Notes under the pieces: generated by a model | Told to the model about the DNA's origin: nothing | Seen by the model: the letters and a program-made list of their open reading frames with translations, nothing else | Databases searched by the model: none | Program-made: the position numbers and the translations under genes | Assembly: GCA_000092065.1 (NCBI GenBank) | Contig: CP000595.1 | Reading direction: 5' to 3' (one strand) | Source: Ostreococcus lucimarinus | Lineage: Eukaryota | Length of the DNA stretch: 64,000 nt | In this document: positions 1-64,000 of the stretch, piece after piece | Position numbering within the stretch: position 1 is the stretch's first letter | How the letters are laid out: every line of letters starts with the position of its first letter

Positions 1-1199
1 TTCGCGATCGCCTGCGCGTTGTACTCGGGCAAAAGGTATTTTTGCTTAATGCCGACGATTTGCGACCCTTGCGTTTTGCGATCACTCTTCGCTTGAACAA
101 CTTTCTCGTAGCACGATCTCAGCATGTGCAGCAAGGCTTCGACGCGATGCCGCAGCGTGCACCCGTGCAACATCATTCGAAGTTCCGGGCTCCGGCTCAC
201 AATCGTACGAACCATCGCAGTCGCGACGAACTCCATGCTATGAGTGTCGTCGTAGGGGGGTTGTTCATTGCCTTCTTTCACGTGCTCGAGAAATAGGGCT
301 TCCAGCACTACGTCCACGCGCGGTGACCCGCTCGACTCTGCGAACGGCGGATACTCCCTCGCCTTCAACGTTCGCCCGAACCACTCCCAGCCGACGTATT
401 TGTTCAGCGTGTACATCATCACATTTTCGTCCAAAACAGACAAAATGCTTCCCGGATCCCGCATTCCGCGCAGCATCGTGCGCACGACTTCCTGAAACTC
501 GCTCGGAAACCGCGCGTGAATCTCGCGTTCGGGTTGCCACAACATCCATCGCACCCCGTACGACACCATCCCGACGAATCGTCGATCTTTCCTCAAACTC
601 GACACCATAGTTTCATCCTCCGCGTACCACGGCGCTGCCTTCCCGAACGGCTCGTGACTCAGATGCGCGTATCCCGGATATATCTGCAACACCCCGTCGC
701 ACTTCGGCCGTCCCAGCACGTCTCGTTCGTCGTCGTACACCAACCCCTTATCGCTCCGCGCGTCCGTGTGCACGTACACCTGCACCTTTTCCCCCACTCG
801 CAGCGTGATCGGCGCATTCAGCTTCAGCGCCACCAACTCGTCGTAGCTCGGTCGATGTTCCTCGTCGTACGCCGGTTCGCCCCACGCCTCGGCGTCCATC
901 AAATCCGCCACGTTCGCGTCGTTCGCGCTGTAATGCCCGTACCGCTCGCTCACGTCCACCGGCGGCAGCGCGTCGTCGAAAGTCTTCAAGTGCACGTTTT
1001 TCGCGTACACTCGCACCCTGCCGAGGTTTCCGCGCACGGATATCGCGCTGATTTCGATCGAATCGATGGGCAACGCGGTGGCGCATCCGAGCGAGAAAAA
1101 CATCCCGGAAAAGCTGTGATCCTCGCGATCGGGCGTGGGGGCGGTGAATTCGGAGTAGTGCAAGTCATCGCTCGCGCGCGCGAGCTCGCGGATGGGCAT
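1..1199 (-). CDS. Hypothetical protein, 5'-partial in window (N-terminal ~400 aa; the gene continues beyond position 1)
   Basis: Hand translation of the minus strand from ATG (forward CAT at 1197-1199) is open to position 1 with no stop (MPIRELARASDDLHYSEF...GEKVQVYVHTD...LWQPEREIHARFPSEFQEVVRTMLRGM...). The ORF track omits it because there is no stop inside the window. The sequence is non-repetitive; I do not recognise a family. Confidence 0.5.
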   Translation of the reverse strand, partial: MPIRELARASDDLHYSEFTAPTPDREDHSFSGMFFSLGCATALPIDSIEISAISVRGNLGRVRVYAKNVHLKTFDDALPPVDVSERYGHYSANDANVADLMDAEAWGEPAYDEEHRPSYDELVALKLNAPITLRVGEKVQVYVHTDARSDKGLVYDDERDVLGRPKCDGVLQIYPGYAHLSHEPFGKAAPWYAEDETMVSSLRKDRRFVGMVSYGVRWMLWQPEREIHARFPSEFQEVVRTMLRGMRDPGSILSVLDENVMMYTLNKYVGWEWFGRTLKAREYPPFAESSGSPRVDVVLEALFLEHVKEGNEQPPYDDTHSMEFVATAMVRTIVSRSPELRMMLHGCTLRHRVEALLHMLRSCYEKVVQAKSDRKTQGSQIVGIKQKYLLPEYNAQAIA

Positions 1200-1309
1200 G
1201 GCGGGCGATGGCGCGCGCGACGATGCGCGGCGCGGCGCGAGGGCGGCGCGAAGGCTAACCGAAACGCGAGCGAGAGTCAATAATTACAAACGACGCGACG
1301 ACGACGCGA

Positions 1310-2626
1310 TCAGGACGCGGCGGTTCGATCGCCGGCGCGGGGGGAGGGGACGTCGTCGGTGGCGGAGGGTGAGCCGGCGCTGGGGCTGGGGGCGTCGGAA
1401 ACCTCAGACGCGGAGGGCTCGGCGCGGACGCGCGCGGCTCGGGACTTGTCGCGCTTGACGTGGCGGGGAAGCGCGCTCTTGGGACTGGCGCGCTTCTTTT
1501 TGACGGCAGACGCGGCGTTCTGGACGACGCGCGCGCGGAGGACCTCCTCGAGCACGGCGACGTCTTCGGGCGCGCGCAACGCCGGCGTTTGGTTGTTCAC
1601 CGGGCACACCTTGATTTTATACCCGTTTTCCAGCGTGTTGAGGGCCTCGATGTTCTCCATGCGCTGCAGCGGCGTCGTGTCGTTGGAATCGTCGACGAGC
1701 GTTCTCAAGTACATCGCGTCGTAACACGAGCAGCCGAGGACGTGCCAGTGCATCGCCGCCGCGTCGAGACGGTTCTTCGTCTCGCGCTTCGTCGGCGTGA
1801 GATCGAGCTCGCCCGTCATCGTCTCCCGCGGCTTCGACCCGATCGCCGGGATCACCGCGCGCGTCAAATATAACGCGAATCCTTGCTTATCGAACACGCA
1901 TCGCGGTCTGGTTTCGCTCTCAAACCGCGCGGGATCCGTCGCCGCCACGCACGTCGACGCGACGCACCACTCGTCCGCGTTCGCCTCCATCTCCATCACG
2001 CACGCGTCCACGGAGTCCGCGTCGATCAAGCACTCGTCCACCTTCAACGTGACGACGAAATCCCATCCTCCGCCCGTCAGCTTCGCCGCCTGGCGCGCGT
2101 AAGTACTCGCCGTTCGCCTCGCGTCTTGCGCCACCAAAACCGTCTCGATTCCGTACTCCTTCGCCGTCTCCACGATTCTATAATCATCCGTCGCCACCAC
2201 CACTCGATCCAATCGCGCGCACCTCTTCATGCTCTCCGCCGCCCTCGCGAACGCCGGCTTCCCGTGCACGATCATCAGCGCTTTCCCCGCGAATTGATCG
2301 TCCTCGCCGTCCTCGTACGGCGCCGAAACCACCCCCAGGACGAAATTCGCGCTCATCCGCCTTCGCGTCCCGCGCTTCCCGCCCGCCGCGCGCGCCCGCG
2401 CGTCGCGCGCGCTCGCGTCCGCGTCCTCATCGACCGCATCGCTCGCGCGCGCCTCGGGCCGTCGCCTCGCGCGCCACCGCGCGCGGTTTTTCCGCCGTCG
2501 AATGAATTTCTGAAGCTCGATCGTCCCGTCGCCGTCCGCGCTCGTCGCGCGGAACGCGACGACGAACGCGATCGCCGACGCGATCGCGCGCCATCGCGAC
2601 GCCACCCTCGCGAGCGCGCCGAGCAT
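1310..2626 (-). CDS. KDSB: CMP-Kdo synthetase (3-deoxy-manno-octulosonate cytidylyltransferase, KdsB/CKS) with N-terminal membrane anchor
   Basis: The C-terminal 350 aa of ORF 1310..3289 carry the KdsB family signature (MIVHGKPAFARAAES...RLDRVVVATDDYRIVETAKEYGIETVL...WDFVVTLKVDECLIDADSVDA...). The ATG at 2626 (MLGALARVASRWRAIASAIAFVVAF) gives a TM anchor as in plant CKS. Upstream of that the ORF is R-rich low complexity. Confidence 0.8.
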   Translation of the reverse strand: MLGALARVASRWRAIASAIAFVVAFRATSADGDGTIELQKFIRRRKNRARWRARRRPEARASDAVDEDADASARDARARAAGGKRGTRRRMSANFVLGVVSAPYEDGEDDQFAGKALMIVHGKPAFARAAESMKRCARLDRVVVATDDYRIVETAKEYGIETVLVAQDARRTASTYARQAAKLTGGGWDFVVTLKVDECLIDADSVDACVMEMEANADEWCVASTCVAATDPARFESETRPRCVFDKQGFALYLTRAVIPAIGSKPRETMTGELDLTPTKRETKNRLDAAAMHWHVLGCSCYDAMYLRTLVDDSNDTTPLQRMENIEALNTLENGYKIKVCPVNNQTPALRAPEDVAVLEEVLRARVVQNAASAVKKKRASPKSALPRHVKRDKSRAARVRAEPSASEVSDAPSPSAGSPSATDDVPSPRAGDRTAAS

Positions 2627-2749
2627 GGAGGCGACGCGCGCCGTTCGCGACGCGACGGAAAATTCGATTCGCGCGACGACGAGTGACGACACACGGCGGC
2701 GCGGCGCGCGCGACGCCGCACCGGCGCGGCGCGCGCGATCGCGTCGCGA

Positions 2750-4402
2750 ATGCCGCCGTCGACGCGTCGGCGTCGCGCGGCGCGACGGTGCGCGCGCGCG
2801 ATCGGCGTCGTCGCGTCGCTGTTCGCGACGCGGTCCGTCATCGCGCGCGCGCGCGCGGCGCCGCGAGCGACGCGCGACGCCGAGCGCGAGGGCGGCGATG
2901 CGTCGACGCGCGACGACGCGACGCGCGACGCGTCGACGCGCGACGGGACGTTCTGGGCGCGCGCGCGCGCGGACGCGGGACGACGGGACGAGGTGAAGGC
3001 GGCGATGCGAGAGGCGTTCGGGGCGTACAGGACGCACGCGCTGGGACACGACGAGCTCGCGCCGCGCGCGCGGACGGGGCGAGACGATTTCGGTGGGATC
3101 GGGGCGACGCTGATCGATAGCTTGGACACGCTGCACATCATGGGGTTGCGCGCGGAGTTCGACGAGGCGCTGCGGTATTTGAAAAAGCCGGGATCGGCGT
3201 TTCGGGATTTGGTGCAGGGCGAGACGGACAGAGACGTGAGCGTGTTCGAGACGAACATTCGCGTTCTGGGAGGGCTGCTGGCGGCGCACGATTTATCGGG
3301 CGACGCGGACGTTTTAGAGCTCGCGGAATCCATCGCGGCGAGACTTTCGGCGGCGTTCGACACCCCGAGCGGAGTGCCGCACTCGTTCGTGAACGTCAAG
3401 ACTGGGAACTCGTTTGGGTTACCTTGGACGAAAGGCGCGTCCATACTCGCCGATTTCGGGTCGATGCATTTGGAGTGGGCGACGCTGAGCGCGCGCACGA
3501 AGAATCCGGTGTACGAGGCGCACACGAATCACGTGTTCGAGACGGTCTCATCCCTGGGACGACGAGGCAAAAGTGGCGCTAGCACCAAGGGTTTGTTTTC
3601 CGCGCATTTTAACGTCGATACCGGAGAGTTTGCGGGCGGAGACGTCACTTTCGGTGCGCTCGGCGATAGCTTTTACGAATACTTGATCAAGTGTTGGCGT
3701 TCGCTCGGCGATTTAAAAGACGCCGAGACGTGGCGCGAGATGTTCGACGAAGCCATGCTCGGGATGAAAACGAGTTTGCTGCGAGACTGGAAAACGGACG
3801 AGGCGACTGGTGAGAAGTATTCGTACGTTTCTCCGATTGGAGGTTCCGGTGCCGGTTCGATGGAACATCTCGCGTGTTTCGTCCCGGGTATGCTCGTGCT
3901 CGGCGCGGCAGAGGCGCCCACGCCTACAACCGCCGATGAGTACGTGCAAATAGCGAAGGATATCGCGCGTACGTGTGTAGAAATGTATTCTTCTCAGCCT
4001 TGCGGCCTATCCGCGGATCACGTGCGATTCGACTCGGGTTCAAAGACCATCTCGAACATCAACGGCAAAAATATTCAACGCCCGGAAACGGTGGAATCTT
4101 TGTTTTATTTGTATCGCAAAACTGGAGATGAAATTTATCGGACACAAGCTTGGAAAATCTTTCAATCCATGAAGTCAGCTTATCGAGTCCCCGAAAGTGG
4201 CGGCTGGCAAGGCGTGCTCGACGTCTCGAAGACCCCGACGGCGGGCGACGACAAGATGCAATCATTCTTCCTCGCCGAGACGTTGAAGTATTTATATCTC
4301 ATCTTCACCGACAGTGATACAATGCACTTGGATGAGTGGGTTTTCAACACCGAGGCACATCCACTGAGAATCACAAAGGCACGTGAACGACTGAACGATT
4401 GA
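2750..4402 (+). CDS. GH47 class I alpha-1,2-mannosidase (ER mannosidase I-like), type II membrane protein
   Basis: 550-aa ORF with a true ATG at 2750 and an N-terminal TM (AIGVVASLFATRSVIA). GH47 motifs present: GGLLAAHDLSGD, EFAGGDVTFGALGDSFYEYLIK, FFLAETLKYLYLIFTD. Diverges from KdsB with about 125 bp between starts. Confidence 0.85.
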   Translation: MPPSTRRRRAARRCARAIGVVASLFATRSVIARARAAPRATRDAEREGGDASTRDDATRDASTRDGTFWARARADAGRRDEVKAAMREAFGAYRTHALGHDELAPRARTGRDDFGGIGATLIDSLDTLHIMGLRAEFDEALRYLKKPGSAFRDLVQGETDRDVSVFETNIRVLGGLLAAHDLSGDADVLELAESIAARLSAAFDTPSGVPHSFVNVKTGNSFGLPWTKGASILADFGSMHLEWATLSARTKNPVYEAHTNHVFETVSSLGRRGKSGASTKGLFSAHFNVDTGEFAGGDVTFGALGDSFYEYLIKCWRSLGDLKDAETWREMFDEAMLGMKTSLLRDWKTDEATGEKYSYVSPIGGSGAGSMEHLACFVPGMLVLGAAEAPTPTTADEYVQIAKDIARTCVEMYSSQPCGLSADHVRFDSGSKTISNINGKNIQRPETVESLFYLYRKTGDEIYRTQAWKIFQSMKSAYRVPESGGWQGVLDVSKTPTAGDDKMQSFFLAETLKYLYLIFTDSDTMHLDEWVFNTEAHPLRITKARERLND

Positions 4403-4704
4403 CAAACACGCCGAGCAATACGGAAGGTGGATATTTATCACAACTTTGTAATAGGATAGCATAGAAAGTAGAAGTAGAAACGGCGTGCGGCGATGCTGCG
4501 TATTACTGCGTAGTTTACTTTGAGCTTCATGCGTTGCTTTGATGATACGGACACGCTCGCTCGCGACGAAGAAGACGACTCCAGCGCTTTCCTCGCGCCA
4601 GCGAGACTTGAATGGATGAAACAAGAATTGAAACAATTGAAAGAATGATCGTCATTTGCGACGAACGTAATGAATTCGTTTGGAATCTTACCACGAATGA
4701 CGCT

Positions 4705-6108
4705 CTATTCGTCGAATCGAAACGGTGTAGATTCCCTCGACGTCGTCCTCTCTTCGACGACGACCTTGGTGACTTTACTCTCGCCGCGCCGCGGCGGATA
4801 GAGATACTGGCGCATGTCGGCGCAAGTGTAAGAATTGAGCTTTAATTCGCGGTACGTAGACGTCGGTGATGCATCGATGAGCTCACTCGCGGTGATGCGT
4901 TTGGTGTGATCCTTACGCAAACACGCCGATAACAACGCGCGCAGTGCGTTTGAGACGGCGTCTTCGCCGTCGACGGCGCCGGCGACGTCGATGTCGTCGT
5001 CCATGATTTGTATCACCAACCCCAGTGGGCCGCCGTCTTCGATATCGAACACGTGCTTTCCCATGACACTTTCGAGGACTGTGAGACCCATGCCCCAGAC
5101 GTCGGCTTCGGGCCCGCATCTCGCGGCGCTCGATTCCAAGCGTTCGGGCGACATGTACATGATGGTTCCGAGCGAGTCGTGCGCGTCGTCTTCGACATCG
5201 CCACCCGTGAAGGGCGTGCACAGACCAAAGTCGCTCAGTTTACACTCCCCGCACTCGTTTATCAACACATTGCTCGGCTTCACGTCGCGATGTACGATCT
5301 CGAGAGTGTCGTGTAAATACGCCAACCCGTTGGCGACGCACCTCGCCGCGCACATCGCCGCCCGCGGCGCGAAACGCATCGACCCGCGCAACCTCACGAC
5401 GTCTTCCAACGATCCGAAATGCATGAGTTCGAGCGTGATCGACACCTCGTTTTTAACCGCATCGTACCCGAACCCAAAACATCGCACGAGCCCTTCGTAA
5501 GTCGGCGCGCTCTCCGTTTCCTCGTCGTCCTCCGCCGCCGTCGGGTCAACGCCGAGCGCGCCTCGCGCGGTCAACGAAGACCACCCTTCGACGTCCCCAT
5601 TCCTATCGAACCGCGCGTTCACCGACGACGACGAAATGCGCTGAAACGTCCACATTTCCCGCTTCGCTTGCACCGCCATCGCGCGATCGTCCGCTCGGAT
5701 GCGTTTCGTCGCTCGCCTCGCGTCTTCGCCGCGCGTCACCACGCTCGAGCTTCCTCGACCGAGCACGCGCGACGACCCCCCCCCCAGCGTCGACCCGCCG
5801 CCGACCGCCGCCGCGCTCGACCTCAGCGACGCGCTCGACGACGACGACGACACCGACCGCGACGGCCTCGGTTTCTTCGCGCGCGCGCCCGCGTCGTCGC
5901 GTCGTCGTCGCGCGGGCATCTCCGATAAAGCGCCACCCCAAAAAAGTGCATCGCCGTCGCGCGCGTCCTCGCGCGCGCCGATGCGCGTCCGCGCCGACGC
6001 GCGCGCGCCGACGCCACCGAAATCCAAATCATCGCTCGACGACGACGACGACGACGACGCCATCGCGCGCCGTCGACTCGCGTCGCCGCGCGCGACGCGG
6101 GTCGTCAT
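4705..6108 (-). CDS. MAP kinase kinase (MEK)-like Ser/Thr protein kinase
   Basis: LGRGSSSVVTR (G-loop), ATKRI (VAIK-like), HRDVKPSNVLIN, LSDFG, GTIMYMSPER (MAP2K-type activation-loop/P+1 signature). True ATG at 6108. Confidence 0.8.
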   Translation of the reverse strand: MTTRVARGDASRRRAMASSSSSSSSDDLDFGGVGARASARTRIGAREDARDGDALFWGGALSEMPARRRRDDAGARAKKPRPSRSVSSSSSSASLRSSAAAVGGGSTLGGGSSRVLGRGSSSVVTRGEDARRATKRIRADDRAMAVQAKREMWTFQRISSSSVNARFDRNGDVEGWSSLTARGALGVDPTAAEDDEETESAPTYEGLVRCFGFGYDAVKNEVSITLELMHFGSLEDVVRLRGSMRFAPRAAMCAARCVANGLAYLHDTLEIVHRDVKPSNVLINECGECKLSDFGLCTPFTGGDVEDDAHDSLGTIMYMSPERLESSAARCGPEADVWGMGLTVLESVMGKHVFDIEDGGPLGLVIQIMDDDIDVAGAVDGEDAVSNALRALLSACLRKDHTKRITASELIDASPTSTYRELKLNSYTCADMRQYLYPPRRGESKVTKVVVEERTTSRESTPFRFDE

Positions 6109-6498
6109 TAAAGCGCACGGCGACCGCGCGACGTCGCGCCGTTCGTCCGAGTCGTCCGCCCGCGCGCCGCGCGCGGCGAGTCAGGACTCGCGCCGCGCGC
6201 GCGTCTCCGGCCGTTCGCCGCCGATTCGTCTACCGGCGACGCGCGGCGCGACCTTTGACGACGCGAGAAGACGAACCGTCGTCCGCGCGTCCGAATTTTC
6301 CGTATGTCCGAACCGACACACTGCCACCATACGAAAGCGTCCGAATTCCGCGTTCGCGAGGGGGTCGCGATGAGTCGGACTCGTCGCGCGCGTCGCGCGA
6401 GCCAATCGAAACGCTCGATCCGAGCGCGCGCGCGCTCGAGCGTGAGGCGATCGCGCGCGCGCGCGCCGGCCGGCACACGACGACGCACCGCACGAAAG

Positions 6499-7006
6499 AT
6501 GTCTGGACGAGGTAAAGGAAAATCCGGCAAGAAGGCCACGAGCCGATCCGCCAAGGCGGGCTTGCAATTCCCGGTCGGCCGGGTCGCGCGCTACCTGAAG
6601 GCTGGCAAGTACGCGACGCGCGTCGGCGCCGGTGCGCCGGTGTACTTGGCGGCTGTCATGGTGAGTGGTTTTTTGAAATTTGAAATTTGAAATCGAGCGT
6701 TCGCGGCGCGCGCGGCGATGGGCTCGGGATGGTGGACGAAGACTGACGCGTTGAATCGTTGTGTTTTACGCCGCGTAGGAATACTTGTGCGCCGAAGTGC
6801 TCGAACTCGCGGGTAACGCCGCGCGCGACAACAAGAAGTCGCGCGTCGTGCCGCGCCACATCCAACTCGCGATCCGCAACGACGAAGAGCTCTCCAAGCT
6901 CCTCGGCACCGTCACGATCGCGGCGGGTGGTGTTTTGCCGAACATCCACTCCGTTTTGTTGCCGAAGAAGTCCAAGAAGTCTGGCTCGGCGTCCCAAGAA
7001 TACTAA
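6499..7006 (+). CDS. H2AX: Histone H2A.X; two exons (6499..6660, 6779..7006) with a 118-nt intron at 6661..6778
   Basis: Exon 1 reads [54 protein letters not shown]. The donor is GTGAGT. The intron contains AGACTGACG 31 nt before the AG. Exon 2 reads [75 protein letters not shown]. The C-terminal SQEY is the H2A.X SQ[E/D]-hydrophobic motif. Confidence 0.85.
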
Positions 7007-7070
7007 ATCTTTTCTCAGATTTTGAATTTTTAGCGCCTCGCGCGCGCAAACAAAACAAACCAAAAAAATT

Positions 7071-7100
7071 ACTTGGTGTTCATTCAACACCACCACGAGA
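7071..7100 (+). terminator. Possible histone-mRNA-type 3' stem-loop downstream of H2A.X (tggtgtt-cattc-aacacca), flanked by an upstream A-run and downstream CCAC
   Basis: A 7-bp stem with a 5-nt loop lies 65 nt after the H2A.X stop. It resembles the histone stem-loop but does not match it. Seen directly in the sequence. Confidence 0.25.
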
Positions 7101-7154
7101 AGAAAGAATGTTTCACTATGCGCATTACATCATCATAATTAATCGTTCGCGTCA

Positions 7155-10052
7155 TCAAGCCGGCTGGATGGCTAAGCGCTCGACGACGTTGCTCCTGGAA
7201 TCTCTCGCGAGCTTGTCGAGAGGGAACGCCGTGCGTACCATGTACTCGACGCCCTTGCGACCTTTTTGGTACGGACGCGCGATGCCCAAGAACTCCAACT
7301 CGGCCACGGCGCGAGTAAATCGCGCCTGAAGCTGCCATAATTTTTCTCGCGGCAAACCGAACGTGCCTTTACCGCGAGCCGCCGCCGCTGCATCGCCGCG
7401 TTTCATCTCCGACCCCGCTTTACTCTCGCAAAAACTTTGAAACCAGTCGTATATGGGCGCTCGTTCGCCGAATCGCGCGAGTAGGCGATACGCCGCGGCG
7501 GTGTCAGGCAACGTTTCCGGCACGCGTCGACCGTTCGCCAAGGCGTAGTCATCGTGACGACAGCACGCGCATCGCAGCAGCTCGCTCGGATCCGTGAGCG
7601 TGTTCTCCAACGACAAACGAGGCGACGCCTGAAGCGCGGCGCGAACGCATTCGACGTCGGTGACGACGAATATTCCGCTCGCATCGATCGATTCCGGTGG
7701 GTGACTCCCGTACTTGCGCGCGATGGCGCGAAGAATGTCGCAAAATTCATTCGCCGCCGCGGATTTCGCCGAGTCGAGTCGAGGTCGTTCTGGCTTCGCC
7801 GCCGTTGCCACCGTCGTCGTCACCAAAGCTAGGGCGTTGGCTTCACTCCTCGCCGGTGCGCTTCGACCGCGCGGTGGAGACTTAGGAAGTACCAAACCAT
7901 CGTTCGCCGCGGCGTCTTCATCGCGCGTTGAAGTCCTCGGCGCCGGCGTGAGGCTCGTCGCAAACGCCGCGCCGTTTCCACGCCGTTTCCGTGCGTTTAA
8001 GATTGCCTCCATCGCTAGTCGCTGATCTTCCGCGTTCGTCTCGTCGTGCGCCAGTTTTTCAGCCGTTGCATTGGCATTCGACGCAGCGATGACGAGACCG
8101 CGCCGTTCGTCGCCACCTTCGTTCGTCGGCGTGGATGCCAAAATTGCCGCCTCTCGCCGTCGAGCGTCCTCCGCGTCGAACGAGCCGTCCTCTATGTTTG
8201 ACAGTAAAAAGCGCAGCTCCGAACCTTCTGCCGACCGCATGACCTCATCATCGTCCAAGAATTTCAGCATAGACTTGACCAAATCACCGATTTCCGCCGT
8301 CGTGAACTCGTCCCGAATGCGCGAGAACGCGACGTTGAGCAACGTCCCGCCTTGACTCTTGGGGTTGAATTCTCCAGCACCACCAAAGTATCCTTTTCGC
8401 GACGCGTCGAGGAGTAAGTCTGCCATCGTCGTCACGCTCTTTTTGAACTTTTTCTCCGTCGCCGCGCACGCGACTTGAATGCAACGCAACGAGAGTGCCC
8501 ACCGTCGCCGCAAGCGGTACACATCCTTCAGCGCCGCGCTCAGTTCGCTCTTCGTGTGCGTCGTTGAAGACGCGGAGTCGCCGTCCCCGTCTCGCATCGA
8601 CTTTGCACCGAATCCGTGCTTGATGCGCGCGTACTCCACCGCGTTCGGATCGAGATCTCGAACGAATTGGTCGATGGCGTCGCCGTACTCGTCGTCGCTC
8701 TCGTCGCCGTCGGCGCAAGGCTCGCTCGAATCTTTAGCGAGCAGCGGCAACACCGCGCTCAGCGGCTCTGTCATGAAGTGTGTGATCGTGAGCAAATGGA
8801 GCGCACGACGCACGGCGGCGAGGGAAAAGTCGTGCTCTTTAAAGCGCGTGTGCAAAACGTTCAACACCTCGCTTCCAAACGCGGGCACGCGCTCGGGGCT
8901 CAACAGCACGCGCTCTTGCACAGCCTCCATCATTTGCCCGGGCGCCCAAAGCTGGAACGCCTGCGCGTTCATCAACGATGCCGTGGCGGCTGGTAACATC
9001 CCTTGAAGCGAACTCACACTCGTGGCCAAGCCCAAGAGGACGACGACGGGCACGCTCGAGACGAATTCCGAAACGCTTCGAATAAACGAATCCAACACGC
9101 GCACGTCGAAACTTTCCGTATCCTCGACGACGATAACCACCGGACAATCGCGACCTTGAATCACTGGATATAACGTCCTTTCGTCGTCGCCCGCGCGCTC
9201 CACGTCATCTCTCGCGCGCCGCTTCGACCGTCTCGCCGGCGACGTCGCGCGCGAATCTGTCGCCGCCCGCTTCTTCCCCCCCCGCGCGCGAACGTCGTCG
9301 CCCTCTCCCGATGCGCGCGAATCACCGCCATTGTACACCGTCAACGCGTTCCCGATCGGCGACGGCACCGTCGACGCCGCGATGAGCCCGTCTCGACGCG
9401 CCCCCGACGTCTCCTCGTGCCATCGCCGCAGCGCGCGCATGCTCTTCCCCCCCCAATGCCCCCCCGTGCGGTCCAACTGCCGCATGATCACCCCAAACGC
9501 CACCCCTAGCCCCCCGGTCCCGGCCCCCGCGCGCGCCTTCAGATCTCTCGACCGCAACAGCGCCACGTGCGCGTCTCCGCTCTTCCTCAACGATTTCGTC
9601 AGCGCCGCGAACGTCTCCTCGTGATCGTCGCTGTTCACCCCTCCCGCCAGCACCACGCCCACCGGCACGCGTCGATCGCCGCCGTTATTTTTTTCCTCCG
9701 TTTCTCGCGCGCGTTCGACCCGCGTCGCGCCCTGCTCGCGGACGAACCTCCTCACCCTCGCGAACGCCTCCGCGTTCGCCTCGTCGGCGACGCGTTGACA
9801 GTGTCCATCCAGCGCCTCCCACGCCCGCGCGCACGCCGCCGCGCGCCGCTCTCGCGCGCCGCGCGTTTCATCCCGCAACACCGGTTCGAACGCGTTCAGT
9901 CGCGACGCCTCGTCGCCTCGCGGCGCCGCGCGCGCGGATTTCAGCACGAAGACGCCCGACTTTAAACCATCGTTCGTCTTGAACGCCCCGATTTCTCGCG
10001 CGTCCGGCGCCGCGCGCGTCGACGCGTCGACCCGCTTGGCGCGGGACGTCAT
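7155..10052 (-). CDS. ORC3: Origin recognition complex subunit 3 (ORC3)
   Basis: ORF 7155..10541. ORC3-like core VVIVVEDTESFDVRVLDSFIRSV...VVLLGLATSV and C-terminal FTRAVAELEFLGIARPYQKGRKGVEYMVRTAF. First ATG after the low-complexity leader is at 10052 (MTSRAKRVDAS...). Confidence 0.75.
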   Translation of the reverse strand: MTSRAKRVDASTRAAPDAREIGAFKTNDGLKSGVFVLKSARAAPRGDEASRLNAFEPVLRDETRGARERRAAACARAWEALDGHCQRVADEANAEAFARVRRFVREQGATRVERARETEEKNNGGDRRVPVGVVLAGGVNSDDHEETFAALTKSLRKSGDAHVALLRSRDLKARAGAGTGGLGVAFGVIMRQLDRTGGHWGGKSMRALRRWHEETSGARRDGLIAASTVPSPIGNALTVYNGGDSRASGEGDDVRARGGKKRAATDSRATSPARRSKRRARDDVERAGDDERTLYPVIQGRDCPVVIVVEDTESFDVRVLDSFIRSVSEFVSSVPVVVLLGLATSVSSLQGMLPAATASLMNAQAFQLWAPGQMMEAVQERVLLSPERVPAFGSEVLNVLHTRFKEHDFSLAAVRRALHLLTITHFMTEPLSAVLPLLAKDSSEPCADGDESDDEYGDAIDQFVRDLDPNAVEYARIKHGFGAKSMRDGDGDSASSTTHTKSELSAALKDVYRLRRRWALSLRCIQVACAATEKKFKKSVTTMADLLLDASRKGYFGGAGEFNPKSQGGTLLNVAFSRIRDEFTTAEIGDLVKSMLKFLDDDEVMRSAEGSELRFLLSNIEDGSFDAEDARRREAAILASTPTNEGGDERRGLVIAASNANATAEKLAHDETNAEDQRLAMEAILNARKRRGNGAAFATSLTPAPRTSTRDEDAAANDGLVLPKSPPRGRSAPARSEANALALVTTTVATAAKPERPRLDSAKSAAANEFCDILRAIARKYGSHPPESIDASGIFVVTDVECVRAALQASPRLSLENTLTDPSELLRCACCRHDDYALANGRRVPETLPDTAAAYRLLARFGERAPIYDWFQSFCESKAGSEMKRGDAAAAARGKGTFGLPREKLWQLQARFTRAVAELEFLGIARPYQKGRKGVEYMVRTAFPLDKLARDSRSNVVERLAIQPA

Positions 10053-10104
10053 GCGTCGCTCTCGCGCGCGCGTCTCGCGTCGCGCGGCGCGCGCCGCGAC
10101 GCGC

Positions 10105-10158
10105 TGTGCGGTCGAACGTCGTCGATGATTTGAATCATCGACGACGTTCGACCGCACA
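10105..10158. repeat. Near-perfect 52-nt palindrome (24-26 bp arms tgtgcggtcgaacgtcgtcgatgat around a ttga loop) in the ORC3 / 10239-gene bidirectional promoter
   Basis: Read directly from the sequence. This explains the mirrored peptides (SNVVDD.NHRRRSTAQ) seen in both the plus and minus ORFs of the track. Confidence 0.85.
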
Positions 10159-10238
10159 ATCGAGCGCTCGCGCGCGAACGCGACGCGAACGTCGCCCCGA
10201 ACGCGGCGAGCGACGCGGAACTCGTCATCGCGCGCGTC

Positions 10239-10763
10239 ATGGCGCCGAAGAAACCGGCGCAGAAGAGCGCGAAGGCGCAGATCAAGGAGCAAAGAGATCA
10301 GATTCGGCAACAAATCAAAACCATTCGAGACGAATCCGCGTCGACGCACGTCCTGGACAGCCTGTACGACGCCGCGCTGGGGCTCGAACTGTGGCTGCGA
10401 ACGAACTCGAGCGCGTTTCCGAGCGCGGCGGTGAAACAGAAGACGGAGCGACTGGGGGAGATCGCGACGCAGGCGACGAGAGGGACGCTGGACGCGGACG
10501 CGGCGTACTGGGAACTGGCGGGACTGTACACGATCATCCATCGCGAGTGCCAGAAGGAAGATTTGGGGTTGGTGTTTCCGTCGTTCGTGTTTCCGGACGG
10601 AGGGATGCCCGCGCTCGGGGAGGGGGACGCGCTGACGCTGGCGGACGTGCGAGAGGCGATCGGGTGCGAACTCACGGCGGAGGCGCTGGACGCGAAGATC
10701 GCGGAGTTGGAGGAGATCGAACGCGCGAAGGCGGCGCTGGAGGCGATGGACGCGGACGCGTGA
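10239..10763 (+). CDS. Hypothetical conserved-looking 174-aa protein
   Basis: Non-repetitive ORF (MAPKKPAQKSAKAQIKEQRDQIRQQIKTIRDE...LYTIIHRECQKEDLGLVFPSFVFPDGG...). No family recognised. Confidence 0.5.
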   Translation: MAPKKPAQKSAKAQIKEQRDQIRQQIKTIRDESASTHVLDSLYDAALGLELWLRTNSSAFPSAAVKQKTERLGEIATQATRGTLDADAAYWELAGLYTIIHRECQKEDLGLVFPSFVFPDGGMPALGEGDALTLADVREAIGCELTAEALDAKIAELEEIERAKAALEAMDADA

Positions 10764-10854
10764 GAGGGTGAGGGTAGAGATGGAGACGGTTGTAAATTAC
10801 GGAGTGATGTTGACATCGATAAAACTAAGCGTACAGCGCGACGAGGCGCGGCGA

Positions 10855-12774
10855 TTACGTCGAGCCTTCGCGGCGCGCGACGGCGGCGCGCATCAACTCG
10901 AGCGCGGATTTGAGAAACGTGGCGTTGGACTTGATGGATGAGATCGTGAACTCGGCGGCGGTGATGATGTCTCTCCACTCGTGTCCGCCGACGGCGACGC
11001 AGAGCTTGATATCGCCCTTGGCGACGGCGCCGACGCGCGCGGCGATGGCGACGCGGCTGAGACGCCACGTCGCGCGCGCGACGCCGGCGATGGTTTCCAA
11101 CGCCATGGTGATTTCTTCGACGGTGATGGACGAGTTTGGTGCGAGCTCCGACGTGCCGGTTTCGGCGGCGACGGAGGTCAGCATGGAAACCTCGGGCGCG
11201 CCCGCGGCGGCGACGGCGGCTTGGCACTGCGCTATGTCGATGGCGCTCTCACTGATTTGAATGAAATCCACACACGTTTTCGACGCCGTCGTCGTCGTGG
11301 ACGAGCGCGGGAGCTTGTCGAACTCGAGCGTGGTGGTGGCTTCTTCAGATTTCACCGCGCGAGATTTTCCGGGCAAAAGTCCCGTCGCCTCCGCCCGCGT
11401 CGTCGTCGCGTCCTCCGAGTGCGTCGTCGCGTCGTCGCTCAAATTCACCTCGTTCACGATCTTCTCGGTGCCGAACTGTTTCAACTGCGCCGAGAGCGCG
11501 ACGTGGTTATCCATGTGTTCGTGCATGTGTTTCAACCCTTGCTCGATTTTTTCGCGCTCTTCGCGAATTAAGCGAAATTGCGAATTAAGCGCCGAACGAC
11601 TCACGCCGCGTTGCTTCCCGCTCGCGTCCTCAGTCTTCGACGTCTTCTTCGCCGGCGCGCTCTTCGCCGCGCCATCCTGCTTCGCCGCGACTACTTTCTC
11701 TTCCGCTTCCTCCATTTCCGCCTCCACCAACGCTTTCGGTCGCGGGTGCAGCGTCATCTGATACTTTTGCAACTCGGTGAGCTTCCACGGTTCCGACTTC
11801 ACCTTGCCCCACTTGCATCGAAGCGTCGCGTGCCAGTGATTCTTGATGGCGTTCTCCGGTCGTCCGGTCAAGAGCTTGGCGAGCGCGGCCCACTTCGTGC
11901 CCAGCACTTTGTGCCCCTCGACGAGGATCAGCTCCTCCTCCTTGCTCCACTCCCCAGTCTTGATTCCGGGTCGAAGGTGGTTCAGGTAACGATCTCGACA
12001 CTGCTTTCCGCGTCTGTGACGCATTAAACTCGCGATGTAACTCCACCGTTTCGCGCCGTATTTATCGATCAACTGCAGCAACTCCTTGTCCTCGCGCACG
12101 GTCCACTGTTGCGTCATCCCTTTAAGTTTACCCTCGCGCATCTCCGCCTCGTACGCGTCGTCTTCGCTCGCGTCGCCGTCGCCGTCGCCGTCGCTCGTCG
12201 AGGCCAACCCGGCGGCGGCGCGCGCCGCCGACCGCGCCGCCATCCCCCGAACCGTCTCTCGCACCTCCGTCTCCACCGTCCCCGCCGTCGCCGCCGTCGA
12301 TTGTCTCTTCATCGGCGGTCGCCCTCGTCGCGCGCGTTTCGTCCTCTCTCGCTCCGGCGCCGCGTTTTCCGCCGCCTGCGCGCGCGTCGCCCGAAAAGTC
12401 AACCGTCAGTCGTCGCGCGCGCCCTCGCGTCTCGCCTCGATCCCGACCTTCCCGCATCTCCCGTTTCGCGCGTCGCCTCGCTCGATCCCGCGCACCTCGA
12501 CCAACCAAAACAACGATCCCGCGTCCTCGACCGCCTTCGCCTTGGGCGGTCGACCGCGTCGTCGTTTCTTCGTCGTCGCCCTCGGTTCCGGCTCTCGCCG
12601 CGCGCGCGCCGTCGCCGCGATCGCCCCTTCGTTCGCCCGCGCCGCGCCGTGCGTCGCCGCCGACAAGTCGTGTTCGCCGGCGACGTCAGTGTCGTTCATT
12701 TTCGCGTCGCCCGCGTCGCGCGCGTGGTTCGCGTCGTCGCGCGACGGCGATTCGTTCGCCGCGACGATCGTCAT
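10855..12774 (-). CDS. R2R3-MYB transcription factor with two AT-hooks; proposed two exons (12774..12496, 12375..10855) with a 120-nt intron at 12376..12495
   Basis: MYB repeats present: WTVREDKELLQLIDKYGAKRWSYIA...EWSKEEELILVEGHKVLGTKWAALAKLLTGRPENAIKNHWHATL. The track start at 12402 is TTG. ORF 12406..12774 begins with a true ATG at 12774 and ends with ...TTKKRRRGRPPKAKAVEDAGSLFWLVE. It is followed by GTGCGC ... CGACTGACG ... 33 nt ... CAG, then joins in frame to AAENAAPERERTKRARRGRPPMKRQ... (a second AT-hook). The alternative single-exon model starts at ATG 12312. Confidence 0.6.
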
Positions 12775-13022
12775 GAAACGCTCACGCGTTGACGATCGTC
12801 GCGCGTTTCCGTCGCGCGCGCGTCGTCGCGCGCGCGCGCGGCGAGGGCGACGTCCGGAGTCGCGGTTTTATCGACGCGTGTCGTTTCGCGCGCGCGTCGA
12901 TCGATCGCGCGACGGGAACGCGCGGTCGACGCGCGGGCACGTGACGCATCATTGGGGTTTCGCTCGAGCGTTTCATTTTTTTCATTTTCGGCGCCGCGTG
13001 TGGACTCGCGCGAGCGCGAGCG

Positions 13023-15176
13023 CTAGAAATCGGCGTCGAAGGCGGCGACGCGAGCGACGATGGACTCGAGACGCTCCCACTCGTCGTAATAGAGCGCCTG
13101 CTTGGCGAGCTTTTCGTCCTTTTGGCGCTGAAGATCGAGGGCGCGAGCGACGTCGGCGCCGGCGGCGACGAGGTCGGCGTCGAGCGCGGCGATTCGGGCG
13201 TCGAGGACGGCGAGCGCGCGCTCGATTTTGTCGATGGTTTTGGGGGCGTTGGCGGCCTCTTTTTCCATCGCGCGACGGGATTTGCGGGCTCGTTCGTCGT
13301 CGGTGGCGTCGGCGGCGGCGGCGGCGGTGGGGGGGGGTGGACGCTCGGTCGGCGGCGCTCGCGCGGCGTAGTCGCCGACGCCGAGCTCGTCGCCGGCGAC
13401 GCGCATTCGCGCGGAGAACGCGCCGTTTTCAACCTTGGCGACGATCGTGGGGTTGAGCGCGGCGGCGAAGGCGGGGTTGTGCGTGATTGCGATCACCGCG
13501 CCTTCCCACCCGCGCAATCCATCGCACAAGGCTTCGATGGCGGTGCCGTCTAAATGATTCGAGGCTTCGTCGAGGAGTAACACGTTGACCGGTTTCAGCA
13601 CGAACGCGGCCAAGGCGACTCGAGCTTTTTCGCCGCCGGACAGACTGCCGATCGTGCGATCGACTGCTGCGGAACCAGTGATGCCGAGTGCGCCCAGAAC
13701 GCCGCGCGCGCGCTCCATCGTAATCGATTTATCAACCTTGCGCGCGACGTCGAGCACGTGTGTCAACGCGTCCACCTCCGCGGGCAGCTGCTGCGCCAAG
13801 TCTTGCGAAAAGTATCCCACGACGCAACCCTCGCCGCGCTCGACCGTTCCGCTCATCTCGGGTAACTCCCCGCCGATCGTTTTCAGGAACGTCGACTTGC
13901 CGGCGCCGTTCGGTCCGATGACGAGTAACCGGTCGCCCTTGGTCACGGTCACGTTGACGTCGGTGACCAACGTCGAGCCGACGGCTGCGTAGCCGACGGC
14001 TAAATCTTTCGCGATGAGAATTTCTCTCGCGCCTTGCGGTGGATTTGGAAGTCTCAAGACGACTTTTTTAGCGTCACCCGGCCCTTCTCCCAGATCGCCT
14101 TCTCCCGCGAGTTCGGTCAAGTCTTCGATTTTTTCTTGCACCTTGTCGAGGGCTTTCGCCTTGGACTTCGCCGCGGACGCCTTCGTGGCCTTGGCGCCGA
14201 ATTTCGTGATAAACTCATTCAATTTAGCCGCTTTTTGTCCCTCTTTCTCGAGCGACGAGAGCGCTTGCGCGCGTCGCGCCTCTCTCTCCTTGAGAAACCG
14301 CGCGTAGTCGCCCTTGAAATTGCCCAACTTTCCGCCGCGCACTTCGACTATGCGATCCACGCACGCGAGCAATTCCTCGTCGTGGGACACCAACACCACC
14401 GTGCCGGCGTACGATTTGATCCAATTCACGAGCCACGCCCGCGCGTCGCCATCCAAGTGATTGCTCGGCTCGTCCAGCAGCAACAGCCCGCCCTTGACGC
14501 CCGCCTCGCGAGAGTCTCCGGCCGGCGACAGCAGCGTCCTTGCGAGCGCGACTCGCATCTGCCATCCCCCGCTCAGCGTGTCGCACCGCGCCCGCATCAC
14601 CGCCTCGCTGAACCCAAGTCCTTTCAGCACGCTCGACGCGCGCTTCTCCGCCGTCGCGCCGCCGACCGCGTCGTATCTCTCCCGCGCGTCCGCCAACCGC
14701 GCCGCCGCGCCCGCCTCATCCGCCGCCAACGCGCGCGTCGCCCGCTCCACCGCCGCTTCCGCGTCTCGCACGTGCGTCATCCTCGACGTCGCTTCCTCGA
14801 ACACCATCAATTTGCTTCCGCTCGTCGCAGTCTGTTCCAGCGCGCCGACCGTGACTCCCATCGCGACGCCGAAGCCGACGCCGTTCGCGTCCCGCTCGCC
14901 GAGCAGCGCTCGCACGAGCGTCGTCTTCCCGCACCCGTTCGCGCCGACGACGCCGCATATCTCCCCCGGCTCCACGCGCACTGGATCGCCGTCGCGCGTG
15001 CCCGCGATGAGGTCGCGCGCGCCCGTCGTCACGCGCACGTCGGCGTCGAAAACGACGACGGCGCCGGCGGTTTCGCCGCGCGGGACGCTCGCGGGACGCG
15101 CGAGGTCGCGACGCGCGCGCCGGCGCGCGGGACCGCGCGCGCACACCGCGCGCGCGGTCGCGGGGCGCGTCGACAT
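13023..15176 (-). CDS. ABC-F family ATPase (two NBDs, no TMD; GCN20/ABCF-like, with probable organellar presequence)
   Basis: Two Walker A motifs (GVVGANGCGKTT; VIGPNGAGKSTF), two ABC signatures (LSGGWQMRVALAR; LSGGEKARVALAA), Walker B motifs LLLLDEPSNHLD and LLLDEASNHLD, and a C-terminal coiled coil. True ATG at 15176. Confidence 0.85.
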   Translation of the reverse strand: MSTRPATARAVCARGPARRRARRDLARPASVPRGETAGAVVVFDADVRVTTGARDLIAGTRDGDPVRVEPGEICGVVGANGCGKTTLVRALLGERDANGVGFGVAMGVTVGALEQTATSGSKLMVFEEATSRMTHVRDAEAAVERATRALAADEAGAAARLADARERYDAVGGATAEKRASSVLKGLGFSEAVMRARCDTLSGGWQMRVALARTLLSPAGDSREAGVKGGLLLLDEPSNHLDGDARAWLVNWIKSYAGTVVLVSHDEELLACVDRIVEVRGGKLGNFKGDYARFLKEREARRAQALSSLEKEGQKAAKLNEFITKFGAKATKASAAKSKAKALDKVQEKIEDLTELAGEGDLGEGPGDAKKVVLRLPNPPQGAREILIAKDLAVGYAAVGSTLVTDVNVTVTKGDRLLVIGPNGAGKSTFLKTIGGELPEMSGTVERGEGCVVGYFSQDLAQQLPAEVDALTHVLDVARKVDKSITMERARGVLGALGITGSAAVDRTIGSLSGGEKARVALAAFVLKPVNVLLLDEASNHLDGTAIEALCDGLRGWEGAVIAITHNPAFAAALNPTIVAKVENGAFSARMRVAGDELGVGDYAARAPPTERPPPPTAAAAADATDDERARKSRRAMEKEAANAPKTIDKIERALAVLDARIAALDADLVAAGADVARALDLQRQKDEKLAKQALYYDEWERLESIVARVAAFDADF

Positions 15177-15251
15177 CGCGCGCGCGCGCGGCCGGCGTCC
15201 CGGCGCGCGCGCGGCGACGCGGCGCGAACTGAAGGTCGAGCGTCGAGCGCG

Positions 15252-16115
15252 TCAGCCCTCGGCGGCGTCCCGCTCGCGAAGACGCGTCGAGCTCAACTTG
15301 AGCTCCTCGCCCTCGCCGCCGCGCACGAGATCGACGACGACGACGCGCAGCGGCGCGAGACCACCGCTCGAACGCATGTCGTTCAGCGCCTCCGCCCCGG
15401 CCACGGTCTCGCGGCTGACGACGAGGCCGGACATGTCGCGAACCGTCGCCGCGAGCGGCGGCGACGCGTCGAGCGGACCCACTCGAACCTCGATCGAAGA
15501 TTCCGGATCGCACAGCGCCAAGAACGCGCGCGCGTTCGCCGTGCGATCCGCGTACGACTCCACGAGCGCGCCGTACGCCTTATTCGCGAGCAATTCCGCG
15601 GACGTAACGCCGACGTACAAAACGCCGCCGCCGGCGACGGCGCGAGACGCCGACGCGAGCAACAGTCGGTGCCCGGCGTGCAAACGATCGAACGTCCCGC
15701 CCACGCTCACCTTATCCATCGTCCCATCGCTCCCGTCATCGCGCGTCGTCGCGTTCGGCGCGCTCCAGGACGCGACGCGCGCGCGCACCGCGCGCTCGAC
15801 CTCCGCGTCCGCGTCGTCGTCTCGCGTCTCTTCGTCTTCCTCTTCGTCCTCGCGCGCGTCGCCCCGCGTCCCGACGTCGTCGCCGCCGCCGCGTCCCTCG
15901 AACACCGGGTACACCTCGCGCCGCGGATCAATCGCCGACACCACGTCGTACACCTTCCACAGCGCGCGAGCCGTCGCGAAGTCGTCGCTCGAGCGCACGG
16001 CGACGCCGCGCGAGGCGTCGCCGCCGCACGCGCGCGCGAGCGCGAGCGCCGACCCGAGCTCGTCCTCGCGTCGCCAGCGCACCTCGATCGGCGCCGGCGC
16101 GACGCGCGCGAACAT
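15252..16115 (-). CDS. Cytidylyltransferase-fold protein, probably phosphopantetheine adenylyltransferase (PPAT/COAD-like)
   Basis: GGTFDRLHAGH (HxGH nucleotidyltransferase motif) and C-terminal KLSSTRLRE (ISSTxIR-like). Start placed at ATG 16115 after an R-rich leader; uncertain. Confidence 0.55.
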   Translation of the reverse strand: MFARVAPAPIEVRWRREDELGSALALARACGGDASRGVAVRSSDDFATARALWKVYDVVSAIDPRREVYPVFEGRGGGDDVGTRGDAREDEEEDEETRDDDADAEVERAVRARVASWSAPNATTRDDGSDGTMDKVSVGGTFDRLHAGHRLLLASASRAVAGGGVLYVGVTSAELLANKAYGALVESYADRTANARAFLALCDPESSIEVRVGPLDASPPLAATVRDMSGLVVSRETVAGAEALNDMRSSGGLAPLRVVVVDLVRGGEGEELKLSSTRLRERDAAEG

Positions 16116-16269
16116 CGTCGACGCGCGCGGACGTCGAGACGCGCCGCGCGCGCGTCGTCGCGACGCGAAAGCGTCGTCGTGTGACTGATTTCGAAACGAA
16201 TCGCGTTCGCGCGTCGTTCGCGCGCGCGCGCGCGCGACGCGCGCGACGCGCGGCGACGCGGGACGCGCG

Positions 16270-17127
16270 ATGGTTACGCGCGGCGTCGCGCGCGCGCTCG
16301 GCGCGAGTCGCGGCGTCGCGCGCGCGCGCTCGCGCGCCGAGGTGTGCGACCGACGACGCGCGCGCGGCACATCTCGACGCGACATGCGCGCGCTTCGCGC
16401 GACGAGCGCGCGCGCGACGACGCGCGACGGCGCGAAGCGCGCGTCGCGCGCGCGTCGCTCGTCCCGCGTCGCTCGAAACGCGTCGAGCGCGACGCACGAG
16501 CCGTGGGAACTCGGGCTGGGCGAATTGCACTTTTCGACGCGCGACGTCGACGCGCTCGCGGGCGCGAGCGCGCGCGACGACGCGCTCGGCGCGCTCTCGC
16601 CGACGTGGCGAATGCTGTTGCTGAGCGATGGGAGCGTGACGCGACACCTGAGCGTGCTGGGACGGGCGGAGAGGACGGAGGTGGAGGTGACGCGGCGAAG
16701 CGCGCGGGACGACGGGACGCGCGCGCGGGGACGACCGTCGCGACCGAGCGACGTGGAGGCGATGCTGCGGGGACCGATCGTGCGTCGAGAGGTGTACCTG
16801 CGCGCGGGAGAGGTGCGAGGCGCGGACGGGCGACCGGCGGTGTACGCGGCGTCGTGGTGGAACGAGGACGCGCTCGCGGCGTATCTGCCGGACGAGGACG
16901 CGTCGATGTGGGCGAATCTGCGAACGCGGCACGTGGAGTTGCACCGAGAGATTCGAGAGGTGTATTACGGCGAGAGCGAGGGTTTAGAGGCGGCGTTCGG
17001 CGAGCGCGGGCCGTTTTGGGGGCGGCATTATATTTTTTGGAGCGGCGGCGCGCCCATCACCGTCGTGTACGAAGTCTTCAATCCCGCGGCGTTTGAAAGG
17101 GCGCTCGGGCCTTTGAAGGCGGCGTAG
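16270..17127 (+). CDS. Chorismate lyase / DUF98 (UTRA-fold)-like protein, probably plastid targeted
   Basis: WRMLLLSDGSVTRHLSVLG... core typical of the DUF98 / chorismate pyruvate-lyase-like family. R/A/S-rich N-terminus. True ATG at 16270. Confidence 0.55.
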   Translation: MVTRGVARALGASRGVARARSRAEVCDRRRARGTSRRDMRALRATSARATTRDGAKRASRARRSSRVARNASSATHEPWELGLGELHFSTRDVDALAGASARDDALGALSPTWRMLLLSDGSVTRHLSVLGRAERTEVEVTRRSARDDGTRARGRPSRPSDVEAMLRGPIVRREVYLRAGEVRGADGRPAVYAASWWNEDALAAYLPDEDASMWANLRTRHVELHREIREVYYGESEGLEAAFGERGPFWGRHYIFWSGGAPITVVYEVFNPAAFERALGPLKAA

Positions 17128-17175
17128 CGCTAGGAAAAGTATTGTCGTATTCTTCATCTATGATTGTCTAGTCAG

Positions 17176-18939
17176 CTACGCGTTCACGCGCTCGAAGGTG
17201 TCGAAACATCTCGACATTTCGCTCGTGGTAAAGATGGACGTGAAAGGCTCGGCGCGACTGGCGAGCGGGACTTTTTTCACCCGCGCGTCCAACTCCTCCG
17301 CCGTGAGCGAGCCGTAGCTCGCGCCGCACAAATCGCCCATCTCTAATTCTTTCGTTTTCACGCGGTCGGTGAGGTCGCGCTCGAGCAAGGCTACCATTTT
17401 AGGGATTTGCGGAAAGTAGTGCGCTCGGAGCGTCTCGACCTCCCACAGCGAACTCTTCAACGCGTTCGTTTTGGCCGGATCGCGCTCGTCGGCGTCAAAC
17501 GGGTCGGCGTCGATGAGTTTCGCCGCCTCGCCTTCGACGCGCTCGCGATGCACGAGCACCACGCACGACTTGTGCCGACGCAAGAGATTATGAATGAATC
17601 CGACGCACACCATCGCGCCCGCCGGCGGCGCCGACAGCGCCAGTCGCGCAAAGCGCTTGATGAAACTCGCCACCAAGTACGCCGGTAACGCGGGCGATTT
17701 CAAGAAGACATCCATGAGGGAGAAGAAACCGCGACGGTGATTGGCGTGAAAGCACGATGCGTCGAGCAATTCGTACAAACGGTTGTAAAACGTCGGATAT
17801 TCTAACCCGTGTTGCGTCATGAGAATGAACAACCCGTTCAACGCGAGCATCCCCGTGAGGCCGCCGACGTCGATGGAATCGACGCAAAAATCGCTCAACA
17901 ACTGCGGATTCACCATGTGCGGCATCACGTCCACGTGCAGGCGCATCAAAATTTTTCGGTAAATATCCTCGGGAAAATCTGCGCGCAACAGCGCGAGCCA
18001 GGCGTCGCTGAACGCGCGTCGATGCCGCGCGCCCTCGGTCCACTTTGGCTTGCCGCCGCCCGACGTCTTTCTCTTCTTTTTCGCCGCCTCGAGATCGATC
18101 ACGCTCCCCTCGGCGTCCTCGCACCACGGTCCTCGCTTCTTTTCGCCTTCATCATCGACGCTCTCGCCGCGCAATTTCGCCAGCATCGCCGCGAAATCCG
18201 CGCGTCCGTCTTCGTCCTCGGCTCCCGCTTCGTCGCCTCGATAATCGTCAAACGCGCGCGGCGTCGCGTTGAGCACGTCGTACACGTTCCTCGCCACGTC
18301 CACCGCCGCCGCCTCCCCCTCGCCCGGCGCGTACGTCTTCAATTCCTCCGCCAATTTCCGCATCGCGCCGTACGTGTGATACCGCACGTCCACGCGCGTC
18401 AGATACCTCGCCTTGAGCGTCCCCAGCAGCGCCTCGCTCCACGATTTCGCCCGCGTCGCGCGCCGCAGCGCGTCCTCGTACAATTCATTCGAAAACTTCC
18501 CCGGCGTCTCGCACCGCGCGCACTCCATGATCACCCCGAGCGCCAGGCACCGCGCGCGCTCGTCCAGCTCGCCGTCCACGACGCACCCCACGCACCGCTC
18601 GACGAACACTCTTCGATGCTTCGCGAACCACGCCAAGTACGCGTCCCTCGCGTCGTCGTCGCCGCCCTCCTCTCGCCCTCCCTCGTCCCGTTTTCGCCGC
18701 GCCCGCGACTCGGCGAGCTCGCCCGCCGCCGTGCGCTCGCAGAAGAACCGCTCGAGCGCGACGAGGGCGTCCGCGACGTCCTCGCGCGGCCGCCGCGACG
18801 GATCCCTGAGCGTCCCGAGCAGCGCCAGCGCGCCGTTCGGGTCGTTCGTCGACGCGTTCAGCGCGATCGCGCCGTCTCGAATCCCGCGACGCGCCGCCGT
18901 CGACGCGACCGACGTCGACGCGCGCTTTTTCGGCGCCAT
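17176..18939 (-). CDS. NOC4: Nucleolar complex protein 4 (NOC4/UTP19; CBF/Mak21 domain)
   Basis: CBF-domain region ...[69 protein letters not shown]... Track start 19035 is GTG. First convincing ATG is at 18939 (MAPKKRAST). Confidence 0.7.
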
Positions 18940-19109
18940 CGCGACGAGAGACGCGCGCGCGACGACGCGCGGCGCGGAATGACGTCGCCGGTCGCCGCGC
19001 ATCGAGTGGCGGCGGCGCATCGATCGCGCGCGCACTTCACCGCGCGTCGCGATTCATCGCGCGCGCGTCCGCCGGACGATCCGCGACCCCGTCGCGCGTC
19101 TCGGGCGCC

Positions 19110-19841
19110 ATGGCGGAGCACCTGGCGAGCATCTTCGGCACGGAAAAGGACCGCGTGAACTGTCCGTTTTACTTTAAGATCGGCGCGTGTCGTCACGGCG
19201 ATCGCTGCTCGCGGCTGCACAACAAGCCCACGGCGTCGCAGACGATCCTGCTGACGAATCTGTACCGTCCGGACGTCGAGGTGGCGGCGGACCCGCGGGC
19301 GGCGACGAGCGGGGCGGCGAGCCGGGCGGGGCGAGGGCAGGAGGGATTCGAGGCGTTCGTCGAGGACGTCTTCGAGGAGCTGGACGAGTGCGGAGAGATC
19401 GAGGGCGTGAACGTGTGCGATAACGTCACGGATCACATGATGGGGAACGTGTACGTGAAGTTCGTCGAGGAGGAGGCGGCGGGTCGAGCGGTGGAGAAAT
19501 TGAGAGGGAGGTATTACGACGGACGACCGATCGCGGCGGAATTTTCGCCGGTGACGGATTTCAGGGAGAGCACGTGCAGGCAGTACGAGGAGAATTCGTG
19601 CACGCGGGGGGGGTACTGCAACTTCATGCACTTGAAACCGATCGGACGAGGCATGCGGAAGCGGTTGTACGGACGGTACTTGGGAGGAGGGCGACGCGAA
19701 CGACGCGAGGGCGAGCGGAGTCCGGGGCGAAAGCGCGAGAGAGACGACGGGGAGGACGACGGTCGAGTCACCGCCAAGGGGATGTCGGACGACGCGCGAC
19801 GGGCGATGTTCGCGTCTTGGAACGACGCCGACGACGAATGA
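19110..19841 (+). CDS. U2AF1: U2 snRNP auxiliary factor small subunit (U2AF35)
   Basis: [45 protein letters not shown]..., a central RRM-like region, a second CCCH zinc finger ([19 protein letters not shown]) and an RS/RG tail. True ATG. Confidence 0.9.
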
Positions 19842-19995
19842 GTGAATGAATGAATCCGCGAATCTGCGATTCTGCGATTGATTGATTCGAATGTAGCGCG
19901 CGTTGAAACGAAACGAAAGTTGATTTCTACACTGGTGCGTCGGTGATTTACACGTCAAACTAAACTATTTTTTCATTTTTTTCGTCCCTCACGCG

Positions 19996-21450
19996 TCAAT
20001 GCGCCACCGCGAACGCGGAGCGAATCAAGAATGGGTTGTTTCCGTCGTCGTCGCTGTCCATTTCGTCGTCGCTATCGACACTGAACGCTTCGCGAGTGAT
20101 AGGATCCTTCCTGTCGAAGATAATGCGACCGCTGCGACCGTAACGGGGTCGACACTGCTTGAGATTGACGCCGAGCGGAAGCAAGAACGTTCGCACCGCG
20201 GCCATGGATGGAGACTTGGTGAACAGCATCTCGATGTCTGGAATCTCCGGCGGCGGTTGATACGGCAACACGGGAATTTGGACTCTCGGGCGAGGCGCGT
20301 AACCGCCGAGCGCGGCAAGACCGAGCTCGCGACGACGCTTGCGTCCGGCGAGATCGCCCATGTCGTCGCCCAACACGACGTATTGTCCATCGGGTTTCTT
20401 GATGAGTTCCACCGCGCCACCGGCGAGGACGATGTTCTTGTTCGGCGGAATCTCCGGCGTCTCCGTCTTGAAGCGCTTCTTGTCCGCCTCCATGACTTTT
20501 TGCTCGATCGCCTCGAGCGACGCCTTGGGCTCGTGTCGAAGCTTGATTTGGAGTTTTTGCAGCTCCTGCTCGACGGTGAGCAACTCGCTCTTGCGTTTCT
20601 CACGCTTCACTACGAGCTCGAGCACGCCTATGGAAATGTCGAGCGACTTGCGCAGCTGACGAAGCTTGTCGTAGCTCGTCACGTCGTTCTCGCGACGTCG
20701 ACGAGTCTGCGGTCTAGAAATCTTCTCGCGCGGCCGGAACACGTTGAACGGGTTACTGTCGTTCGGTGCCGGTGGCGGTTGTAACCGACGCAGAAGCGGC
20801 TTCTTCAAGCGCTGGCGCCTGTCCGTCCAGTACTCGTACACCGCCGTGAGAATGGCTTGCTTGCCACTGATTTCTTGAAGCAACTCCAACGCTTTATCTT
20901 TGGGTAGGTTTGTCACGACACCCAGCGCGTCCACTTTTTCTTGGTAGCTGATCACTTGCCCGCGCGCCGCGGCCATAGCCGTGTTCGCCTTCATGATCTT
21001 CTCGTTCGCCTCGGCGCACGCCAATTCCAACTTCCACAGCATCTCCTCGAATTTCTCCGCGCTCAGCACTTCGGAGCCATCGTTATAATTCTCCAACCAA
21101 TCCTCATCCTCGTTATCCAAATCATACTCCACGTAACTCGTCGTCTCCGTCGGCGGCAGCCCGCACGTCAATTTTGAGCGCAAGTAATAATCCGGCTGCT
21201 TATAATTCGTCGGATAATCCGATTCGTACGACGACACGTTCAAAATCTCAGGAATAGGAATTTCACTCACCCCAGTCGTCGTTTCCTTCGTCAGCACCTC
21301 CTCGTTCTCTTTATCCAGCGCCTTGTGCGCGTGCGTCACCTCGCGTTGTACCACCTGCTCATCCTTAATCGCATCTGGATCGCGCAACAGGGCCAACTGC
21401 GACGTGATATCGATAGGTCGCGCCCTGAACGATGTCTGTCGAGTCGCCAT
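19996..21450 (-). CDS. Enhancer-of-polycomb-like protein (EPC/Epl1, NuA4 subunit)
   Basis: N-terminal MATRQTSFRARPIDITSQLALLRDPD... and the EPcA region (...YVEYDLDNEDEDWLENYNDGSEVLSAEKFEEMLWKLE...) match the EPC N-terminal domain. Confidence 0.7.
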   Translation of the reverse strand: MATRQTSFRARPIDITSQLALLRDPDAIKDEQVVQREVTHAHKALDKENEEVLTKETTTGVSEIPIPEILNVSSYESDYPTNYKQPDYYLRSKLTCGLPPTETTSYVEYDLDNEDEDWLENYNDGSEVLSAEKFEEMLWKLELACAEANEKIMKANTAMAAARGQVISYQEKVDALGVVTNLPKDKALELLQEISGKQAILTAVYEYWTDRRQRLKKPLLRRLQPPPAPNDSNPFNVFRPREKISRPQTRRRRENDVTSYDKLRQLRKSLDISIGVLELVVKREKRKSELLTVEQELQKLQIKLRHEPKASLEAIEQKVMEADKKRFKTETPEIPPNKNIVLAGGAVELIKKPDGQYVVLGDDMGDLAGRKRRRELGLAALGGYAPRPRVQIPVLPYQPPPEIPDIEMLFTKSPSMAAVRTFLLPLGVNLKQCRPRYGRSGRIIFDRKDPITREAFSVDSDDEMDSDDDGNNPFLIRSAFAVAH

Positions 21451-21773
21451 CGCGCTTCGTCCTCGACAGCGCGCTTCTGTCGAGCGCTACGACGGCAATG
21501 CCGCGATTTCGCTTCAAATTGCCGAATGCGCGCGATCGCACGCGAGAATCTCGCGTTTACGCGTCGACGCGCGCGCACGAACGGTCTTGTGCGAGCGCAA
21601 ACTCGAGATCGGACGTTCGCAGACGCGCTCGCGGCGTAAGACGCGGCGCCGTCGCGCGCGGCGCGCTCTGCGGCGGCGAATTCGCGGCGAATTGGCCTAG
21701 GTCACGCGAGCCGAAAGTCCTATTTAAAAGTCTACACTATGGAAGCGGCGCGCGCGCGAACGCGAAACAAAGC

Positions 21774-24700
21774 TCAGAAGAACTTCTTCACGAGATGACG
21801 CTTTAAAACCTCGGATGAACACGAAGGACACTTGCCAGGACCTTTTGGCTTGACGAGACGAAGCCAACAGGCGTAGCACGCGATGTGCTTGCAGGTGGAC
21901 GCCTCGAAGGGCTTGTCGCACGTGGCGCCGCAGGCGACGCACGCGCGAGGAGGAGCGACGACAGCCAAGCCGGGAGGGGCGCCAGCGGCGGATTTCTGAG
22001 CCTTGACTTTTTCTTGACGCTCTATCAGAGCGCGGCGATGCTTTTCGTAGATGGGCTTGTGCGCCGCAGGGACGAATTCGCCGAAGAGGGCGTACAAGCC
22101 TTTCGGGTTCTCCGGCGCCTTGAGCACGCGACTGGCGACGCGAAGGAGGTCACCAATATCGAACGCCTCGGTCTTCACTTTGTCAAGCTCGGCGATGAGT
22201 TCGTCGTAGGAATCACACGAGAGTTCAAGACGCGCACGACGCATAAAAAGCTTGGTACGATCTGCGCTCGGCGGCGCCTCGTTTTGATCGCTCGCGCTCG
22301 CCGAGTCCTTCTCATTCTGCTGCCCACTCGTCTTTGAGAGCTGAAGGAGAAGGGTCGACCTTTTCATCGCCTCTTGCGTTTTTTTACCATGCTTTTCGCG
22401 GAAGATTTCTGCTGCCGTCGTTTGAAGCGGGACTTTTTGCTTTGACACAAGCATAAACTTTTGGCGAGCCACTTCGTCTTCGCCACCACCTTGGTCCTTC
22501 GTGAATTGACGAACGAGCGACGTGATCGACGTACCCGCTTGCGTGAAATCTTGTTTGTTCTGTGACTTTTTCACGAAAGCAGCGCCCGAGGTTTTTGGTT
22601 TCACCTGCGCGATATCGACGAATTTGGCGGGCGCGGCGGCTTTCACCTTTGCGCCCGCTCTCGCGTGCTCTTGGAAGAATTCCTTCAAGCCGTGCACAGC
22701 ACTGTGAAACACCGAGTGCACTTGCACTGACGGTCGAAGCCAAAGTGAAAGTTGATTTCGCGCGTTTTCGTTCGCGAAACGCTCGTCGGCAAGGATAACG
22801 GCGCCGAAGTCATCCTTGTGGCGAATGACACGCCCAAGCGCCTGGTTCACTGCGCGCATCGCGGTTTGAGAGTACCACTCGTTCCCAGAGTACGCACCCC
22901 CGTTGTCCGCTTTTCGCTTATCCAAATACGTTCGCTTGTGCATCACGAGTGGATCCTTCGCGCCCGCGTACGGAATACCAGTGAGAATCACGCCACGGCA
23001 CGCCTTGTCTGCGAAATCGATGCCTTCGCTCAGCTTACCCCTACACACGGCGAAGAACGCCGCACCGCGCCTCGAATCCTCTTCAAGCGCCTTGTTGTAG
23101 CTATCGTAGCACGCATGAAATTCATCTGCATTGCTTGGCTCAACCAAGCACGTTTTGTTCGTCTCGAGCTGGTTCCAAAGCCCAGTCGATCTCCAGTGAT
23201 TGACGCACGAGTGCATGACGCCGTACGACGGAAAGAACACGAGCAATCCATCGGGTACGATTCTTGCCGTACTTAAAATCACGCTCCCTATCTCTGTCTT
23301 ATACTCGCGCGTATCGCGAAATCTAAATGAGCTGTTCAGCACGCCGTTATTCGGCCCGTGCGTGACGACTCCGCCCCAAACTTGATTCCTTTTGATCACG
23401 TGCGGATTCTCCAAGCGCACGGGAAAATCCAATGCGAGCTCTGACGCGAAAGATTCCATGGGGGAGAGCGTACCAGAGGCAAGCAAAAATGTTCCAACGC
23501 CTTTATCGATCAGTGCCTTGAGGCAAAGACCTGGAAAGAAGCACCAGTACGACAACGTCGGCCCGGCGCGCGCGCGATTGCTTGTCTTAAACTTCTCCAT
23601 ATCCGGCCCAAGTCTCGTGACGAAATACTGCTCATATCGATGCACGAATATCCTCTCTATGAAATTACCGATTTCCATTAACGGTGTTTCGTTTTGTGTC
23701 GGCTGCGCCATGAAATCGCTCCCGAGTTGCACCGTCCGCGAAGCGCTCTTAATGAGCTTTGTGATGTGCTCGTAAGTATCCGCCGTGATGTTCAACTCGG
23801 CGAGAATAACGTAGATGAACGCGCCGTCACCAATACGCTCGCCGAGACCTCCTTCGTGCTTGGCGTTCGGCGCCTTGGCCGCCTCACGACAAATACTATC
23901 GAGCAACCCTTCGAGTTGCACCAACACGCCCGTTAACATTTTAAAATCTTCACCCTTGAACGCCGCAGCGTCCTTGTCCATCCCTCTGCTAAAAAGTTGC
24001 AAATCTGCCTCGCTCACGATTCCTTCCCCGCTAGTGTCTTCTAAAGTCAACTTTGTCTCGTAAGCTCTCTCCGATTCCTTGATGGCTTTCGCCAATTTCG
24101 CCGCGGTGAGGGAATAACTCATGCTATCAGAAGCGCTCGACTCGAGGTTGTGCGCCTCGTCCACGATAATCACCGCGTTCTCCCACGCGATTTCCAATCC
24201 TTTGCGCACGCTCTCATCGAGCAGGTAATTATAAGGCATAAAAATTATCTCCGCCTCCGCGCACTTCGTGCGGGCGAGATAAAACGGACACGGCCCCCTC
24301 GCCTTGGCCTTGGACACCAAATCCTCGATGTCTTGCACGCCGTCGCTGAATAAATCGAATCGCCCATCCCGCCCCTGCAGCGCCCGATCGAGCGTCACTT
24401 TCGCCCCACACTTTTGCTGCTGCACCAATTTAGCGCATCTATTTTTCTGTTCCGTCCCATTCAACGCTCGAACGTCGTCCCGCGCGCACGCGTGCCGCCG
24501 ACTCGCGAGCGTCGTCGCGCGCGTCGTCGAATCAAACAATTTCAACTCTCGCACCACTTGATCCACCTGCGAGTGCGTCCTCGTCGCGTACACAATCACC
24601 GGCGCGCGCGTGCGCTCCTTTTTTTCCACGTCATCCACGAACTCCCGTCCCGACGTCCCCGCGACGTCGTCGGCGTCTCCGGCGCCGCCTCGCCCATCTC

Positions 24701-25085
24701 TCACTTCCTCCCTAAATTTCCGCTTCCTTGCCCGTCCTTCGCTCCGCACGAACGCCAGCGCGCTCGCAAGCAAGCACAGCGTCTTCCCCGTGCCCGTGGG
24801 CGACTCCAAGAGCGCGTGTTCGCCGCGACACATCGCCAAGAGTGCTTTTTCCATGAAAACGAGCTGATTGTCGTACGCTTCGAACGGAAAGTCAACCGTG
24901 AACGCGCGCTTGTGCGCGATCTTGACCCCGTCCGCGGGCACGGTGATGGTGTACGAGTGCATCGTGCCCATGATGCGGCCGAGCGCGGCGGACGACGCCG
25001 CGCGCGCCGCGCGGCGGAGTGATGATGGAGAACGCGAAGGGACGACAGCTGGGGCGCGGCGTTTGAAATCGAAAGCGACGGACAT
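21774..25085 (-). CDS. RAD3/XPD-family (DEAD_2) Fe-S helicase, RTEL1-like, with C-terminal C4C4 RING-like zinc finger
   Basis: VDFPFEAYDNQLVFMEKAL...LESPTGTGKTLCLLASALAF; TRTHSQVDQVVRELK; DEAHNL; C-terminal CVACGATCDKPFEASTCKHIACYACWLRLVKPKGPGKCPSCS. The RING tail favours RTEL1 over FANCJ or DDX11 (inference). Confidence 0.75.
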   Translation of the reverse strand: MSVAFDFKRRAPAVVPSRSPSSLRRAARAASSAALGRIMGTMHSYTITVPADGVKIAHKRAFTVDFPFEAYDNQLVFMEKALLAMCRGEHALLESPTGTGKTLCLLASALAFVRSEGRARKRKFREEVRDGRGGAGDADDVAGTSGREFVDDVEKKERTRAPVIVYATRTHSQVDQVVRELKLFDSTTRATTLASRRHACARDDVRALNGTEQKNRCAKLVQQQKCGAKVTLDRALQGRDGRFDLFSDGVQDIEDLVSKAKARGPCPFYLARTKCAEAEIIFMPYNYLLDESVRKGLEIAWENAVIIVDEAHNLESSASDSMSYSLTAAKLAKAIKESERAYETKLTLEDTSGEGIVSEADLQLFSRGMDKDAAAFKGEDFKMLTGVLVQLEGLLDSICREAAKAPNAKHEGGLGERIGDGAFIYVILAELNITADTYEHITKLIKSASRTVQLGSDFMAQPTQNETPLMEIGNFIERIFVHRYEQYFVTRLGPDMEKFKTSNRARAGPTLSYWCFFPGLCLKALIDKGVGTFLLASGTLSPMESFASELALDFPVRLENPHVIKRNQVWGGVVTHGPNNGVLNSSFRFRDTREYKTEIGSVILSTARIVPDGLLVFFPSYGVMHSCVNHWRSTGLWNQLETNKTCLVEPSNADEFHACYDSYNKALEEDSRRGAAFFAVCRGKLSEGIDFADKACRGVILTGIPYAGAKDPLVMHKRTYLDKRKADNGGAYSGNEWYSQTAMRAVNQALGRVIRHKDDFGAVILADERFANENARNQLSLWLRPSVQVHSVFHSAVHGLKEFFQEHARAGAKVKAAAPAKFVDIAQVKPKTSGAAFVKKSQNKQDFTQAGTSITSLVRQFTKDQGGGEDEVARQKFMLVSKQKVPLQTTAAEIFREKHGKKTQEAMKRSTLLLQLSKTSGQQNEKDSASASDQNEAPPSADRTKLFMRRARLELSCDSYDELIAELDKVKTEAFDIGDLLRVASRVLKAPENPKGLYALFGEFVPAAHKPIYEKHRRALIERQEKVKAQKSAAGAPPGLAVVAPPRACVACGATCDKPFEASTCKHIACYACWLRLVKPKGPGKCPSCSSEVLKRHLVKKFF

Positions 25086-25157
25086 TCGGCTCGAACGGTC
25101 GATCGGTGCGGTGCGTTTCTCGATTGATATAGCTACGGTGAGTGCGAACGTGCGTCG

Positions 25158-26597
25158 CTAGAGGAAATCGGCGTATCGCGAGGTGAAGTCGCTCTTGCTG
25201 CGTTGGCACCACCCGCTCGAACTGCTGTCGCTCGGATTGACCACGATGTTGTTGTCGAAGTAGATGACGGATCCTGTTTCGAACTCTTCTTTTTCGTTGA
25301 TGATTTTCGGACGGTCGAGTCTCGCGAACCACGTGCCGAGAATCTTGTGAAAACGCCACGAGGAGGCGTGGAGCTCGTTCGCTGCGAGCAATTTGAGTCT
25401 GTCTCTGCCGTAATAGAACGTGAAAAACAAGGCGTCGCTATCGAGACGTTTGAAGAGCGCCGGGTTGTCCAACTGGCATCCGGGCGGTATGTCTCGAGGT
25501 GATCGCGGATACGACGATGGCGTCGCGATTTTACTCTTTTGCGGCGCCGACGCGGATTTCTTTGCGTTCTTCTCGCTCGATAACCGCCAATTCGCATCCG
25601 CGCTGAGTCCTTCGCGCGGAAGCTTGGCGCACGCGATTTCGAGCAAGCGATGGCTGACATGTCGGTCATTTATAACGACGCCGCGAATCGACACGCCCGA
25701 TGGAATATCGGCGTGTTCGAGAGCCATGGCACCGCCGCTCTCGGGCGAAATCTCACCGTACGCGTGTCCGCCGCGCGACAGTTCATCCAGGCTCAACAAT
25801 CCATTCCCGGGTAAATCGAAAATACACGCGTCCGGATGCATCCCGGTCGTAACCTTCGCGCGCGAAGTCGACGCAGACGACTTTTTCGGCGACGTCGCCT
25901 CGAATTTCGCCTGCAAACGATTTACCGCCGCGCCTTCGTCGCCGCCGTCCTCCGAGCGTTTCGGCTTCTTCGCCTGCGCCTCCGCCGGGGTCGAAGGCGT
26001 CGACGTCCCCGACGTCGACGCTTCATCTACCGCCGCTCGCATCGCGCCGTCTTTCCCCGGCGTTTCCAAACGCTCGACGTCCGCCTCGCTCGCCTCGGCT
26101 CCCGCCTCATCGTCGCCGTCGCCGTCCTTCGTCGCGTCCGCCGCCAAAACGCTCTCAAACCACCCGATATCCGCCGCGCACTCCCGCATCGCGTCCTCGA
26201 TCTTCGCCGTCACCGCGTCGTCGACGTCATTGTTTTCTCTGTATTCCATCAACTCCCGCACGAGGTCGCGCAGGCGCGCGATCTCTCGAGTCAACTCCGT
26301 CTGCCCGTTCGTTCGTCGATTCGACGCGATTTCTCTCGTCAGTCTCGTCGCCGTTGACCGACCCTCTCGTCACCGACGCGCCGCCGCGCGCCTTCGCGGC
26401 GACCATCGCGCGCTCGTTCGTCTCGAATCATCGTCCGCGATCGCGTCGCGCACCTCGGCGCGTCGACGCGCGGCGTCGTCGTCGGCGGCGTTCGTCTCGC
26501 GAATCAGCTCGACCGCGCGCGCGGCGTGTTCGCGACACCCATCGATGCGCTTCGTTCGGCTCTGTATCTCCGCCGCGTGTCGTCCGGGAAGCGTCAT
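25158..26597 (-). CDS. CCR4-NOT complex subunit 3/5 (CNOT3-like); proposed two exons (26597..26454, 26300..25158) with a 153-nt intron at 26301..26453
   Basis: C-terminal NOT box (PALFKRLDSDALFFTFYYGRDRLKLLAANELHASSWRFHKILGTWFAR). Track start 26294 is TTG. Upstream exon from ATG 26597 (MTLPGRHAAEIQSRTKRIDGCREHAARAVELIRETNAADDDAARRRAE) ends at GTGCGC; AGACTGACG lies 41 nt before CAG. The joined product ...E|TELTREIARLRDLVRELMEY resembles the CNOT3 N-terminal Not3 domain (EIDRCLKKVSEG...KKEIKKLQRLRDQIKTW). Confidence 0.6.
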
Positions 26598-27465
26598 GCG
26601 CGCGCGATTCGGTCGCGCGCGCGCGCGCGCGGCGCGTCGCGGTCGGCGGCGCCGCGCGCGTCGATGAGTGGCGATTTTGACGCGCCGAGAGACGAACAGA
26701 CACTTCGACGCCGACGCCGCGGCGCGTCGACCGGAACGAAGGGCGATATCATACAAATTTATCGTAACACTCGACGCGGGCGCTTCGCGAGACGCGACGA
26801 TCGAGCGCGGTCGTCGTCGACCCGCGCGCGCGTTCGCGGCGTCAGCCGTGCGAACAAACTTTACGCGCGCGAGCGTCACCTCGCCGCGCTCGATCGTCGC
26901 GCCGTCGCGCGAGTCGCCCTTCGCGTCGTTCGCGTCGCTCGCGTCACCCGCATCCGGCGCCCGAGGACGCGTCGCCCGTCAACCCTAAATCATCCGCGCT
27001 CAGCTCGCGCTCGAGGGCCTCGATGATCTCCAGCGCGCTCGGCGGTCGGCCTCGCGAGAGCGCGCTGAACGCGGCGTCCTTCGCGCGCGCCCCCTCGAGA
27101 TCCGCCTCTCCCGACCCATCGTCCAGGCTGTCGCACACCACCACCTCGAACGCCCCCGGTCGAGGTCCCGCGTCGCCGACGACGCGCGCGTCGTTGCCGT
27201 CCACCATCAATCGCGGGAACGCGTCCTCGACGGCGTCGGCGACGGCGAGAAATGCATTTAAATGCTTCCCTTCGTCGTATTCGACGTGAATCGTCCTCGG
27301 CGGCGCGTTCCCGAGCGCGCTTCGTCACGCGTACGCGCGGTAGACGACGCGCGCGCGAAGTCGCTCGCATCCGCGCCGCGCGAGCGCGCGGAGCGCGGAC
27401 ATGACGACGTCGAAGCGGCGAAACGTCGCGCAGTGACGCTTTATCCGGGACACCGCGACGTCACG

Positions 27466-28500
27466 ATGACGCGCGTCGCGCGGCGGCTGCGACGCGCGAG
27501 CGCGACGCTCGCGCGCGCGATGACGTCGATGGTTCATCACTCCGCGACGCGGCACGCGCCGGGGGCGAACGGCGCGGTGCCCGTGGTGCATCACGCGAGC
27601 TACAGCAAACCAGTCATGCCGCGCGGGCACAGATTTCCGATGACTGTTTTCCAGCGCGTGCACGACATCCTGCGCGAAGAGGGCGTCATCGCGAGAGGGC
27701 AGACGAATTGCTTCGTCCCGGGACGCGCGCCGAGCGTGGACGAGCTGTGTCGAGCGCACGATGAAGATTACGTGAGAGACGTGCGCGCGAGCGCGCTGGA
27801 CGCGAAGCGCGAGAGAGAAATCGGACTGCCGTGGAGCGACGCGCTCGTGGAGAGAACGCTGATGGAGGTTTCGGGGACGATGCTGACGGTGGATTTGGCG
27901 ATGAAGGTGGGATTGTGCGTGAACACGGCGGGAGGGACGCATCACGCGCATCGCGATAGGGGGAGCGGGTTTTGCATCGTCAACGATTTGGCGGTGTCGG
28001 CGCTGAGGGCGATCGATTCGGGGGCGGTGTCGAGGGTGATGATTATAGATTTAGACGTGCATCAAGGCGATGGGACGGCGGCGATTTTAGCGAACGAACC
28101 GGGCGTGTTTACGTTTTCGGCGCACGCGAAGTCTAATTTTCCGGCGCGAAAGCAACAGAGCACGCGAGACGTCGAGCTGCCGCGCGGGATGACGGACGAC
28201 GCGTACATGGCCGTCGTCGCGGCGGCGATGCGAGAGTCTCTCGAAGACTTTCGGCCAGAGTTGGTGATTTACGACGCAGGCGTGGACGTGACGTCGAACG
28301 ACACACTCGGACATCTCGATCTCACCGTCGAAGGGCTGTATCGACGCGAGCGCATGGTGATGGACACCGTGCTCGGCGCCGGCATTCCCCTCGCGGGGGT
28401 CGTCGGGGGTGGGTACTCACCGGATATAGATGAGCTCGCGAGTCGTCACGCAGTCTTGCATCGCGTGGCGCGCGAAATGTTCGTCGATCACGGGTTGTAA
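27466..28500 (+). CDS. Histone-deacetylase-superfamily enzyme (class IV HDAC11 / AcuC-like)
   Basis: VVHHASYSKPVMPRGHRFPM (HDAC11-like N-term), GGTHHAHRDRGSGFCIVNDLA, IIDLDVHQGDG, VIYDAGVDV, GGGY. The track ORF starts at 27262, but the first 68-86 residues are R-rich. Start placed at ATG 27466 (MTRVARRLRRAS..., presequence-like); the alternative is ATG 27520. Confidence 0.7.
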   Translation: MTRVARRLRRASATLARAMTSMVHHSATRHAPGANGAVPVVHHASYSKPVMPRGHRFPMTVFQRVHDILREEGVIARGQTNCFVPGRAPSVDELCRAHDEDYVRDVRASALDAKREREIGLPWSDALVERTLMEVSGTMLTVDLAMKVGLCVNTAGGTHHAHRDRGSGFCIVNDLAVSALRAIDSGAVSRVMIIDLDVHQGDGTAAILANEPGVFTFSAHAKSNFPARKQQSTRDVELPRGMTDDAYMAVVAAAMRESLEDFRPELVIYDAGVDVTSNDTLGHLDLTVEGLYRRERMVMDTVLGAGIPLAGVVGGGYSPDIDELASRHAVLHRVAREMFVDHGL

Positions 28501-28521
28501 ACTAAATTAATAGTATCGTAG

Positions 28522-29475
28522 TCATCCGGCATCTGTGACCCGTCGCCGTTCTTCGTCGATCTCCGGTAGCAACGCGTCCACGCGCGCCGCTCTGTGCGCT
28601 TCGTCATACAGTCGTCTGTGCTCTCGCCAGAAAGGCAAGATTTCGCGAAGGGAGACGTGCCCGCCGTCGGCGTCGTGTCGATGCCGATGTCGAGAAAGTG
28701 CGATTTCGAGACCGATTACCGCGTCGGCGTCCGGGAGAATCGGCATCGCTACTTTTTCCCAGGTGAGTCGTAGACTCTGCGCGTGTGGATGCTCTCGCTC
28801 AATCAGGAAGAGTATGACTTCCATGTTCCCATTTGACATGGCACAAAAGTACGTCTTCGCGTCCCAAGGACACCCGTGCTCGTGCGCGTACTTCAAACAC
28901 TCCAAATGTCCATAATTGGCGGCATACCAGCACGTCCACACGTTCCAAGGACACCCTTGCTCGTGTGCGTACTTCAAACACTCCAAATGTCCATTCTTGG
29001 CGGCATACCAGCACGTCTCCTCGTCCCAAGGACACCCGCGCTTGTGCGCGTACTTCAAACACTCCAACTGTCCATTCGAGGCGGCATCACGGCACGTCCA
29101 CACGTCCCAAGGACACCCGCGCTCGTGCGCGTACTTCAAACACTCCAAATGTCCATAACGGGCGGCATTCGCGCACGTCTTCGCGTTCCAAGGATACCCG
29201 AGCGCGCGCGCCTCTACGAGAAGGTCCAACCTCCCCACGGCGGCGCACGCACCAGACACAGTTCCTTGCGCATCCTCTTCCGGTCGTATACCGTCGTCCA
29301 AGGTGGCGATAGCATCCTCAATTGTGTTTCTATACAACCAGTCCACGTTTTCTTCCGCGATTGCCACGAGCGCGGCTCTCAAACGCGCCTGAACTTCACT
29401 CATGTGTGTCTCGCGAGTCGATGTGTGAGGACGCGCCGCCGATAGTCGCGCTCGACCACTCGATGACATTTTCAA
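28522..29475 (-). CDS. Ankyrin-like repeat protein, copy A (five 27-aa GCPWDxxTCxxAAxNGHLECLKYAHExx repeats)
   Basis: 317-aa ORF with five tandem 27-residue repeats encoded by an 81-bp nucleotide repeat. N- and C-termini are nearly identical to copy B. Confidence 0.75.
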   Translation of the reverse strand: MKMSSSGRARLSAARPHTSTRETHMSEVQARLRAALVAIAEENVDWLYRNTIEDAIATLDDGIRPEEDAQGTVSGACAAVGRLDLLVEARALGYPWNAKTCANAARYGHLECLKYAHERGCPWDVWTCRDAASNGQLECLKYAHKRGCPWDEETCWYAAKNGHLECLKYAHEQGCPWNVWTCWYAANYGHLECLKYAHEHGCPWDAKTYFCAMSNGNMEVILFLIEREHPHAQSLRLTWEKVAMPILPDADAVIGLEIALSRHRHRHDADGGHVSLREILPFWREHRRLYDEAHRAARVDALLPEIDEERRRVTDAG

Positions 29476-29572
29476 GCGCGATCGTATCGTACGACGCGGC
29501 GATTCAGTGACGATAAACTAAACTAATCGTAGGTAGGGAGGTGCACGTTACATCATCGCGTCGTCATCGTCG

Positions 29573-30769
29573 TCATCCGGCATCTGTGACCCGTCGCCGT
29601 TCTTCGTCGATCTCCGGTAGCGACGCGTCCACGCGCGCCGCTCTGTGCGCTTCGTCATACAGTCGTCTGTGCTCTCGCCAGAAAGGCAAGATTTCGCGAA
29701 GGGAGACGTGCCCGCCGTCGGCGTCGTGTCGATGCCGATGTCGAGAAAGTGCGATTTCGAGACCGATTACCGCGTCGGCGTCCGGGAGAATCGGCATCGC
29801 TACTTTTTCCCAGGTGAGTCGTAGACTCTGCGCGTGTGGATGCTCTCGCTCAATCAGGAAGAGTATGACTTCCATGTTCCCATTTGACATGGCACAAAAG
29901 TACGTCTTCGCGTCCCAAGGACACCCGCGCTCGTGCGCGTACTTCAAACACTCCAAATGTCCATACTTGGCGGCATACCAGCACGTCTTCGCGTCCCAAG
30001 GACACCCTTGCTCGTGCGCGTACTTCAAACACTCCAAATGTCCATTCTTGGCGGCATACCAGCACGTCTCCTCGTCCCAAGGACACCCGCGCTTGTGCGC
30101 GTACTTCAAACACTCCAACTGTCCATTCGAGGCGGCATCACGGCACGTCCACACGTCCCAAGGACACCCGCGCTTGTGCGCGTACTTCAAACACTCCAAC
30201 TGTCCATTCGAGGCGGCATGCGCGCACGTCCACACGTCCCAAGGACACCCGCGCTCGTGCGCGTACTTCAAACACTCCAAATGTCCATTATTGGCGGCAA
30301 ATGAGCACGTCGACGTGTTCCAAGGACACCCGTTCTCGTGCGCGTACTTCAGACAGTCCAAATGTCCACCATCGGCGGCATCCATGCACGTCTTCTCGTC
30401 CCAAGGACACCCGTGCTCGTGCGCGTACTTCAAAATCCTAAAATATCCAGACGAGGCGGCATTCGCGCACGTCTTCGCGTTCCAAGGATACCCGAGCACG
30501 CGCGCCTCTACGAGAAGGTCCAACCTCCCCACGGCGGCGCACGCACCAGACACAGTTCCTTCCGCATCCTCTTCCGGTCGTATACCGTCGTCCAAGGTGG
30601 CGATAGCATCCTCAATTTCTTCTTCATACAAAGCGTTCACGTCTTCTTCCGCGATTGCCACGAGCGCGGCTCTCAAACGCGCCTGAACTTCACTCATGTG
30701 TGTCTCGCGAGTCGATGTGTGAGGACGCGCCGCCGATAATCGCGCTCGACCACTCGATGACATTTTCAA
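29573..30769 (-). CDS. Ankyrin-like repeat protein, copy B (eight 27-aa repeats)
   Basis: 398-aa paralogue of copy A. It has the same N-terminus (MKMSSSGRARLSAARPHTSTRETHMSEVQARLRAALVAIAEE) and C-terminus (...REILPFWREHRRLYDEAHRAARVDA.LPEIDEERRRVTDAG), plus three extra repeats. Confidence 0.75.
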   Translation of the reverse strand: MKMSSSGRARLSAARPHTSTRETHMSEVQARLRAALVAIAEEDVNALYEEEIEDAIATLDDGIRPEEDAEGTVSGACAAVGRLDLLVEARVLGYPWNAKTCANAASSGYFRILKYAHEHGCPWDEKTCMDAADGGHLDCLKYAHENGCPWNTSTCSFAANNGHLECLKYAHERGCPWDVWTCAHAASNGQLECLKYAHKRGCPWDVWTCRDAASNGQLECLKYAHKRGCPWDEETCWYAAKNGHLECLKYAHEQGCPWDAKTCWYAAKYGHLECLKYAHERGCPWDAKTYFCAMSNGNMEVILFLIEREHPHAQSLRLTWEKVAMPILPDADAVIGLEIALSRHRHRHDADGGHVSLREILPFWREHRRLYDEAHRAARVDASLPEIDEERRRVTDAG

Positions 30770-30887
30770 GCGCGATCGTATCGTACGACGCGGCGATTCA
30801 GTGACGATAAAGCGCTCGTGATTCTATAATCTATTCGAACGCGTCTACTTCTAGTCCTTCCGGCGCGCCATCGTCGCGACGGCGCGT

Positions 30888-31754
30888 CTAAACCTCTACG
30901 TCTAATCTCGCGAGCAAATCGTCAATGCGATGCAACGCCTCGCTCGCCGCCGGCGGACAAAACTGGCGCGCGCGCTCGAGCAAGTCGCGTATCTTCTCCG
31001 TATCCGCGGGTTTCCGTTCGTCCGCGGCGGATTTCAACAACCAAACCGCCGTCCTGTACGCATCATCCGCCAACGACGCGTCCGTATCGCTCCAACCCGT
31101 CTCCGAATCGGCGCCTTCGGCGTCGTGGAACTCGTCGCCGGCGTCGTCAAAGTCTCGCGAGTCGTCGAACTCGTCATCATCGCGCGAAACGAATTCGTCG
31201 TCATCACCCTCGTCCTCGTCCTCTTGTTCCAGCAAAGCTCGCGTCTGGGCGATCGTTTTCAACAACTTTTCCTTGGCCTCCGTCATCGAGCGAGGACAGC
31301 ACGACTCCGCGTACACAAATCTTCGCAACGCCTCGTTCAAATCGCCCCGTTTCAACGCGCGCACGCCAGCCTTAAACTCTTCATCCGCGATCACGGCGTC
31401 TTCATCGTCATCCCGCTCGTCGTCTTCATCGTCGACGTCCGAATCCCCCGAAGCCGCCGCCGCGCTCGCGTCGCCGTCTTCGTCCACTTCGCGCGCCCGT
31501 CGTCCCCACTCATCCTCCCCAGGTTTCGCCGCGCCGTAAATAACCGAACACGCATCCATCGCGTACCCTCGCCGCGCCCGCCGAGCCGCGTTTTCTTCAA
31601 TCTCTCGCTCCGCGCGTCGCATCAAATCCATTGGATTCTGATTTTGCATTTGATTCTGCGCTCGTTTCTGATTCTGATTCCGTCCTTCGCGCGCGCGCGC
31701 GCTCGACGCGCTCGCGCCGTCGTCGCGCGTCGCGTCGGCGACGCCGCGCTCCAT
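30888..31754 (-). CDS. Hypothetical acidic (D/E-rich) protein
   Basis: ORF 30888..31859 (track start is GTG). First ATG at 31754 (MERGVADATRDDG...). Contains long D/E tracts and helical segments (ALRRFVYAESCCPRSMTEAKEKLLKTIAQTRALLEQ). No family recognised. Confidence 0.45.
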   Translation of the reverse strand: MERGVADATRDDGASASSARAREGRNQNQKRAQNQMQNQNPMDLMRRAEREIEENAARRARRGYAMDACSVIYGAAKPGEDEWGRRAREVDEDGDASAAAASGDSDVDDEDDERDDDEDAVIADEEFKAGVRALKRGDLNEALRRFVYAESCCPRSMTEAKEKLLKTIAQTRALLEQEDEDEGDDDEFVSRDDDEFDDSRDFDDAGDEFHDAEGADSETGWSDTDASLADDAYRTAVWLLKSAADERKPADTEKIRDLLERARQFCPPAASEALHRIDDLLARLDVEV

Positions 31755-31951
31755 GTCGACGGACTCCCGCGCGGACGCGCGCGACGAAGTGACGCGAACG
31801 AATCCAATCCAATCCAATCCACACCGGTCGGTCGCCGTCTCGGGACGACATGGGGACACCTCTCAGACGGCACTCTGAGACGCGCCGCTCGCTCGAACGA
31901 ACGAACGAACGAACGCGACCGAACGAAAAAAACGAACGAACGAAACCCTTC

Positions 31952-32938
31952 ATGCTCTGCTCCGCGCTGAACGCGCGAACGACGACGTGCGGACGAACGA
32001 CGACGATGCGAGGCCTGGCGTTGGGAAGACGCGCGGCGCGCGTCGGCGCGCGAGGCGTCGGGACGACGACGCGCGCGTCGCAGGCGGAATCTCAAACCGC
32101 GACGAGCGAACAACAACAGGGAGAACAATCTCAGCAAGGTGGTTTGCAGCGACAGCAAGAGCAGAAGCGAGCGCTGGCGCGGTCGCCGTTGTCTTCTATG
32201 ATGGCGTTTCCGAGTCTGATGTCGGGCATGACGCCGTTCGGGTTGTCGAGAAGCATGCAGAGAGAGATGGCGAACATGATGAACTTGATGGATGACATGA
32301 TGACGGGCGGGGCTCTGGCGCCGTTTGAGACGCTGGATCCGTTTAAGATCACGATGCACGCCGATCACACGCAAGGGGTGCCTCAACAAATCTTGAACTT
32401 TCCGATGGGTACGACGACGACGACGACGACGCGAGCGAGCGAGAGCAAACGAGAGCGGGACGAAACCTTGAATCACGAGCGAGCGAGAGCAAACGAGAGC
32501 GAGACGAAGCCTCGAATCACGACGTGAACGACTGACGTTTGACTCATCGTCGACCCTTTCCGCGCACCACCAGACGTGATTCAAAAGAAGGACAAGTACA
32601 TCGTCAAGGCTGATTTACCGGGCCTGTCGATGAAGGATGTCAGCGTCGAGGTGGACGAAAAGAATCGCATCTTACACGTCACGGCAAAGCGCGAGCACCG
32701 AGCCGAAGAACAAGACGAAACCGTGGACAAGGGCGCGAAGTGGGTCGCGTACGAACGGTTCTACGGCAAGATGGATCGCTCGTTCGGCCTTCCCGAAGAC
32801 GCGGTGGCGGAAAAAGACGCCATCAACTGTCGATTGGTGAACGGCGAGCTCACGGTGTCCATCAAGCGCAACCCGCCGCAGGAGGAAGAGGCCGAGAAGC
32901 AGGCGCCGCGCACGAAGATTCCGATCATGGATCACTAA
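31952..32938 (+). CDS. Small heat-shock protein (HSP20/alpha-crystallin) with organellar presequence and Met-rich N-domain (chloroplast HSP21-like); two exons (31952..32408, 32574..32938) with a 165-nt intron
   Basis: Exon 1 reads MLCSALNARTTTCGRTTTMRGLALGRRAAR...SPLSSMMAFPSLMSGMTPFGLSRSMQREMANMMNLMDDMMTGG...ILNFPM(G). The donor is GTACGA; the intron contains CGACTGACG 40 nt before CAG. Exon 2 carries the ACD: DVIQKKDKYIVKADLPGLSMKDVSVEVDEKNRILHVTAKRE...KWVAYERFYGKMDRSFGLPEDAVAEKDAINCRLVNGELTVSI. The join completes a GAC (Asp) codon. Confidence 0.8.
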
Positions 32939-33136
32939 AGCAGTGTGTGTGGTCGTGATCCAGGCCGGACAATCAAGACTTTGCGTTCGCGAATCGCTGG
33001 TTCGCGAGCGTCGATACGGTAGTCTCGAACTCATTTTAGTTTTGTCTTTTCATCACATCACATCACATTAGATCTCCGGATCAGATGGAGAATAACTACG
33101 AGCCATACTCTCATCATCGTTATCATAAACTACGTC

Positions 33137-34780
33137 CTAGCACCACTCGATCGTCGACGGAGGCTTGCTACTCACGTCCAAGACGACGCGATTCACTTCC
33201 TTGACTTGGTTCGTGATGCGCGTGCTGACCTCCTTCAAGAAATCGGTCTCGAACGGGAACCAATCCGCCGTCATGCCGTCGGCCGAAGTCACCGCACGCA
33301 AGCCGATGACGAAGGAGTGCGTCCGTTGATCGCCCTGAACGCCGACGGTGCGAATCGGCAAAAACACGGCGAACGCTTGCCAAATGTCGTCGTAAATCCC
33401 GAATTCACGAATGGTGTTGATGTAAATCTCGTCCGCGCGTCTCAAAATATCTAACGCGTTGTCCGCGGTGACGTCACCGAGGATGCGCACCGCGAGCCCC
33501 GGTCCCGGGAACGGGTGGCGCGCCAAAAACGCGCGCGGCACGTCCATGATGGCGCCCAACTTGCGAACTTCATCCTTGAAAAGCATGCGAAGCGGCTCGA
33601 CGAGCTCGAAACCGAGTTCTTTGGGCAAGCCGCCGACGTTGTGGTGCGACTTGATCGTGTGCGAGTGCTTTTGATCGCTGCCCGGGGGCGGACACGACTC
33701 GATGACATCCGGGTACAGCGTCCCTTGCACCAAAAACGTCGGGCGCACGCCCGTGCGCTTTTCAATCTCACCCTTGAAGTTTTTAAAGCACTCGATGAAC
33801 TCGGCGCCGATGATTTTGCGCTTCTTCTCCGGATCAGTCACGCCCTTGAGACGCGTGAGCATTTGCTCGGAGTGATCGACGCAATCCACGGGGAGGTGCA
33901 AGTTGTCGCGAAACATCTCCATGACGCGCTCTTGCTCCTTGTATCGCAACAACCCGTTGTCGACAAAGACGCAGTGCAAGCGATCGCCGATGGCTTTGTG
34001 CACCAGCGTCGCCGCGACGGCGGAGTCGACGCCACCGGACAAGGCGCAGATGACGTGCGCGTCCGGGCCGACTTTTTCCTTGACGATGGCGATTTGTTCC
34101 TCGAGCACGTTCGCCATCGACCACCCGGCGCTCACGCCCGCGACGTCGAATAAGAACCTTCTCAGGGTGTCCAACCCTTTTTCGCTGTGCGTCACCTCGG
34201 GATGATACTGCAACCCGAACAACTTTCGCTTCGGGTCCTCGATGGCGACCACCGCGCCCGCCTCTGATTTCCCCACGCACGCGAATCCCTCCGGCAGCTT
34301 CGTCGCCTCGTCCCCGTGCGACATCCACACCTGCTCGCGCTCGCCCGCCTTCGACCCTTGGCCGTACAGCACCGAATCCGAGCTCTCATACACCACCGGC
34401 ATGCGTCCGTACTCCCCCTTCCCGCGCGCCGCCTCCACGACGCCGCCGAGTCGCTGCACCAAGAGCTGCATCCCGTAACAGATCCCCAGCACCGGTATCG
34501 ACTCGCGCGCGCAGTACTCGAAGAACCCCTCCGGCACGCTCGGCGCATCGTCCACGTGCACCGAATTCGGTCCTCCCGACAGCACGATCACCCTCGGCGC
34601 GTGGCTCTCGATCCGCTTCAAATCCGCATCCCCCGGCAGCAAGATCGAGTACACGCCGAGCTCGCGCACGCGTCGCGTGATCAATTGCGTGTACTGCGAC
34701 CCGTAGTCGAGGACGACGCACGCATCCACGCCATCGGTCGCGGTCTTTCGCTTCTTCGCGCACGTCGGCGACGGCGCCAT
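33137..34780 (-). CDS. GMPS: GMP synthase [glutamine-hydrolysing] (GATase-1 + ATP-PPase)
   Basis: VVLDYGSQYTQLITRRVRELGV...GICYGMQLL; ALSGGVDSAVAATLVHKAIGDRLHCVFVDNGLLR; C-terminal ...VLDVSSKPPSTIEWC. ATG at 34780 (MAPSPTCAKKRKT); the track ORF extends 15 codons further. Confidence 0.9.
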   Translation of the reverse strand: MAPSPTCAKKRKTATDGVDACVVLDYGSQYTQLITRRVRELGVYSILLPGDADLKRIESHAPRVIVLSGGPNSVHVDDAPSVPEGFFEYCARESIPVLGICYGMQLLVQRLGGVVEAARGKGEYGRMPVVYESSDSVLYGQGSKAGEREQVWMSHGDEATKLPEGFACVGKSEAGAVVAIEDPKRKLFGLQYHPEVTHSEKGLDTLRRFLFDVAGVSAGWSMANVLEEQIAIVKEKVGPDAHVICALSGGVDSAVAATLVHKAIGDRLHCVFVDNGLLRYKEQERVMEMFRDNLHLPVDCVDHSEQMLTRLKGVTDPEKKRKIIGAEFIECFKNFKGEIEKRTGVRPTFLVQGTLYPDVIESCPPPGSDQKHSHTIKSHHNVGGLPKELGFELVEPLRMLFKDEVRKLGAIMDVPRAFLARHPFPGPGLAVRILGDVTADNALDILRRADEIYINTIREFGIYDDIWQAFAVFLPIRTVGVQGDQRTHSFVIGLRAVTSADGMTADWFPFETDFLKEVSTRITNQVKEVNRVVLDVSSKPPSTIEWC

Positions 34781-34820
34781 CGTCCGTCGGTGTGTGTCGC
34801 CGTCGCCGCCGCCGCCGTCG

Positions 34821-34850
34821 TTCAAATTTTTGTTTTTTTGAAAAAAATTC
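34821..34850. promoter_or_regulatory. Isolated AT-only palindromic island (ttcaaatttttgtttttttgaaaaaaattc) in the GMPS / 35226-gene divergent promoter
   Basis: The only 30-nt stretch with zero G/C for kilobases around, with T7-G-A7 symmetry. Lies 40 nt upstream of the GMPS ATG. Confidence 0.3.
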
Positions 34851-35225
34851 GCCAGCGCGGGGCGCGGCGTCGATTATTGGTGGCGCGCGCGTCGCGCGGG
34901 CGCGACCGACGGTTCGCGCGGTCGGCGGTTCGCGCGCGGCGCGGCGATCGGACGGCGCGCGACGCGCGGCGTCGCGCGAACGAACGCGGCAAAAAATCGC
35001 CAAACGGCTTTAGGCGCACGCGAAGAAAAAGCTTCGAAACTGCACGGTCGAACGCGACGCGCGTCGTGGGTCGGCTCGCGCGGCGATGGGCGACAGAGTT
35101 ACGGTTTTTTCGCCGCGAGGGGGACGAAGCGACGAATCGTCGAATCGACGCGAACGACGCGCGCGGCACACCGCGACGCGCGACGCGAGCGACGCGAACG
35201 ACGCGAACGCTTCGCGAACGAAACG

Positions 35226-36548
35226 ATGGCGAGCGCGACGACCAAGGCGACGCGTCGACGGTTGAGCTGGCGCGACGCGCTGGACGAGACGCGGACGTAC
35301 GACGACGACGACGGGGACGGCGCGAAGGACGGATGGGCGCGGCGCGGTGGCGCCGCGGACGAAGAGAACGCGACCGCGCGACGAGCGAAGGGTCAAAAAA
35401 CGAGCGCGTCGCCTCGGAGAGCGCTCGCCGCGGTGGATGCGAACGCGACGATGACGTCGCCGACGACGCGATGCAACACGTTTTTGGCGGGGTCGACGCC
35501 GGGGGCGATGAGCGCCAAGCACGCGTCGCGGGTGCGCGCGCTCGTGGAGGTGGATGAACCGGAGGAGGAAGCGGAGGTGGCGGAGATTTCGTTTGACTTC
35601 GAGGACGAGAGCGCGATGATGTCGCCGGCGTCGGTGGACGACGCCGAACTCGAGTCGGATTCCACGGGCGACGTCACGGTGGTGATGTCGAGCAAGCGAG
35701 GAAGGCTGTCGCGCGTGAACGAGACGTTCAACGTGTTCAAATCGCTCGCACAGCTGGCGATATCGCCGTCAGAGTTGGACGTCTCCAAGCGACGCGCGCC
35801 GACGCCGATGAACACGCCGGCGACGACGTTGACGTTCGACGACGACGTGGATTCGCCCGTCGTGCAAGCGAGAACCGAAGCCGATTTGCGCGACACGGTT
35901 GAGAAAATTGCCAGCTCTTTGGTGGACGTCGAAGACGTGATGTCGTCTTATACGACCAGAGTTCGCGCGCACCGCGTCGCGAAGGCGCTCGGGGCGGCGA
36001 TTTTCATGCTCGCCATTTCCGCTCGATTATACTTTGCCTGGAACGTCGCCATCGCGGCGTTCCGTCCGCGGTACGCGATCGATGGAACCGCGTTCGCGTA
36101 TCGTTGGTTTTGGCGTTCACGAACGAATTGGAACGTCCCGTTCGCGTTCGCGGGGTACGCTTCGTACGGTGAGTTTATGATTCAAAGGGCGCTCGACGTC
36201 GAGTCGCGGCGAGCGATGACGCGCGCGGCGGCGTTTCGAGCCGCCGTGAGCGCCACGAGGCGCGTCGCCGTCGTTTTGGCGTACATCAGCGGCGTTTTCG
36301 GAATTTTTGGGGTAGTCGCGAAGGCGAGCGAGGACCCCCATCCGGGCGAGACGACGAAGCGCGGCGCGACGTCGCCGTTCGTCTTCGTGCCGAAAGTCAT
36401 GATGATGATGACGACGACGACGGACCCAGAGCGGCCTCGGCGGCCCTCTTTTGGTGCGTCCGCTGTTTTGGATACTTCCGATCGCACATCATCGACGCAC
36501 CGGGAAATGGACGGCGAAGCCGACGAGTTCGCCGTCGTGCGCGTGTAA
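35226..36548 (+). CDS. Hypothetical membrane protein (acidic N-terminal half, several predicted TM helices in the C-terminal half)
   Basis: 440-aa ORF with a true ATG. Hydrophobic segments AIFMLAISARLYFAWNVAIAAF, VAVVLAYISGVFGIFGVVA. No family recognised. Confidence 0.5.
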   Translation: MASATTKATRRRLSWRDALDETRTYDDDDGDGAKDGWARRGGAADEENATARRAKGQKTSASPRRALAAVDANATMTSPTTRCNTFLAGSTPGAMSAKHASRVRALVEVDEPEEEAEVAEISFDFEDESAMMSPASVDDAELESDSTGDVTVVMSSKRGRLSRVNETFNVFKSLAQLAISPSELDVSKRRAPTPMNTPATTLTFDDDVDSPVVQARTEADLRDTVEKIASSLVDVEDVMSSYTTRVRAHRVAKALGAAIFMLAISARLYFAWNVAIAAFRPRYAIDGTAFAYRWFWRSRTNWNVPFAFAGYASYGEFMIQRALDVESRRAMTRAAAFRAAVSATRRVAVVLAYISGVFGIFGVVAKASEDPHPGETTKRGATSPFVFVPKVMMMMTTTTDPERPRRPSFGASAVLDTSDRTSSTHREMDGEADEFAVVRV

Positions 36549-36828
36549 AATAATTTCAGATTTCAGACGTGGACTTCTTTTGTAATAAAACACACCACAC
36601 GAAGTGAAGTCAAGTCAACACGTGGATCGCCGATGCACGCATGGACTGACGGGTACGAAATCAGTGAGGTGAATAAATCAAAAACCAAAAAGAAGAATCG
36701 TAAGAATCGTTTAAGTACCAGATATCAACGCACAAAACGTGTACGAGCGTTCGGCGCTCAAACGCAGGCTGGTGGAAATCACAGAAAAGAACCCGAAAAA
36801 GAACAAAAGAACAAAAGAATCAAAAGAA

Positions 36829-37002
36829 TACCGGCGCAGGGGCTCGAACCCTGGACCACAAGCTTTCGCTACGCGAAACCTGAGAATGCGATTGGGAGCG
36901 CGAACTCCCCGCTTCGCTCGGATTTATTTTTTCGGACCCGATATTCATCGGGAAACCTCATATATTAAGAGGCTTGCGCTCTACCAACTGAGCTACGTCG
37001 GC
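36829..37002 (-). tRNA. tRNA-Lys (anticodon CUU) with an intron of ~100 nt between positions 37 and 38
   Basis: Minus-strand sequence. Acceptor GCCGACG; D-arm UAGCUCAGUUGGUAGAGC; anticodon stem-loop G-CAAGC-CUCUUA; an intervening sequence of about 101 nt; then A-GCUUG, variable loop UGGUC, T-arm CAGGGUUCGAGCCCCUG, acceptor CGCCGGU and discriminator A. One A-C mismatch in the acceptor stem (5:68). Boundaries are within 2 nt. Confidence 0.7.
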
Positions 37003-37175
37003 TAATGATGACAGAAATAAGCTAAAATCGTCCCCACCGATCGTCGCGCTGGCGATCGATGTTTGTTATGGGTTGAAGCGTAGTAGACGTCGGCGTCCAG
37101 AAGAAGCGCGCGGTCATCCCGCGACGTCGCCGGAACGAACGCTCTCTCAATTCGAATCGACACTGGATTACAATC

Positions 37176-37196
37176 AATCAATCAATCAATCAAAAC
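37176..37196. repeat. (CAAT)n microsatellite
   Basis: caatcaatcaatcaatcaa lies just downstream of the PAGM stop. Confidence 0.8.
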
Positions 37197-37198
37197 TA

Positions 37199-38915
37199 CT
37201 ACCCGCAGTGCGCCTCGACGGCTCGAACGATCGCCCTTGTCGTCTCCTCGACGCGCGTCTCTTCGCTCGCCTCGACGTAGACGCGAACGCAATCCTCCGT
37301 ACCGCTCGGACGCACGAACGCGCGACATCGAGCGTCGTTCGACGCTCGCACGATGGCGTCGATGGCGTCCTGGAGACCCTCCGGCTCGGCGACGCGGCGC
37401 TCGGCGTCAAAGGTTTGAATCTTCGTCCTGTCCGCGACGACGACTTTGGTTTGTCTCGAGGGCAAATCTTTGTAAAACGATCCCAAACGAGGCGCCTTGA
37501 CGGTTCGCCGTAATATGGCCTCGACGAGTAAGATGCCGCTCATGGCGTCGCCCACGGAGGGATTGATGACCCGCTGCGCGTTCGTCAACGCCAAGAGCGC
37601 CTTGACGGCGGGCATGTCGCGAGCCACCAGCGCCTCCACCGTCGCGTCCTCGATCGCCTTGCTCGCGCTCGGGGAAAACAAAGCCGTCCCGTGGCCGTTC
37701 GATTCGAAGTACACCCCTATGTCGAATTCCTCCGCTCGATGGTGCAGGTGTTTCACCCCCGTCGGCACGCACGCCGGCGCCGCGCCGAGCTCGCGAGTCA
37801 AAAACTCCGTCGACGCTCCGTTGGCGTACGCCGTTTGCACGACGCCCACGGTGATGTCATTCAAATACGGTGCCGCTTCTTTGACGCGCGCGTTCATCCA
37901 GCACGCGATGAGCACCGCCAATTGATCGCCGTCGACCAAATCGACGCCCCCAGCGGCCGTCGTTTGAAAATAAACCAGTCGGTCCGCGTCGCCGTCGATG
38001 GACACGCACCGCGTGCCCGCGGGCAAGTTTTCAAAACCTCCGCGGGTCGGGATAGTTTTTCCCTTTTGCACGAAATCGCTACCGACGCCGTCGTTCAGCG
38101 ACGACGTCGGCTCGTCGCCTCGGTTTCGCAAATCAAACGCGAGCCCGTACGGCGCCACCGCTTCGCCGAGCGACGACAACTTCACACCGCCCACGCCGTC
38201 CGCGCAATCGATCACCACCGTCGCGCCGTGATCGTCGTCTTCGTCCTCGTCTTCGTCCCTCTCCGTCAGCGCGGCGTATCCCGCGGACAAGCGATCGTAA
38301 TACGCGCGCTCCGAGTCGTCGGCGCCGACGTTCGCGCAATACACGTAATAGTGCAACTGCGGCGTCGTCGCGATCCCGCGATCGACGGCCTCGACGCCCA
38401 TCGCGTGCACGCCCGCCAGCGTCGCGTCCGCGAGCGCGCGTCCGCTCTCTCGCGTGTCTCTCGCCACGAAGACGCGCGCCGACGCGTTCGCCGACGCCGC
38501 GTCCGCCGGCGCCGCCGTCGCCATCGCCTCTCGCAGCGCCCGCACCTGCGTCTCCGCGTCCCCGTCCTCGGCGTTCGCTAACATCTCCGCCACGCCCTCG
38601 AGCGCCATCGGCAGCGTCCCTCCCGACGGTTCCACGAGCTTCACGCCGTTATCCGACGCCGGGTTGTGGCTCGCCGTCACCACCATCCCCGTCGTCTTCC
38701 CCCCGTGCGCCATCGCTCGCGCCGCGGCGAACGCGCCCGCTCGAAAGCACGTCGATCGCAACGCCGTCGCCGTCGTTCGGAATCCCGCCGTGCCGTACGC
38801 GAACCGCGTCGGCGCCGATCGATCTCCATCGTCTTCGCGTCGCGGCTTCGCGTGCTTCACCGTCGCCTCGGCGTACGATCGCGCCCAGGGCTCGCGCGCG
38901 GCGTCCGCGGACATC
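37199..38915 (-). CDS. AGM1: Phosphoacetylglucosamine mutase (AGM1/PGM3; UDP-GlcNAc pathway)
   Basis: FAYGTAGFRT...GMVVTASHNPASDNGVKLVEPSGG; SIDGDADRLVYF; VVQTAYANGASTEFL; C-terminal RAFVRPSGTEDCVRVYVEASEE. The track ORF is 909 aa, but the upstream 337 codons are R/A/S-rich filler. First plausible ATG at 38915 (MSADAAREPWARSYAEA). Confidence 0.85.
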
Positions 38916-38984
38916 GCTCGGCGTCGCGTCGCGTCGCGGCGCGCCGTCGTCGCCGCGCGGCGTCGCGTCGTGCCGAATCCACCC

Positions 38985-39010
38985 ATTCGTCCATCCATCC
39001 ATCCATCCAT
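38985..39010. repeat. (CATC)n microsatellite in the PAGM promoter
   Basis: tccatccatccatccatccatcc. Confidence 0.8.
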
Positions 39011-39042
39011 CCGTCGTCTTCCGCACAGCGCGACGCCGCGCG

Positions 39043-39575
39043 CGATGGCGACGGCGCGCGCGACGGCGCGCGCCGACGCGCGCGTCTCGCCCTCGCGCGC
39101 GCGCCGCGCGACGCGCGCGACGGCGACGACGCGCGGCGCGCCGGACGATTCCCGCGCGTTGGCGCCGACCGCGACGTTCGCGACGACGACCGCGTCGACG
39201 CGCGACGACGCCGTCTCGCGCGCCGCCGACGCGCTCGCGAGCGTCGACGCCGCGACGTGCGCGACGGCGCTCGCGCTCGCGTTCGTCACCGCGCGGTGGC
39301 GCGCGGCGACGCGAGAGCGGAGACGCTGGCGCGACGAGGCGCGACGACTCGACGAGGCGAACCAAGAGCTCGAGTGGCGACTCCGCGTCGCCACCGCGGA
39401 GAGCGACGGCGCGGACGACCTTCGCCGTCGTCGATCGACGCCGCGAGCGAGGCCCGCGAGCGCGCCCGCGACGTCGCCGCCGACGGACGCGCGCGACGTC
39501 CTCGTCGACGGTTTGCGCGCCGAGACCGAGGCGCTGCGCGCGGCGCTCGCGCAGGCGCGCGCCGCGCAGAAGTAG
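39043..39575 (+). CDS. Possible small TM plus coiled-coil protein in the unusually long (~880 bp) PAGM-RPL4 intergenic interval
   Basis: Part of track ORF 38454..39575, from ATG ~39043: ...DAATCATALALAFVTARWRAATRERRRWRDEARRLDEANQELEWRLRVATAES...LRAETEALRAALAQARAAQK*. Composition is borderline; it may be a GC-rich artefact. Confidence 0.2.
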
Positions 39576-39797
39576 AGCCGTAGCTTAGTCGAAAATGTAG
39601 ACACCGGACGCGCGTTCGGACGTCGATCGCGACGCGTCCGACCGCGGCGTCGTCTCGCGCGCGTCGAGTGAAATAAAACGCCCGCCTCACTGAAAACGCA
39701 TACGTAACATGTGACCAAATCGGGACGGGTTTTCGTGACCGGCGCGCGCGCCAAAGCCCTAACGCGCGTGCGCGATCGGCCTTTCGCGACGCGCACG

Positions 39798-41288
39798 ATG
39801 CCCGCCGCGCTCCCCGTGGTCTCCGTCCAAGGCGGCAACGGCGCCACGAGCGCCCTGCCCGAAGTCTTCCTCTCCCCGATTCGTCCGGACATCGTCAACG
39901 CCGTGCACACGGGGCTGAACAAGAACAACCGTCAGGTGCGGCGGAGCGCGACGCGACCGCGCGATGCGAACGAGGGCGACGCGTGGACGCGCGCGCGACG
40001 CGAACGAGGGCGCGGGAACGAGAGAGCGACGACTGACGAATGTGCGCGCGTCGTTTTTGCGATCGCGATAGGCGTATGCGGTGTACAACCGAGCTGGGTG
40101 CGTCGACGACGCGAACGCGCGATCCATCGCGACCTCGGCGGGCGTCTGAACCCTCACCAGAGAGGGTTTCGGAGGCGCGCGACGACGACGACGGCGCGGC
40201 GCGGTGCGAGCGAACTCGAACGAGAGACTGACGAAAGATCGATTTAAACGAACAGGCACCAAACTGCGGCTGAATCCTGGGGTACCGGTCGCGCCGTGTC
40301 TCGTATTCCGCGCGTTCCGGGCGGCGGTACGCACCGCGCCGGTCAAGGGGCGTTCGGGAACATGTGCCGCGGCGGTCGCATGTTCGCGCCGACCAAGGTG
40401 TGGCGCCGCTGGCACCGACGCGTGAACTTGAAGGAGAAGCGATATGCGGTGTGCTCTGCGCTCGCGGCGTCCGCCGTGCCGGCGCTTTTGCTCGCGCGCG
40501 GTCACCGCGTCGAGGGCGTTCCGGAGGTGCCGCTCGTCGTCGACGACAGCGCGAGCTCCATCAAGAAGACGGCCAAGGCGGTTGAATTGTTGAAGCAACT
40601 CGGTGCGTACGCGGACGTCGAAAAGGTCAAGGCGAGCCGTAACATTCGTTCCGGTAAGGGTAAGATGCGTAACCGTCGTTACGTCCAACGCCGAGGCCCG
40701 CTCGTGGTGTACTCTGAGGACAACGGCGTCACGCGCGCGTTCCGCAACATTCCGGGTGTGGAATTGTGCTCCGTCGACCGCCTCGGTTTGCTCACGCTCG
40801 CCCCGGGTGGACACGTCGGCCGATTCATCATCTGGACCAAGAGTGCCTTCGACAAGCTCGACTCCATCTTTGGCACTGCGTCCAAGAAGAGCGCGTCCAA
40901 GAAGGGCTGGAAGCCGCCGACGAACATCATGGCGCAAACCGACTTGGCGCGTCTCATCAACTCTGATGAAGTTCAAAGCGCCGTCAACGCGCCGAAGGTT
41001 GGTGCTACGCGCGCGCACGCGCCGCTCAAGCGCAACCCGCTCAAGAACAAGTCCGCCATGGAACGCCTCAACCCGTACGCCAAGGTCGCTCGCGAGATGC
41101 AAGCTCGCGCGCAGGAGGAGCGCTCCAAGGCTAAGGCGAAGAAGAGCGCCACTGCGCGCTCGGCGGTTGGCCAAAAGTTCTACGAATCCATGAAGGTGGA
41201 CTCCAACTACGAAGGCGAACTTTTCGAAGATTTCGACGACTGGCTCACCCGCGGCGCGCCCGTGGTGCAAGGCGGCGACGACGAATAA
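39798..41288 (+). CDS. RPL4: 60S ribosomal protein L4 (uL4); three exons (39798..39935, 40072..40097, 40256..41288) including a 26-nt micro-exon
   Basis: Exon 1 reads [46 protein letters not shown] followed by GTGCGG. The micro-exon GCGTATGCGGTGTACAACCGAGCTGG (AYAVYNRAG) is flanked by AG and GTGCGT. Exon 3 begins ...[54 protein letters not shown].... Both introns contain [CA]GACTGACG 27-38 nt before the AG. The total is 1197 nt (398 aa), matching canonical RPL4 ([26 protein letters not shown]). Confidence 0.85.
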
Positions 41289-41497
41289 GCGTCTTAGCAA
41301 CGGACCATTTAGCTCGTTTGTCATTACGAACACACACCCTAATGACCCTAATGAAATTAAGAAACAGTCGCCAGCAGGCTGTGCGACCGCGCTACTTTGA
41401 CTAACTCTCTAGATTATGCTACAAAAACCGTGCTACTACTAATCGCGGCGAGAAGACGGCTCAACTTCTCATCGCTCTATAACAAACGACGCGTTTG

Positions 41498-44400
41498 TCA
41501 TCGGCGTTCGCGCCCCGGTAGCGCGCGAACGCTCGATCCGAGTGCGCGTGAGAGTGCCCTGAGCGCCGACGCCACGGAGGCGCTGGATGAGGATGTTTTC
41601 ATCGCCTCGGGATCGAGCAGGAACGTCACCGCGGCTTCGATGTGTTCGACGCGCCGCGATACTTCGTCGCGCGCGCGATCATCGGTGGATGAAGCGCACT
41701 GCGCGAGGAATTTCGTCGCCGCGACGAGAAGTGCCCGCCCGCGTTCGCTCGCGCTTTCTTCCACGTAGAACGCGTTCGGCGCGAGCGCCGGCGTCGACGA
41801 TGGGTCACCCCAACGCACGTCGCCGAGATCACACGACTCGCGAACGACGGCGGTTTCCGGAAGCGGCGCGAGCGCGTCGCTCAATGCGCGTTCCGCCTCT
41901 TTGCGCTCGAGAGCGACGGATTTGTCGTTCAGCTTTTGCGCCGTGGCGAGCACTGCCTTCAATCGCTCAATCTCAAGCGCGCGAGGCGAGCGATCTTTCG
42001 ATTTTGAGAACAAATTGACCGACACTTGATTCTGCTCTCGACTCGCCGGCGACGCCAGAGCGGCGCGAACGAGAAACGATACCGATGCCGCGGCGTACGC
42101 TCGCGTCACGCGCCACACGGCGTTTGAATTCAACGCCGCGTCGAGCAAAATCGTTCTGTCCTGAACGTTCGGCGCGGTTCCGGTCACGGCGACAGAGATT
42201 GATGTGGGTACGTTCGTCACCGGTCTCCGCGGCTCCTGCGGCAAATCTTGCGCGCGCGCTCCGGGAAACGGAAAGCGCGCGCGAGTCGACGACGGTTTTT
42301 GCAGCGGTCGAGGATGAGGTTGCAATCGCTCCTGACGTTTTCGCTGCTTTGACACCGTCGTCGTCGTCGTCGTCGTCGAAGACGAGGTCGCGGATTTGTT
42401 CTCGACCTCGCGCGCCGCTCGTCGACCCCCAAATAGCGGGACCAAAATATCCGTCAACACTGCGGCGACGCTCGCCGTGGCGTGATGGTCGCCCGATCTC
42501 GTCGAGTCCGTGGCCTCGTGCACCATGACGATGAGCGGAAAGGCCATCGAACTCAACAACATAGAAGGCGCGATGGCGTGGCTTTCGTCTTCGTCGTTCG
42601 TCATCAAGTCGCACATGAATTCGACCGACGTGATGACTCGTCTCGCCGCGCACTTTTGCGGCGCTCTGAGCGCAGAGAGGACAAAGTGTGGAAGATACCG
42701 CCTCATCGCAACATCGCCGACGACGCCGAATGGTTTGTTACCGATTCCCTGTAACGCTTTCGCGAGGGATTCGACGAGCGAGCGCTCGCGCGCGCGTGAA
42801 TTTGGAGTCCCAGTGATGGCTTCGAGGACGCCGAACGTGGCGATGGCGAGCTGTCGCTGTGTCACCGCAAGGACGCGCTCGTTTGAATCTCTCTGCGCCG
42901 TCTTCATCGCGTCATCGATGGCGCACAAATGCGCGCGAAAGACGTCTCGCTCGGACGCTTCCAAGTTCGTCGCCAGGAGCTCACCCAGAGGCGAACGTTC
43001 GTTTCTCGAACCCCAAAACCACGCCGTCGACGGAGGCGAGGGCGAAAGACGAGGAAGCGCGAACGTCGTGTCTTGATCACGAATATTTTCCGCCGACTGC
43101 GTGTCGGCGAGAAGAATTATCGAGGCACAATGTGTGGCCATCTCTCGAACTAAAGCGCCAATGATGCGCGCGTACGGCGCGTTTGACTCGTGTGAGCCGT
43201 CGCGTGCTCGAGTTTGCCGCTTGTACAGCCCGACACAGTGAGCAGGCAATGCGAGGGCGATGCGACGCATGGTAGAGACTACGCGCACGTCACTTTTCAC
43301 ATCCGGCTTGTTGAGCTCTTTCGTCACCAGTGTTGCGACCGCAGCGCGAAAAATACCCTCTTTCGATGTCAAGAGCGCTCCCGGTCGCTCGCCGGCGGCG
43401 ACGACGTGAGATTCGCCGCCAATCTTCGTTTTCCCGCGTAACACCGCCGCAACGGCGGCGCCTCCTTTAGATTGCGACCAACCTACGGTCGGTACTGGAG
43501 AGGCTTGTTGATTCATTGTCAAAAGCTCGCTTCGCGCGCACAACGCAACGGCCAGCGGCGCGGCGCCGCCGGCGACAGAGTCCGCCGCAAACGCCAACCA
43601 CGAGCACAACGTTAAGTCGAAGTCTTTCAAACCGTACTTATCCGAAAATGAACCAGGAGAATATATCGTTGCGAGAGACCTTGACGTGAACACGCGCTCT
43701 CGCCAATCACTTGACAGCGCACGCTTGTCAAGCGCGCCCAGAGTTTCGAGCCCCTCGTTTCTGCATTCGGTGGCGGCGCAGCCGAGTACAGCGAACGCCG
43801 TGGCCCATGCCGCGGACGCTTCGGCGATCACCGCTCCGTCGGCAAACGCGTGAGTGGTCCCTGGTATCGATGGTTCGAGCGCTCCCGTCATTTTTTGACA
43901 GTCGGCCAACGTTGTCATTGCTCGAACTGCTTCCTCTGCTGGTTTCGCTCGGCCCCATTCGCTGCTCGTCGCCCCGCGAGCAAGCCAAATTCCGAGGCAT
44001 GTCGTCACAGCGCGCAGTAAGATGCACCGGGGTGCGGGGTCGTCTCTACAATTGATCTGCGATGCGAGCGAGGTGAAGATTTGCTTCAAGCAAAGCATGG
44101 CTTGATCATCCAGAGAAGATTGCGCGCAAGCGCGAAACAGTTCGATGTGGACGCTTGCGCGATGCTGGAGACGCAGCGCCGCTGGAGACAAAGGGAAGGT
44201 GTGTCCTCCCAATGCCCTGAATTCATTGTCGCTATTCTTGTACGCACACACTTCATCCGTGATTTTGCTCAAGCGAGCGTCGGGAAGCCATTTGCCGAGC
44301 TCGCGGCGTAAAACCTTGTGCTCGCACGCGCACTTTGCGAGATGATCGCCGAGCGCGCGATACAACGCCTCACACGCCGTACCAGTCACGAACCGAGCGT

Positions 44401-46324
44401 TTGCAGCTTTGAAGGACTCATCATACGGTCGCCACACCAAGGGCATGCACGCTTGACAACACGCAGCGGACTTTCGTGCCGTCAAGCGCCAGTCTTGCGC
44501 GGCGCCTGAATTCACACTCGCGCCGTGAACGAGTTTCCACAGCACTCGCACTGGATGTCTATCCGCCGTGCATCGCGGCCACCACGCGACAAGCTCTGCG
44601 ATGCGCTCGCAAATCGCTTGCGTATACTCTTCCTGGCTGAAGTGTGTAGGCGGCACGATCCCGCTCTTGGGCTCTACTGGAAAGCTCGCGACGCGAGATT
44701 CGTCCAACAACCAACCGACGACAGCCCACGCCTGCGTTGCCCAATCCGTGCCCACTGCGTGTTCGAGTTGATAACCTTTGCTGTACCACAGCTTTGCGGC
44801 GATAAAGGTAAGTTCCCACGCCACCTCGAGCGATCTTGCGTGACTGCTGTCGTCGAGAAGCGTGTCTCGCTCGAGCTTGGCAGCCTTTCTAATCGTCTCG
44901 CGTTCGGCCTCCACCAATTTCGGTAAAGTCTCTCGAAGTCCCGTCCAAAGTCCATCAGCACGCTCGAGAAGTGCCATCGCGTGTCCCCAACCGTCTATTT
45001 CGTCCAGCGTCATCTCATTCGAGTCGCCTGGCGTTCGCGCTGATGCGCCGACGCGACCCACGCTCCGGCGACTGACGAAATCCTTCATCGCCTTTTCGAG
45101 CACGCGCAAGCCTTCTACTTTTGCTTCTTCCACCGCCGCAGTCCACTCCAAATCGTCGTCGTTGGAGCGTTCGAATGCAGCCAGCGTGGTGTTGTCAGCC
45201 GTCGTCGTCGGAGCTCGATCGCCGAAGACACGATGATCGAATTTCCACGGCGCCGCCGCCTTCGTGAACACCGTCGTAATTCGAGGTTGCGTCGAGTTGT
45301 CGCGAGCGAGCGCCGACTTGTTTATCTCCCCAAACGTCTGCGTCCGCCGTCCCGTCGAGTTGTCGCGCACCAACAGCACCGTCGGACTCACCGCCTCGCT
45401 CGGCGGAACGGCGCGACGCCGTCTCGCCGGCGACGCCTCAACTTCTCCGACGACGACGACGCCCGGTGACTCGCTTTCACGCACCGGCGAAGACGCGTGA
45501 TCATGTGCCTCGTTCTCATCGTCATCGTCATCGTCATCAAAATCATCTTCATCCCACGAAACCGCCGGTCCTCGGCTCAAAACGTCCTCCACCGATTTTC
45601 CAAACGCCGTTCGTCTCACCATCCCTCGCTTCCCCTTACCGAATCGCTCGTTCACCACGTCCGCCACAGCGAACGATTTCACCCCTCGCGTCCGATCTTG
45701 ACTCGATTCGCTGTGCAACGACACCTCACCGTCTGATATTTCAAATCCTTCCTCGTCCTCGTCGGCGGCGCGTTCGATTTCGTCGTCGCGTTCGCTCGCC
45801 GACCCATCATCCGTTCGTCCTCGCCCATTCGCCCGCGATCGATGCGCATCGATGAGCATGGTCGTGAGCGCGCCTCTCGACGCGTCGTCGTCGTCGTCCG
45901 CGTCCGTGTCGCTCGCCGCGACTTTCCAACGCGCCGCGGCGTCGTCGTCGGCGTCAGCATCGTCCCATTCGTCCCTCACGCGCCGTCGTTTCGCGTCCTC
46001 GCGCCCGCGCGCATCGTCGACCGCGTCGGCGAGGAACGCCTCGACGTCGCGCGCGTCGATTTCGGCGCTCGCGCGCGCGTTCGTCGCGTCGCGAAGCGGT
46101 TTTTCGCCGTCGCGGTGCCGCCGCGACGACGACGACGCGACGGCGCCGCCGACGCGCGCGTCCGCGCGCGCGCGCGAGGACATCGACGACGACGCGCTGG
46201 ACGCGTTCGTCGCGCGTCGCCGCGAGCGACTCGCGAGCGAGGCGCGGTTTGAGGACGGACGGGCGCGGCGGGGACGCGGCGACAGCTCGGCGGCGTTTGA
46301 ATCGCGGCGGCGAACGCGCGACAT
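41498..46324 (-). CDS. Large (1608 aa) hypothetical protein, acidic disordered N-terminal 400 aa followed by a long helical-repeat-like body
   Basis: Single ORF with a true ATG at 46324. Body is non-repetitive (…WELTFIAAKLWYSKGYQLEHAVGTDWATQAWAVVGWLLDE… LCLKQIFTSLASQINCRDDP…). I cannot assign a family from sequence alone. Confidence 0.55.
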   Translation of the reverse strand: MSRVRRRDSNAAELSPRPRRARPSSNRASLASRSRRRATNASSASSSMSSRARADARVGGAVASSSSRRHRDGEKPLRDATNARASAEIDARDVEAFLADAVDDARGREDAKRRRVRDEWDDADADDDAAARWKVAASDTDADDDDDASRGALTTMLIDAHRSRANGRGRTDDGSASERDDEIERAADEDEEGFEISDGEVSLHSESSQDRTRGVKSFAVADVVNERFGKGKRGMVRRTAFGKSVEDVLSRGPAVSWDEDDFDDDDDDDENEAHDHASSPVRESESPGVVVVGEVEASPARRRRAVPPSEAVSPTVLLVRDNSTGRRTQTFGEINKSALARDNSTQPRITTVFTKAAAPWKFDHRVFGDRAPTTTADNTTLAAFERSNDDDLEWTAAVEEAKVEGLRVLEKAMKDFVSRRSVGRVGASARTPGDSNEMTLDEIDGWGHAMALLERADGLWTGLRETLPKLVEAERETIRKAAKLERDTLLDDSSHARSLEVAWELTFIAAKLWYSKGYQLEHAVGTDWATQAWAVVGWLLDESRVASFPVEPKSGIVPPTHFSQEEYTQAICERIAELVAWWPRCTADRHPVRVLWKLVHGASVNSGAAQDWRLTARKSAACCQACMPLVWRPYDESFKAANARFVTGTACEALYRALGDHLAKCACEHKVLRRELGKWLPDARLSKITDEVCAYKNSDNEFRALGGHTFPLSPAALRLQHRASVHIELFRACAQSSLDDQAMLCLKQIFTSLASQINCRDDPAPRCILLRAVTTCLGIWLARGATSSEWGRAKPAEEAVRAMTTLADCQKMTGALEPSIPGTTHAFADGAVIAEASAAWATAFAVLGCAATECRNEGLETLGALDKRALSSDWRERVFTSRSLATIYSPGSFSDKYGLKDFDLTLCSWLAFAADSVAGGAAPLAVALCARSELLTMNQQASPVPTVGWSQSKGGAAVAAVLRGKTKIGGESHVVAAGERPGALLTSKEGIFRAAVATLVTKELNKPDVKSDVRVVSTMRRIALALPAHCVGLYKRQTRARDGSHESNAPYARIIGALVREMATHCASIILLADTQSAENIRDQDTTFALPRLSPSPPSTAWFWGSRNERSPLGELLATNLEASERDVFRAHLCAIDDAMKTAQRDSNERVLAVTQRQLAIATFGVLEAITGTPNSRARERSLVESLAKALQGIGNKPFGVVGDVAMRRYLPHFVLSALRAPQKCAARRVITSVEFMCDLMTNDEDESHAIAPSMLLSSMAFPLIVMVHEATDSTRSGDHHATASVAAVLTDILVPLFGGRRAAREVENKSATSSSTTTTTTTVSKQRKRQERLQPHPRPLQKPSSTRARFPFPGARAQDLPQEPRRPVTNVPTSISVAVTGTAPNVQDRTILLDAALNSNAVWRVTRAYAAASVSFLVRAALASPASREQNQVSVNLFSKSKDRSPRALEIERLKAVLATAQKLNDKSVALERKEAERALSDALAPLPETAVVRESCDLGDVRWGDPSSTPALAPNAFYVEESASERGRALLVAATKFLAQCASSTDDRARDEVSRRVEHIEAAVTFLLDPEAMKTSSSSASVASALRALSRALGSSVRALPGRERR

Positions 46325-46477
46325 CGAGACGCGCGCTGTGCGCGCGAATGGACGCGACCTTGCGCGGGATCGGGTACAGAAACTTTGCGGTGCGTCCTGG
46401 ATGTGCGATGGCGCGCGCGATGGCTGGGTGTTGATGATACATGAGGGACGCGTCGCGCGGCGCGTGGCGCGCGCGAA

Positions 46478-48652
46478 TCAAAAGACGAAACCGCCGAGGA
46501 TGATGAGCACGGGCCCGATCACGGGGAGGCGCTGCTGGATGCGTTCGAGTAAATCGTCGTCATCATCGTCGTCGCGAGATCTCCTCGCGACGGTGCGGGA
46601 AGGCTTCGATTTGGGTTGGGGTTTGGACTTGGCCGGACGCGCCGCGACTTTCGTAGTCGGCTTGGCGTGGCGCGCGGGCTTGGGTTTCGGTGCGCTCTTA
46701 CGCGCTGGCTTGCGGGTGTCGGCTGGGCGACGATTGAGCCTGGGCATTCGCGCAGCGGCGCGGGTGAAACCACCGATTCCAGCGAGCGCGCCGCCTTGTT
46801 TGCGATCGATCGCTGCTGCGCCTTCGAGTCCGCCTTGACGCTTGGTCAGATAGCGGCGCCACACCGAGGCTTCGCGCCACGCGCACTCGGCGTGGGATAA
46901 ACTCAACATGAAGACCAATTGTGTCGCCGCACGGACCTCGCGGAAGTTCATCGTGACTCTGTTCGTCGGTGGAGCCAAGGTGAAGCTTAAAATACTCGCG
47001 ACAATGAGCGCCAACGCGCCGTTCTCCGCGTGCACCTCGCCCGTGGACATGAGCTCTATGGAAGCCAAGATGGCGAGGGCGTTCGTCGCAGGGTGCAATC
47101 GTCGCAGGATGCCGTTCACCCACGGAAATGCGTCGAGGAAGACGTCGTGGTTGATCATTCCATAGTGTTCGTGCGGAGCGCCGACGATGGCACCGCCTGG
47201 AATCGGCCACAAAGCGCCAATGAACGTCGCCAAACTCAGCGGCGGAACGATGGCGGCGGCGGCGTTGGCGATGACGCCTCGCGCACTATCAGTGTCGGTT
47301 CTTCCCATGGAGGCTAGGGTGGCGGGAAGCAGCAATGGTGCGGCACGACGAGCGATGGCTTGGGGAATCGCCACGCGTCGCATAAACTCTTCGCCGAGCT
47401 TCGCAGAGAGCGACAAGACGACACTGTGCGCCGCTTGAATACCGGCGTTGGCACACAGCGCCACAATGGCGAGTTTTGCACCACCACCGTGCGCTTTCTC
47501 GACACGCGCGCTATCTAAAGACTTCATGAACGCCTTTACGTGTCCAACCGCCACGGCTAAGCGATACATCTTCGCCCCGAATCCTCGTTTGGCGTTGAGC
47601 ACTTTGTTGATGCCCTTTTCGTGTTGGCGGCGACGAATGAGCGTGTCCTCACCCGCCGCCCAAGCCGCGGCGCGACGCATCTGCTGCTCTAAATTTTTCC
47701 GCGTGCGTGCGCTCGCGGGCGAATTCGGGGGAATCCTCGTTCCGAGCGGCGTGCGCACGGGCGAAGGAGACCACGGCGCTGGCGATCTCGTCGACGCGCT
47801 CGACGTCGGCGACACGAACGGCTCGCTCTGCTCCGGCGACGCCACGCGCGCGAATCGAACATCTTGCTGCACCTCATCGCGCGCTTCGTCTCTACGATCG
47901 GCGACGGGAAATGACCATGAATCTTCCTTCTTCGCCTTCACCGCGACTTTCTCGCGCGGCGGCGGCGAAGGTTTCTTCGGCGTCGAATACGAAGCCTCTG
48001 AAAAATTTGGCGACGCCGCGGCAAACGACGCCTCGGGTACCGCCACCGGCGCCACCGGCGCCGTCGCCCCGACGCCCACACGCGTCGTTTCAATCCCGAT
48101 CTCTTTCTCGCGCCAATTGAAATCGTACTCCATCGCCTCCTTTCGCCTCGCCTCTCGCGTCCCGACGTCCGCCGGCGCCGCGACGTTCCCGGCCGCCAAG
48201 GTCCCGATCGCCCCGATGCTCGTCACCACGTCCCGCACCGGGCTCCCACTTTCGGGCGCGTCCCAGTGATTCGCGTACCCGTGATTGAACGTCGTCTTCG
48301 GCTCGTACCGCGTCGCATCACCGATCGTACCGCCGCCGCCGCGTCCAGCCGCGTCTCGCCGCAACTGCTCCAAAAACGTAAACTGCGCCCCATCGCTCGT
48401 CGGTGACGACGTTTCGAACCGCGTGTGCGTCGTGGGTTTGTAATCAAACGTTCTCGACGCCGTAGACGCGCTCGGGGAGCTCGACGGGCGCCACGCGCGC
48501 GAATAATCGCTGTCGTTGTTTGTGCCGTTGGAATCCGTCGGAACGCCGCCGACGCGCACGGCGTGAGCGTTCGACGCCGTGTACGGCGACGCGCGATTAC
48601 CCACGTGCGGTTCTCGCACGTTCTCGATAGTCACGTCGTCCGAGGTCGGCAT
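46478..48652 (-). CDS. Hypothetical protein (724 aa) with S/P-rich disordered N-half, conserved-looking helical C-half, basic K/P/A tail and C-terminal hydrophobic tail anchor
   Basis: True ATG at 48652. C-terminus ...RRSRDDDDDDDLLERIQQRLPVIGPVLIILGGFVF* (tail-anchor-like). Mid-region ...GAKMYRLAVAVGHVKAFMKSLDSARVEKAHGGGAKLAIVALCANAGIQAAHSVV... No confident family. Confidence 0.5.
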   Translation of the reverse strand: MPTSDDVTIENVREPHVGNRASPYTASNAHAVRVGGVPTDSNGTNNDSDYSRAWRPSSSPSASTASRTFDYKPTTHTRFETSSPTSDGAQFTFLEQLRRDAAGRGGGGTIGDATRYEPKTTFNHGYANHWDAPESGSPVRDVVTSIGAIGTLAAGNVAAPADVGTREARRKEAMEYDFNWREKEIGIETTRVGVGATAPVAPVAVPEASFAAASPNFSEASYSTPKKPSPPPREKVAVKAKKEDSWSFPVADRRDEARDEVQQDVRFARVASPEQSEPFVSPTSSASTRSPAPWSPSPVRTPLGTRIPPNSPASARTRKNLEQQMRRAAAWAAGEDTLIRRRQHEKGINKVLNAKRGFGAKMYRLAVAVGHVKAFMKSLDSARVEKAHGGGAKLAIVALCANAGIQAAHSVVLSLSAKLGEEFMRRVAIPQAIARRAAPLLLPATLASMGRTDTDSARGVIANAAAAIVPPLSLATFIGALWPIPGGAIVGAPHEHYGMINHDVFLDAFPWVNGILRRLHPATNALAILASIELMSTGEVHAENGALALIVASILSFTLAPPTNRVTMNFREVRAATQLVFMLSLSHAECAWREASVWRRYLTKRQGGLEGAAAIDRKQGGALAGIGGFTRAAARMPRLNRRPADTRKPARKSAPKPKPARHAKPTTKVAARPAKSKPQPKSKPSRTVARRSRDDDDDDDLLERIQQRLPVIGPVLIILGGFVF

Positions 48653-48757
48653 GGCGACGGGCGCGGCGACGAATGACGCGGGGGGACTGAATCAATCCAA
48701 GAATGCAAAATTTGGCGCCGCGAATGAACGCAAAAGGTTTGATTCGACGCGAATGTT

Positions 48758-50530
48758 CTACGCCAAGGCTACGAAATCGCTAGAGCGGCGGGAAAACAAA
48801 CGCATGAAATTTGATTTCGCGCGATTGAGCGCGTTTCGAAGCTCGCAGGCGAGGACTTCGAATAAAAGGACGCGACCTTCGCGCTCGCGGAGGGCGTCGA
48901 GCGCCACGCGGAATCGAGGCGTGGAGGCGAGCAGGGAGACGTCTTGGAGCATGGCGAAGAGCATGTGGATGGAGAGCGAGCGCGTGCGCTCGTCTGTGGC
49001 GAGCTGGCGGATGACTTTACGAATCACGGGCGAACCTTCGGGGTTGGCGAGTAATTTCTTCATCGAGTACGGATAGACCTCGGCCAAGATGTTGAAGTTC
49101 GCGTCGGCGGATTTTGCCATGCCTTCGAGCGTGCCCAACGCGCGTGCGTTGTTCAAAAAGTACGGCGGTAGGACGAACTTGAAGCGCGGAACCAAGGCGA
49201 CGAGAGCGCCGAGGAGTTGGTCGAAACGCACGTTCGGGACGCCGCCGCCCTCGGGAAATTTCAGCGTGGCGTTTGCCGCGTCCTCGAGCGCCGACTCGAG
49301 CGCGCGCATCTCGCTCTCGTCCTCGAGTACTTCGGGCGGAATGAGCATGAGTTCGCCGAATAGTCGACCTACCGCAGCGTAATTGCGGCTGAAGATCAAC
49401 AGCGCCACGGCGGCGACTAAACCATCGCGCACTTGTTGCGGCACCGTGGACACGAGACCGAAATCCAAGTACGCCAAACCGCCGTTGGGCAATTTTAAAA
49501 TGTTCCCGCCGTGCGGATCGGCGTGCATCACCCCAGTCTCTATCAGCTGGCTCAGCGTGCACGAAATACCGAGCTTGACGTAGTGCAAGTCGTCCGCGTT
49601 CACCGCGCCCGTTCGCCCGGCGGTTAACTTTTCGCCTTCAATCCATTCCATGACGATGACGCGCTCGCCCACGCCGTACTTGTCAATCAATCGCGGCACC
49701 ACGATCCCGGGCTTGGGCAACGATTTCGCCGCGCTGCCGTTCTCACCGTAAAGCGCGTTGAACTGCATCAAATTCGCCGCTTCGCGTCTGAAATCCATCT
49801 CTTCGTATAATCGCGAGCAAAATTCATTCACGGCGTCCAGCGCGCGCGCCTTCACCTTCCCCGTGCGCTCCACCGCGCTCGCTCCGAGCCGTAACAACGC
49901 CGCATCCGCGTCCACCATCTCCCTAATTTCAGGTCGCTGCACCTTTATCGCCACCGTTTCCCCGTCTAACGTCGCCTTGTACACCTGCGCCAACGAAGCC
50001 GCCGCGCGCGGCGCGCCCGCCGCGCGCACCGCCTCCGCGACCGCCTCTCCCTCCGCTCCCAGATCCTCCCGCACGATCTCCACCGCTCTTTCATCGCTGA
50101 ACGCCGGCATGTCATCGCACAGTCCGCGCAGCGCTCGCGCCAGGTCTTCGCCCACGATGTCGCCGCGCGACGACAGCGCTTGCCCGAATTTCGCGTACGT
50201 CGGCCCGAGCGCGCCCACGGCCTCGACCAAACCTTCGCTCCTCGACGAATCGCTCGCGACGAACGCGACGCGCGCGCCCGCGCGTAAGATGTCGCCGACG
50301 CGCGCCAGCATCGCCGTCGGCATCGCCGTCGCTTCGCGCGTCCGATGTTTCGACGCTCGCGTGGACGCGTCCCGCCGATTACGTCGACTTCTTCGTCCGT
50401 TTTCGCGCGAGCGCGACCGCGCGCGCGTCGCGACGCGCCGTGACGACGCGACGCGACGCGCGCTGCGTCCCGCGGACGCGCTCGTGGACGCCGCGAGCGC
50501 CGCGCGCGCGCGCGCGGGCGCGAAAGCCAT
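48758..50530 (-). CDS. ABC1/ADCK (UbiB-family) atypical kinase, probably organelle targeted
   Basis: [28 protein letters not shown]; [13 protein letters not shown]...VAIKVQRP; [11 protein letters not shown]; [10 protein letters not shown]; [11 protein letters not shown]; YLDFGLV. Track ORF 48758..51403 has about 290 R-rich leader codons. Start placed at ATG 50530 ([15 protein letters not shown], transit-peptide-like). Confidence 0.75.
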
Positions 50531-50713
50531 GACGACGCGACGCGAAGTGACGCGCCGTTCGGCACTCTCGCGCGCGTTCGCGCGTCGCGCACGGTTCGTC
50601 GCCGCCCTCGCGCGCGCGCTCGAGGTGGACGCGTAACGCGCGCGCGTCGTCGATCGACGCGCGGCGCGGACGGCGCGGCGCGGACGGCGCGGTGCGCGGA
50701 TAAAGCGACGACG

Positions 50714-52183
50714 ATGTTGTCCCGGGGCGTCGGCGGCGGCGCCGTCGCGCGCGCGGCGGCGCGCGGGCGAGCGAACGGCGCGCGAGGACGCGATACGAGA
50801 CCGTGCGCGCGAGGGTTCGCCGCGGACGAGCGCGCGCGCGAACGCGCGGTGGTGGTGGCGGCGAACGCGGACGCGACGCGGCGCGGGACGAAGGTTATCG
50901 CGCGCGCGGCGAACGCGGCGACGAGTGGAAAGATAAAGAAGGCGGAAGAGGCCAAGGTGAAGACGAAGACGAAAAGTTTGATGAAGAAGGCGCTGCGCGT
51001 GGAGGCGGTGAGCGCGGTGGTGGAGGCGGAGGTGGAGCGAGAGACGGCGTCGACTCGAGGGTCGGCGGCGAGCGCGGGGATGGAACCGAAGCCCATGATC
51101 GCGCCTAGGGTGAGTAAACAGGCGAAAGCGAAGGATGGAGTGAATGGGAAGAACGGTGAAGGGGCGACGAGCGGTGAGGGGACGACGCGGCTGACGAGAC
51201 CGAAGTTTGCGGACGAGGCTTCGTTTACGCGCCGGCGTAAATTTCCAGTGTTGTTTTACAGTAAAGAGATGGAGCCTTTGGCGCGAAAGGTGGCGGAGGA
51301 GAGCGATCACATGGTCGAACTCGGACAGATTGATTGGCGCACATTCCCCGATGGGTTTCCAGACTTGTTCATCAACGACGCGTACGATGTGCGGGATCGG
51401 CACGTGGCGTTTTTAGGCTCGTTTCACACGCCCGAGGTCATCTTTGAGCAGTTGAGCATCATATACTCGCTGCCCAAGATGTTTGTCGCATCGTTCACGC
51501 TCGTGCTGCCGTTTTTTCCAACTGGCACCGCCGAGCGAGTGGTACGCGAGGGCGAGGTCGCCACCGCGGTGACGTTGGCGCGGATTTTGAGCAACATTCC
51601 GCCCTCGCGCGGGGGCCCGACGAGCACCATTATTTTCGATATTCACGCTCTTCAGGAGCGATTTTATTTCGGCGACAGCATCTTGCCATGCTTCGAAAGC
51701 GGCATACCGCTCTTGCTCGACCGTCTGAACGAGCTCGAAGACTCGAACAACGTCGTCATCGCGTACCCAGATGAGGGAGCGTACAAGCGATTCAACTCCT
51801 TCTTCGCCGCCGCGGGTTACGAGTGCATCGTCTGCACCAAAGTCCGCGAAGGCACCAAGCGCATCGTCAAGCTCAAGGAAGGCGAACCGATCGGGCGCCA
51901 CGTCGTTATCGTGGACGATCTCGTACAATCCGGTTCCACCCTGATCGAGTGTCAAAAGCTCTTGCACCGACTCGGCGCCGCCAAGGTGTCCGCCTACGCC
52001 ACTCACGGCGTTTTCCCCAATGCCTCCTGGAAACGTTTCACCTCCACCGGCGCCGGCGGCCAGGGTTTCTCAAACTTTTGGATCACCGATTCGTGTCCAC
52101 AAACCGTCGAGGCCGTTCGAGACGCCGAGCCGTTCGAGGTATTATCCCTCGCCCGCGCCATCGCCGACGCCCTCGAGGTGTGA
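50714..52183 (+). CDS. PRS: Ribose-phosphate pyrophosphokinase (PRPP synthetase), plant-type class II, with N-terminal extension
   Basis: [66 protein letters not shown]...[30 protein letters not shown]...[14 protein letters not shown]...[15 protein letters not shown] (PRTase motif). True ATG. Confidence 0.85.
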
Positions 52184-52431
52184 GATCCGACGCCTCGTTT
52201 CCTTAGCAATCACCCCCTCATCGTTCCCGTTCGCGCGTCGCGCGCTCGCGCTCGTTACATATTCTTATTCGTGTCATTCGTGTCAATTTCACGCATTTAT
52301 TAGCATCACGCGTTCGTTTCGCCGCGGCTCGTCCGTCGCGTCGCTTCGTCGGTTGGTTGGTGCTTTTGCTGACGAGGATTCCCGATCGCGCGTCGCGCGC
52401 GTCACACCCGCGCGTCGCGCTCTGACGCATC

Positions 52432-53409
52432 ATGCGCGCGACCGCCGCGCGAATCGAACCGTCGCGCACCTCGTCGCGCGTCGCGAACCGCGCGCGCGCG
52501 CCGCGCAGGCGTCGCGCGCGCGCCGCCGCCGCGTCAACGATCGGGGACGCGAACGAAAGCACCGACGCCGCCACGGCGTACGACGTCCTGGGCGTCCGGG
52601 AAAACGCGACGAAAGATGAGATACGACGAGCGTTCCTGCGAATGAGCAAGACGCATCACCCGGACGTGCGACAGACGAGCGGTGATGACGACGGGATGAT
52701 GGCCAAGGTGAATTCGAGCTACGCGGCGTTGTTCGACGACGACGCGCGAAGGAAATACGATGCGAAACTGCGGGAATCGAGGAAAGGAGATGCGAAAATG
52801 AAACGCGCGAGCGATGGGGTGACGGCGACTTACGAAGGGTTGGTTGGACCGATCGTGAACGATGAGATGGCGTCGCTCGACGTGTGTAAAATTGAAGAGT
52901 GCGCGGTGGACGCGGCGGCGGAGATGATCGATTCTATACGACAGTGGGCGAGGACGTTGGCGTTTACGAGCGAATTACCGTTGCCGTTGCCGGTGAGTGT
53001 GGACGATTTGCCCACGGGCGCGCGGCTGGCGTTCATGCGGTACGATTCGAGCCAAGGATTGCGAGAGGCGGGAGCGTTGAGACTCGAGGTGCTCGAAACG
53101 AGCGAGGGCACCAAGGTTTCGGTGTCTCGATCATTCGCGAAGGCGTCTCGCGCGGCGAAATTCGAAATTCCCGGCGAAGGGCGTGTGATGTCAGCATTTA
53201 TGCAGGAGTTTAAGTTTCTCCTCGGCGAAGACGAGAAGAGAACGAGGAAAGTCGACGAGGCTTCAGACGACGACTTTGTGAGCGCTTTTAAAAGCGCATT
53301 TGCGGCGTTCATCTTACCAGGTTTGCCCATGTTTGGTGCCACTAAGAGCGCGCCGGGTGGCGCGTATAACGCGTACAATTTAAAGCACGACGCCAAGCAC
53401 ATCGATTAA
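52432..53409 (+). CDS. DnaJ (J-domain) protein with presequence-like N-terminus
   Basis: YDVLGVRENATKDEIRRAFLRMSKTHHPDV...YAALFDDDARRKYD (J-domain with HPD). The remainder is unrecognised. Confidence 0.7.
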   Translation: MRATAARIEPSRTSSRVANRARAPRRRRARAAAASTIGDANESTDAATAYDVLGVRENATKDEIRRAFLRMSKTHHPDVRQTSGDDDGMMAKVNSSYAALFDDDARRKYDAKLRESRKGDAKMKRASDGVTATYEGLVGPIVNDEMASLDVCKIEECAVDAAAEMIDSIRQWARTLAFTSELPLPLPVSVDDLPTGARLAFMRYDSSQGLREAGALRLEVLETSEGTKVSVSRSFAKASRAAKFEIPGEGRVMSAFMQEFKFLLGEDEKRTRKVDEASDDDFVSAFKSAFAAFILPGLPMFGATKSAPGGAYNAYNLKHDAKHID

Positions 53410-53485
53410 GCCAGCCAGTACAGTAGTTACAACAGTGTAGAGCGTTTTTTCAATCACAGCGCGCGCAAATCTTTACCTAAAAATG

Positions 53486-54202
53486 TCACCCACGCGTCGT
53501 CATTTGCACCACATCCGCCACGACGTCTTTGTACTCCCCGTATTTATCCAGCGCTGTCGATGCCGCCTCTTTGAGCCTTTTCCTCGTCGGAACTGGCCCC
53601 CAAAAGTAGCCACCAAAGCCAAGGAACGCGCAACGGTCGCCAACGTAGACGACGCGCGCCAGCATCCAATCCTCGCTCGTCACCGCGCTCGTCCCTCCAG
53701 CACCTCCAATCGCCGACGTCAACTTTCCCCACACGCTTTTCGCAGCTTTACTCGTCCCAGCGGCGACGAGGTCCTCGCCGATTGTCGCCCGCGCGAAGGC
53801 GCGATACCACGCGCCGACTCTCCCGACCGTCCCGCGCTCGTCCGTTTCCCGTTTCCGCAGTCTCTCCAAGTGTCGCTCGAAAAATCTCGAGAAATGCTTT
53901 TCGCTCGTGTACGGCTTCGTCGCCGCTGCGAACGCGACAGCGCCCGCGGCGATGGCGAGAAGTCGCGTCTGCGCGCTTCTCCTGATTATTCCGAGTTCGT
54001 TCACAAACTCCCTCGTTATGGCGCGCGAGCGAAGTAACATCGCCGAAGAGACGACGTCGAGCTCGGTTTTCACCTTGGTCGTCGCCAACGCGAGCGCCAA
54101 GGCGAAGGCGATGCGATGGTACGGCGCAAGATCGTCTGGCATTGGGTCGCCTCGGAGTGACGCTACGCGGCGACGCGCAGAGCTAGATGTTGATGAATAC
54201 AT
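53486..54202 (-). CDS. Hypothetical 238-aa protein with one predicted TM helix
   Basis: True ATG at 54202. The only clear TM is IAFALALALATT; IAAGAVAFAAA is weaker. The C-terminal region is non-repetitive (...EDWMLARVVYVGDRCAFLGFGGYFWGPVPTRKRL...). No family. Confidence 0.45.
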   Translation of the reverse strand: MYSSTSSSARRRVASLRGDPMPDDLAPYHRIAFALALALATTKVKTELDVVSSAMLLRSRAITREFVNELGIIRRSAQTRLLAIAAGAVAFAAATKPYTSEKHFSRFFERHLERLRKRETDERGTVGRVGAWYRAFARATIGEDLVAAGTSKAAKSVWGKLTSAIGGAGGTSAVTSEDWMLARVVYVGDRCAFLGFGGYFWGPVPTRKRLKEAASTALDKYGEYKDVVADVVQMTTRG

Positions 54203-54220
54203 AATGCGACCGGCTAAGGA

Positions 54221-55537
54221 TTACAAGCGCTTGACTGAGGAGAATTCGACGCCGCGATCGGTCCACTGACTGCGGAGCGACGCGAGCGTGCGCTCGAGGA
54301 TATCATCGTCTGGCGCCGCCGACGGGCGGAAGACGCGCTCGCCGTGCGCCACGGCGACGGCGGCGCTGAGATCTCGAGTCGCGCTCGCATCGATCGTGCC
54401 CTCTGGACAGATAACTTTTTGCACGAACGTCGCTTCGTCGACGAAGTCAAAGTGGCCGGCGCCGCACGAGATACCCCAGGGTGGGTGGTCGCGCGCGACG
54501 GCGCCGCTCGGCGATGCGGCAAAGAATTCGGCAAAGTTTGACTCCGCGGGCGCGCATTCGCCACCGTTCGCGCCACCCACGATCGCCACGGGCGGTACGG
54601 CGGATGGATTCACTTTCATAGCCGCCAACGCGCTGGGGTAGCCCACGCCGAGCGGCGCGTACACGGTATTATCGACGGGATCGAGCAAGCAAATCGCCTT
54701 AATGCGTTTGTCTCGCGTCGCTTGGAGCATGGAAATCTTCCCTCCTCTGCTGTGCCCGATCAAGTAAACCGCCTCGGCGTCGGCGTAAGGCGATATCAGT
54801 ACGTCTGACCCCACCCAAGATATCAAATCGTCCAAAATCGCCGTGCTCAGTTCGTCGTCCAGCGACCCTCCCGCGACGGATTCCGTCTTCGTGTACGTCA
54901 CCACGACGTAACCCCACGAACACAATCTCCGCGCGATCGACGCGTACGCGTCGCCATCGATCAAGAACCCAGGGGTGATTATCGCCACCGGATACGGCGC
55001 CTCCATCGCGTCGTCCTCAGCCCGCGATCGCGTCGCTCCGCGCTCGACTTCGCCCAGCGGAAACAGCGCGTCCGGCGACACCTCCACCCTCGGCACGTAC
55101 ACCTTGATCCTACTCAGGCAGCTCAGCCCCGTGCACGATGGAAAGCACTTCGCGCACGTGTGTTCGAGCTGCGGCAGCACGCGCACGCGGTACGGTCCAG
55201 GCAGCGCGTAGTCGACCGCCGCGCTCGTCGCGCTCGCGTCCTCGTTCGCGTTCGTTCCCATCGGCACCAGCGCGCTCGCCCCCATCGCGAGCGCCACCGC
55301 GCGTCGTCCCAGACGCGCATCATCCGCGCCCGCGCGCGACGACGTGGACGCGCGCGCGCCGCTCGTCGTTCGACGCGCTCGACCTCGGTCGTCCCGTTCG
55401 CGAGATTCGTCTTCAAACTCCTCGCGCGACGCGCGCGCGCGTCGCGACGCCGACGCGCGACGTCCGCGACGCGGCGAGCATCGCGCGCGAACCGTCGACG
55501 CGGTCGGGCGCGCGCGCGACGCGACGACGCGCGACAT
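54221..55537 (-). CDS. Chlorophyllase-like alpha/beta hydrolase with transit-peptide-like N-terminus
   Basis: ...YPVAIITPGFLIDGDAYASIARRLCSWGYVVV..., a GHSRGG nucleophile elbow and LDPVD, typical of chlorophyllase (CLH). Track start 55690 is TTG. ATG placed at 55537 (MSRVVASRARPTAST...); uncertain. Confidence 0.65.
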   Translation of the reverse strand: MSRVVASRARPTASTVRARCSPRRGRRASASRRARASREEFEDESRERDDRGRARRTTSGARASTSSRAGADDARLGRRAVALAMGASALVPMGTNANEDASATSAAVDYALPGPYRVRVLPQLEHTCAKCFPSCTGLSCLSRIKVYVPRVEVSPDALFPLGEVERGATRSRAEDDAMEAPYPVAIITPGFLIDGDAYASIARRLCSWGYVVVTYTKTESVAGGSLDDELSTAILDDLISWVGSDVLISPYADAEAVYLIGHSRGGKISMLQATRDKRIKAICLLDPVDNTVYAPLGVGYPSALAAMKVNPSAVPPVAIVGGANGGECAPAESNFAEFFAASPSGAVARDHPPWGISCGAGHFDFVDEATFVQKVICPEGTIDASATRDLSAAVAVAHGERVFRPSAAPDDDILERTLASLRSQWTDRGVEFSSVKRL

Positions 55538-55728
55538 CGAGCGCGTTTCGAAGCCGCCGCCGATGAGTGACGACTCGTTCGTCACTCTTCGCCGCGATTG
55601 CGTCGATATCGAGCGAACGCGATCGCGCGCGTCGAAGCGAGGCGATAGGTATCGATCGTCGACGTCGATTGGCGTCAGAGCGAACCGCAAAGGCGCGCGC
55701 GTCGCGAGAGAATCGCGGTTGAAGCGCG

Positions 55729-56583
55729 ATGCTGTACCTCATCGGCCTCGGCTTGGGAAATGAACGCGACGTCACGCTGCGAGGGCTGGACGCGATCAAG
55801 CGCTGCTCGAAGGTGTACTTGGAGGCGTATACATCCGTCTTGGGCGTGGACGTGCGAGCGATGGAGGCGCTGTACGAGAAACCGGTGCGAACGTGCGATA
55901 GGGCGTTCGTCGAGCAGGGCGTCGACGCGGTGCTGGACGAAGCGTTGAGCGAAGACGTCGCGTTCTGCGTCGTCGGTGATGCGTTCGCGGCGACGACGCA
56001 CTCTGATTTAGTGCTGCGAGCGATCGAACGCGGAGTGGCGGTCAGACCGGTGTATAACGCGAGCATCATGAACGCGGTGGCGGGCACCGGGTTGTCGCTG
56101 TATAATTTCGGCAAGGCGGTTTCAATTTGTTTCTTCACGCAGACGTGGAGGCCAGACAGTTTTTACGATTTGATTCGAGACAATCGGAAGAGTGGGGCGC
56201 ATACACTGTGCTTGTTGGACATTCGAGTGAAGGAACCGACGGTGCGAGCGCTGTGTAAGGGGATCGAGGAGTACGAGCCGGCGAGATTCATGACGGCGGC
56301 GACGGCGGCAAAGCAAATGTTAGAGGTGGAGGAAAGTCGGGGAGAGGGCGTGTACGGTGAGGACACCATGTGTGTCGCCGTTGCGCGCATCGGTCAGGAT
56401 GATGAAAAGATTCGTGCGTGCACGCTCGGGGAGATGCGTCGCGTGGACATGGGCGCGCCGTTGCACTCGCTCGTGCTCGTCGGCGACGTCATGGAGATCG
56501 AGTCCGCCATGTTAGCCACGCACGCCGTCAAGCCCGAAGACTTTTACGACGGAGATGCACCGTGTCAAATGCTCGACGGGTAG
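55729..56583 (+). CDS. DPH5: Diphthine synthase (DPH5, diphthamide biosynthesis methyltransferase)
   Basis: MLYLIGLGLGNERDVTLRGLDAIKRCSKVYLEAYTSVLG...GDAFAATTHSDLVLRA...HTLCLLDI... Full-length tetrapyrrole-methylase fold characteristic of DPH5. True ATG. Confidence 0.9.
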   Translation: MLYLIGLGLGNERDVTLRGLDAIKRCSKVYLEAYTSVLGVDVRAMEALYEKPVRTCDRAFVEQGVDAVLDEALSEDVAFCVVGDAFAATTHSDLVLRAIERGVAVRPVYNASIMNAVAGTGLSLYNFGKAVSICFFTQTWRPDSFYDLIRDNRKSGAHTLCLLDIRVKEPTVRALCKGIEEYEPARFMTAATAAKQMLEVEESRGEGVYGEDTMCVAVARIGQDDEKIRACTLGEMRRVDMGAPLHSLVLVGDVMEIESAMLATHAVKPEDFYDGDAPCQMLDG

Positions 56584-56801
56584 CGCACACTGACCGATTG
56601 TAGATTAGCCATTCTTTTGATATTCAACAATTCTCTCAACGACTCGCGACTAATCACATCTTATTCGCTGTCTCGCGTTTAACTAAACTCACGCCCACTG
56701 CTGCCCTCCTCGCGCGCGTCGTACACTCTCTCGCCTCATTACACTATAATTCACATCGTTCGTTCCCTTCCCTTACGTCTCTGCTCGTCCGTTCGACCCA
56801 A

Positions 56802-57176
56802 TCACGGCGTGGACGTCCTTCCCCGCGCGCATTCGCTCGCGCATCGTCTCAAACACTTCTCATTCCATCCTGGCACCCCGTGTCCCGCCGTGCACGCCAC
56901 CCGCGCGCACGCGTCGACGCATGCGTCCGTCGCACTCATCCCGCACGTCGTCACGCACGTGTGCATGAGTTCCGCCTTGCCCAAACCACCGAGCTTGGCC
57001 ATCAAACGATCGGACGCGCAGACGCGCTCGCACGCGAACGACACCTCGTTCTCGTCCACGACGCCTCGGCGAAGCTCTTTTTGCGAGTTTTGACGCGTGT
57101 TCAAGAAGGTTTTAGTCGCCACGGCGACGGCGGTGGCGGCACCGATGGGAGCGGCGATGAGGGCGAGCTGGACCAT
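56802..57176 (-). CDS. Small Cys-rich single-pass membrane protein (hypothetical)
   Basis: ATG at 57176: MVQLALIAAPIGAATAVAVATKTF...CERVCASDRLMAKLGGLGKAELMHTCVTTCGMSATDACVDACARVACTAGHGVPGWNEKCLRRCASECAR (14 Cys in 100 aa). Confidence 0.35.
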   Translation of the reverse strand: MVQLALIAAPIGAATAVAVATKTFLNTRQNSQKELRRGVVDENEVSFACERVCASDRLMAKLGGLGKAELMHTCVTTCGMSATDACVDACARVACTAGHGVPGWNEKCLRRCASECARGRTSTP

Positions 57177-57350
57177 CGCGGCGCGGCGCAGAGTGCGGCG
57201 AAAGTGAAGGAAGAATTGAGGACTCGGGCGCGCTGATTCGGGCGTCTGCAAAGAGGCGAGTTAGATAAAATTACATGTCGACCGCGTGCGCGGTTCAACG
57301 GGATTTTGCGAACGTGGGGGGATGGAATCGTTCGTACGCTGAGCGACGGT

Positions 57351-60081
57351 TTAAAGGATGCCGTTCAGAATGCGTTGGTAAAAGTCGTACTGACGCGTGC
57401 TCCAGGCGTCGATGGAGTCTGAAATCATGCCCAGTACCGTTTCCACACACTGTTCTTCGCTTAAAGCGAGGTTGAAGCGTCTTCGGAGTTGCTTGATGAC
57501 CTTCGGTCCGGCGTTGAAGCACGGACAACCGCTGGCGCCCATCATTTCGACGAGCAATACGATGCGCTCGGCGTGTTCGCGAACGGCGAGGTAGCCCTGG
57601 ATGCACAGAGCCTTGTACGCGTCGAACGCGTCCGAACGGCTGCCTTCAACATCGCTGTCCATGACTTCCAAGTATTCTTTCGTGAGCTTGAACGGGCTCG
57701 ATTCAAAGTTTATGCCGCCGGGAGACGTGGAGAGCATGAAATTGAAGTCGATGTGTATCAAGTGTCCATCGTCGTGCAGCAAAATATTGCCGTTGTGACG
57801 ATCCTTTACTTGCAACAAGTAGGTAAGGATGGAATATCCCGCCAGTGATTCGACGAAGTTATTCTGCGCCTTGCGGAATTCTGGCGTACCAACACCAAAC
57901 TTTCGCTCAAAGTGTTCGCGCAGCGTCGTGCCGCGTTGCGATCGCGACTTCAACGCGTGCACGCTCGGCGCATCCGTCACCGCTTCAATCAACGCACTGT
58001 GCGTGTTCGTGGTCAAGATGTCAAAGTCTCGAATCCAGCATCGAACACCGGCGGTGCGATAGATTTCTGCAAACGTACGAACGAGTTGCAGCGCCAGTAA
58101 TTCTTGCCTGCAATTATCGCCGGCCTTTATGATGATGGGCTTTAGCCCCCATCCAGGCAGATTTCCATACGGTGATGAGTGTCGAATACGCTCGCGCTTG
58201 TCAGCCCACAATTCGCCCAATCCACCCGCGCTGCGCTTGTGCGGGGAAGATGTGAGCGCTGCGCCCACTCCAGTCGCCGTGGGAAGCGAAGTGACGTCAA
58301 AGGCGTCCTTCTCCGGAGCCCACGATGTGCGGTTCACCTGAGCTGCCATCTCAATCAAACCAATTTCTGATGGTTTACGTTGGTGCGGTGATTGCGTAAT
58401 GTCCATGTGACCTTGCGTGGCGACGACGTGCATGACGACGCTTTCGCTGTGCTCATCCGCCGTGAGGACGACATTGACGAGCTCGTCCGCGAGAGAGTCC
58501 TCTGTGCTAAATGAATCAGTCCCCGCACCGTCTATCGTCGGTAAGTCCCCGTAAGCTTTGTCTAGCGATCTACGAATACGTTCGCGCGAGTTGATCGTGA
58601 AATCATCTCCCACAGGATAGAAATCTTCAACGGTTGGAAGGCCCGAAGACTCGGCAGACGATGTAGCGTTGTGCATCTCTTCTTGCGTCGGATTGGAGCT
58701 CACGACTTCTAAACAGACGAGGTACGGCGCCTTCTCGCGACTATTCAACAGCACAGCCTCTTCCCACGGTACGCGAATCACTCGCTCCATCTCGCCGTGG
58801 CCCATCGGAAACAAGATTCCGGTACCCTTGTCGGTGTGGCGAAAGCGCTTGTTCATCTGCGCCAACTCTCGACGCAAGATACTTTGACGATTTTCGAGCG
58901 GAAACACCTTCGACAGCTTCAACGAAAGCTCGCACAAGTCATCCGTGAGCTTCATCGTCGCGTCGAACGTTTTCCTTCGAAGATTCAACGCCTTGGCTCC
59001 ATCCTCAGCCGGTAACCCCTTCGTTCCGCACACGCCAAAGAGCGACGACAATCCACCCGAGGGTGATCGTAATCCCGCATCTTTCGTCTTGCCCGGTGAC
59101 TTCTCTTTGTCTTTGTGATGATCTCTATTCTTCTTGCCCGAGTCTTTTCGCGAACCGGAGGGAGAAGACCGAAAGGAGAGCGCTCGCGAGACGCCGGCGA
59201 GGAAACCTCCCGCGGCGGGCGGCGACTCCACCCTCTTCCCATCGAAGCCATCGCTCGATCTTCGCCCCGGCGACTTCGCCATGCCGAATATTCGTCTCGG
59301 TGGCGTCACGGGTTCCGGAGTTGACTCCGCGGGCGCTCCCGTCCGCCCGTTCCTCGGCGGACTTCCTCCTCGCTCCGTCGTCGCCGTCGCCGCCTCCGTC
59401 CCCGCGCTCTCCCCTCCCATCGGCACCCGCTCCTCAAACGGCGCCGGCCACGTCCCATTCTTCACCGCTTCCCTCGCGCACTCGTCCCTAAAATCCAACA
59501 CCGCCTTGGACTCCGCGCTGTCCCCCGCCGCCGCCGCCAGCAACCAGCATATCTTTGTCGCCAGCCGCAGCGATCGTCGACTCGTCATCACCATCATCCT
59601 CTCAAAGCTCGCCAGGTGTCCCGCGTCGCTCCCGCGCTCGTTCGTCTTATTTTCCACCGCGTGCACCCACATCGTGACCATCTGGCTCAGGTACCGCTCC
59701 AGCGCCTCGTCCGACGTCTCTCGATACAGTCTCGCGCACAGGTAGTCGCTCACCCCCGCGTGTTCGCGTCGCTCCCACAGGTTCGACACCGCGATCCACG
59801 CGTCGAATCGCTCGAGGTGTTGAAAGTAATCCAGCAGCACGCGCGCCCGCTCGCGCTCGCGCGCGATCGCGCTCGCGTCGTCGCGCGAGGTCGTCGAGAC
59901 GCGCGCGCCCGAGTCCCCATCGCGCGCGACGCCGACGCGCGCGTCGTCGTCGTCGCGCGCGCGCGCGAGGGCGTCCGCGCGCGCCGCGCCGCGCGTCTCG
60001 CTGTCGACGAAGCGTTCGAGGGAGTCGGCGAGCCAGGCACCGCCGCTCTCGTGCCGGGCGTGCCGCGACGCGCGATCCATG
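57351..60081 (-). CDS. Phosphatidylinositol 4-kinase beta (PI4KIII-beta / Pik1-like)
   Basis: C-terminal PI3/4-kinase catalytic domain (GDNCRQELLALQLVRTFAEIYRTAGVRCWIRDFDIL...VKDRHNGNILLHDDGHLIHIDFNFMLSTSPGG...FKLTKEYLEVM...QRILNGIL*). N-terminal Pik1-like helical region (LLDYFQHLERFDAWIAVS). Track start is GTG at 60164. ATG placed at ~60081 (MDRASRHA); uncertain by a few codons. Confidence 0.8.
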
Positions 60082-60335
60082 GCGACGCCGGCGAGTGCGG
60101 AGACGCGAACGCGATCGAACCTCGATCGCGCGCGCGTCGATCGCGTTTGAAATTCAATCGTCACGACGTCGATCGACGATGGACGCGATCGAGGTTCGAT
60201 CGAGATCGAGAGGTCGAGACGCGAGAGCGACGCGACGGAGACGCGAGAGGCGCGCGAGGCGCGCGCGGGAAGGGCGGGATTTCACTGGTGTTACAGGGAT
60301 GATGGGTTCGGTGATGATCGTCGCCGGCGAATCGA

Positions 60336-61075
60336 TCAACCGGGATAGGTCTCGGTGAGCGCGGATAACGTCTTCGGTAAGCCGACGAATTTCAACTCGC
60401 CCCACTGTCGCCACGCGAAGGCGCACGTTAAACAGTTGAGCACGATGGTCGCCGCGGCGAAAATCAGGGAAACCAAACTGTAATCTGCGTTTTTGCACAC
60501 GTAATAATCCGAACTCAATACCACGGACGCGCACTCGGTGATGGACATGACGACGAACGTCGCCATGGCCGCGGTGAACAGCGCGTAGGACGCGAACTCC
60601 GTCCCGGGCGGCGGCGCCTTGCGAATCACGTACATCGCGATCAAGATCACCGTGTACGCCCAGAATCCCGCGTACACACCGACGACGCCCTTAAATTGAT
60701 AAAACTTCGTGAATCCACACCCCGCTTCACCGCAGTCGTTCAGCGTGCTCAGCTCCGGCCCCGCCAGTCCCTCGGTTTGTTTCGCCATGAACGAAAACGT
60801 CGTCAACGCCATCAACTGTTCGTTCGTCGTCGTCGTCGCGTCCTAGGTCAGTCTCCGCGCGTGCGAGTTCACCGTCGCGTCGCGTCGCGTCGCGTCGCGT
60901 CGCGTCGCGTCCCACGCACGCTCTCCACGAGCAACGCTCGAAACTTTGGATTCTTCATCAGCCTGTGATTCATCAGCGACGTCCCCTCCACGCTCGCTCC
61001 CACGCGTTTCAGCAGCGGTTCCCGCGCTTCGTCCGACGCCCCGGGCGCGTCGTCCATCGTCTCATCGCTCGCCAT
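60336..61075 (-). CDS. Hypothetical four-TM small membrane protein; proposed two exons (61075..60920, 60815..60336) with a 104-nt intron
   Basis: Exon 1 from ATG 61075 reads MASDETMDDAPGASDEAREPLLKRVGASVEGTSLMNHRLMKNPKFRALLVES and ends at the donor GTGCGT. The intron contains a (GCGTC)n run and AGACTGACC 31 nt before ACAG. Exon 2 (track ORF 60336..60815) reads LMALTTFSFMAKQTEGLAGPELSTLNDCGEAGCGF...FWAYTVILIAMYVIRK...FTAAMATFVVMSI...SLVSLIFAAATIVLNCL... Track ORF 60869..61294 otherwise runs into RRDATRRDAT repeat junk. Confidence 0.45.
60874..60913. repeat. (GCGTC)8 pentanucleotide repeat inside the proposed intron
   Basis: cgtcgcgtcgcgtcgcgtcgcgtcgcgtcgcgtcgcgtc. Confidence 0.8.
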
Positions 61076-61413
61076 CCCGCGATATCCCTCGTCGTCGTCG
61101 TGTCGTCGTCTGAAGCGACGGCTCAACACCTTCGAGGTGTTGAGCCGTCGATCCATCGATCGATCGATGCGCGATGCGATCGACGCTTTGAGTTTCGTTT
61201 CATATCGTCGATCGACTCCGCGAGGTTCGACGCGACGCGATTTCATCGTTCGACCGCTCGAACGTTTGCGGCGACGGCGCGGCGCGCGCCGCACACCTCC
61301 GCGCGCGGAGGCGTCACCGCGCGCGCGCGTCGTCGATCGCGCGCGAATCCGCGAACGCGTCGCGCGCGCTTCCCGACGCCGCCGATCGCGCGCGCGGCGC
61401 GGCGTCGCGTCGA

Positions 61414-62587
61414 ATGCCCCCGTCGACGACGCTGCTCCGCGCGCGCGATCTCGAGCGCGCGCTCGCCGAGCCGTGGCCGAACGCGCGATGCGCCACGGCG
61501 CTCGACGACGCGATGATCGACGCGCTGAAAAATCGGTTCGCGATCATGACGCCGTTCGCGAGGCGCGGGGCGGTGTGCGCGGCGATGTTGGCGTCGAAAC
61601 GCGCGACGAGCGCGCGCGCGATCGCGACGTGGCGGGACGTCGCGGCGGGAGACGCGGATGAGTGGGTGCGAGCGATGGCGCGGGCGATGGATGAAAGCGG
61701 GGAAAGATTCGATTGCGACCGATTCGCGACGGATGTGCCGGTGGTGCGTGTGCGAGCGATGCGCGAGCGAGGGGAATGCGACGAGAATTCATTCGGGAAG
61801 GCACCGTGGTGTGAATGAACCCTAACGCGAAGGACGCGGGAAACGACGCGGGAAACGACGCGGGAAACGATTACTGACGAATGAACGCCGCGGTGTTTGG
61901 TAAACTTAGGTGAATACCGCCGTGCGGGCGATAAAGGAGACGATTGCGAACGCGGGGGAGGATGGGATGACGCGAAGACCGCGCGCCGACGCCTACCTGA
62001 CGATGAAAGAGCCGACGGCGCATGGACACTTCACGCTGAGAGAACGGCGCGAGCCGAAGAAGCGGCCGATGAGTGCGGGAAGTCGAGGTGCAACGATCGC
62101 GGGCGATGGTTCGTCGCAAGTGAATCGCGCGCAGGCGAACATCTTTGCGCCGTCGCGCAAGCCGACGGCCAGCGGAGGCGCTTCGTTTTTGCGCGACACG
62201 GGTCGATCTGGCAGTGTCGGTGCCGCGCGTTCGCGAGTCGGTGGCGGCATTCCTCGTCCAGGGGCGAAGACTATGGTCATCGACGTCGCCGAAGCCGCGC
62301 AACTCGGCGCTACTTCGCAAATCGACGATCCTCTCCGAGCGCAAGCGCAGGAGGAACGCGATCGCAAACGTCAACGAGAAAAGGAGGCCAAGGAGCAACG
62401 CATGCAGAGATTGATGCAAGAAATCGAGGCAAAGAAACAAAGGGAATTGACGAGAAAACGCGAACGCGACGAAGAAATTTTGGAGAAGAAGAAGGCTTAC
62501 CGGGCGGAGATTGAAGCAAAGCGCGCGAACAAGCGCGTCGCTTCCATCGCCACGCCGTCGCCCACGGACGAACCGGCGACGTGGTGA
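61414..62587 (+). CDS. Hypothetical protein with C-terminal charged coiled coil; proposed two exons (61414..61743, 61910..62587) with a 166-nt intron
   Basis: Exon 1 (true ATG) reads MPPSTTLLRARDLERALAEPWPNARCATALDDAMIDALKNRFAIMTPFARRGAVCAAM...DCDRFATDVPV and is followed by GTGCGT. The intron carries 3x gacgcgggaaac tandem repeats and TTACTGACG 32 nt before TTAG. Exon 2 starts exactly at the first codon after that AG (track ORF 61910 has a GTG 'start') and reads VNTAVRAIKETIANAGEDG...EERDRKRQREKEAKEQRMQRLMQEIEAKKQRELTRKRERDEEILEKKKAYRAEIEAKR... Confidence 0.45.
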
Positions 62588-62961
62588 ATAGTGACGGAAT
62601 AGTAACAAAAAAGACACAGAGTATCCGCTTGCGCGCATTCGTGCGCGCAGCGCGCTCACATGACTGCGCATTCGTGCGTGGTTTGTACAAAAAAAGCCGA
62701 CTCCCGCGTCGGAGCAAAAAAAATTGATAAGCGCTCGAGCGAGCGCGACGAAGAAGCGAGCCAACTTCGTCGTTCGAGCGTGGAGTACACTACGATAGCT
62801 ACCCCCTAGCGAACGATCGTCTCGATCGTTCGATGAAATTCAGAACCAACCAGGAAACCGGAGAAAAATCAAATCGTCCCGCGTCTCGCCCGCTCGAGGC
62901 CCCCACGTCGTCGCCCGCGCGCTCCGGTGACGTCACTTCAACGCGTCATCTTTCGTTCGCC

Positions 62962-63774
62962 ATGTTTCGCGCCGCCCTGCGACGCGCGTCGACGCACGCG
63001 AGCTTGAACGCGCGCGTCCGCGGCGCGTTTCGCGCGCTCGCGACGTCGGCGACGCAGAAAACCGGCGGTATTTACGAAGTGCGCACGTACGACATCGAAC
63101 CGTCGCGACTGGATGAATACCTCGCCATGTGCGCCGACAGCGCGAACGAACGCAAAAAAGTGACGAACGAAGGTTTCGTCGGATTCTTCGTCACGGAGCT
63201 CGGCGGTGACGCGCACGAGGTGACGCACGTGTACCGATACGACGATTACGACGCGCGAGACGACGCGCGAAACGCGATGAAGCGGAGCGAAACGTGGACC
63301 GCGTTCCTGAAAGCGTCGAAACCGATGGTGAGACGACAAAAGAGCGAGATATTCTTAGAGGCGACGAAAGCGACGGCGAGCGCGGGAATGGAGGCGAACG
63401 ATGTGCTGCGACGGGCGCGCGAAGGGAACGGAGGACGCGCGGACGGCGTCTTCGAGTGGCGGCGGTATCAGCTCGAGTTGGGATACAACCCGATCCCGAA
63501 GCTCGTCGACGCGTTAGCCAAGGGACTGCCGTCGAAATTAGCGAGCGATCGAGACGGGCGCGGGGAGTTGGTGTGGATGGGATACAGCGACGTGGGGAAA
63601 TTGAACCAATTCGTCGAGCTGTGGCGATACGACTGCTATCAGGATCACATAAAGGCGCGCGAAGCCGCGCGGTCCGCCGATGCGTGGCGCGCGGCGATCA
63701 ACGAGATCGCGCCTATGGTTCAAATGTTTGATACGCAGCTCATGCGACCAGCGGCGGCGTCGCCGATCAAGTAA
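62962..63774 (+). CDS. NIPSNAP-family protein (two dimeric alpha/beta-barrel domains) with mitochondrial-type presequence
   Basis: MFRAALRRASTHASLNARVRGAFRALATS (presequence), GGIYEVRTYDIEPSRLDEYL..., and a second domain FEWRRYQLELGYNPIPKLV...VELWRYDCYQDHIKAREAA. ATG at 62962; the track ORF starts 43 codons earlier. Confidence 0.7.
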   Translation: MFRAALRRASTHASLNARVRGAFRALATSATQKTGGIYEVRTYDIEPSRLDEYLAMCADSANERKKVTNEGFVGFFVTELGGDAHEVTHVYRYDDYDARDDARNAMKRSETWTAFLKASKPMVRRQKSEIFLEATKATASAGMEANDVLRRAREGNGGRADGVFEWRRYQLELGYNPIPKLVDALAKGLPSKLASDRDGRGELVWMGYSDVGKLNQFVELWRYDCYQDHIKAREAARSADAWRAAINEIAPMVQMFDTQLMRPAAASPIK

Positions 63775-64000
63775 ACCGTCGTCGTTGTAATTTTTAATTC
63801 GTTCGTTTGTCGTCGCCTCGACGCCGCCGTCGCGAGCCGTCGGCCGTCGCCGCGCGTCACAGCGCGGCGCTCCATCGCATGCGCGCGACGACGCACGCGA
63901 CGACGTCGATCGCGATGCAAGGAACTAACGGCGCGCGCGACGCGACGGCGACGGCGCACAACGGCGGCGCACAACGACGCGCGGCGACCGCGCCGGCGCA

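What the first reader, a model, noticed from the sequence alone, without database searches (positions are those of the whole stretch)
6661..61909. All detectable introns share a rigid donor / branch / acceptor signature that can be used to re-annotate this locus
Eight introns (6661-6778, 12376-12495 minus, 26301-26453 minus, 32409-32573, 39936-40071, 40098-40255, 60816-60919 minus, 61744-61909) are 104-166 nt long. Six of eight begin GTGCG[CGT]; the others begin GTGAGT and GTACGA. Every one contains [AC]GACTGAC[GC] placed 27-41 nt upstream of the 3' AG. Introns 1-3 are the first intron and lie close to the start codon. A branch site this invariant, similar to yeast, is a practical gene-finding key in GC-rich DNA where all six frames are open. 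It exposed four 5' exons that the stop-to-stop ORF track splits off or loses. No other region in the window has the full signature on the coding strand, so the remaining genes appear to be intronless.
Basis: seen in the sequence. Interest (0 to 1): 0.6.

Follow-up and report, generated by a model that had tools for sequence, protein, structure and literature searches.

The report
Known Ostreococcus intron splice signature
The eight short interruptions are genuine spliceosomal introns of the green picoalga Ostreococcus lucimarinus, and their rigid GTGCG donor and ACTGAC branch signature was already described for this species in 2008, so the finding is correct but ordinary.

Summary
The window comes from a 468-kb chromosome of Ostreococcus lucimarinus CCE9901. 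All eight proposed introns sit at the stated coordinates.

- **Transcript evidence:** RNA-derived public contigs, 99.6-100% identical to the window, lack six of the introns exactly at these junctions: 6661-6778, 26301-26453, 32409-32573, 39936-40071, 40098-40255 and 61744-61909.
- **Other support:** the GenBank protein model and orthologues contain the junction of 60816-60919. For 12376-12495, two related algae keep the exon end, donor, branch site and acceptor at the same place.
- **Signature:** six of eight donors are GTGCG[CGT], and all eight introns have ACTGAC. The longer pattern [AC]GACTGAC[GC] holds in seven of eight. The acceptor is always the first AG at least 10 nt after the branch A.
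- **Prior work:** Irimia and Roy (2008) reported GTGCGTG, ACTGAC (87%), GACTGACG (66.5%) and a branch-to-AG spacing of 20-35 nt for EST-confirmed introns outside chromosome 2 of this species.
- **Practical gain:** GenBank model XP_001421726.1 (NOT2/3/5 protein) lacks the 5' exon that the transcript shows.

I found no further introns, but non-consensus ones cannot be excluded.

The parts
6661..6778 (+). Intron 1 (118 nt, phase 0) of the histone H2A gene (exons 6499-6660 and 6779-7006). Donor GTGAGT, branch AGACTGACG, acceptor TAG.
   Evidence: Contig L001 is 99.4-99.8% identical and lacks exactly this interval. The spliced 129-aa product equals XP_001421582.1. Pfam precomputed for that product lists Histone and Histone_H2A_C.
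12376..12495 (-). Intron 2 (120 nt, phase 0) of a Myb/AT-hook gene (exon 1 from 12774 or 12699 to 12496; exon 2 12375-10855). Donor GTGCGC, branch CGACTGACG, acceptor CAG.
   Evidence: No spliced transcript was found. Two related algae keep the intron at the same place: L023 has LFWLVQ|GTGCGTT...GGACTGACGCG...CAG|AAENAAP (101 nt) and L025 has LLWLVE|GTGCGTG...AGGACTGACGA...CAG|AAEKAAP (146 nt). The 95%-identical variant L009 has an in-frame TAA two codons before the acceptor and frame-restoring indel pairs in exon 1.
26301..26453 (-). Intron 3 (153 nt, phase 0) of a NOT2/NOT3/NOT5-domain gene (exon 1 26597-26454; exon 2 26300-25158). Donor GTGCGC, branch AGACTGACG, acceptor CAG.
   Evidence: Logan contig L008 (SRR11178182) aligns to 27369-26454 and then 26302-25101 at 99.9-100% identity. 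Its product P0122 reads ...AARRRAE|TELTREI.... GenBank XP_001421726.1 (363 aa) starts at an internal Met and lacks exon 1.
32409..32573 (+). Intron 4 (165 nt, phase 1) of a small heat-shock protein gene (exons 32006-32408 and 32574-32938). Donor GTACGA, branch CGACTGACG, acceptor CAG. It contains a 44-nt tandem duplication.
   Evidence: Four independent Logan contigs, L003-L006, lack the interval. The spliced 255-aa product equals XP_001421587.1. The tandem repeat is reported.
39936..40071 (+). Intron 5 (136 nt, phase 0) of the ribosomal protein L4e gene (exon 1 39798-39935). Donor GTGCGG, branch CGACTGACG, acceptor TAG.
   Evidence: Contig L002 is 100% identical and aligns to 39796-39936, then 40070-40098, then 40255-41348. 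The spliced 398-aa product is in the collection and matches the Pfam Ribosomal_L4 family.
40072..40097 (+). 26-nt micro-exon 2 of the L4e gene, lying between introns 5 and 6.
   Evidence: It is present as a 29-nt block in the spliced contig L002. It encodes AYAVYNRAG within the conserved L4e N-terminus.
40098..40255 (+). Intron 6 (158 nt, phase 2) of the L4e gene (exon 3 40256-41288). Donor GTGCGT, branch AGACTGACG, acceptor CAG. It has the shortest branch-to-end spacing of the eight (24 nt).
   Evidence: Supported by the spliced contig L002 and the motif measurements.
60816..60919 (-). Intron 7 (104 nt, phase 0) of a CASP-like membrane protein gene (exon 1 61075 or 61057 to 60920; exon 2 60815-60336). 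Donor GTGCGT, branch AGACTGACC, acceptor CAG.
   Evidence: GenBank XP_001421740.1 (P0127) contains the junction ...FRALLVES|LMALTTF.... The O. tauri orthologue P0065 and protein P0071 from the 'merc' source are continuous across it. P0064 and P0066 read through an insert at the same position that begins with V (GTG).
61744..61909 (+). Intron 8 (166 nt, phase 0) of an uncharacterised gene (exons 61414-61743 and 61910-62587).
   Evidence: Logan contig L007 aligns to 61169-61746 and then 61909-64000. The spliced 335-aa product equals XP_001421593.1.

Best explanation
These are eight ordinary U2-type GT-AG spliceosomal introns in seven nuclear genes of Ostreococcus lucimarinus CCE9901. They belong to the 'constrained' intron class that fills the intron-poor bulk of this genome, meaning everything outside the intron-rich part of chromosome 2.

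Shown here:
- The intervals are absent from mature RNA, and their removal restores the reading frames.
- The acceptor used is always the first AG lying at least about 10 nt beyond the branch A, 24-38 nt downstream of it.
- There is no consistent polypyrimidine tract. The introns are 12.5% T and 62% purine.

Inferred from the standard splicing pathway:
- U1 snRNP recognises the near-invariant donor GUGCGU.
- SF1/BBP and then U2 snRNA pair with (G)ACUGAC(G), a perfect CURAY-type branch site, and bulge the penultimate A as the nucleophile.

The rigidity of the signals fits the published pattern in which intron-poor genomes converge on strong 5' splice sites, strong branch sites and constrained branch-to-AG spacing.
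For: - Organism: spliced products are exact matches to O. lucimarinus CCE9901 GenBank proteins on a 468,366-bp contig.
- Spliced RNA-derived contigs remove introns 1, 3, 4, 5, 6 and 8 at the predicted junctions. The ambiguity is 1-4 nt and is resolved by the GT-AG rule.
- The intron 7 junction is in XP_001421740.1 and is conserved in orthologues.
- The position and signals of intron 2 are conserved in two other lineages, while the intron interior and length differ.
- Signals: GTGCG in 6 of 8, ACTGAC in 8 of 8, GACTGACG in 6 of 8, motif-to-AG spacing 21-35 nt, terminal YAG in 8 of 8.
- The first eligible AG is used in 8 of 8.
- Published values for EST-confirmed non-chromosome-2 introns of this species are GTGCGTG, 87.2% ACTGAC, 66.5% GACTGACG and a branch-to-AG peak of about 20-35 (PMC2483917).
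Against: - Intron 2 has no transcript evidence. Neither an exact junction search nor a protein-guided scan of metagenome contigs found a spliced copy.
- The branch adenosine is inferred from the motif. It was not mapped.
- By motif counting alone the signature is only modestly above chance.
- That the supporting contigs derive from RNA is inferred from the clean absence of the introns in otherwise near-identical sequence. I did not verify it from sample metadata.
Confidence: 0.95

Rival explanations
1. The motif combination is a chance co-occurrence in GC-rich DNA, and the intervals are not removed from the mRNA. On this view the genes start at downstream ATGs or read straight through.
For: GTGCG is very common, with 154 sense-strand copies in coding sequence. 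Shuffled windows still give 1-4 full signatures. ACTGAC is not enriched overall. GenBank models the NOT gene without intron 3.
Against: Spliced contigs exist for six of the eight. Three spliced products match GenBank proteins exactly. The H2A and L4e junctions restore conserved protein sequence. Introns 2 and 7 are at conserved positions in relatives.
Confidence: 0.02
2. The introns are copies of a mobile 'introner element' family, as in Micromonas, and the shared signature reflects common descent from one element rather than selection on splice signals.
For: The donor and branch motifs are shared. Four of the eight introns carry internal tandem repeats. Some intron pairs share short GACGC- or CGA-type runs.
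Against: With the signals masked, pairwise local alignments score only 15-43, which is at most about 20 matching bases of low-complexity sequence. There is no full-length similarity. The positions of introns 2 and 7 are shared with other species while the interiors differ, so these are old introns and not recent insertions.
Confidence: 0.02
3. The atypical donor (C at +4) and the extended branch motif are read by a modified or second spliceosome, with co-evolved U1/U2 snRNAs or dedicated proteins, distinct from the machinery that handles chromosome-2 introns.
For: GUGCGU has a C at +4, which by my recollection of the canonical U1 5' end would mismatch it. Irimia and Roy raise the same possibility as 'worth exploring' (PMC2483917).
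Against: The same paper reports that a computational search found only single copies of the spliceosomal snRNA components in O. tauri, and it considers a single spliceosome more likely. ACUGAC fits the general CURAY consensus. No snRNA gene lies in this window, so nothing here tests the idea.
Confidence: 0.08

Closest known systems
Constrained non-chromosome-2 introns of Ostreococcus lucimarinus (Irimia & Roy 2008, PLoS Genet 4:e1000148; PMC2483917)
   Same: Same species. The donor consensus is GTGCGTG, the branch motif is ACTGAC/GACTGACG, the branch-to-AG spacing is 20-35 nt, and the introns are short and GC-rich. The eight introns here give 75% GTGCG, 100% ACTGAC, 75% GACTGACG and 21-35 nt spacing.
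   Different: Nothing substantive differs. The published weak 3' preference CGCAG is seen in only one of the eight here, although YAG is seen in all eight. The paper did not frame the motif as a re-annotation tool for individual loci.
Hemiascomycete yeast introns (GTATGT ... TACTAAC ... AG)
   Same: Both occur in intron-poor genomes and have a near-invariant donor and branch site, a 5'-biased position in genes, and frequent presence in ribosomal-protein and histone-type highly expressed genes.
   Different: The motif letters differ (GTGCGT against GTATGT, ACTGAC against ACTAAC). These are GC-rich introns with no T-rich tail. The resemblance is an independent evolutionary convergence and not shared ancestry.
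Micromonas introner elements
   Same: Both are short introns in a related Mamiellophyceae alga that share sequence features across many genes.
   Different: Introner elements are alike along their whole length and are recent insertions. The introns here share only the splice signals and occupy positions that are conserved between species.
Chromosome-2 (outlier-region) introns of Ostreococcus
   Same: They are in the same genome and are presumably handled by the same spliceosome.
   Different: Chromosome-2 introns are described as shorter (40-65 nt), with weak GTRNGT donors, and fewer than 5% share a branch hexamer. The introns here are 104-166 nt with strong signals.

Membership tests
U2-type GT-AG spliceosomal intron | GT at the 5' end and AG at the 3' end | tested here: met
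   8 of 8.
U2-type GT-AG spliceosomal intron | Interval absent from mature RNA, with flanking exons joined | tested here: met
   Six of eight are removed in spliced contigs. Intron 7 is supported by the GenBank model and orthologues. Intron 2 is supported only by comparative evidence.
U2-type GT-AG spliceosomal intron | CURAY-type branch site about 18-40 nt upstream of the acceptor | tested here: met
   ACTGAC is present in 8 of 8, with the branch A 24-38 nt from the intron end. Use of that A as the branch point was not mapped.
U2-type GT-AG spliceosomal intron | Removal restores a continuous reading frame and the expected protein | tested here: met
   All seven genes give open spliced frames, including H2A, L4e and HSP20. 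The spliced products of introns 1, 4 and 8 match GenBank proteins exactly, and that of introns 5 and 6 matches a JGI record.
O. lucimarinus constrained (non-chromosome-2) intron class | Donor consensus GTGCGTG | tested here: met
   6 of 8 are GTGCG[CGT], and 2 of 8 match the full GTGCGTG.
O. lucimarinus constrained (non-chromosome-2) intron class | ACTGAC branch hexamer (87% published) and GACTGACG (66.5% published) | tested here: met
   8 of 8 and 6 of 8 respectively.
O. lucimarinus constrained (non-chromosome-2) intron class | Branch-motif-to-AG spacing of about 20-35 nt | tested here: met
   21-35 nt between ACTGAC and the AG.
O. lucimarinus constrained (non-chromosome-2) intron class | Located outside chromosome 2 | tested here: inconclusive
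   The source contig is 468,366 bp. From memory, chromosome 2 is about twice that size. The chromosome number was not retrieved.
Micromonas-type introner elements | Full-length sequence similarity among copies | tested here: not met
   Only short low-complexity matches remain once the splice signals are masked.
U12-type (minor spliceosome) intron | Donor [AG]TATCCTT and branch TCCTTAAC 10-15 nt from the 3' end (motifs recalled from memory) | tested here: not met
   The donors are GTGCG, GTGAG or GTACG, and the branch motif is ACTGAC at 24-38 nt from the end.

The most novel reading that the evidence does not exclude
The C at donor position +4 (GUGCGU) and the extended GACUGACG box might be matched by co-evolved U1/U2 snRNAs or a lineage-specific splicing factor in Ostreococcus. 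That would mean two functionally distinct intron-recognition modes in one tiny genome, one for the constrained bulk introns and one for the degenerate chromosome-2 introns. Nothing in this window tests the idea. Irimia and Roy list it as open but think it less likely.
Probability: 0.08. Interest if true: 0.5.

Novelty: already known. Interest (0 to 1): 0.12.

Why it matters
The main value is practical. The published signature does work as a locus-level annotation check in a genome where every frame is open. In this window it recovers a 65-residue N-terminal exon of a CCR4-NOT subunit-like protein that GenBank model XP_001421726.1 omits but a transcript contig contains. It also correctly places a 26-nt micro-exon in the L4e gene. 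It adds no new biology, because the donor, branch site and spacing rules were described for this species in 2008.

Tried and rejected
- **Near-signature at 36537 (GTGCGC) ... 36644 GACTGACGG ... AG 36664/36668/36692/36695.** I tested this as a ninth intron. The donor sits 9 nt before the stop codon of gene 35226-36548. Splicing would extend the protein into AT-rich sequence that carries a tRNA gene on the other strand, and the branch-to-AG distances (15, 19, 43 and 46 nt) fall outside the 24-38 range. Rejected. The contigs retrieved for this gene were long genomic contigs and said nothing about splicing.
- **CTGAC-based weak candidates on the sense strand.** These were 11252-11146, 15326-15229, 61922-62040 and 51110-51217. 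The first three would break the reading frame, and 61922-62040 also lies in a stretch that is continuous in transcript contig L007. The last is in frame but looks like ordinary K/G-rich coding linker and has a non-consensus branch site. It remains untested.
- **Spliced transcript for intron 2.** An exact 26-nt junction search and a protein-guided scan of metagenome contigs found only unspliced genomic copies. Exact look-ups of the spliced Myb protein with two alternative ATGs also failed.
- **Selection against ACTGAC on the sense strand.** I tested for avoidance in coding sequence with synonymous-codon shuffles. The result, 1 observed against 4.2 expected, is not significant (22 of 200). CTGAC is depleted equally on both strands, so the depletion is not related to splicing.
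- **Population variants for intron 4.** Contigs L017-L022 are about 99.5% identical to the window, which is too close to be informative.
- **Introner-element test.** Negative.
- **Rfam scan for snRNAs.** None found in the window.
Full report
**Source of the window**

The window is 62.5% G+C. I spliced the proposed exons and looked the products up by exact sequence. Three products are GenBank proteins of Ostreococcus lucimarinus CCE9901, all on a 468,366-bp contig:
- histone H2A, XP_001421582.1
- a small heat-shock protein, XP_001421587.1
- an uncharacterised protein, XP_001421593.1

**Check of the observation**

All eight intervals begin with GT, end with AG, and are 104-166 nt long.
- Six donors are GTGCG[CGT].
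- All eight contain ACTGAC.
- The extended pattern [AC]GACTGAC[GC] holds for seven. Intron 61744-61909 has TTACTGACG instead.
- The stated 27-41 nt spacing is reproduced when measured from the first A of ACTGAC to the A of the terminal AG. Put another way, the branch A is 24-38 nt from the intron end, and 21-35 nt separate the motif from the AG.
- The acceptor is always the first AG at least 10 nt beyond the branch A. Three introns (26301-26453, 40098-40255 and 60816-60919) have closer AGs, 4-6 nt from the A, and these are skipped.

**Is it more than chance?**

Taken alone, the motif statistics are modest.
- ACTGAC occurs 15 times on both strands, against 18.7 +/- 4.4 in shuffles.
- GACTGAC occurs 9 times, against 7.9 expected.
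- Full signatures number 8 against 3.9 +/- 2.0 under a loose definition, and 6 against 1.1 +/- 1.0 for GTGCG + GACTGAC (0 of 300 shuffles reach 6).
- GTGCG is abundant in coding sequence (154 sense copies), so the branch motif carries the specificity.

What stands out is that eight of the 15 ACTGAC copies lie in 1,120 nt of intron. Every full-signature hit is also a true intron.

**Evidence that the intervals are spliced out**

| Intron | Evidence |
|---|---|
| 1 (6661-6778) | JGI contig L001 aligns to 6484-6661 and then 6778-9248 |
| 5 and 6 (39936-40071, 40098-40255) | L002 is 100% identical and aligns to 39796-39936, 40070-40098 and 40255-41348, which also confirms the 26-nt micro-exon |
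| 4 (32409-32573) | Four Logan contigs, L003-L006, lack it |
| 8 (61744-61909) | L007 lacks it |
| 3 (26301-26453) | L008 lacks it |
| 7 (60816-60919) | The junction is present in XP_001421740.1, and the O. tauri orthologue and a protein from the 'merc' source run continuously across it. Two relatives' proteins carry an in-frame insert at exactly this point beginning with V (GTG), as expected if a GTGCG-type intron is read through |
| 2 (12376-12495) | No transcript evidence (see below) |

The ambiguity of 1-4 nt at each junction is resolved by the GT-AG rule.

At the protein level, the H2A junction gives ...APVYLAAVM|[20 protein letters not shown] and the L4e junctions give ...NKNNRQ|AYAVYNRAG|[14 protein letters not shown]. 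From my own knowledge of these families, both lie in conserved core sequence. Family membership itself is confirmed by Pfam matches to the spliced products.

For intron 2, neither a junction search nor a protein-guided scan found a spliced copy. The comparative evidence is nevertheless strong.
- A relative whose protein is 44% identical (L023) has LFWLVQ|GTGCGTT...GGACTGACGCG...CAG|AAENAAP, with a 101-nt intron.
- A more distant relative (L025) has LLWLVE|GTGCGTG...AGGACTGACGA...CAG|AAEKAAP, with a 146-nt intron.
- A 95%-identical environmental variant (L009) has a TAA two codons before the acceptor and frame-restoring indel pairs in exon 1.

**Position of the introns in their genes**

All eight introns lie 46-134 codons after the probable start codon. 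Seven are in phase 0, 0, 0, 1, 0, 0 and 0, and the L4e second intron is in phase 2.

**Other possible introns**

- The only other near-signature, at 36537...36668, is rejected.
- Weaker CTGAC-based candidates either break the frame or look like coding sequence.
- Pfam domains of most of the other roughly 28 genes are matched from end to end within single ORFs. A few, such as the kinase at 4705-6108, match only part of the profile.
- Their ORFs have plausible ATGs.
- The RNA-derived contigs show no further gaps over 6778-9248, 25101-27369, 30436-34760 and 61169-64000.

**Mechanism**

These are ordinary U2-type introns. The excision, the frame restoration and the use of the first eligible AG are shown here. 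Recognition of GUGCGU by U1, and pairing of ACUGAC with U2 with the penultimate A bulged out, are inferred from the standard pathway.

The introns are T-poor (12.5% T), purine-rich (62%), and lack a consistent pyrimidine tract. With the signals masked, the interiors share only short low-complexity runs, so they are not an introner-type repeat family.

**What is already known**

Irimia and Roy (2008, PMC2483917) analysed 319 EST-confirmed introns outside chromosome 2 of this same species. They reported:
- 87.2% with ACTGAC
- 66.5% with GACTGACG
- the atypical donor consensus GTGCGTG
- a branch-to-AG peak of about 20-35 nt
- a weak CGCAG preference at the 3' end

They interpreted this as convergence of intron-poor genomes on strong splice signals. 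The eight introns here fit those numbers (100%, 75%, 75% GTGCG, 21-35 nt). The finding is therefore correct and already known.

**The one practical gain**

GenBank models the NOT2/3/5 gene as 363 aa starting from an internal Met (P0109). The transcript contig L008 and the splice signature support a 428-aa protein with an extra 5' exon.

Noticed in passing
window 36829-37002 (-): Rfam finds a full-length tRNA (48 bits, model positions 1-71). By my reading it is tRNA-Lys(CUU), interrupted after the anticodon loop by an intron of about 101 nt and followed by a T-run. ARAGORN missed it.
   Followed up: partly
window 25158-26597 (-): GenBank model XP_001421726.1 (363 aa) for the NOT2/3/5-domain gene starts at an internal Met and omits exon 1 (26454-26597). 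A transcript contig (L008, product P0122) contains the spliced exon.
   Followed up: yes
window 40072-40097 (+): The ribosomal protein L4e gene has a 26-nt micro-exon flanked by two full-signature introns. The exact 398-aa spliced product was found only in a JGI record and not under a GenBank accession among the cluster members listed.
   Followed up: partly
window 28522-30769 (-); arrays 28860-29211 and 29902-30505: Two adjacent ankyrin-repeat genes carry arrays of an 81-nt (27-aa) unit at 85-86% match. The segments 29147-29517 and about 30441-30811 are 94.6% identical, so this looks like a recent tandem duplication. The region is also lower in G+C (about 58%).
   Followed up: no
window 19110-19841 (+): An intronless gene encodes [37 protein letters not shown]... 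with a zf-CCCH / RRM / zf-CCCH layout. By my reading that is the architecture of the U2AF small subunit, the factor that reads the 3' AG. Its presence here is incidental.
   Followed up: partly
introns at 32432-32522, 39958-40014, 60873-60911, 61833-61870: Four of the eight introns contain internal tandem repeats, with units of 44, 17, 5 and 12 nt. Taken together the introns are T-poor (12.5%) and purine-rich (62%) on the sense strand and have no polypyrimidine tract.
   Followed up: partly
all coding sequence in the window (about 54 kb): CTGAC is depleted on both strands of coding sequence relative to synonymous-codon shuffles (17 against 26.8 sense, 18 against 31.1 antisense). Because the depletion is symmetrical it is not a splice-signal avoidance effect. 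The cause is unknown.
   Followed up: partly
L001, L003, L007, L008 against window 6484-9248, 30436-34760, 61169-64000, 25101-27369: Contigs that lack the introns nevertheless run on through neighbouring genes, in three of the four into genes on the opposite strand. This suggests overlapping transcripts or untranslated regions in this very compact genome, or chimeric assembly.
   Followed up: no
window 15113-15208 (-): ARAGORN calls a 96-nt tRNA-Asp that overlaps the start of the ABC-F ATPase gene. Rfam does not support it at its gathering score, so it is probably a false positive.
   Followed up: partly
window 10855-12774 (-): The precomputed Pfam lists for this Myb-domain gene's close homologue and for many of its other homologues include a MoaE hit, which the one table that grades hits marks as weak, in the conserved C-terminal part, alongside two Myb repeats and AT-hooks. 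This is an unusual combination that I did not examine further.
   Followed up: no

What the first reader, a model, noticed from the sequence alone, without database searches (positions are those of the whole stretch)
12376..12774. MYB gene gains an upstream AT-hook exon via a 5' intron
The ORF-track MYB model starts at a TTG. A separate 93-codon ORF upstream (ATG 12774) ends in an AT-hook (KKRRRGRPPKAK). It ends precisely at GTGCGC and is followed by CGACTGACG, then a CAG 33 nt later. Splicing joins it in frame to AAENAAPERERTKRARRGRPPMKRQ..., which carries a second AT-hook, and then to the R2R3 MYB repeats. This gives a 600-aa AT-hook plus MYB factor. The alternative is a 486-aa single-exon protein from ATG 12312.
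Basis: inference. Interest (0 to 1): 0.5.

Follow-up and report, generated by a model that had tools for sequence, protein, structure and literature searches.

The report
Two-exon AT-hook MYB gene, confirmed

Summary
On the minus strand, ATG 12774 opens 93 codons ending ...KKRRRGRPPKAKAVEDAGSLFWLVE. GTGCGC follows at 12495, CGACTGACG lies at 12412-12404 and CAG at 12378-12376. Removing these 120 nt joins exon 1 in frame to AAENAAPERERTKRARRGRPP... and gives 599 aa.

Seven other green-algal lineages have a first exon ending SL[FL]WLV[EQ]|GT[GA]CG, a CTGAC branch motif, a YAG acceptor and a second exon starting AA[ES][NK]. Their introns are 101-646 nt, cover all three length classes modulo 3, and all contain an in-frame stop. 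In one lineage no ATG lies between the acceptor and the MYB domain.

The annotated O. tauri protein OUS44266.1 has exactly this junction (…SLFWLVQAAENAAP…). The splice signals match the published Ostreococcus consensus (GTGCGTG, GACTGACG). A histone H2A intron in the same window uses the same branch motif.

This is a routine spliceosomal intron in a gene that intron-blind gene callers split in two. Exon-1 AT-hooks occur only in some Mamiellophyceae-type lineages.

The parts
12775..12783 (-). Conserved GAGCGTTTC element directly upstream of the start codon; probably 5'-UTR or core promoter.
   Evidence: Found 0-24 nt upstream of the exon-1 ATG in the window, L001, L008, L011 and L014. Within the window its count is not above chance. 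The inference rests on positional conservation across lineages.
12496..12774 (-). Exon 1 coding part: 93 codons from ATG 12774 to ...SLFWLVE.
   Evidence: The ATG and the 93-codon length are the same in relative L001. Codons 49-93 give dN/dS 0.39 in this frame, while one of the two control frames gives pN > pS. The MTIV... start is kept in all population variants.
12535..12570 (-). AT-hook 1, KKRRRGRPPKAK (RGRP core with basic flanks).
   Evidence: Read directly from the sequence. Pfam AT_hook is the top hit but below its cut-off (11.3 against 17.4 bits). An RGRP core sits in the same place in L001, L008, L014 and L011.
12496..12516 (-). SLFWLVE motif at the 3' end of exon 1.
   Evidence: SL[FL]WLV[EQ] directly precedes the donor in all 8 lineages, including the distant alga L016.
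12376..12495 (-). Spliceosomal intron, 120 nt, phase 0. Donor GTGCGC at 12495-12490, branch motif CGACTGACG at 12412-12404 (putative branch A at 12406), acceptor CAG at 12378-12376.
   Evidence: The signals match the O. lucimarinus EST-confirmed consensus GTGCGTG / GACTGACG (PMC2483917). Reading through meets TGA at codon 30. It is not a repeated element in the window and has no unusual RNA structure (z = 0.27).
10855..12375 (-). Exon 2: 506 codons plus the stop, beginning AAENAAPERERTKRARRGRPPMKRQ...
   Evidence: Collinear with single-ORF homologues P0001-P0036.
12304..12339 (-). AT-hook 2, KRARRGRPPMKR; its M is the ATG at 12312.
   Evidence: An RGRP core 10-35 residues after the acceptor is conserved in 7 of 8 lineages.
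11791..12111 (-). Two MYB repeats of the c-Myb R2R3 type.
   Evidence: Pfam Myb_DNA-binding, 92 bits, 2 stretches. Foldseek matches c-Myb R2R3 structures 1H89 and 1GV2 at 48-51% identity.
10921..11274 (-). C-terminal MoaE-fold domain.
   Evidence: Pfam MoaE 29.4 bits, above the 23.4 cut-off. E. coli MoaE matches at E = 0.013. The AlphaFold segment has pLDDT 86-95. Foldseek to E. coli MoaE 1NVJ_E gives TM 0.87 and rmsd 1.7 A.

Best explanation
This is one two-exon nuclear gene of a compact, GC-rich Mamiellophyceae-type green alga. Transcription starts shortly upstream of 12783 (inferred). Translation starts at ATG 12774 (inferred from conservation). A standard U2-type intron (12495-12376; GTGCGC ... 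CGACTGACG ... CAG) is removed in phase 0. That joins ...RGRPPKAKAVEDAGSLFWLVE to AAENAAPERERTKRARRGRPP... and gives a 599-aa protein. Its parts, in order, are a disordered N-terminus, two AT-hooks, c-Myb-type R2R3 MYB repeats, a long helix and a C-terminal MoaE-fold domain. The AT-hooks would add minor-groove contacts to AT-rich DNA next to the MYB's major-groove site; this follows from established knowledge of HMGA-type AT-hooks and was not tested. The 485-aa and 122-aa ORFs found in metagenome protein sets are artefacts of intron-blind gene calling.
For: - Frame and signals are verified.
- Eight lineages share the exon-1 end SL[FL]WLV[EQ], a GT[GA]CG donor, CTGAC 26-45 nt before YAG, and an exon-2 start AA[ES][NK]. 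Intron lengths are 120, 121, 101, 102, 115, 147, 148 and 646 nt (all three residues modulo 3), and each has an in-frame stop. Only splicing keeps the frame.
- Window against L001: the alignment degrades just after GTGCG, recovers at the branch motif, and is 92% identical in the 63 nt between the acceptor and ATG 12312. Codons 49-93 of exon 1 give dN/dS 0.39.
- In L015 the first ATG of exon 2 lies after the start of the MYB domain. In L008 and L011 it lies only 2-10 residues before it. The single-exon model therefore fails or loses conserved sequence there.
- The annotated O. tauri OUS44266.1 (588 aa) reads ...ASLFWLVQAAENAAP..., and BLASTP aligns straight through the junction.
- The splice signals equal the published Ostreococcus consensus (PMC2483917).
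- The histone H2A intron at 6661-6778 in this window uses GACTGACG/TAG and restores a perfect H2A sequence.
- A GAGCGTTTC element is conserved just upstream of the exon-1 ATG in 5 lineages.
Against: - There is no transcript evidence for this organism. Two scans of metagenome contigs for the spliced junction returned only chance matches. A protein search with the spliced N-terminus found only unspliced 122-aa ORF calls.
- The first 48 codons of exon 1 are poorly conserved (ungapped dN/dS > 1 against L001), so the exact start codon rests on ATG conservation alone.
- The other O. tauri annotation (CEG00323.1) uses a different exon-1 end, 8 codons upstream.
- Both AT-hooks score below Pfam's cut-off.
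Confidence: 0.9

Rival explanations
1. Single-exon gene: translation starts at ATG 12312 and gives 485 aa. The upstream 122-codon ORF is a separate small gene or is non-coding.
For: Intron-blind gene callers produce exactly these two ORFs: P0001 at 485 aa and P0051-P0063 at 122 aa. ATG 12312 is conserved in L001.
Against: The 63 nt upstream of ATG 12312 (AAENAAP plus the RGRP core) are 92% identical to L001 and conserved as protein across lineages at about 45% overall identity. The equivalent Met is absent in L008, L011, L010, L014 and L015, and in L015 no ATG precedes the MYB domain. The 122-aa ORF loses conservation and frame exactly at the GT; L001 has a stop 4 codons later.
Confidence: 0.04
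2. The gene is spliced as proposed, but translation starts at the second in-frame ATG of exon 1 (M26, 12699), because the transcript starts downstream of 12774.
For: ATG 12774 directly abuts the conserved GAGCGTTTC element, which could be a promoter element rather than 5'-UTR. Its Kozak context is poor (T at -3). The first half of exon 1 is weakly constrained.
Against: L001 has only one in-frame ATG in exon 1, the one homologous to 12774. MTI... is conserved in all variants. Both O. tauri annotations start at the equivalent first ATG.
Confidence: 0.05
3. The intron is sometimes retained, giving a 122-aa AT-hook-only protein alongside the full-length factor. This would coexist with the main explanation rather than replace it.
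For: The 122-codon read-through ORF keeps its length in most close variants.
Against: Its stop is the TGA inside the conserved branch motif, so the length is fixed by the splice signal. Relatives stop after 4-30 codons with no conserved read-through peptide. Two variants have a 9-nt deletion in the intron part.
Confidence: 0.05

Closest known systems
Ostreococcus tauri SANT/Myb-domain protein OUS44266.1 (UniProt A0A1Y5I425; 588 aa)
   Same: It is the orthologue by synteny: the neighbouring ABC-F gene lies upstream in both. It is 46% identical over 531 aligned columns, and the alignment runs through the same spliced junction ...SLFWLVQ|AAENAAP.... It has an AT-hook on each side of the junction, R2R3 MYB repeats and a MoaE-like C-terminus.
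   Different: Exon 1 carries a long RG-repeat (GRGRGRGRP) in place of the window's acidic and Ala-rich start. The donor is GTACGT, the acceptor is TAG and the intron is 102 nt. A second O. tauri model (CEG00323.1 / XP_022840319.1) ends exon 1 eight codons earlier.
Strong-signal spliceosomal introns of Ostreococcus outside chromosome 2 (Irimia & Roy 2008, PMC2483917)
   Same: The window's donor GTGCGCG matches the consensus GTGCGTG. The branch motif GACTGACG is the published extended motif, which is found in 66.5% of EST-confirmed introns; 87% contain ACTGAC. Intron length is about 100-170 nt and the intron is GC-rich.
   Different: The window's organism is not Ostreococcus; its ABC-F protein is about 70% identical. 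The consensus was therefore transferred to it, and checked here only on the H2A intron.
c-Myb / plant R2R3-type MYB DNA-binding domain
   Same: Two Myb repeats, 48-51% identical to c-Myb R2R3 structures 1H89 and 1GV2.
   Different: It has no R1 repeat. It is flanked by AT-hooks and fused to a MoaE-fold domain.
HMGA-type AT-hook
   Same: An R-G-R-P core with Lys/Arg flanks, present twice.
   Different: It scores below Pfam's cut-off. The residue after the core is Pro (RGRPP) rather than the commoner RGRPK/R. DNA binding was not tested.
MoaE / MOCS2B, the large subunit of molybdopterin synthase
   Same: The fold matches (TM 0.87 to E. coli MoaE 1NVJ). Pfam scores above its cut-off. Lysines align with the two lysines of E. 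coli's ...LKTRAPFWKR segment. Identifying those as the catalytic K119 and K126 is from my memory.
   Different: Here it is a C-terminal domain of a transcription factor at 13-23% identity. Nothing indicates enzymatic activity or a MoaD partner.

Membership tests
U2-type spliceosomal intron (Mamiellales strong-signal class) | GT donor with the extended consensus GTGCGY | tested here: met
   GTGCGC at 12495-12490. The published consensus is GTGCGTG.
U2-type spliceosomal intron (Mamiellales strong-signal class) | ACTGAC / GACTGACG branch motif a short distance upstream of a YAG acceptor | tested here: met
   CGACTGACG at 12412-12404. CTGAC starts 34 nt from the intron's 3' end. Acceptor CAG at 12378-12376.
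U2-type spliceosomal intron (Mamiellales strong-signal class) | Removal restores one continuous reading frame, and read-through does not | tested here: met
   Phase-0 join giving 599 aa. Read-through meets TGA at codon 30.
U2-type spliceosomal intron (Mamiellales strong-signal class) | Position conserved in orthologues while length and sequence vary | tested here: met
   Eight lineages, introns of 101-646 nt, covering lengths 0, 1 and 2 modulo 3.
U2-type spliceosomal intron (Mamiellales strong-signal class) | Spliced transcripts observed | not testable with these tools
   Junction scans of metagenome contigs gave only chance hits. No transcript-derived protein was found.
AT-hook motif | R-G-R-P core flanked by basic residues | tested here: met
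   KKRRRGRPPKAK in exon 1 and KRARRGRPPMKR in exon 2.
AT-hook motif | Pfam PF02178 score at or above the gathering cut-off | tested here: not met
   11.3 and 9.5 bits against a cut-off of 17.4. It is the top-ranked family. The model is only 13 residues long, so a sub-threshold score is weak evidence against membership.
AT-hook motif | Binds the minor groove of AT-rich DNA | not testable with these tools
   Needs EMSA or footprinting.
R2R3-type MYB | Two adjacent Myb repeats above the Pfam cut-off | tested here: met
   PF00249 at 92.1 bits with 2 stretches, covering residues 182-288.
R2R3-type MYB | Fold superposes on c-Myb R2R3 | tested here: met
   1H89_C at E = 2.5e-9 and 48% identity; 1GV2 at 51% identity.
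MoaE (molybdopterin synthase large subunit) | Pfam PF02391 above its cut-off, and a MoaE fold | tested here: met
   29.4 bits against 23.4. 1NVJ_E gives TM 0.87 and rmsd 1.7 A; human MOCS2B gives TM 0.73.
MoaE (molybdopterin synthase large subunit) | Catalytic lysines and MoaD-dependent molybdopterin synthase activity | tested here: inconclusive
   Lysines align with both lysines of the E. coli LKTRAPFWKR segment. One Lys (K482 in exon-2 numbering) is invariant in 23 homologues. Activity and partner are not testable here. I do not file the protein as an enzyme.

The most novel reading that the evidence does not exclude
The splice itself is ordinary. The least ordinary reading the evidence allows concerns the whole protein. 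It would be a transcription-factor family found widely across green algae: a first exon ending SLFWLVE, an ancient phase-0 intron, c-Myb-type R2R3 repeats and a C-terminal MoaE-fold domain. In this reading the MoaE-fold domain acts as a sensor, for example by binding a MoaD/ubiquitin-like C-terminal tail or a pterin intermediate. That would couple molybdenum-cofactor or sulfur-carrier status, and so nitrate assimilation, to transcription. I found no paper describing a Myb-MoaE fusion.
Probability: 0.1. Interest if true: 0.6.

Novelty: already known. Interest (0 to 1): 0.15.

Why it matters
The practical value is a correct gene model. Intron-blind gene calls in metagenome protein collections split this gene into a 122-aa orphan ORF and a 485-aa MYB that lacks its first AT-hook and the conserved SLFWLVE|AAENAAP segment. 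The correct model is a 599-aa protein. No new biology follows from the intron: its signals, size and phase are textbook for Mamiellales, and the O. tauri orthologue is already annotated this way. Comparison also shows which of the two conflicting O. tauri reference models is likely right; OUS44266.1 keeps the conserved SLFWLVQ. The fused MoaE-fold domain is the feature most worth a specialist's attention.

Tried and rejected
- Introner or repeat element: I compared the intron with the whole window by BLAST and found only short GC-rich chance matches. It is not a repeated element here.
- Direct transcript evidence: two scans of JGI metagenome contigs for the spliced junction. The 38-nt pattern gave 0 hits. 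The 23-nt pattern gave 2 hits (L012, L013) that are unrelated sequence.
- Annotated spliced models of close relatives: a protein search with the spliced N-terminus returned only unspliced 122-aa ORFs.
- Alternative donor as in O. tauri CEG00323.1, eight codons upstream: the window has TCGTTG at that position, with no GT or GC, so this does not apply.
- A structured RNA or snoRNA inside the intron: Rfam found nothing there and the fold z-score is 0.27.
- The internal match GTGCGC...CAG at 12099-12001: rejected, because it would delete conserved MYB R2 residues.
- Naming the organism: the ABC-F neighbour is 99% identical to unnamed ENA contigs, 89% to the L001 lineage and only about 66-70% to Ostreococcus-, Micromonas- and Bathycoccus-type sequences.
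- Literature on a Myb-MoaE fusion: none found. The two Chlamydomonas papers mention MoaE only as the enzyme.

Full report
**What is there.**
- Reading the minus strand, ATG 12774 opens 93 codons (12774-12496): MTIVAANESP...TTKKRRRGRPPKAKAVEDAGSLFWLVE.
- The next bases are GTGCGC (12495-12490). CGACTGACG lies at 12412-12404 and CAG at 12378-12376.
- Removing 12495-12376 (exactly 120 nt) joins exon 1 in phase 0 to GCG GCG GAA AAC... This is AAENAAPERERTKRARRGRPPMKRQ..., in the frame of the long ORF that the ORF listing starts at TTG 12402 and ends at 10855.
- The spliced product is 599 aa. The ATG-12312 alternative is 485 aa.
- Unspliced, the upstream ORF runs 29 codons further, to the TGA inside the branch motif (122 aa in total).
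- Pfam finds two Myb repeats at residues 182-288 (92 bits) and a C-terminal MoaE match above its cut-off (29.4 against 23.4 bits).
- Pfam ranks AT_hook first for both RGRP segments, but below its cut-off.

**Is the splice pattern more than chance?**
- The arrangement GT[GA]CG[CT]...ACTGAC...YAG occurs 10 times in the window, against 3.9 +/- 1.7 (maximum 8) in Markov-1 resamples.
- ACTGAC itself is not enriched (15 observed against about 19 expected). Two thirds of its copies therefore sit in intron-like contexts.
- One such context can be checked independently. Splicing 6661-6778 (GTGAGT...GACTGACG...TAG) restores an uninterrupted histone H2A sequence...[10 protein letters not shown]|[20 protein letters not shown]....
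- The signals match what Irimia & Roy (PMC2483917) reported for EST-confirmed Ostreococcus lucimarinus introns outside chromosome 2. There, 87% carry ACTGAC, 66.5% carry GACTGACG, and the 5' consensus is the atypical GTGCGTG.

**Comparative test.**
- The full protein finds many homologues. Most top hits are intron-blind ORF calls from metagenome assemblies; P0001 is the 485-aa call of this very gene.
- I fetched the DNA of seven other lineages.
- Five share the upstream ABC-F neighbour on long enough contigs; L010's short contig shows only a cut ORF there, and L016 lies in a different neighbourhood.
- In all seven, a first exon ends SL[FL]WLV[EQ] immediately before GT[GA]CG. A CTGAC lies 26-45 nt before a YAG, and the next exon begins AA[ES][NK].
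- Intron lengths for the window and the seven relatives are 120, 121, 101, 102, 115, 147, 148 and 646 nt. All three residues modulo 3 occur, and every intron has an in-frame stop. The two coding parts are in frame only after splicing.
- Between the window and its closest relative L001 (83% protein identity), the DNA alignment falls apart right after GTGCG. It recovers at CGACGACTGACGGTTGACTTTT and again at GCAG|GCGGCGGAAAAC.
- Against L001, the intron is 75% identical with indels. The 63 nt between the acceptor and ATG 12312 are 92% identical with no indels. Codons 49-93 of exon 1 give dN/dS 0.39 in the proposed frame.
- In the Bathycoccus-like locus L015, the first ATG of exon 2 lies after the start of the MYB domain. 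In L008 and L011 it lies only 2-10 residues before it. A single-exon gene is therefore not viable in L015 and would lose conserved sequence in L008 and L011.
- A GAGCGTTTC element sits 0-24 nt upstream of the exon-1 ATG in five lineages. This marks that ATG as the conserved start region.

**Already annotated in an orthologue.**
- The 90%-identity cluster of the O. tauri-type homologue contains two named proteins.
- OUS44266.1 (588 aa) reads ...GRGRGRGRPKRAGSTEDQDAGASLFWLVQAAENAAPTDGAKRKRGRPKK..., which is the same junction. BLASTP of the window's spliced protein aligns through it (46% identity, E = 1e-121).
- The other model, CEG00323.1 / XP_022840319.1, joins ...DQDAG directly to AAENAAP and so skips the eight residues ASLFWLVQ, which include the motif conserved everywhere.
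- At the DNA level, the canonical GTACGT donor follows SLFWLVQ (L014). OUS44266.1 is therefore the better model.

**What could not be shown.**
- I found no transcript evidence. Scans of metagenome contigs for the spliced junction gave nothing real.
- A search with the spliced N-terminus found only unspliced 122-aa ORFs.
- The first 48 codons of exon 1 evolve fast, so the choice of ATG 12774 over M26 rests on conservation of the ATG. L001 has only that one in-frame ATG in exon 1.
Its ABC-F neighbour is about 66-70% identical to Ostreococcus-, Micromonas- and Bathycoccus-type sequences.

**Mechanism.**
- Supported by comparison: a two-exon gene with an ordinary phase-0 spliceosomal intron near the 5' end, which intron-blind callers split in two.
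- Inferred: the protein is a DNA-binding factor in which two AT-hooks supplement the R2R3 MYB domain (48-51% identical to c-Myb R2R3). The AT-hook role follows from established knowledge of HMGA-type hooks.
- The exon-1 AT-hook is present in 5 of 8 lineages and the exon-2 hook in 7 of 8. Both are absent in the distant alga L016, which still has the SLFWLVE exon and the intron.
- The exon and intron are therefore old, and the hooks are a Mamiellophyceae-type elaboration. 'Gains an exon' is not the right history.

**Side finding.**
- The C-terminal 120 residues are a confident MoaE fold. pLDDT is 86-95. TM is 0.87 and rmsd 1.7 A to E. coli MoaE 1NVJ_E, and TM is 0.73 to human MOCS2B.
- Lysines align with both lysines of the E. 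coli LKTRAPFWKR segment, and one Lys is invariant in 23 homologues.
- The MYB-MoaE combination is present in nearly all homologues, including distant green algae. Some pipelines label these proteins 'molybdopterin synthase catalytic subunit'.
- I found no paper on such a fusion.

**Verdict.** The feature is ordinary and is already represented in public annotation of an orthologue, so interest is low.

Noticed in passing
window 10921-11274 (-): The MYB protein ends in a confident MoaE-fold domain: Pfam is above its cut-off and TM is 0.87 to E. coli MoaE. The fusion is conserved in nearly all homologues, including distant green algae, and one Lys is invariant. Some IMG annotations call these proteins 'molybdopterin synthase catalytic subunit'. 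I found no paper on a Myb-MoaE fusion.
   Followed up: partly
L016 1719-2535: A distant green alga (unnamed ENA contig of 1.07 Mb, 69% GC) keeps the same first-exon end, NSLFWLVE|GTGCGT, and the same phase-0 intron position. Its intron is 646 nt and it has no AT-hooks. The exon and intron therefore predate the AT-hooks.
   Followed up: yes
L014 2190-2320 (O. tauri-type locus): The two public O. tauri models of this gene disagree. OUS44266.1 splices after SLFWLVQ at a canonical GTACGT. CEG00323.1 / XP_022840319.1 omits ASLFWLVQ and also has a different C-terminus. Cross-lineage conservation favours OUS44266.1.
   Followed up: partly
window 12775-12783 (-) and 12966-12974 (+): A GAGCGTTTC element lies directly upstream of the exon-1 ATG. 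It is conserved at 0-24 nt from the ATG in five lineages. An inverted copy (GAAACGCTC) lies about 190 nt upstream in the window and in L001. It may be a promoter or 5'-UTR element.
   Followed up: partly
window 6661-6778 (+): The histone H2A gene has a 118-nt intron (GTGAGT...GACTGACG...TAG). Splicing restores ...[10 protein letters not shown]|[20 protein letters not shown].... This is a useful calibration of the genome's intron signals.
   Followed up: yes
window 26301-26453 (-), 60816-60919 (-), 61744-61909 (+): Three further candidate introns have GTGCG donors, ACTGAC branch motifs and long open frames on both sides. The first lies in a gene whose C-terminus looks like a NOT2/3/5 domain; that is from my memory and was not scanned.
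   Followed up: partly
window 36829-37002 (-): Rfam reports a tRNA (48 bits) spanning 174 nt, which suggests a tRNA gene with an intron of about 100 nt. ARAGORN finds no tRNA there.
   Followed up: partly
window 28777-29053 and 29828-30104 (-): Two near-identical blocks lie about 1050 nt apart. Each contains GTACGCGCAC... units spaced 81 nt apart. This looks like a tandemly repetitive coding or duplicated segment (seen in the pattern scan).
   Followed up: no
window 12631-12774 (-): The first 48 codons of exon 1 vary a great deal even among close population variants that are 73-90% identical over the 122-aa ORF. The last 45 codons are nearly invariant. The exon is 93 codons in both the window and L001.
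   Followed up: partly
window about 41320-41350 (+): A short CCCTAATGACCCTAATGA stretch resembling a telomere repeat appeared in the pattern scan.
   Followed up: no

Follow-up and report, generated by a model that had tools for sequence, protein, structure and literature searches.

In the Mamiellales, an ankyrin family catalogued as pico-PLAZA HOM000035 has 149 copies in Bathycoccus prasinos and 56 in Micromonas CCMP1545 (Moreau et al. 2012, PMC3491373). In fungal NOD-like receptors, the highly internally conserved (HiC) repeats of ANK, TPR and WD type differ in number from strain to strain (Paoletti 2007; Dyrka et al. 2014, PMC4986451). These repeats undergo concerted evolution with reshuffling of units and are under positive selection at a few inner-helix positions of the concave face; only 0.4% of Viridiplantae repeats are of the HiC type (PMC4986451). 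The 'genomic accordion' of Bodo saltans virus comprises 148 ankyrin copies of 4–17 repeats each, with tandem duplication (PMC5871332). Here, we describe an ankyrin-type locus from a green alga, Ostreococcus lucimarinus, whose repeats, reading frame and allelic variation can be set against these systems.

The stretch of DNA analysed, referred to as the window, spans 64 kb of contig CP000595.1. It contains two adjacent minus-strand genes: a downstream copy, A (28522..29403, 293 residues, with its ATG at 29403 and its stop codon at 28522–28524), and an upstream copy, B (29573..30697, 374 residues, with its ATG, opening the sequence MSEVQ, at 30697 and its stop codon at 29573–29575). Counted from upstream TTG codons, the minus-strand open reading frames extend over 28522..29475 (317 residues) and 29573..30769 (398 residues), and further in-frame ATG codons lie upstream at 29469 in A and 30763 in B. 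We took the start at MSEVQ, as in the gene calls on related contigs; the true start of B may be this ATG or the one at 30763. The first-pass annotation had described the genes as tandem minus-strand paralogues that differ by exactly three repeat units, and this is what we find: the difference in length is 81 residues, 3 × 27, or exactly three 81-bp units. Comparison by blastn aligns 28515–29211 with 29566–30262 at 96.7% identity and 28851–29517 with 30145–30811 at 90.3%, the two offsets being 243 bp apart, and an exact stretch of 305 bp is common to both genes. The 333 nucleotides at the C-terminal end agree at 332 positions. The 204 nucleotides encoding the N-terminal region agree at 191, the 13 differences falling in eight codons, all of them amino-acid-changing.

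The leader and 5′ flank of B (30698..30811, minus strand) begins with TTTA (30808–30811) and also lies upstream of single-gene alleles; its duplicated copy in front of A (29404..29517, minus strand) matches it at 113 of 114 nucleotides. The 3′ spacers are of two types. That of B is 'long' (59 nucleotides, 29514..29572, minus strand) and ends in TTTA at 29514–29517, four bases that also open the 5′ flank of A; that of A is 'short' (24 nucleotides, 28498..28521, minus strand) and ends in a TTTA that overlaps the stop codon of a convergent histone-deacetylase-family gene (27262..28500, plus strand; Hist_deacetyl in the gene calls on related contigs). The genes around the locus are eukaryotic housekeeping genes, among them a GMP synthase whose best named match is from Micromonas pusilla at 75% identity. 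A gene for an acidic protein lies upstream, at about 30900. Copy lengths in the window are 1020 and 1298 bp. Searches of the 64-kb window with the N-terminal region, the C-terminal domain and the repeat unit found no further member of the family. Plus-strand open reading frames antisense to the arrays (for example 29541..30686, 381 residues) were rejected as by-products of the GC-rich, stop-free repeat because the ankyrin profile matches sit on the minus-strand frame. Exact-sequence look-ups of A and B in the gene catalogue, made for both start codons, gave no match, so the window's own alleles are absent from that catalogue.

No other tandem repeat in the window comes close in strength to the arrays of A and B. 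Tandem Repeats Finder (TRF) places that of A at 28860–29211 (period 81, 4.3 copies, 85% matches, score 480) and that of B at 29902–30505 (period 81, 7.5 copies, 86% matches, score 768). Together with the unit sequences, this delimits four complete 81-bp units in A (28876..29199, minus strand) followed by a partial fifth motif (28852–28875), and seven complete units of 27 codons in B (29927..30493, minus strand) followed by a partial eighth motif, GCPWDAKT (29903–29926). The earlier count of five and eight copies therefore holds for the GxPW motif, which occurs in five units in A and eight in B, the complete units numbering four and seven plus the terminal partial motif. Similarly, the figure of more than 85% identity between units is right with respect to the consensus and slightly generous for pairs of units, whose DNA identity averages 83–85% and ranges from 75% to 95%. 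In amino acids, the units of B are on average 68% identical to one another, those of A 70% and those of allele L007 likewise 70%.

Searches against Pfam identify the repeats as ankyrin-type. B matches Ank_4 at 83.3 bits (cut-off 22.7; E = 1e-23), Ank_5 at 80.5 (27), Ank_2 at 66.5 (27.3) and Ank at 40.8 (21.1); A matches all four models above their curated cut-offs, with Ank_4 at 2e-16. Neither protein matches a Pfam family beyond the ankyrin models, NACHT and NB-ARC included. An AlphaFold2 (AF2) model of B, with a pLDDT of 85.8 overall and above 93 in the repeats, predicts a solenoid in which antiparallel helix pairs are stacked. The canonical 33-residue period with a β-hairpin or long loop is not found; the period is 27 residues. 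HMMER alignments with designed 33-residue repeats from the PDB place a six-residue gap at the β-hairpin in every unit, and DSSP finds no strands in the model, only six-residue loops. The ankyrin signature is retained at AA (100%), G16 (100%), H17 (71%), L18 and L21 and reduced elsewhere, TPLH having become T-C and one residue of helix 1 being missing. What remains in a unit of 27 residues is a pair of ankyrin helices without the β-hairpin. Both the profile search and the structure prediction thus agree with the suggestion in the first-pass annotation of an ankyrin-type repeat shorter than 33 residues, the model of B predicting ankyrin-like helix pairs for the 27-residue unit. A spacing of 27 residues is also dominant in distant homologues (325 of about 500 spacings), which makes this a widespread short subtype. 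Thousands of proteins from protists and giant viruses have it as their regular form, and recognising it is useful in annotation and in repeat-protein engineering.

The array is flanked by two regions that give no Pfam match in isolation at E ≤ 10. The 68-residue N-terminal region (30494..30697 in B and 29200..29403 in A, minus strand, with eight codons differing between them) is predicted by AF2 to form two helices followed by an ankyrin-like capping helix pair, the helices in B spanning residues 3–17, 22–36, 48–56 and 59–67. Residues 16–33 constitute a second variable patch, and among the alleles described below, 13 polymorphic codons of the region are non-synonymous and two synonymous only. 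The conserved C-terminal domain (HPHAQS...TDAG, 89 residues) occupies 29576..29842 in B and 28525..28791 in A, on the minus strand, inside the 333-nucleotide region of near identity. It is an orphan, predicted to be helical, with the invariant columns PDAD..G.E.AL...GG.(V/I)S.RE(I/F)LP.W.EH. A word-indexed search returned 14 matches, all at least 83% identical, and an exhaustive HMMER search over 1.84 billion representatives returned eight, among them five distant relatives with ankyrin repeats and the C-terminal domain and one spurious low-complexity bacterial protein; neither set of matches offers a function that could be transferred to the domain. AF2 confidence is low here, with a pLDDT of 55–70, or 61.3 in a re-run that included the distant relatives.

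Comparison of the locus with metagenome contigs, mostly short-read assemblies, revealed extensive polymorphism. Nine contigs (L001, L002, L005–L009, L011 and L015) have flanks 98.4–99.9% identical to the window and carry a single, different gene each. Overall, at least 36 different full-length alleles were found, with 1, 2, 3, 4, 5 or 7 complete units; in this comparison of unit numbers, L001, L002, L006–L009, L011 and L015 were shown to occupy the same syntenic position. The copy-number polymorphism predicted by the first-pass annotation is thus borne out by near-identical flanks around one gene and by mosaic alleles of one to seven complete units. An open frame in perfect 27-codon register is preserved in 35 of the 36 full-length alleles. 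L015, the only probable long-read contig, has one gene, with two 1-bp insertions and a TGA codon. The diversity peaks in the gene: mean pairwise differences are 0.12–0.25% in the flanks, 1.1% in the C-terminal region and 6.0% in the N-terminal region. The repeats differ far more than any of these, and DNA a few dozen bases beyond the gene is about 99.8% identical.

Within the unit, the hypervariable positions are 5–7, 10–11, 14–15 and 27, where the entropy reaches 2–3.6 bits against near 0 in the rest of the unit, and 84% of the nucleotide differences between units fall in these eight of the 27 codons. As indicative Nei–Gojobori proportions from recombining, non-independent units with near-saturated pN, which do not amount to a formal test, pN/pS is 1.8–2.1 at the variable codons against 0.49 in the framework, 1.65 (bootstrap 1.24–2.40) at six sites defined independently from distant homologues and 0.89 in the 21 codons outside those six. 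The framework residues are almost invariant, synonymous sites included, pS being 0.054 in the framework and 0.23 in the variable codons. The six sites (6, 7, 10, 11, 14 and 15) are also the most variable positions in 700 units from distant homologues, and they show an excess of pN/pS in a sister lineage, L012, which has an orthologous single gene beside the deacetylase gene at about 87% DNA identity. Judged from helical periodicity and homology alignment, positions 6, 7, 10, 11 and 14 would fall on one face of helix 1, the inner helix, and line the concave binding groove.

The alleles are mosaics of common N-termini, units and C-terminal ends. There are 65 unit signatures among 100 units, of which 49 were seen once, and the three variable cassettes are near linkage equilibrium (z about 1–2.5 above shuffles). 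Units 1–3 of B are identical to allele L002 at 243 of 243 nucleotides, B5–B6 match A2–A3 at 161 of 162, and B4 differs from B5 at codons 10–11 only; A and B have exchanged, or retained, a two-unit block. The N-terminal 204 nucleotides of A differ at three positions from the single-gene allele L001, and the repeat units of A have no close match to those of L001. The N-terminal variant and the 3′ spacer of A are not those of B, and either kind is also found segregating in alleles with a single gene. In single-gene haplotypes, the long spacer runs straight into the deacetylase gene, TTTA being followed by CAACCC. In the window, TAGTTTA is joined instead to TCGTCACTG, with a 4-bp TTTA microhomology at 29514–29517, and the haplotype is a whole-gene tandem duplication joined at this microhomology. 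Because the N-termini and spacers are allelic, B1–B3 match L002 in full and B5–B6 nearly equal A2–A3, the pair resembles two alleles set in tandem, between which exchange may have followed, rather than one gene duplicated and then diverged. The earlier description of a recent tandem duplication is in this respect too simple, correct as it is about the tandem pair. In two further contigs, L003 and L014, this C-terminus and the deacetylase-gene flank are fused to N-termini and upstream genes that are foreign to the locus.

The variation could be without function. Under neutral repeat instability, a weakly constrained gene would gain and lose units through slippage or unequal recombination because its arrays are repetitive. 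The wide variation in unit number, the disrupted appearance of L015 and a pN/pS outside the six externally defined sites (0.89) that is not strongly purifying are in keeping with this. We nevertheless consider it unlikely: the differences are concentrated in eight codons, the same six positions stand out in the 700 distant units and in the sister lineage, pN exceeds pS at the variable sites, all but one of the full-length alleles keep the register open, and a lineage that has diverged by about 13% still has the gene in the same place. That the assemblies themselves mislead us, the tandem pair being two stitched alleles and the allelic series the product of collapsed or chimeric repeats, is quite improbable. 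The different allelic N-termini and 3′ spacers of A and B fit such an artefact, as do the ends of the L004, L005 and L014 contigs, which fall inside or beside the gene, and the inverted copy of repeat units with which L004 starts. The exact 305-bp stretch is too long for short reads to span, so that an assembly might merge the two genes of a haplotype into one, and some of the 'alleles' from short reads could be chimeras of paralogues or strains. However, the sources of the junction have only 4 bp in common, far too little for an assembler overlap, and the junction must therefore be present in the reads. Moreover, many combinations of variable codons occur in one sampled allele only, as the 49 unique signatures attest, and independent samples and assemblers (MEGAHIT, SPAdes, JGI and one 'contig_' assembly of long-read style) all give intact in-register genes.

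A different objection concerns the fold. The first-pass annotation had raised the idea of a non-canonical, possibly metal-binding repeat with conserved C2, C9, H17, C20 and H25. In such a repeat, C2, C9, C20 and H25, perhaps joined by H17, would bind zinc or some other metal in a fold distinct from ordinary ankyrin repeats. Within the family these positions are nearly invariant, and in the distant relatives CCCH is more frequent than any other single pattern (153 of 700 units). The Cys and His side chains take the place of hydrophobic-core residues and might for this reason lie near one another, and Pfam returns weak sub-threshold matches to TerY_C and zf-C3HC (E = 0.4–0.6). Yet these matches score 11.2 bits against a cut-off of 28.4 and 10.5 against 22.2, respectively, and all framework residues are equally invariant, so that Cys and His carry no special signal. 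In consensus ankyrin repeats, the hydrophobic-core residues aligned with them are A, L/P, V/L and L. Among 66 distinct units, C2 is present in 68%, C9 in 100%, H17 in 71%, C20 in 95% and H25 in 95%; C2 is replaced by Tyr in the first-unit GYPW motif, H17 by Gln in 21% of units and C20 by Ile in the first unit of several alleles. In the 700 distant units, C20 gives way to V/I/L and C9 to T/S/V, and the ligands are lost one by one, the patterns CCC-, -CCH, CC-H and C-CH each accounting for about 7%. AF2 confidently predicts an ordinary ankyrin stack without metal. We regard metal binding as very unlikely.

The reading that we favour, and hold to be probable, is that the locus encodes a polymorphic recognition protein, putatively a cytosolic one with ankyrin-type repeats, which owes its diversity to repeat shuffling. 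The 81-bp units would undergo unequal crossing-over in register as well as gene conversion, processes that would keep the framework homogeneous, change the number of units and reshuffle the variable codons, and diversifying or balancing selection would maintain the variation on the predicted binding face. A variable binding face, shuffling of units and selection would together make the protein a variable recognition module, for which the conserved orphan C-terminal domain might be, as a guess, the constant output or anchoring part. The ligand would most likely belong to the targets of biotic conflict or of self/non-self recognition, such as a viral protein; this is the least secure step. It is possible, though doubtful, that the locus is a specificity locus comparable to a fungal het/NLR or MHC-like system, a hyperpolymorphic natural 'DARPin library' under balancing selection, in which case its alleles would decide which viral proteins or conspecific cells are recognised. 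In a more radical version, ankyrin paralogues at other places in the genome would renew the variation through cassette-type gene conversion, and the L003 and L014 fusions would be its traces.

The hypervariability of one syntenic locus at the population level is new information. A peak of diversity, variation in unit number and a hypervariable predicted face are together what diversifying or balancing selection on a recognition gene should produce; were the variation neutral or artefactual, this would be just another unstable repeat gene. Intracellular recognition and immunity are poorly understood in marine picophytoplankton, and the locus offers a short, easily amplified marker and a candidate for host–virus or self/non-self studies in wild Mamiellophyceae. 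Prasinovirus resistance in Ostreococcus has been tied mainly to the outlier chromosome, and a search of the literature yielded no paper that connects ankyrin genes with it.

How, then, does the locus compare with the systems introduced above? HOM000035 is found in the same algal class, likewise combines ankyrin repeats with a lineage-specific region that has no database match and includes many tandem duplicates, as here. The likeness is one of description: in our locus, the repeats have an orphan N-terminal region on one side and a C-terminal domain, conserved and likewise orphan, on the other, there is one locus of the family in the window, and no Bathycoccus or Micromonas name appears among the best 120 matches listed. 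Giant-virus and poxvirus ankyrin arrays also show tandem gene duplication and variation in repeat number, and Bodo saltans virus ankyrin proteins are among the named matches, at 53–63% identity over about half of the query. Our locus, in contrast, sits in a cellular genome between housekeeping genes, and the C-terminal domain has no PRANC/F-box or SOCS-box match in Pfam at E ≤ 10. Recent transfer between host and virus was considered and rejected, a scan of IMG/VR having given one contig at 51% identity and no close viral copy.

With the fungal HiC repeats, the locus shares a polymorphic unit number (1–7 among 36 alleles, mostly from short-read assemblies) and, probably, concerted evolution in which units are reshuffled. 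It differs in its green-algal host, in a unit of 27 residues instead of 33, in having no NACHT, NB-ARC or other known domain and in an amino acid identity between units of 68–72%, below the HiC criterion of at least 85% over at least 100 residues. The pN/pS of 1.65, or 1.8–2.1, at its variable sites is an indicative value from Nei–Gojobori proportions, and these sites would map to the surface on the strength of helical periodicity and homology alignment.

The best sequence and structure matches of the protein in the PDB are DARPins and consensus ankyrin designs (4O60, 4QFV and 1N0R). These combine an invariant framework with a handful of variable positions per unit, as the locus protein does, and unit positions 14–15 presumably correspond to the randomised positions 13–14 of DARPins. 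Unlike a DARPin, the protein is natural. It has lost the β-hairpin 'finger', on which DARPins have half of their variable positions, and its own variable residues are instead distributed along helix 1, at positions 6, 7, 10, 11, 14 and 15.

Comparison of the window with itself revealed two alignments between adjacent minus-strand genes of ankyrin type, A (28522..29403) and B (29573..30697). Nucleotides 28515-29211 match 29566-30262 at 96.7% identity and 28851-29517 match 30145-30811 at 90.3%, with offsets that lie 243 bp apart, the length of three 81-bp (27-residue) units. The 81-bp arrays of A (28860-29211, minus strand; 4.3 copies, 85% matches) and B (29902-30505, minus strand; 7.5 copies, 86% matches) are the top-scoring tandem repeats across the window. 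The genes share 113 of 114 bases in the leader and 5' flank, 191 of 204 in the N-terminal region and 332 of 333 in the C-terminal region; ORFs, arrays, offset and near-identical ends together bear out the first-pass annotation, which had described two paralogues differing by three units. From the MSEVQ ATG, the start chosen by gene callers on related contigs, the proteins are 293 (A) and 374 (B) residues long. The translation start is uncertain because a second in-frame ATG lies 66 nt upstream in both genes and is kept in a diverged relative; counted from an upstream TTG, the minus-strand ORFs span 28522..29475 and 29573..30769. This ATG adds 22 Ser/Arg/Ala-rich residues (MSSSGRARLSAARPHTSTRETH; 30698-30763 and 29404-29469), nearly unchanged in a sister lineage (L012:~480-550) though the adjoining N-terminal coding region has diverged, and this stretch could encode a targeting peptide or else be a conserved 5' leader. 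Long antisense open frames, up to 381 aa, run over both arrays (29541-30686 and 28833-29445, plus strand); they matched no family and mirror a repeat that is rich in GC and free of stops.

Four Pfam ankyrin models match both the A and the B protein above their curated thresholds. An AlphaFold2 model based on 115 aligned relatives (pLDDT 85.8 overall, >93 throughout the repeats) consists of regular helix-turn-helix pairs without strands, in which helix 1 spans unit positions 6-14, the turn 15-17 and helix 2 18-26, successive units being linked by a six-residue loop (27, then 1-5). Nine such pairs are modelled for B: one N-terminal and cap-like, seven full units and one degenerate at the C-terminus. 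Taken with the Pfam matches, these strand-free pairs show that the 27-residue unit is an ankyrin repeat minus its hairpin 'finger' and not a separate fold. The short period noted earlier, against a canonical 33 residues, is upheld. The short form is not limited to this gene; the search matched more than 6000 proteins, among them those of Bodo saltans virus, a diatom and Coccomyxa, and 27 residues is the most frequent unit spacing in 85 distant relatives. The sole match from the viral collection with the patterns used is a 27-residue-type ankyrin protein on a contig classed as viral (L016, IMGVR_UViG_3300031637_000813:3001-4002), with 51% identity to B residues 52-287.

It had also been suggested that the Cys and His residues of each unit might bind metal, which we now consider unlikely. 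Aligned to the ankyrin consensus, C2, C9, C20 and H25 coincide with hydrophobic-core positions occupied by A, L/P, V/L and L, and H17 is the canonical GH histidine. These residues are conserved within the family, but every other framework residue is equally invariant. Among 700 units of distant relatives the substitutes are V/I/L for C20, T/S/V for C9 and R/L/Y for H25, and each pattern with a single 'ligand' missing is about one-third as frequent as the full CCCH; ligands are lost independently. No metal-binding family reached threshold for A or B in the Pfam search. The pattern of substitution points to core residues rather than an obligate metal site.

Variation among units is sharply localised. 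Positions 5, 6, 7, 10, 11, 14, 15 and 27 have entropies of 1.1-3.6 bits, the remaining positions being near zero, and these eight codons hold 84% of the nucleotide differences between units. Here pN/pS is 1.8-2.1, as against 0.49 in the framework. When sites were redefined from distant homologues (6, 7, 10, 11, 14, 15) to avoid circularity, the ratio was 1.65 (bootstrap interval 1.24-2.40), and for the sister lineage on its own it was 2.4. The framework has a synonymous divergence of 0.054, four times below the 0.23 of the variable codons, as expected under continual homogenisation. Positions 6, 7, 10, 11 and 14 are spaced i, i+1, i+4, i+5, i+8 and therefore lie on a single face of helix 1, with T8, C9, A12 and A13 probably forming the opposite, buried face. 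In ankyrin domains helix 1 is the inner helix lining the concave binding groove, and periodicity and alignment suggest that the variable positions face this groove; positions 14-15 correspond to two of those randomised in DARPin libraries.

Already in the first search, proteins turned up that agreed at both the N- and the C-terminus and differed in between. Among the fifteen contigs fetched for comparison, nine (L001, L002, L005-L009, L011, L015) have flanks 98.4-99.9% identical to the window, and each has the same neighbours around a single gene that is distinct from both A and B; the sister lineage L012 (~87% DNA identity) has a single gene adjoining the deacetylase gene. Contigs and protein matches together gave 36 full-length forms with 1, 2, 3, 4, 5 or 7 complete units, confirming that the locus is copy-number polymorphic, as had been predicted. 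The polymorphism exceeds copy number alone: 65 distinct signatures occur among the 100 units of these forms, and mean pairwise DNA difference rises from 0.12-0.25% in the flanks (1 kb each side) to 1.1% in the C-terminal and 6.0% in the N-terminal region; of the polymorphic codons in the latter, 13 are amino-acid-changing and 2 synonymous only.

The alleles are mosaic in structure. Identical inner units are found with three N-terminal variants and two C-terminal ends, the same N-terminal variant is found with differing arrays, and the variable cassettes 5-7, 10-11 and 14-15 are near linkage equilibrium. Units 1-3 of B are identical to the L002 allele at 243 of 243 bases, and B5-B6 match A2-A3 at 161 of 162, a block present at that identity in no other sampled allele; B4 and B5 differ solely in codons 10-11 (4 of 6 bases changed, 0 of 75 elsewhere). 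Every difference in array length is an exact multiple of 81 bp. Mosaicism and exact 81-bp steps together carry the signature of unequal crossing-over in register and of gene conversion, which would act among units both within and between copies.

Single-gene haplotypes have a long (59 nt) or a short (24 nt) 3' spacer, both terminating in TTTA overlapping the deacetylase gene's stop codon; in the window the long spacer follows B and the short one A. The terminal TTTA of the B spacer (29514-29517) leads straight into the 5' flank that normally starts TTTATCGTCACTG upstream of the gene (30808-30811). The duplication takes in the entire gene, reaching from a point 110 nt 5' of the MSEVQ codon as far as the stop codon of the deacetylase gene, and the copies are joined via 4-bp microhomology. 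The N-terminal variants of A and B differ and each occurs as a single-gene allele, so the simplest history is unequal exchange, which would place two different alleles in tandem, with units exchanged then or afterwards. Recent tandem duplication, as the first-pass annotation put it, needs correction: on this history the pair is not one gene copied and then altered by point changes.

An assembly artefact deserves consideration, since most comparison contigs are short-read assemblies and A and B have an exact stretch of 305 bp in common, so that two-gene haplotypes may have collapsed and some alleles may be chimeric. Several contigs end at the locus or carry inverted repeat units at their ends, and the region is therefore hard to assemble. 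The A-B junction is nevertheless considered real because a 4-bp overlap is too short for an assembler join, and this explanation, like neutral instability of the repeat, is weakened. On L015 (ERZ10646630 contig_12368, 231 kb, the only one whose name is of long-read style) the gene (L015:9730-10460) has two complete units, with a TGA at unit position 14 and, within the variable patch of the N-terminal region, two insertions of 1 bp each; these changes may be long-read sequencing errors or mark a pseudogene allele. Reverse-complemented units are fused directly to the leader in L004:1-190 and to the array in proteins P0067 and P0093, whose tails resemble units read in antisense. Either the locus contains inverted duplications or hairpin artefacts arose at the contig ends.

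In contigs L003 and L014 the shared C-terminus and deacetylase-gene flank are preceded by other N-terminal regions, an arrangement that points to paralogues elsewhere, a rearranged haplotype or chimeras. L003:1-10250 (ERZ17294019 NODE_1524698; compared with window 28500-31000) carries the P0068 gene, with a different N-terminus and the same repeats, and is 99.45% identical to the window from the third-last unit onward. Its upstream 10 kb holds Ras/Arf, patatin, DUF3730 and SNF2 genes, none of it found across the whole 64-kb window; L003 could be a rearranged haplotype, the product of ectopic recombination with a paralogue elsewhere, or a chimeric assembly. In L014 the sequence breaks off 203 bp ahead of the gene, beside a (GAGAC)n run. 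At least four more unrelated N-terminal regions are fused in front of the final units and C-terminal domain of this family (L014:1-1175; P0036, P0062, P0069, P0079), which suggests a wider family with a common C-terminal module.

The window is eukaryotic, with a G+C content of ~62% in a compact genome. A histone-deacetylase-family gene is convergent with A, their stop codons 21 nt apart, and gene calls place GMP synthase, HSP20, ribosomal protein L4, an RTEL1-type helicase and others nearby. The GMP synthase is 100% identical to metagenome proteins only; among named relatives Micromonas pusilla is the best, at 75%, and an unclassified Mamiellaceae strain reaches 76%. The source is accordingly read as a Mamiellophyceae-like green picoalga. 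The upstream neighbour (30888-31859, minus strand) encodes a very acidic, D/E-rich low-complexity protein with an imperfect 21-bp repeat (31118-31175) and no Pfam family in gene calls on related contigs. Other repeats are a (CG)n-rich array of 60-64 bp (16208-16459), an intergenic (CGAA)13 microsatellite (31894-31944) and a 44-bp tandem duplicate of 93% identity (32432-32522).

No Pfam family matches the last 89 residues, whose structure is predicted with low confidence; only a handful of relatives were found among 1.84 billion representatives, and in each genuine one this domain follows short ankyrin repeats of the same kind and has the motif PDAD..G.E.AL...GG.(V/I)S.RE(I/F)LP.W.EH. In architecture the protein combines a variable ankyrin face with an invariant tail, which together with the population pattern fits a recognition protein with its specificity under diversifying or balancing selection. 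Specificity has probably been diversified by selection together with repeat shuffling; that the putative function is recognition in biotic conflict we suggest only tentatively.

Expanded, tandemly duplicated ankyrin families with no known function have been described in Mamiellales (149 copies in Bathycoccus; PMC3491373) and in giant viruses (148 copies in Bodo saltans virus; PMC5871332). In the highly internally conserved (HiC) repeat domains of fungal NOD-like receptors (Dyrka et al. 2014, PMC4986451), repeat number differs among strains, units evolve in concert and are reshuffled, and a few positions mapping to the concave face of the inner helices are under positive selection. By comparison the A/B gene is without a NOD domain, and its units, 68-72% identical, fall under the 85% HiC criterion. 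What is new is that such a regime is documented in natural populations of a marine green picoalga, for one syntenic locus, together with an explicit description of the 27-residue hairpin-less unit.
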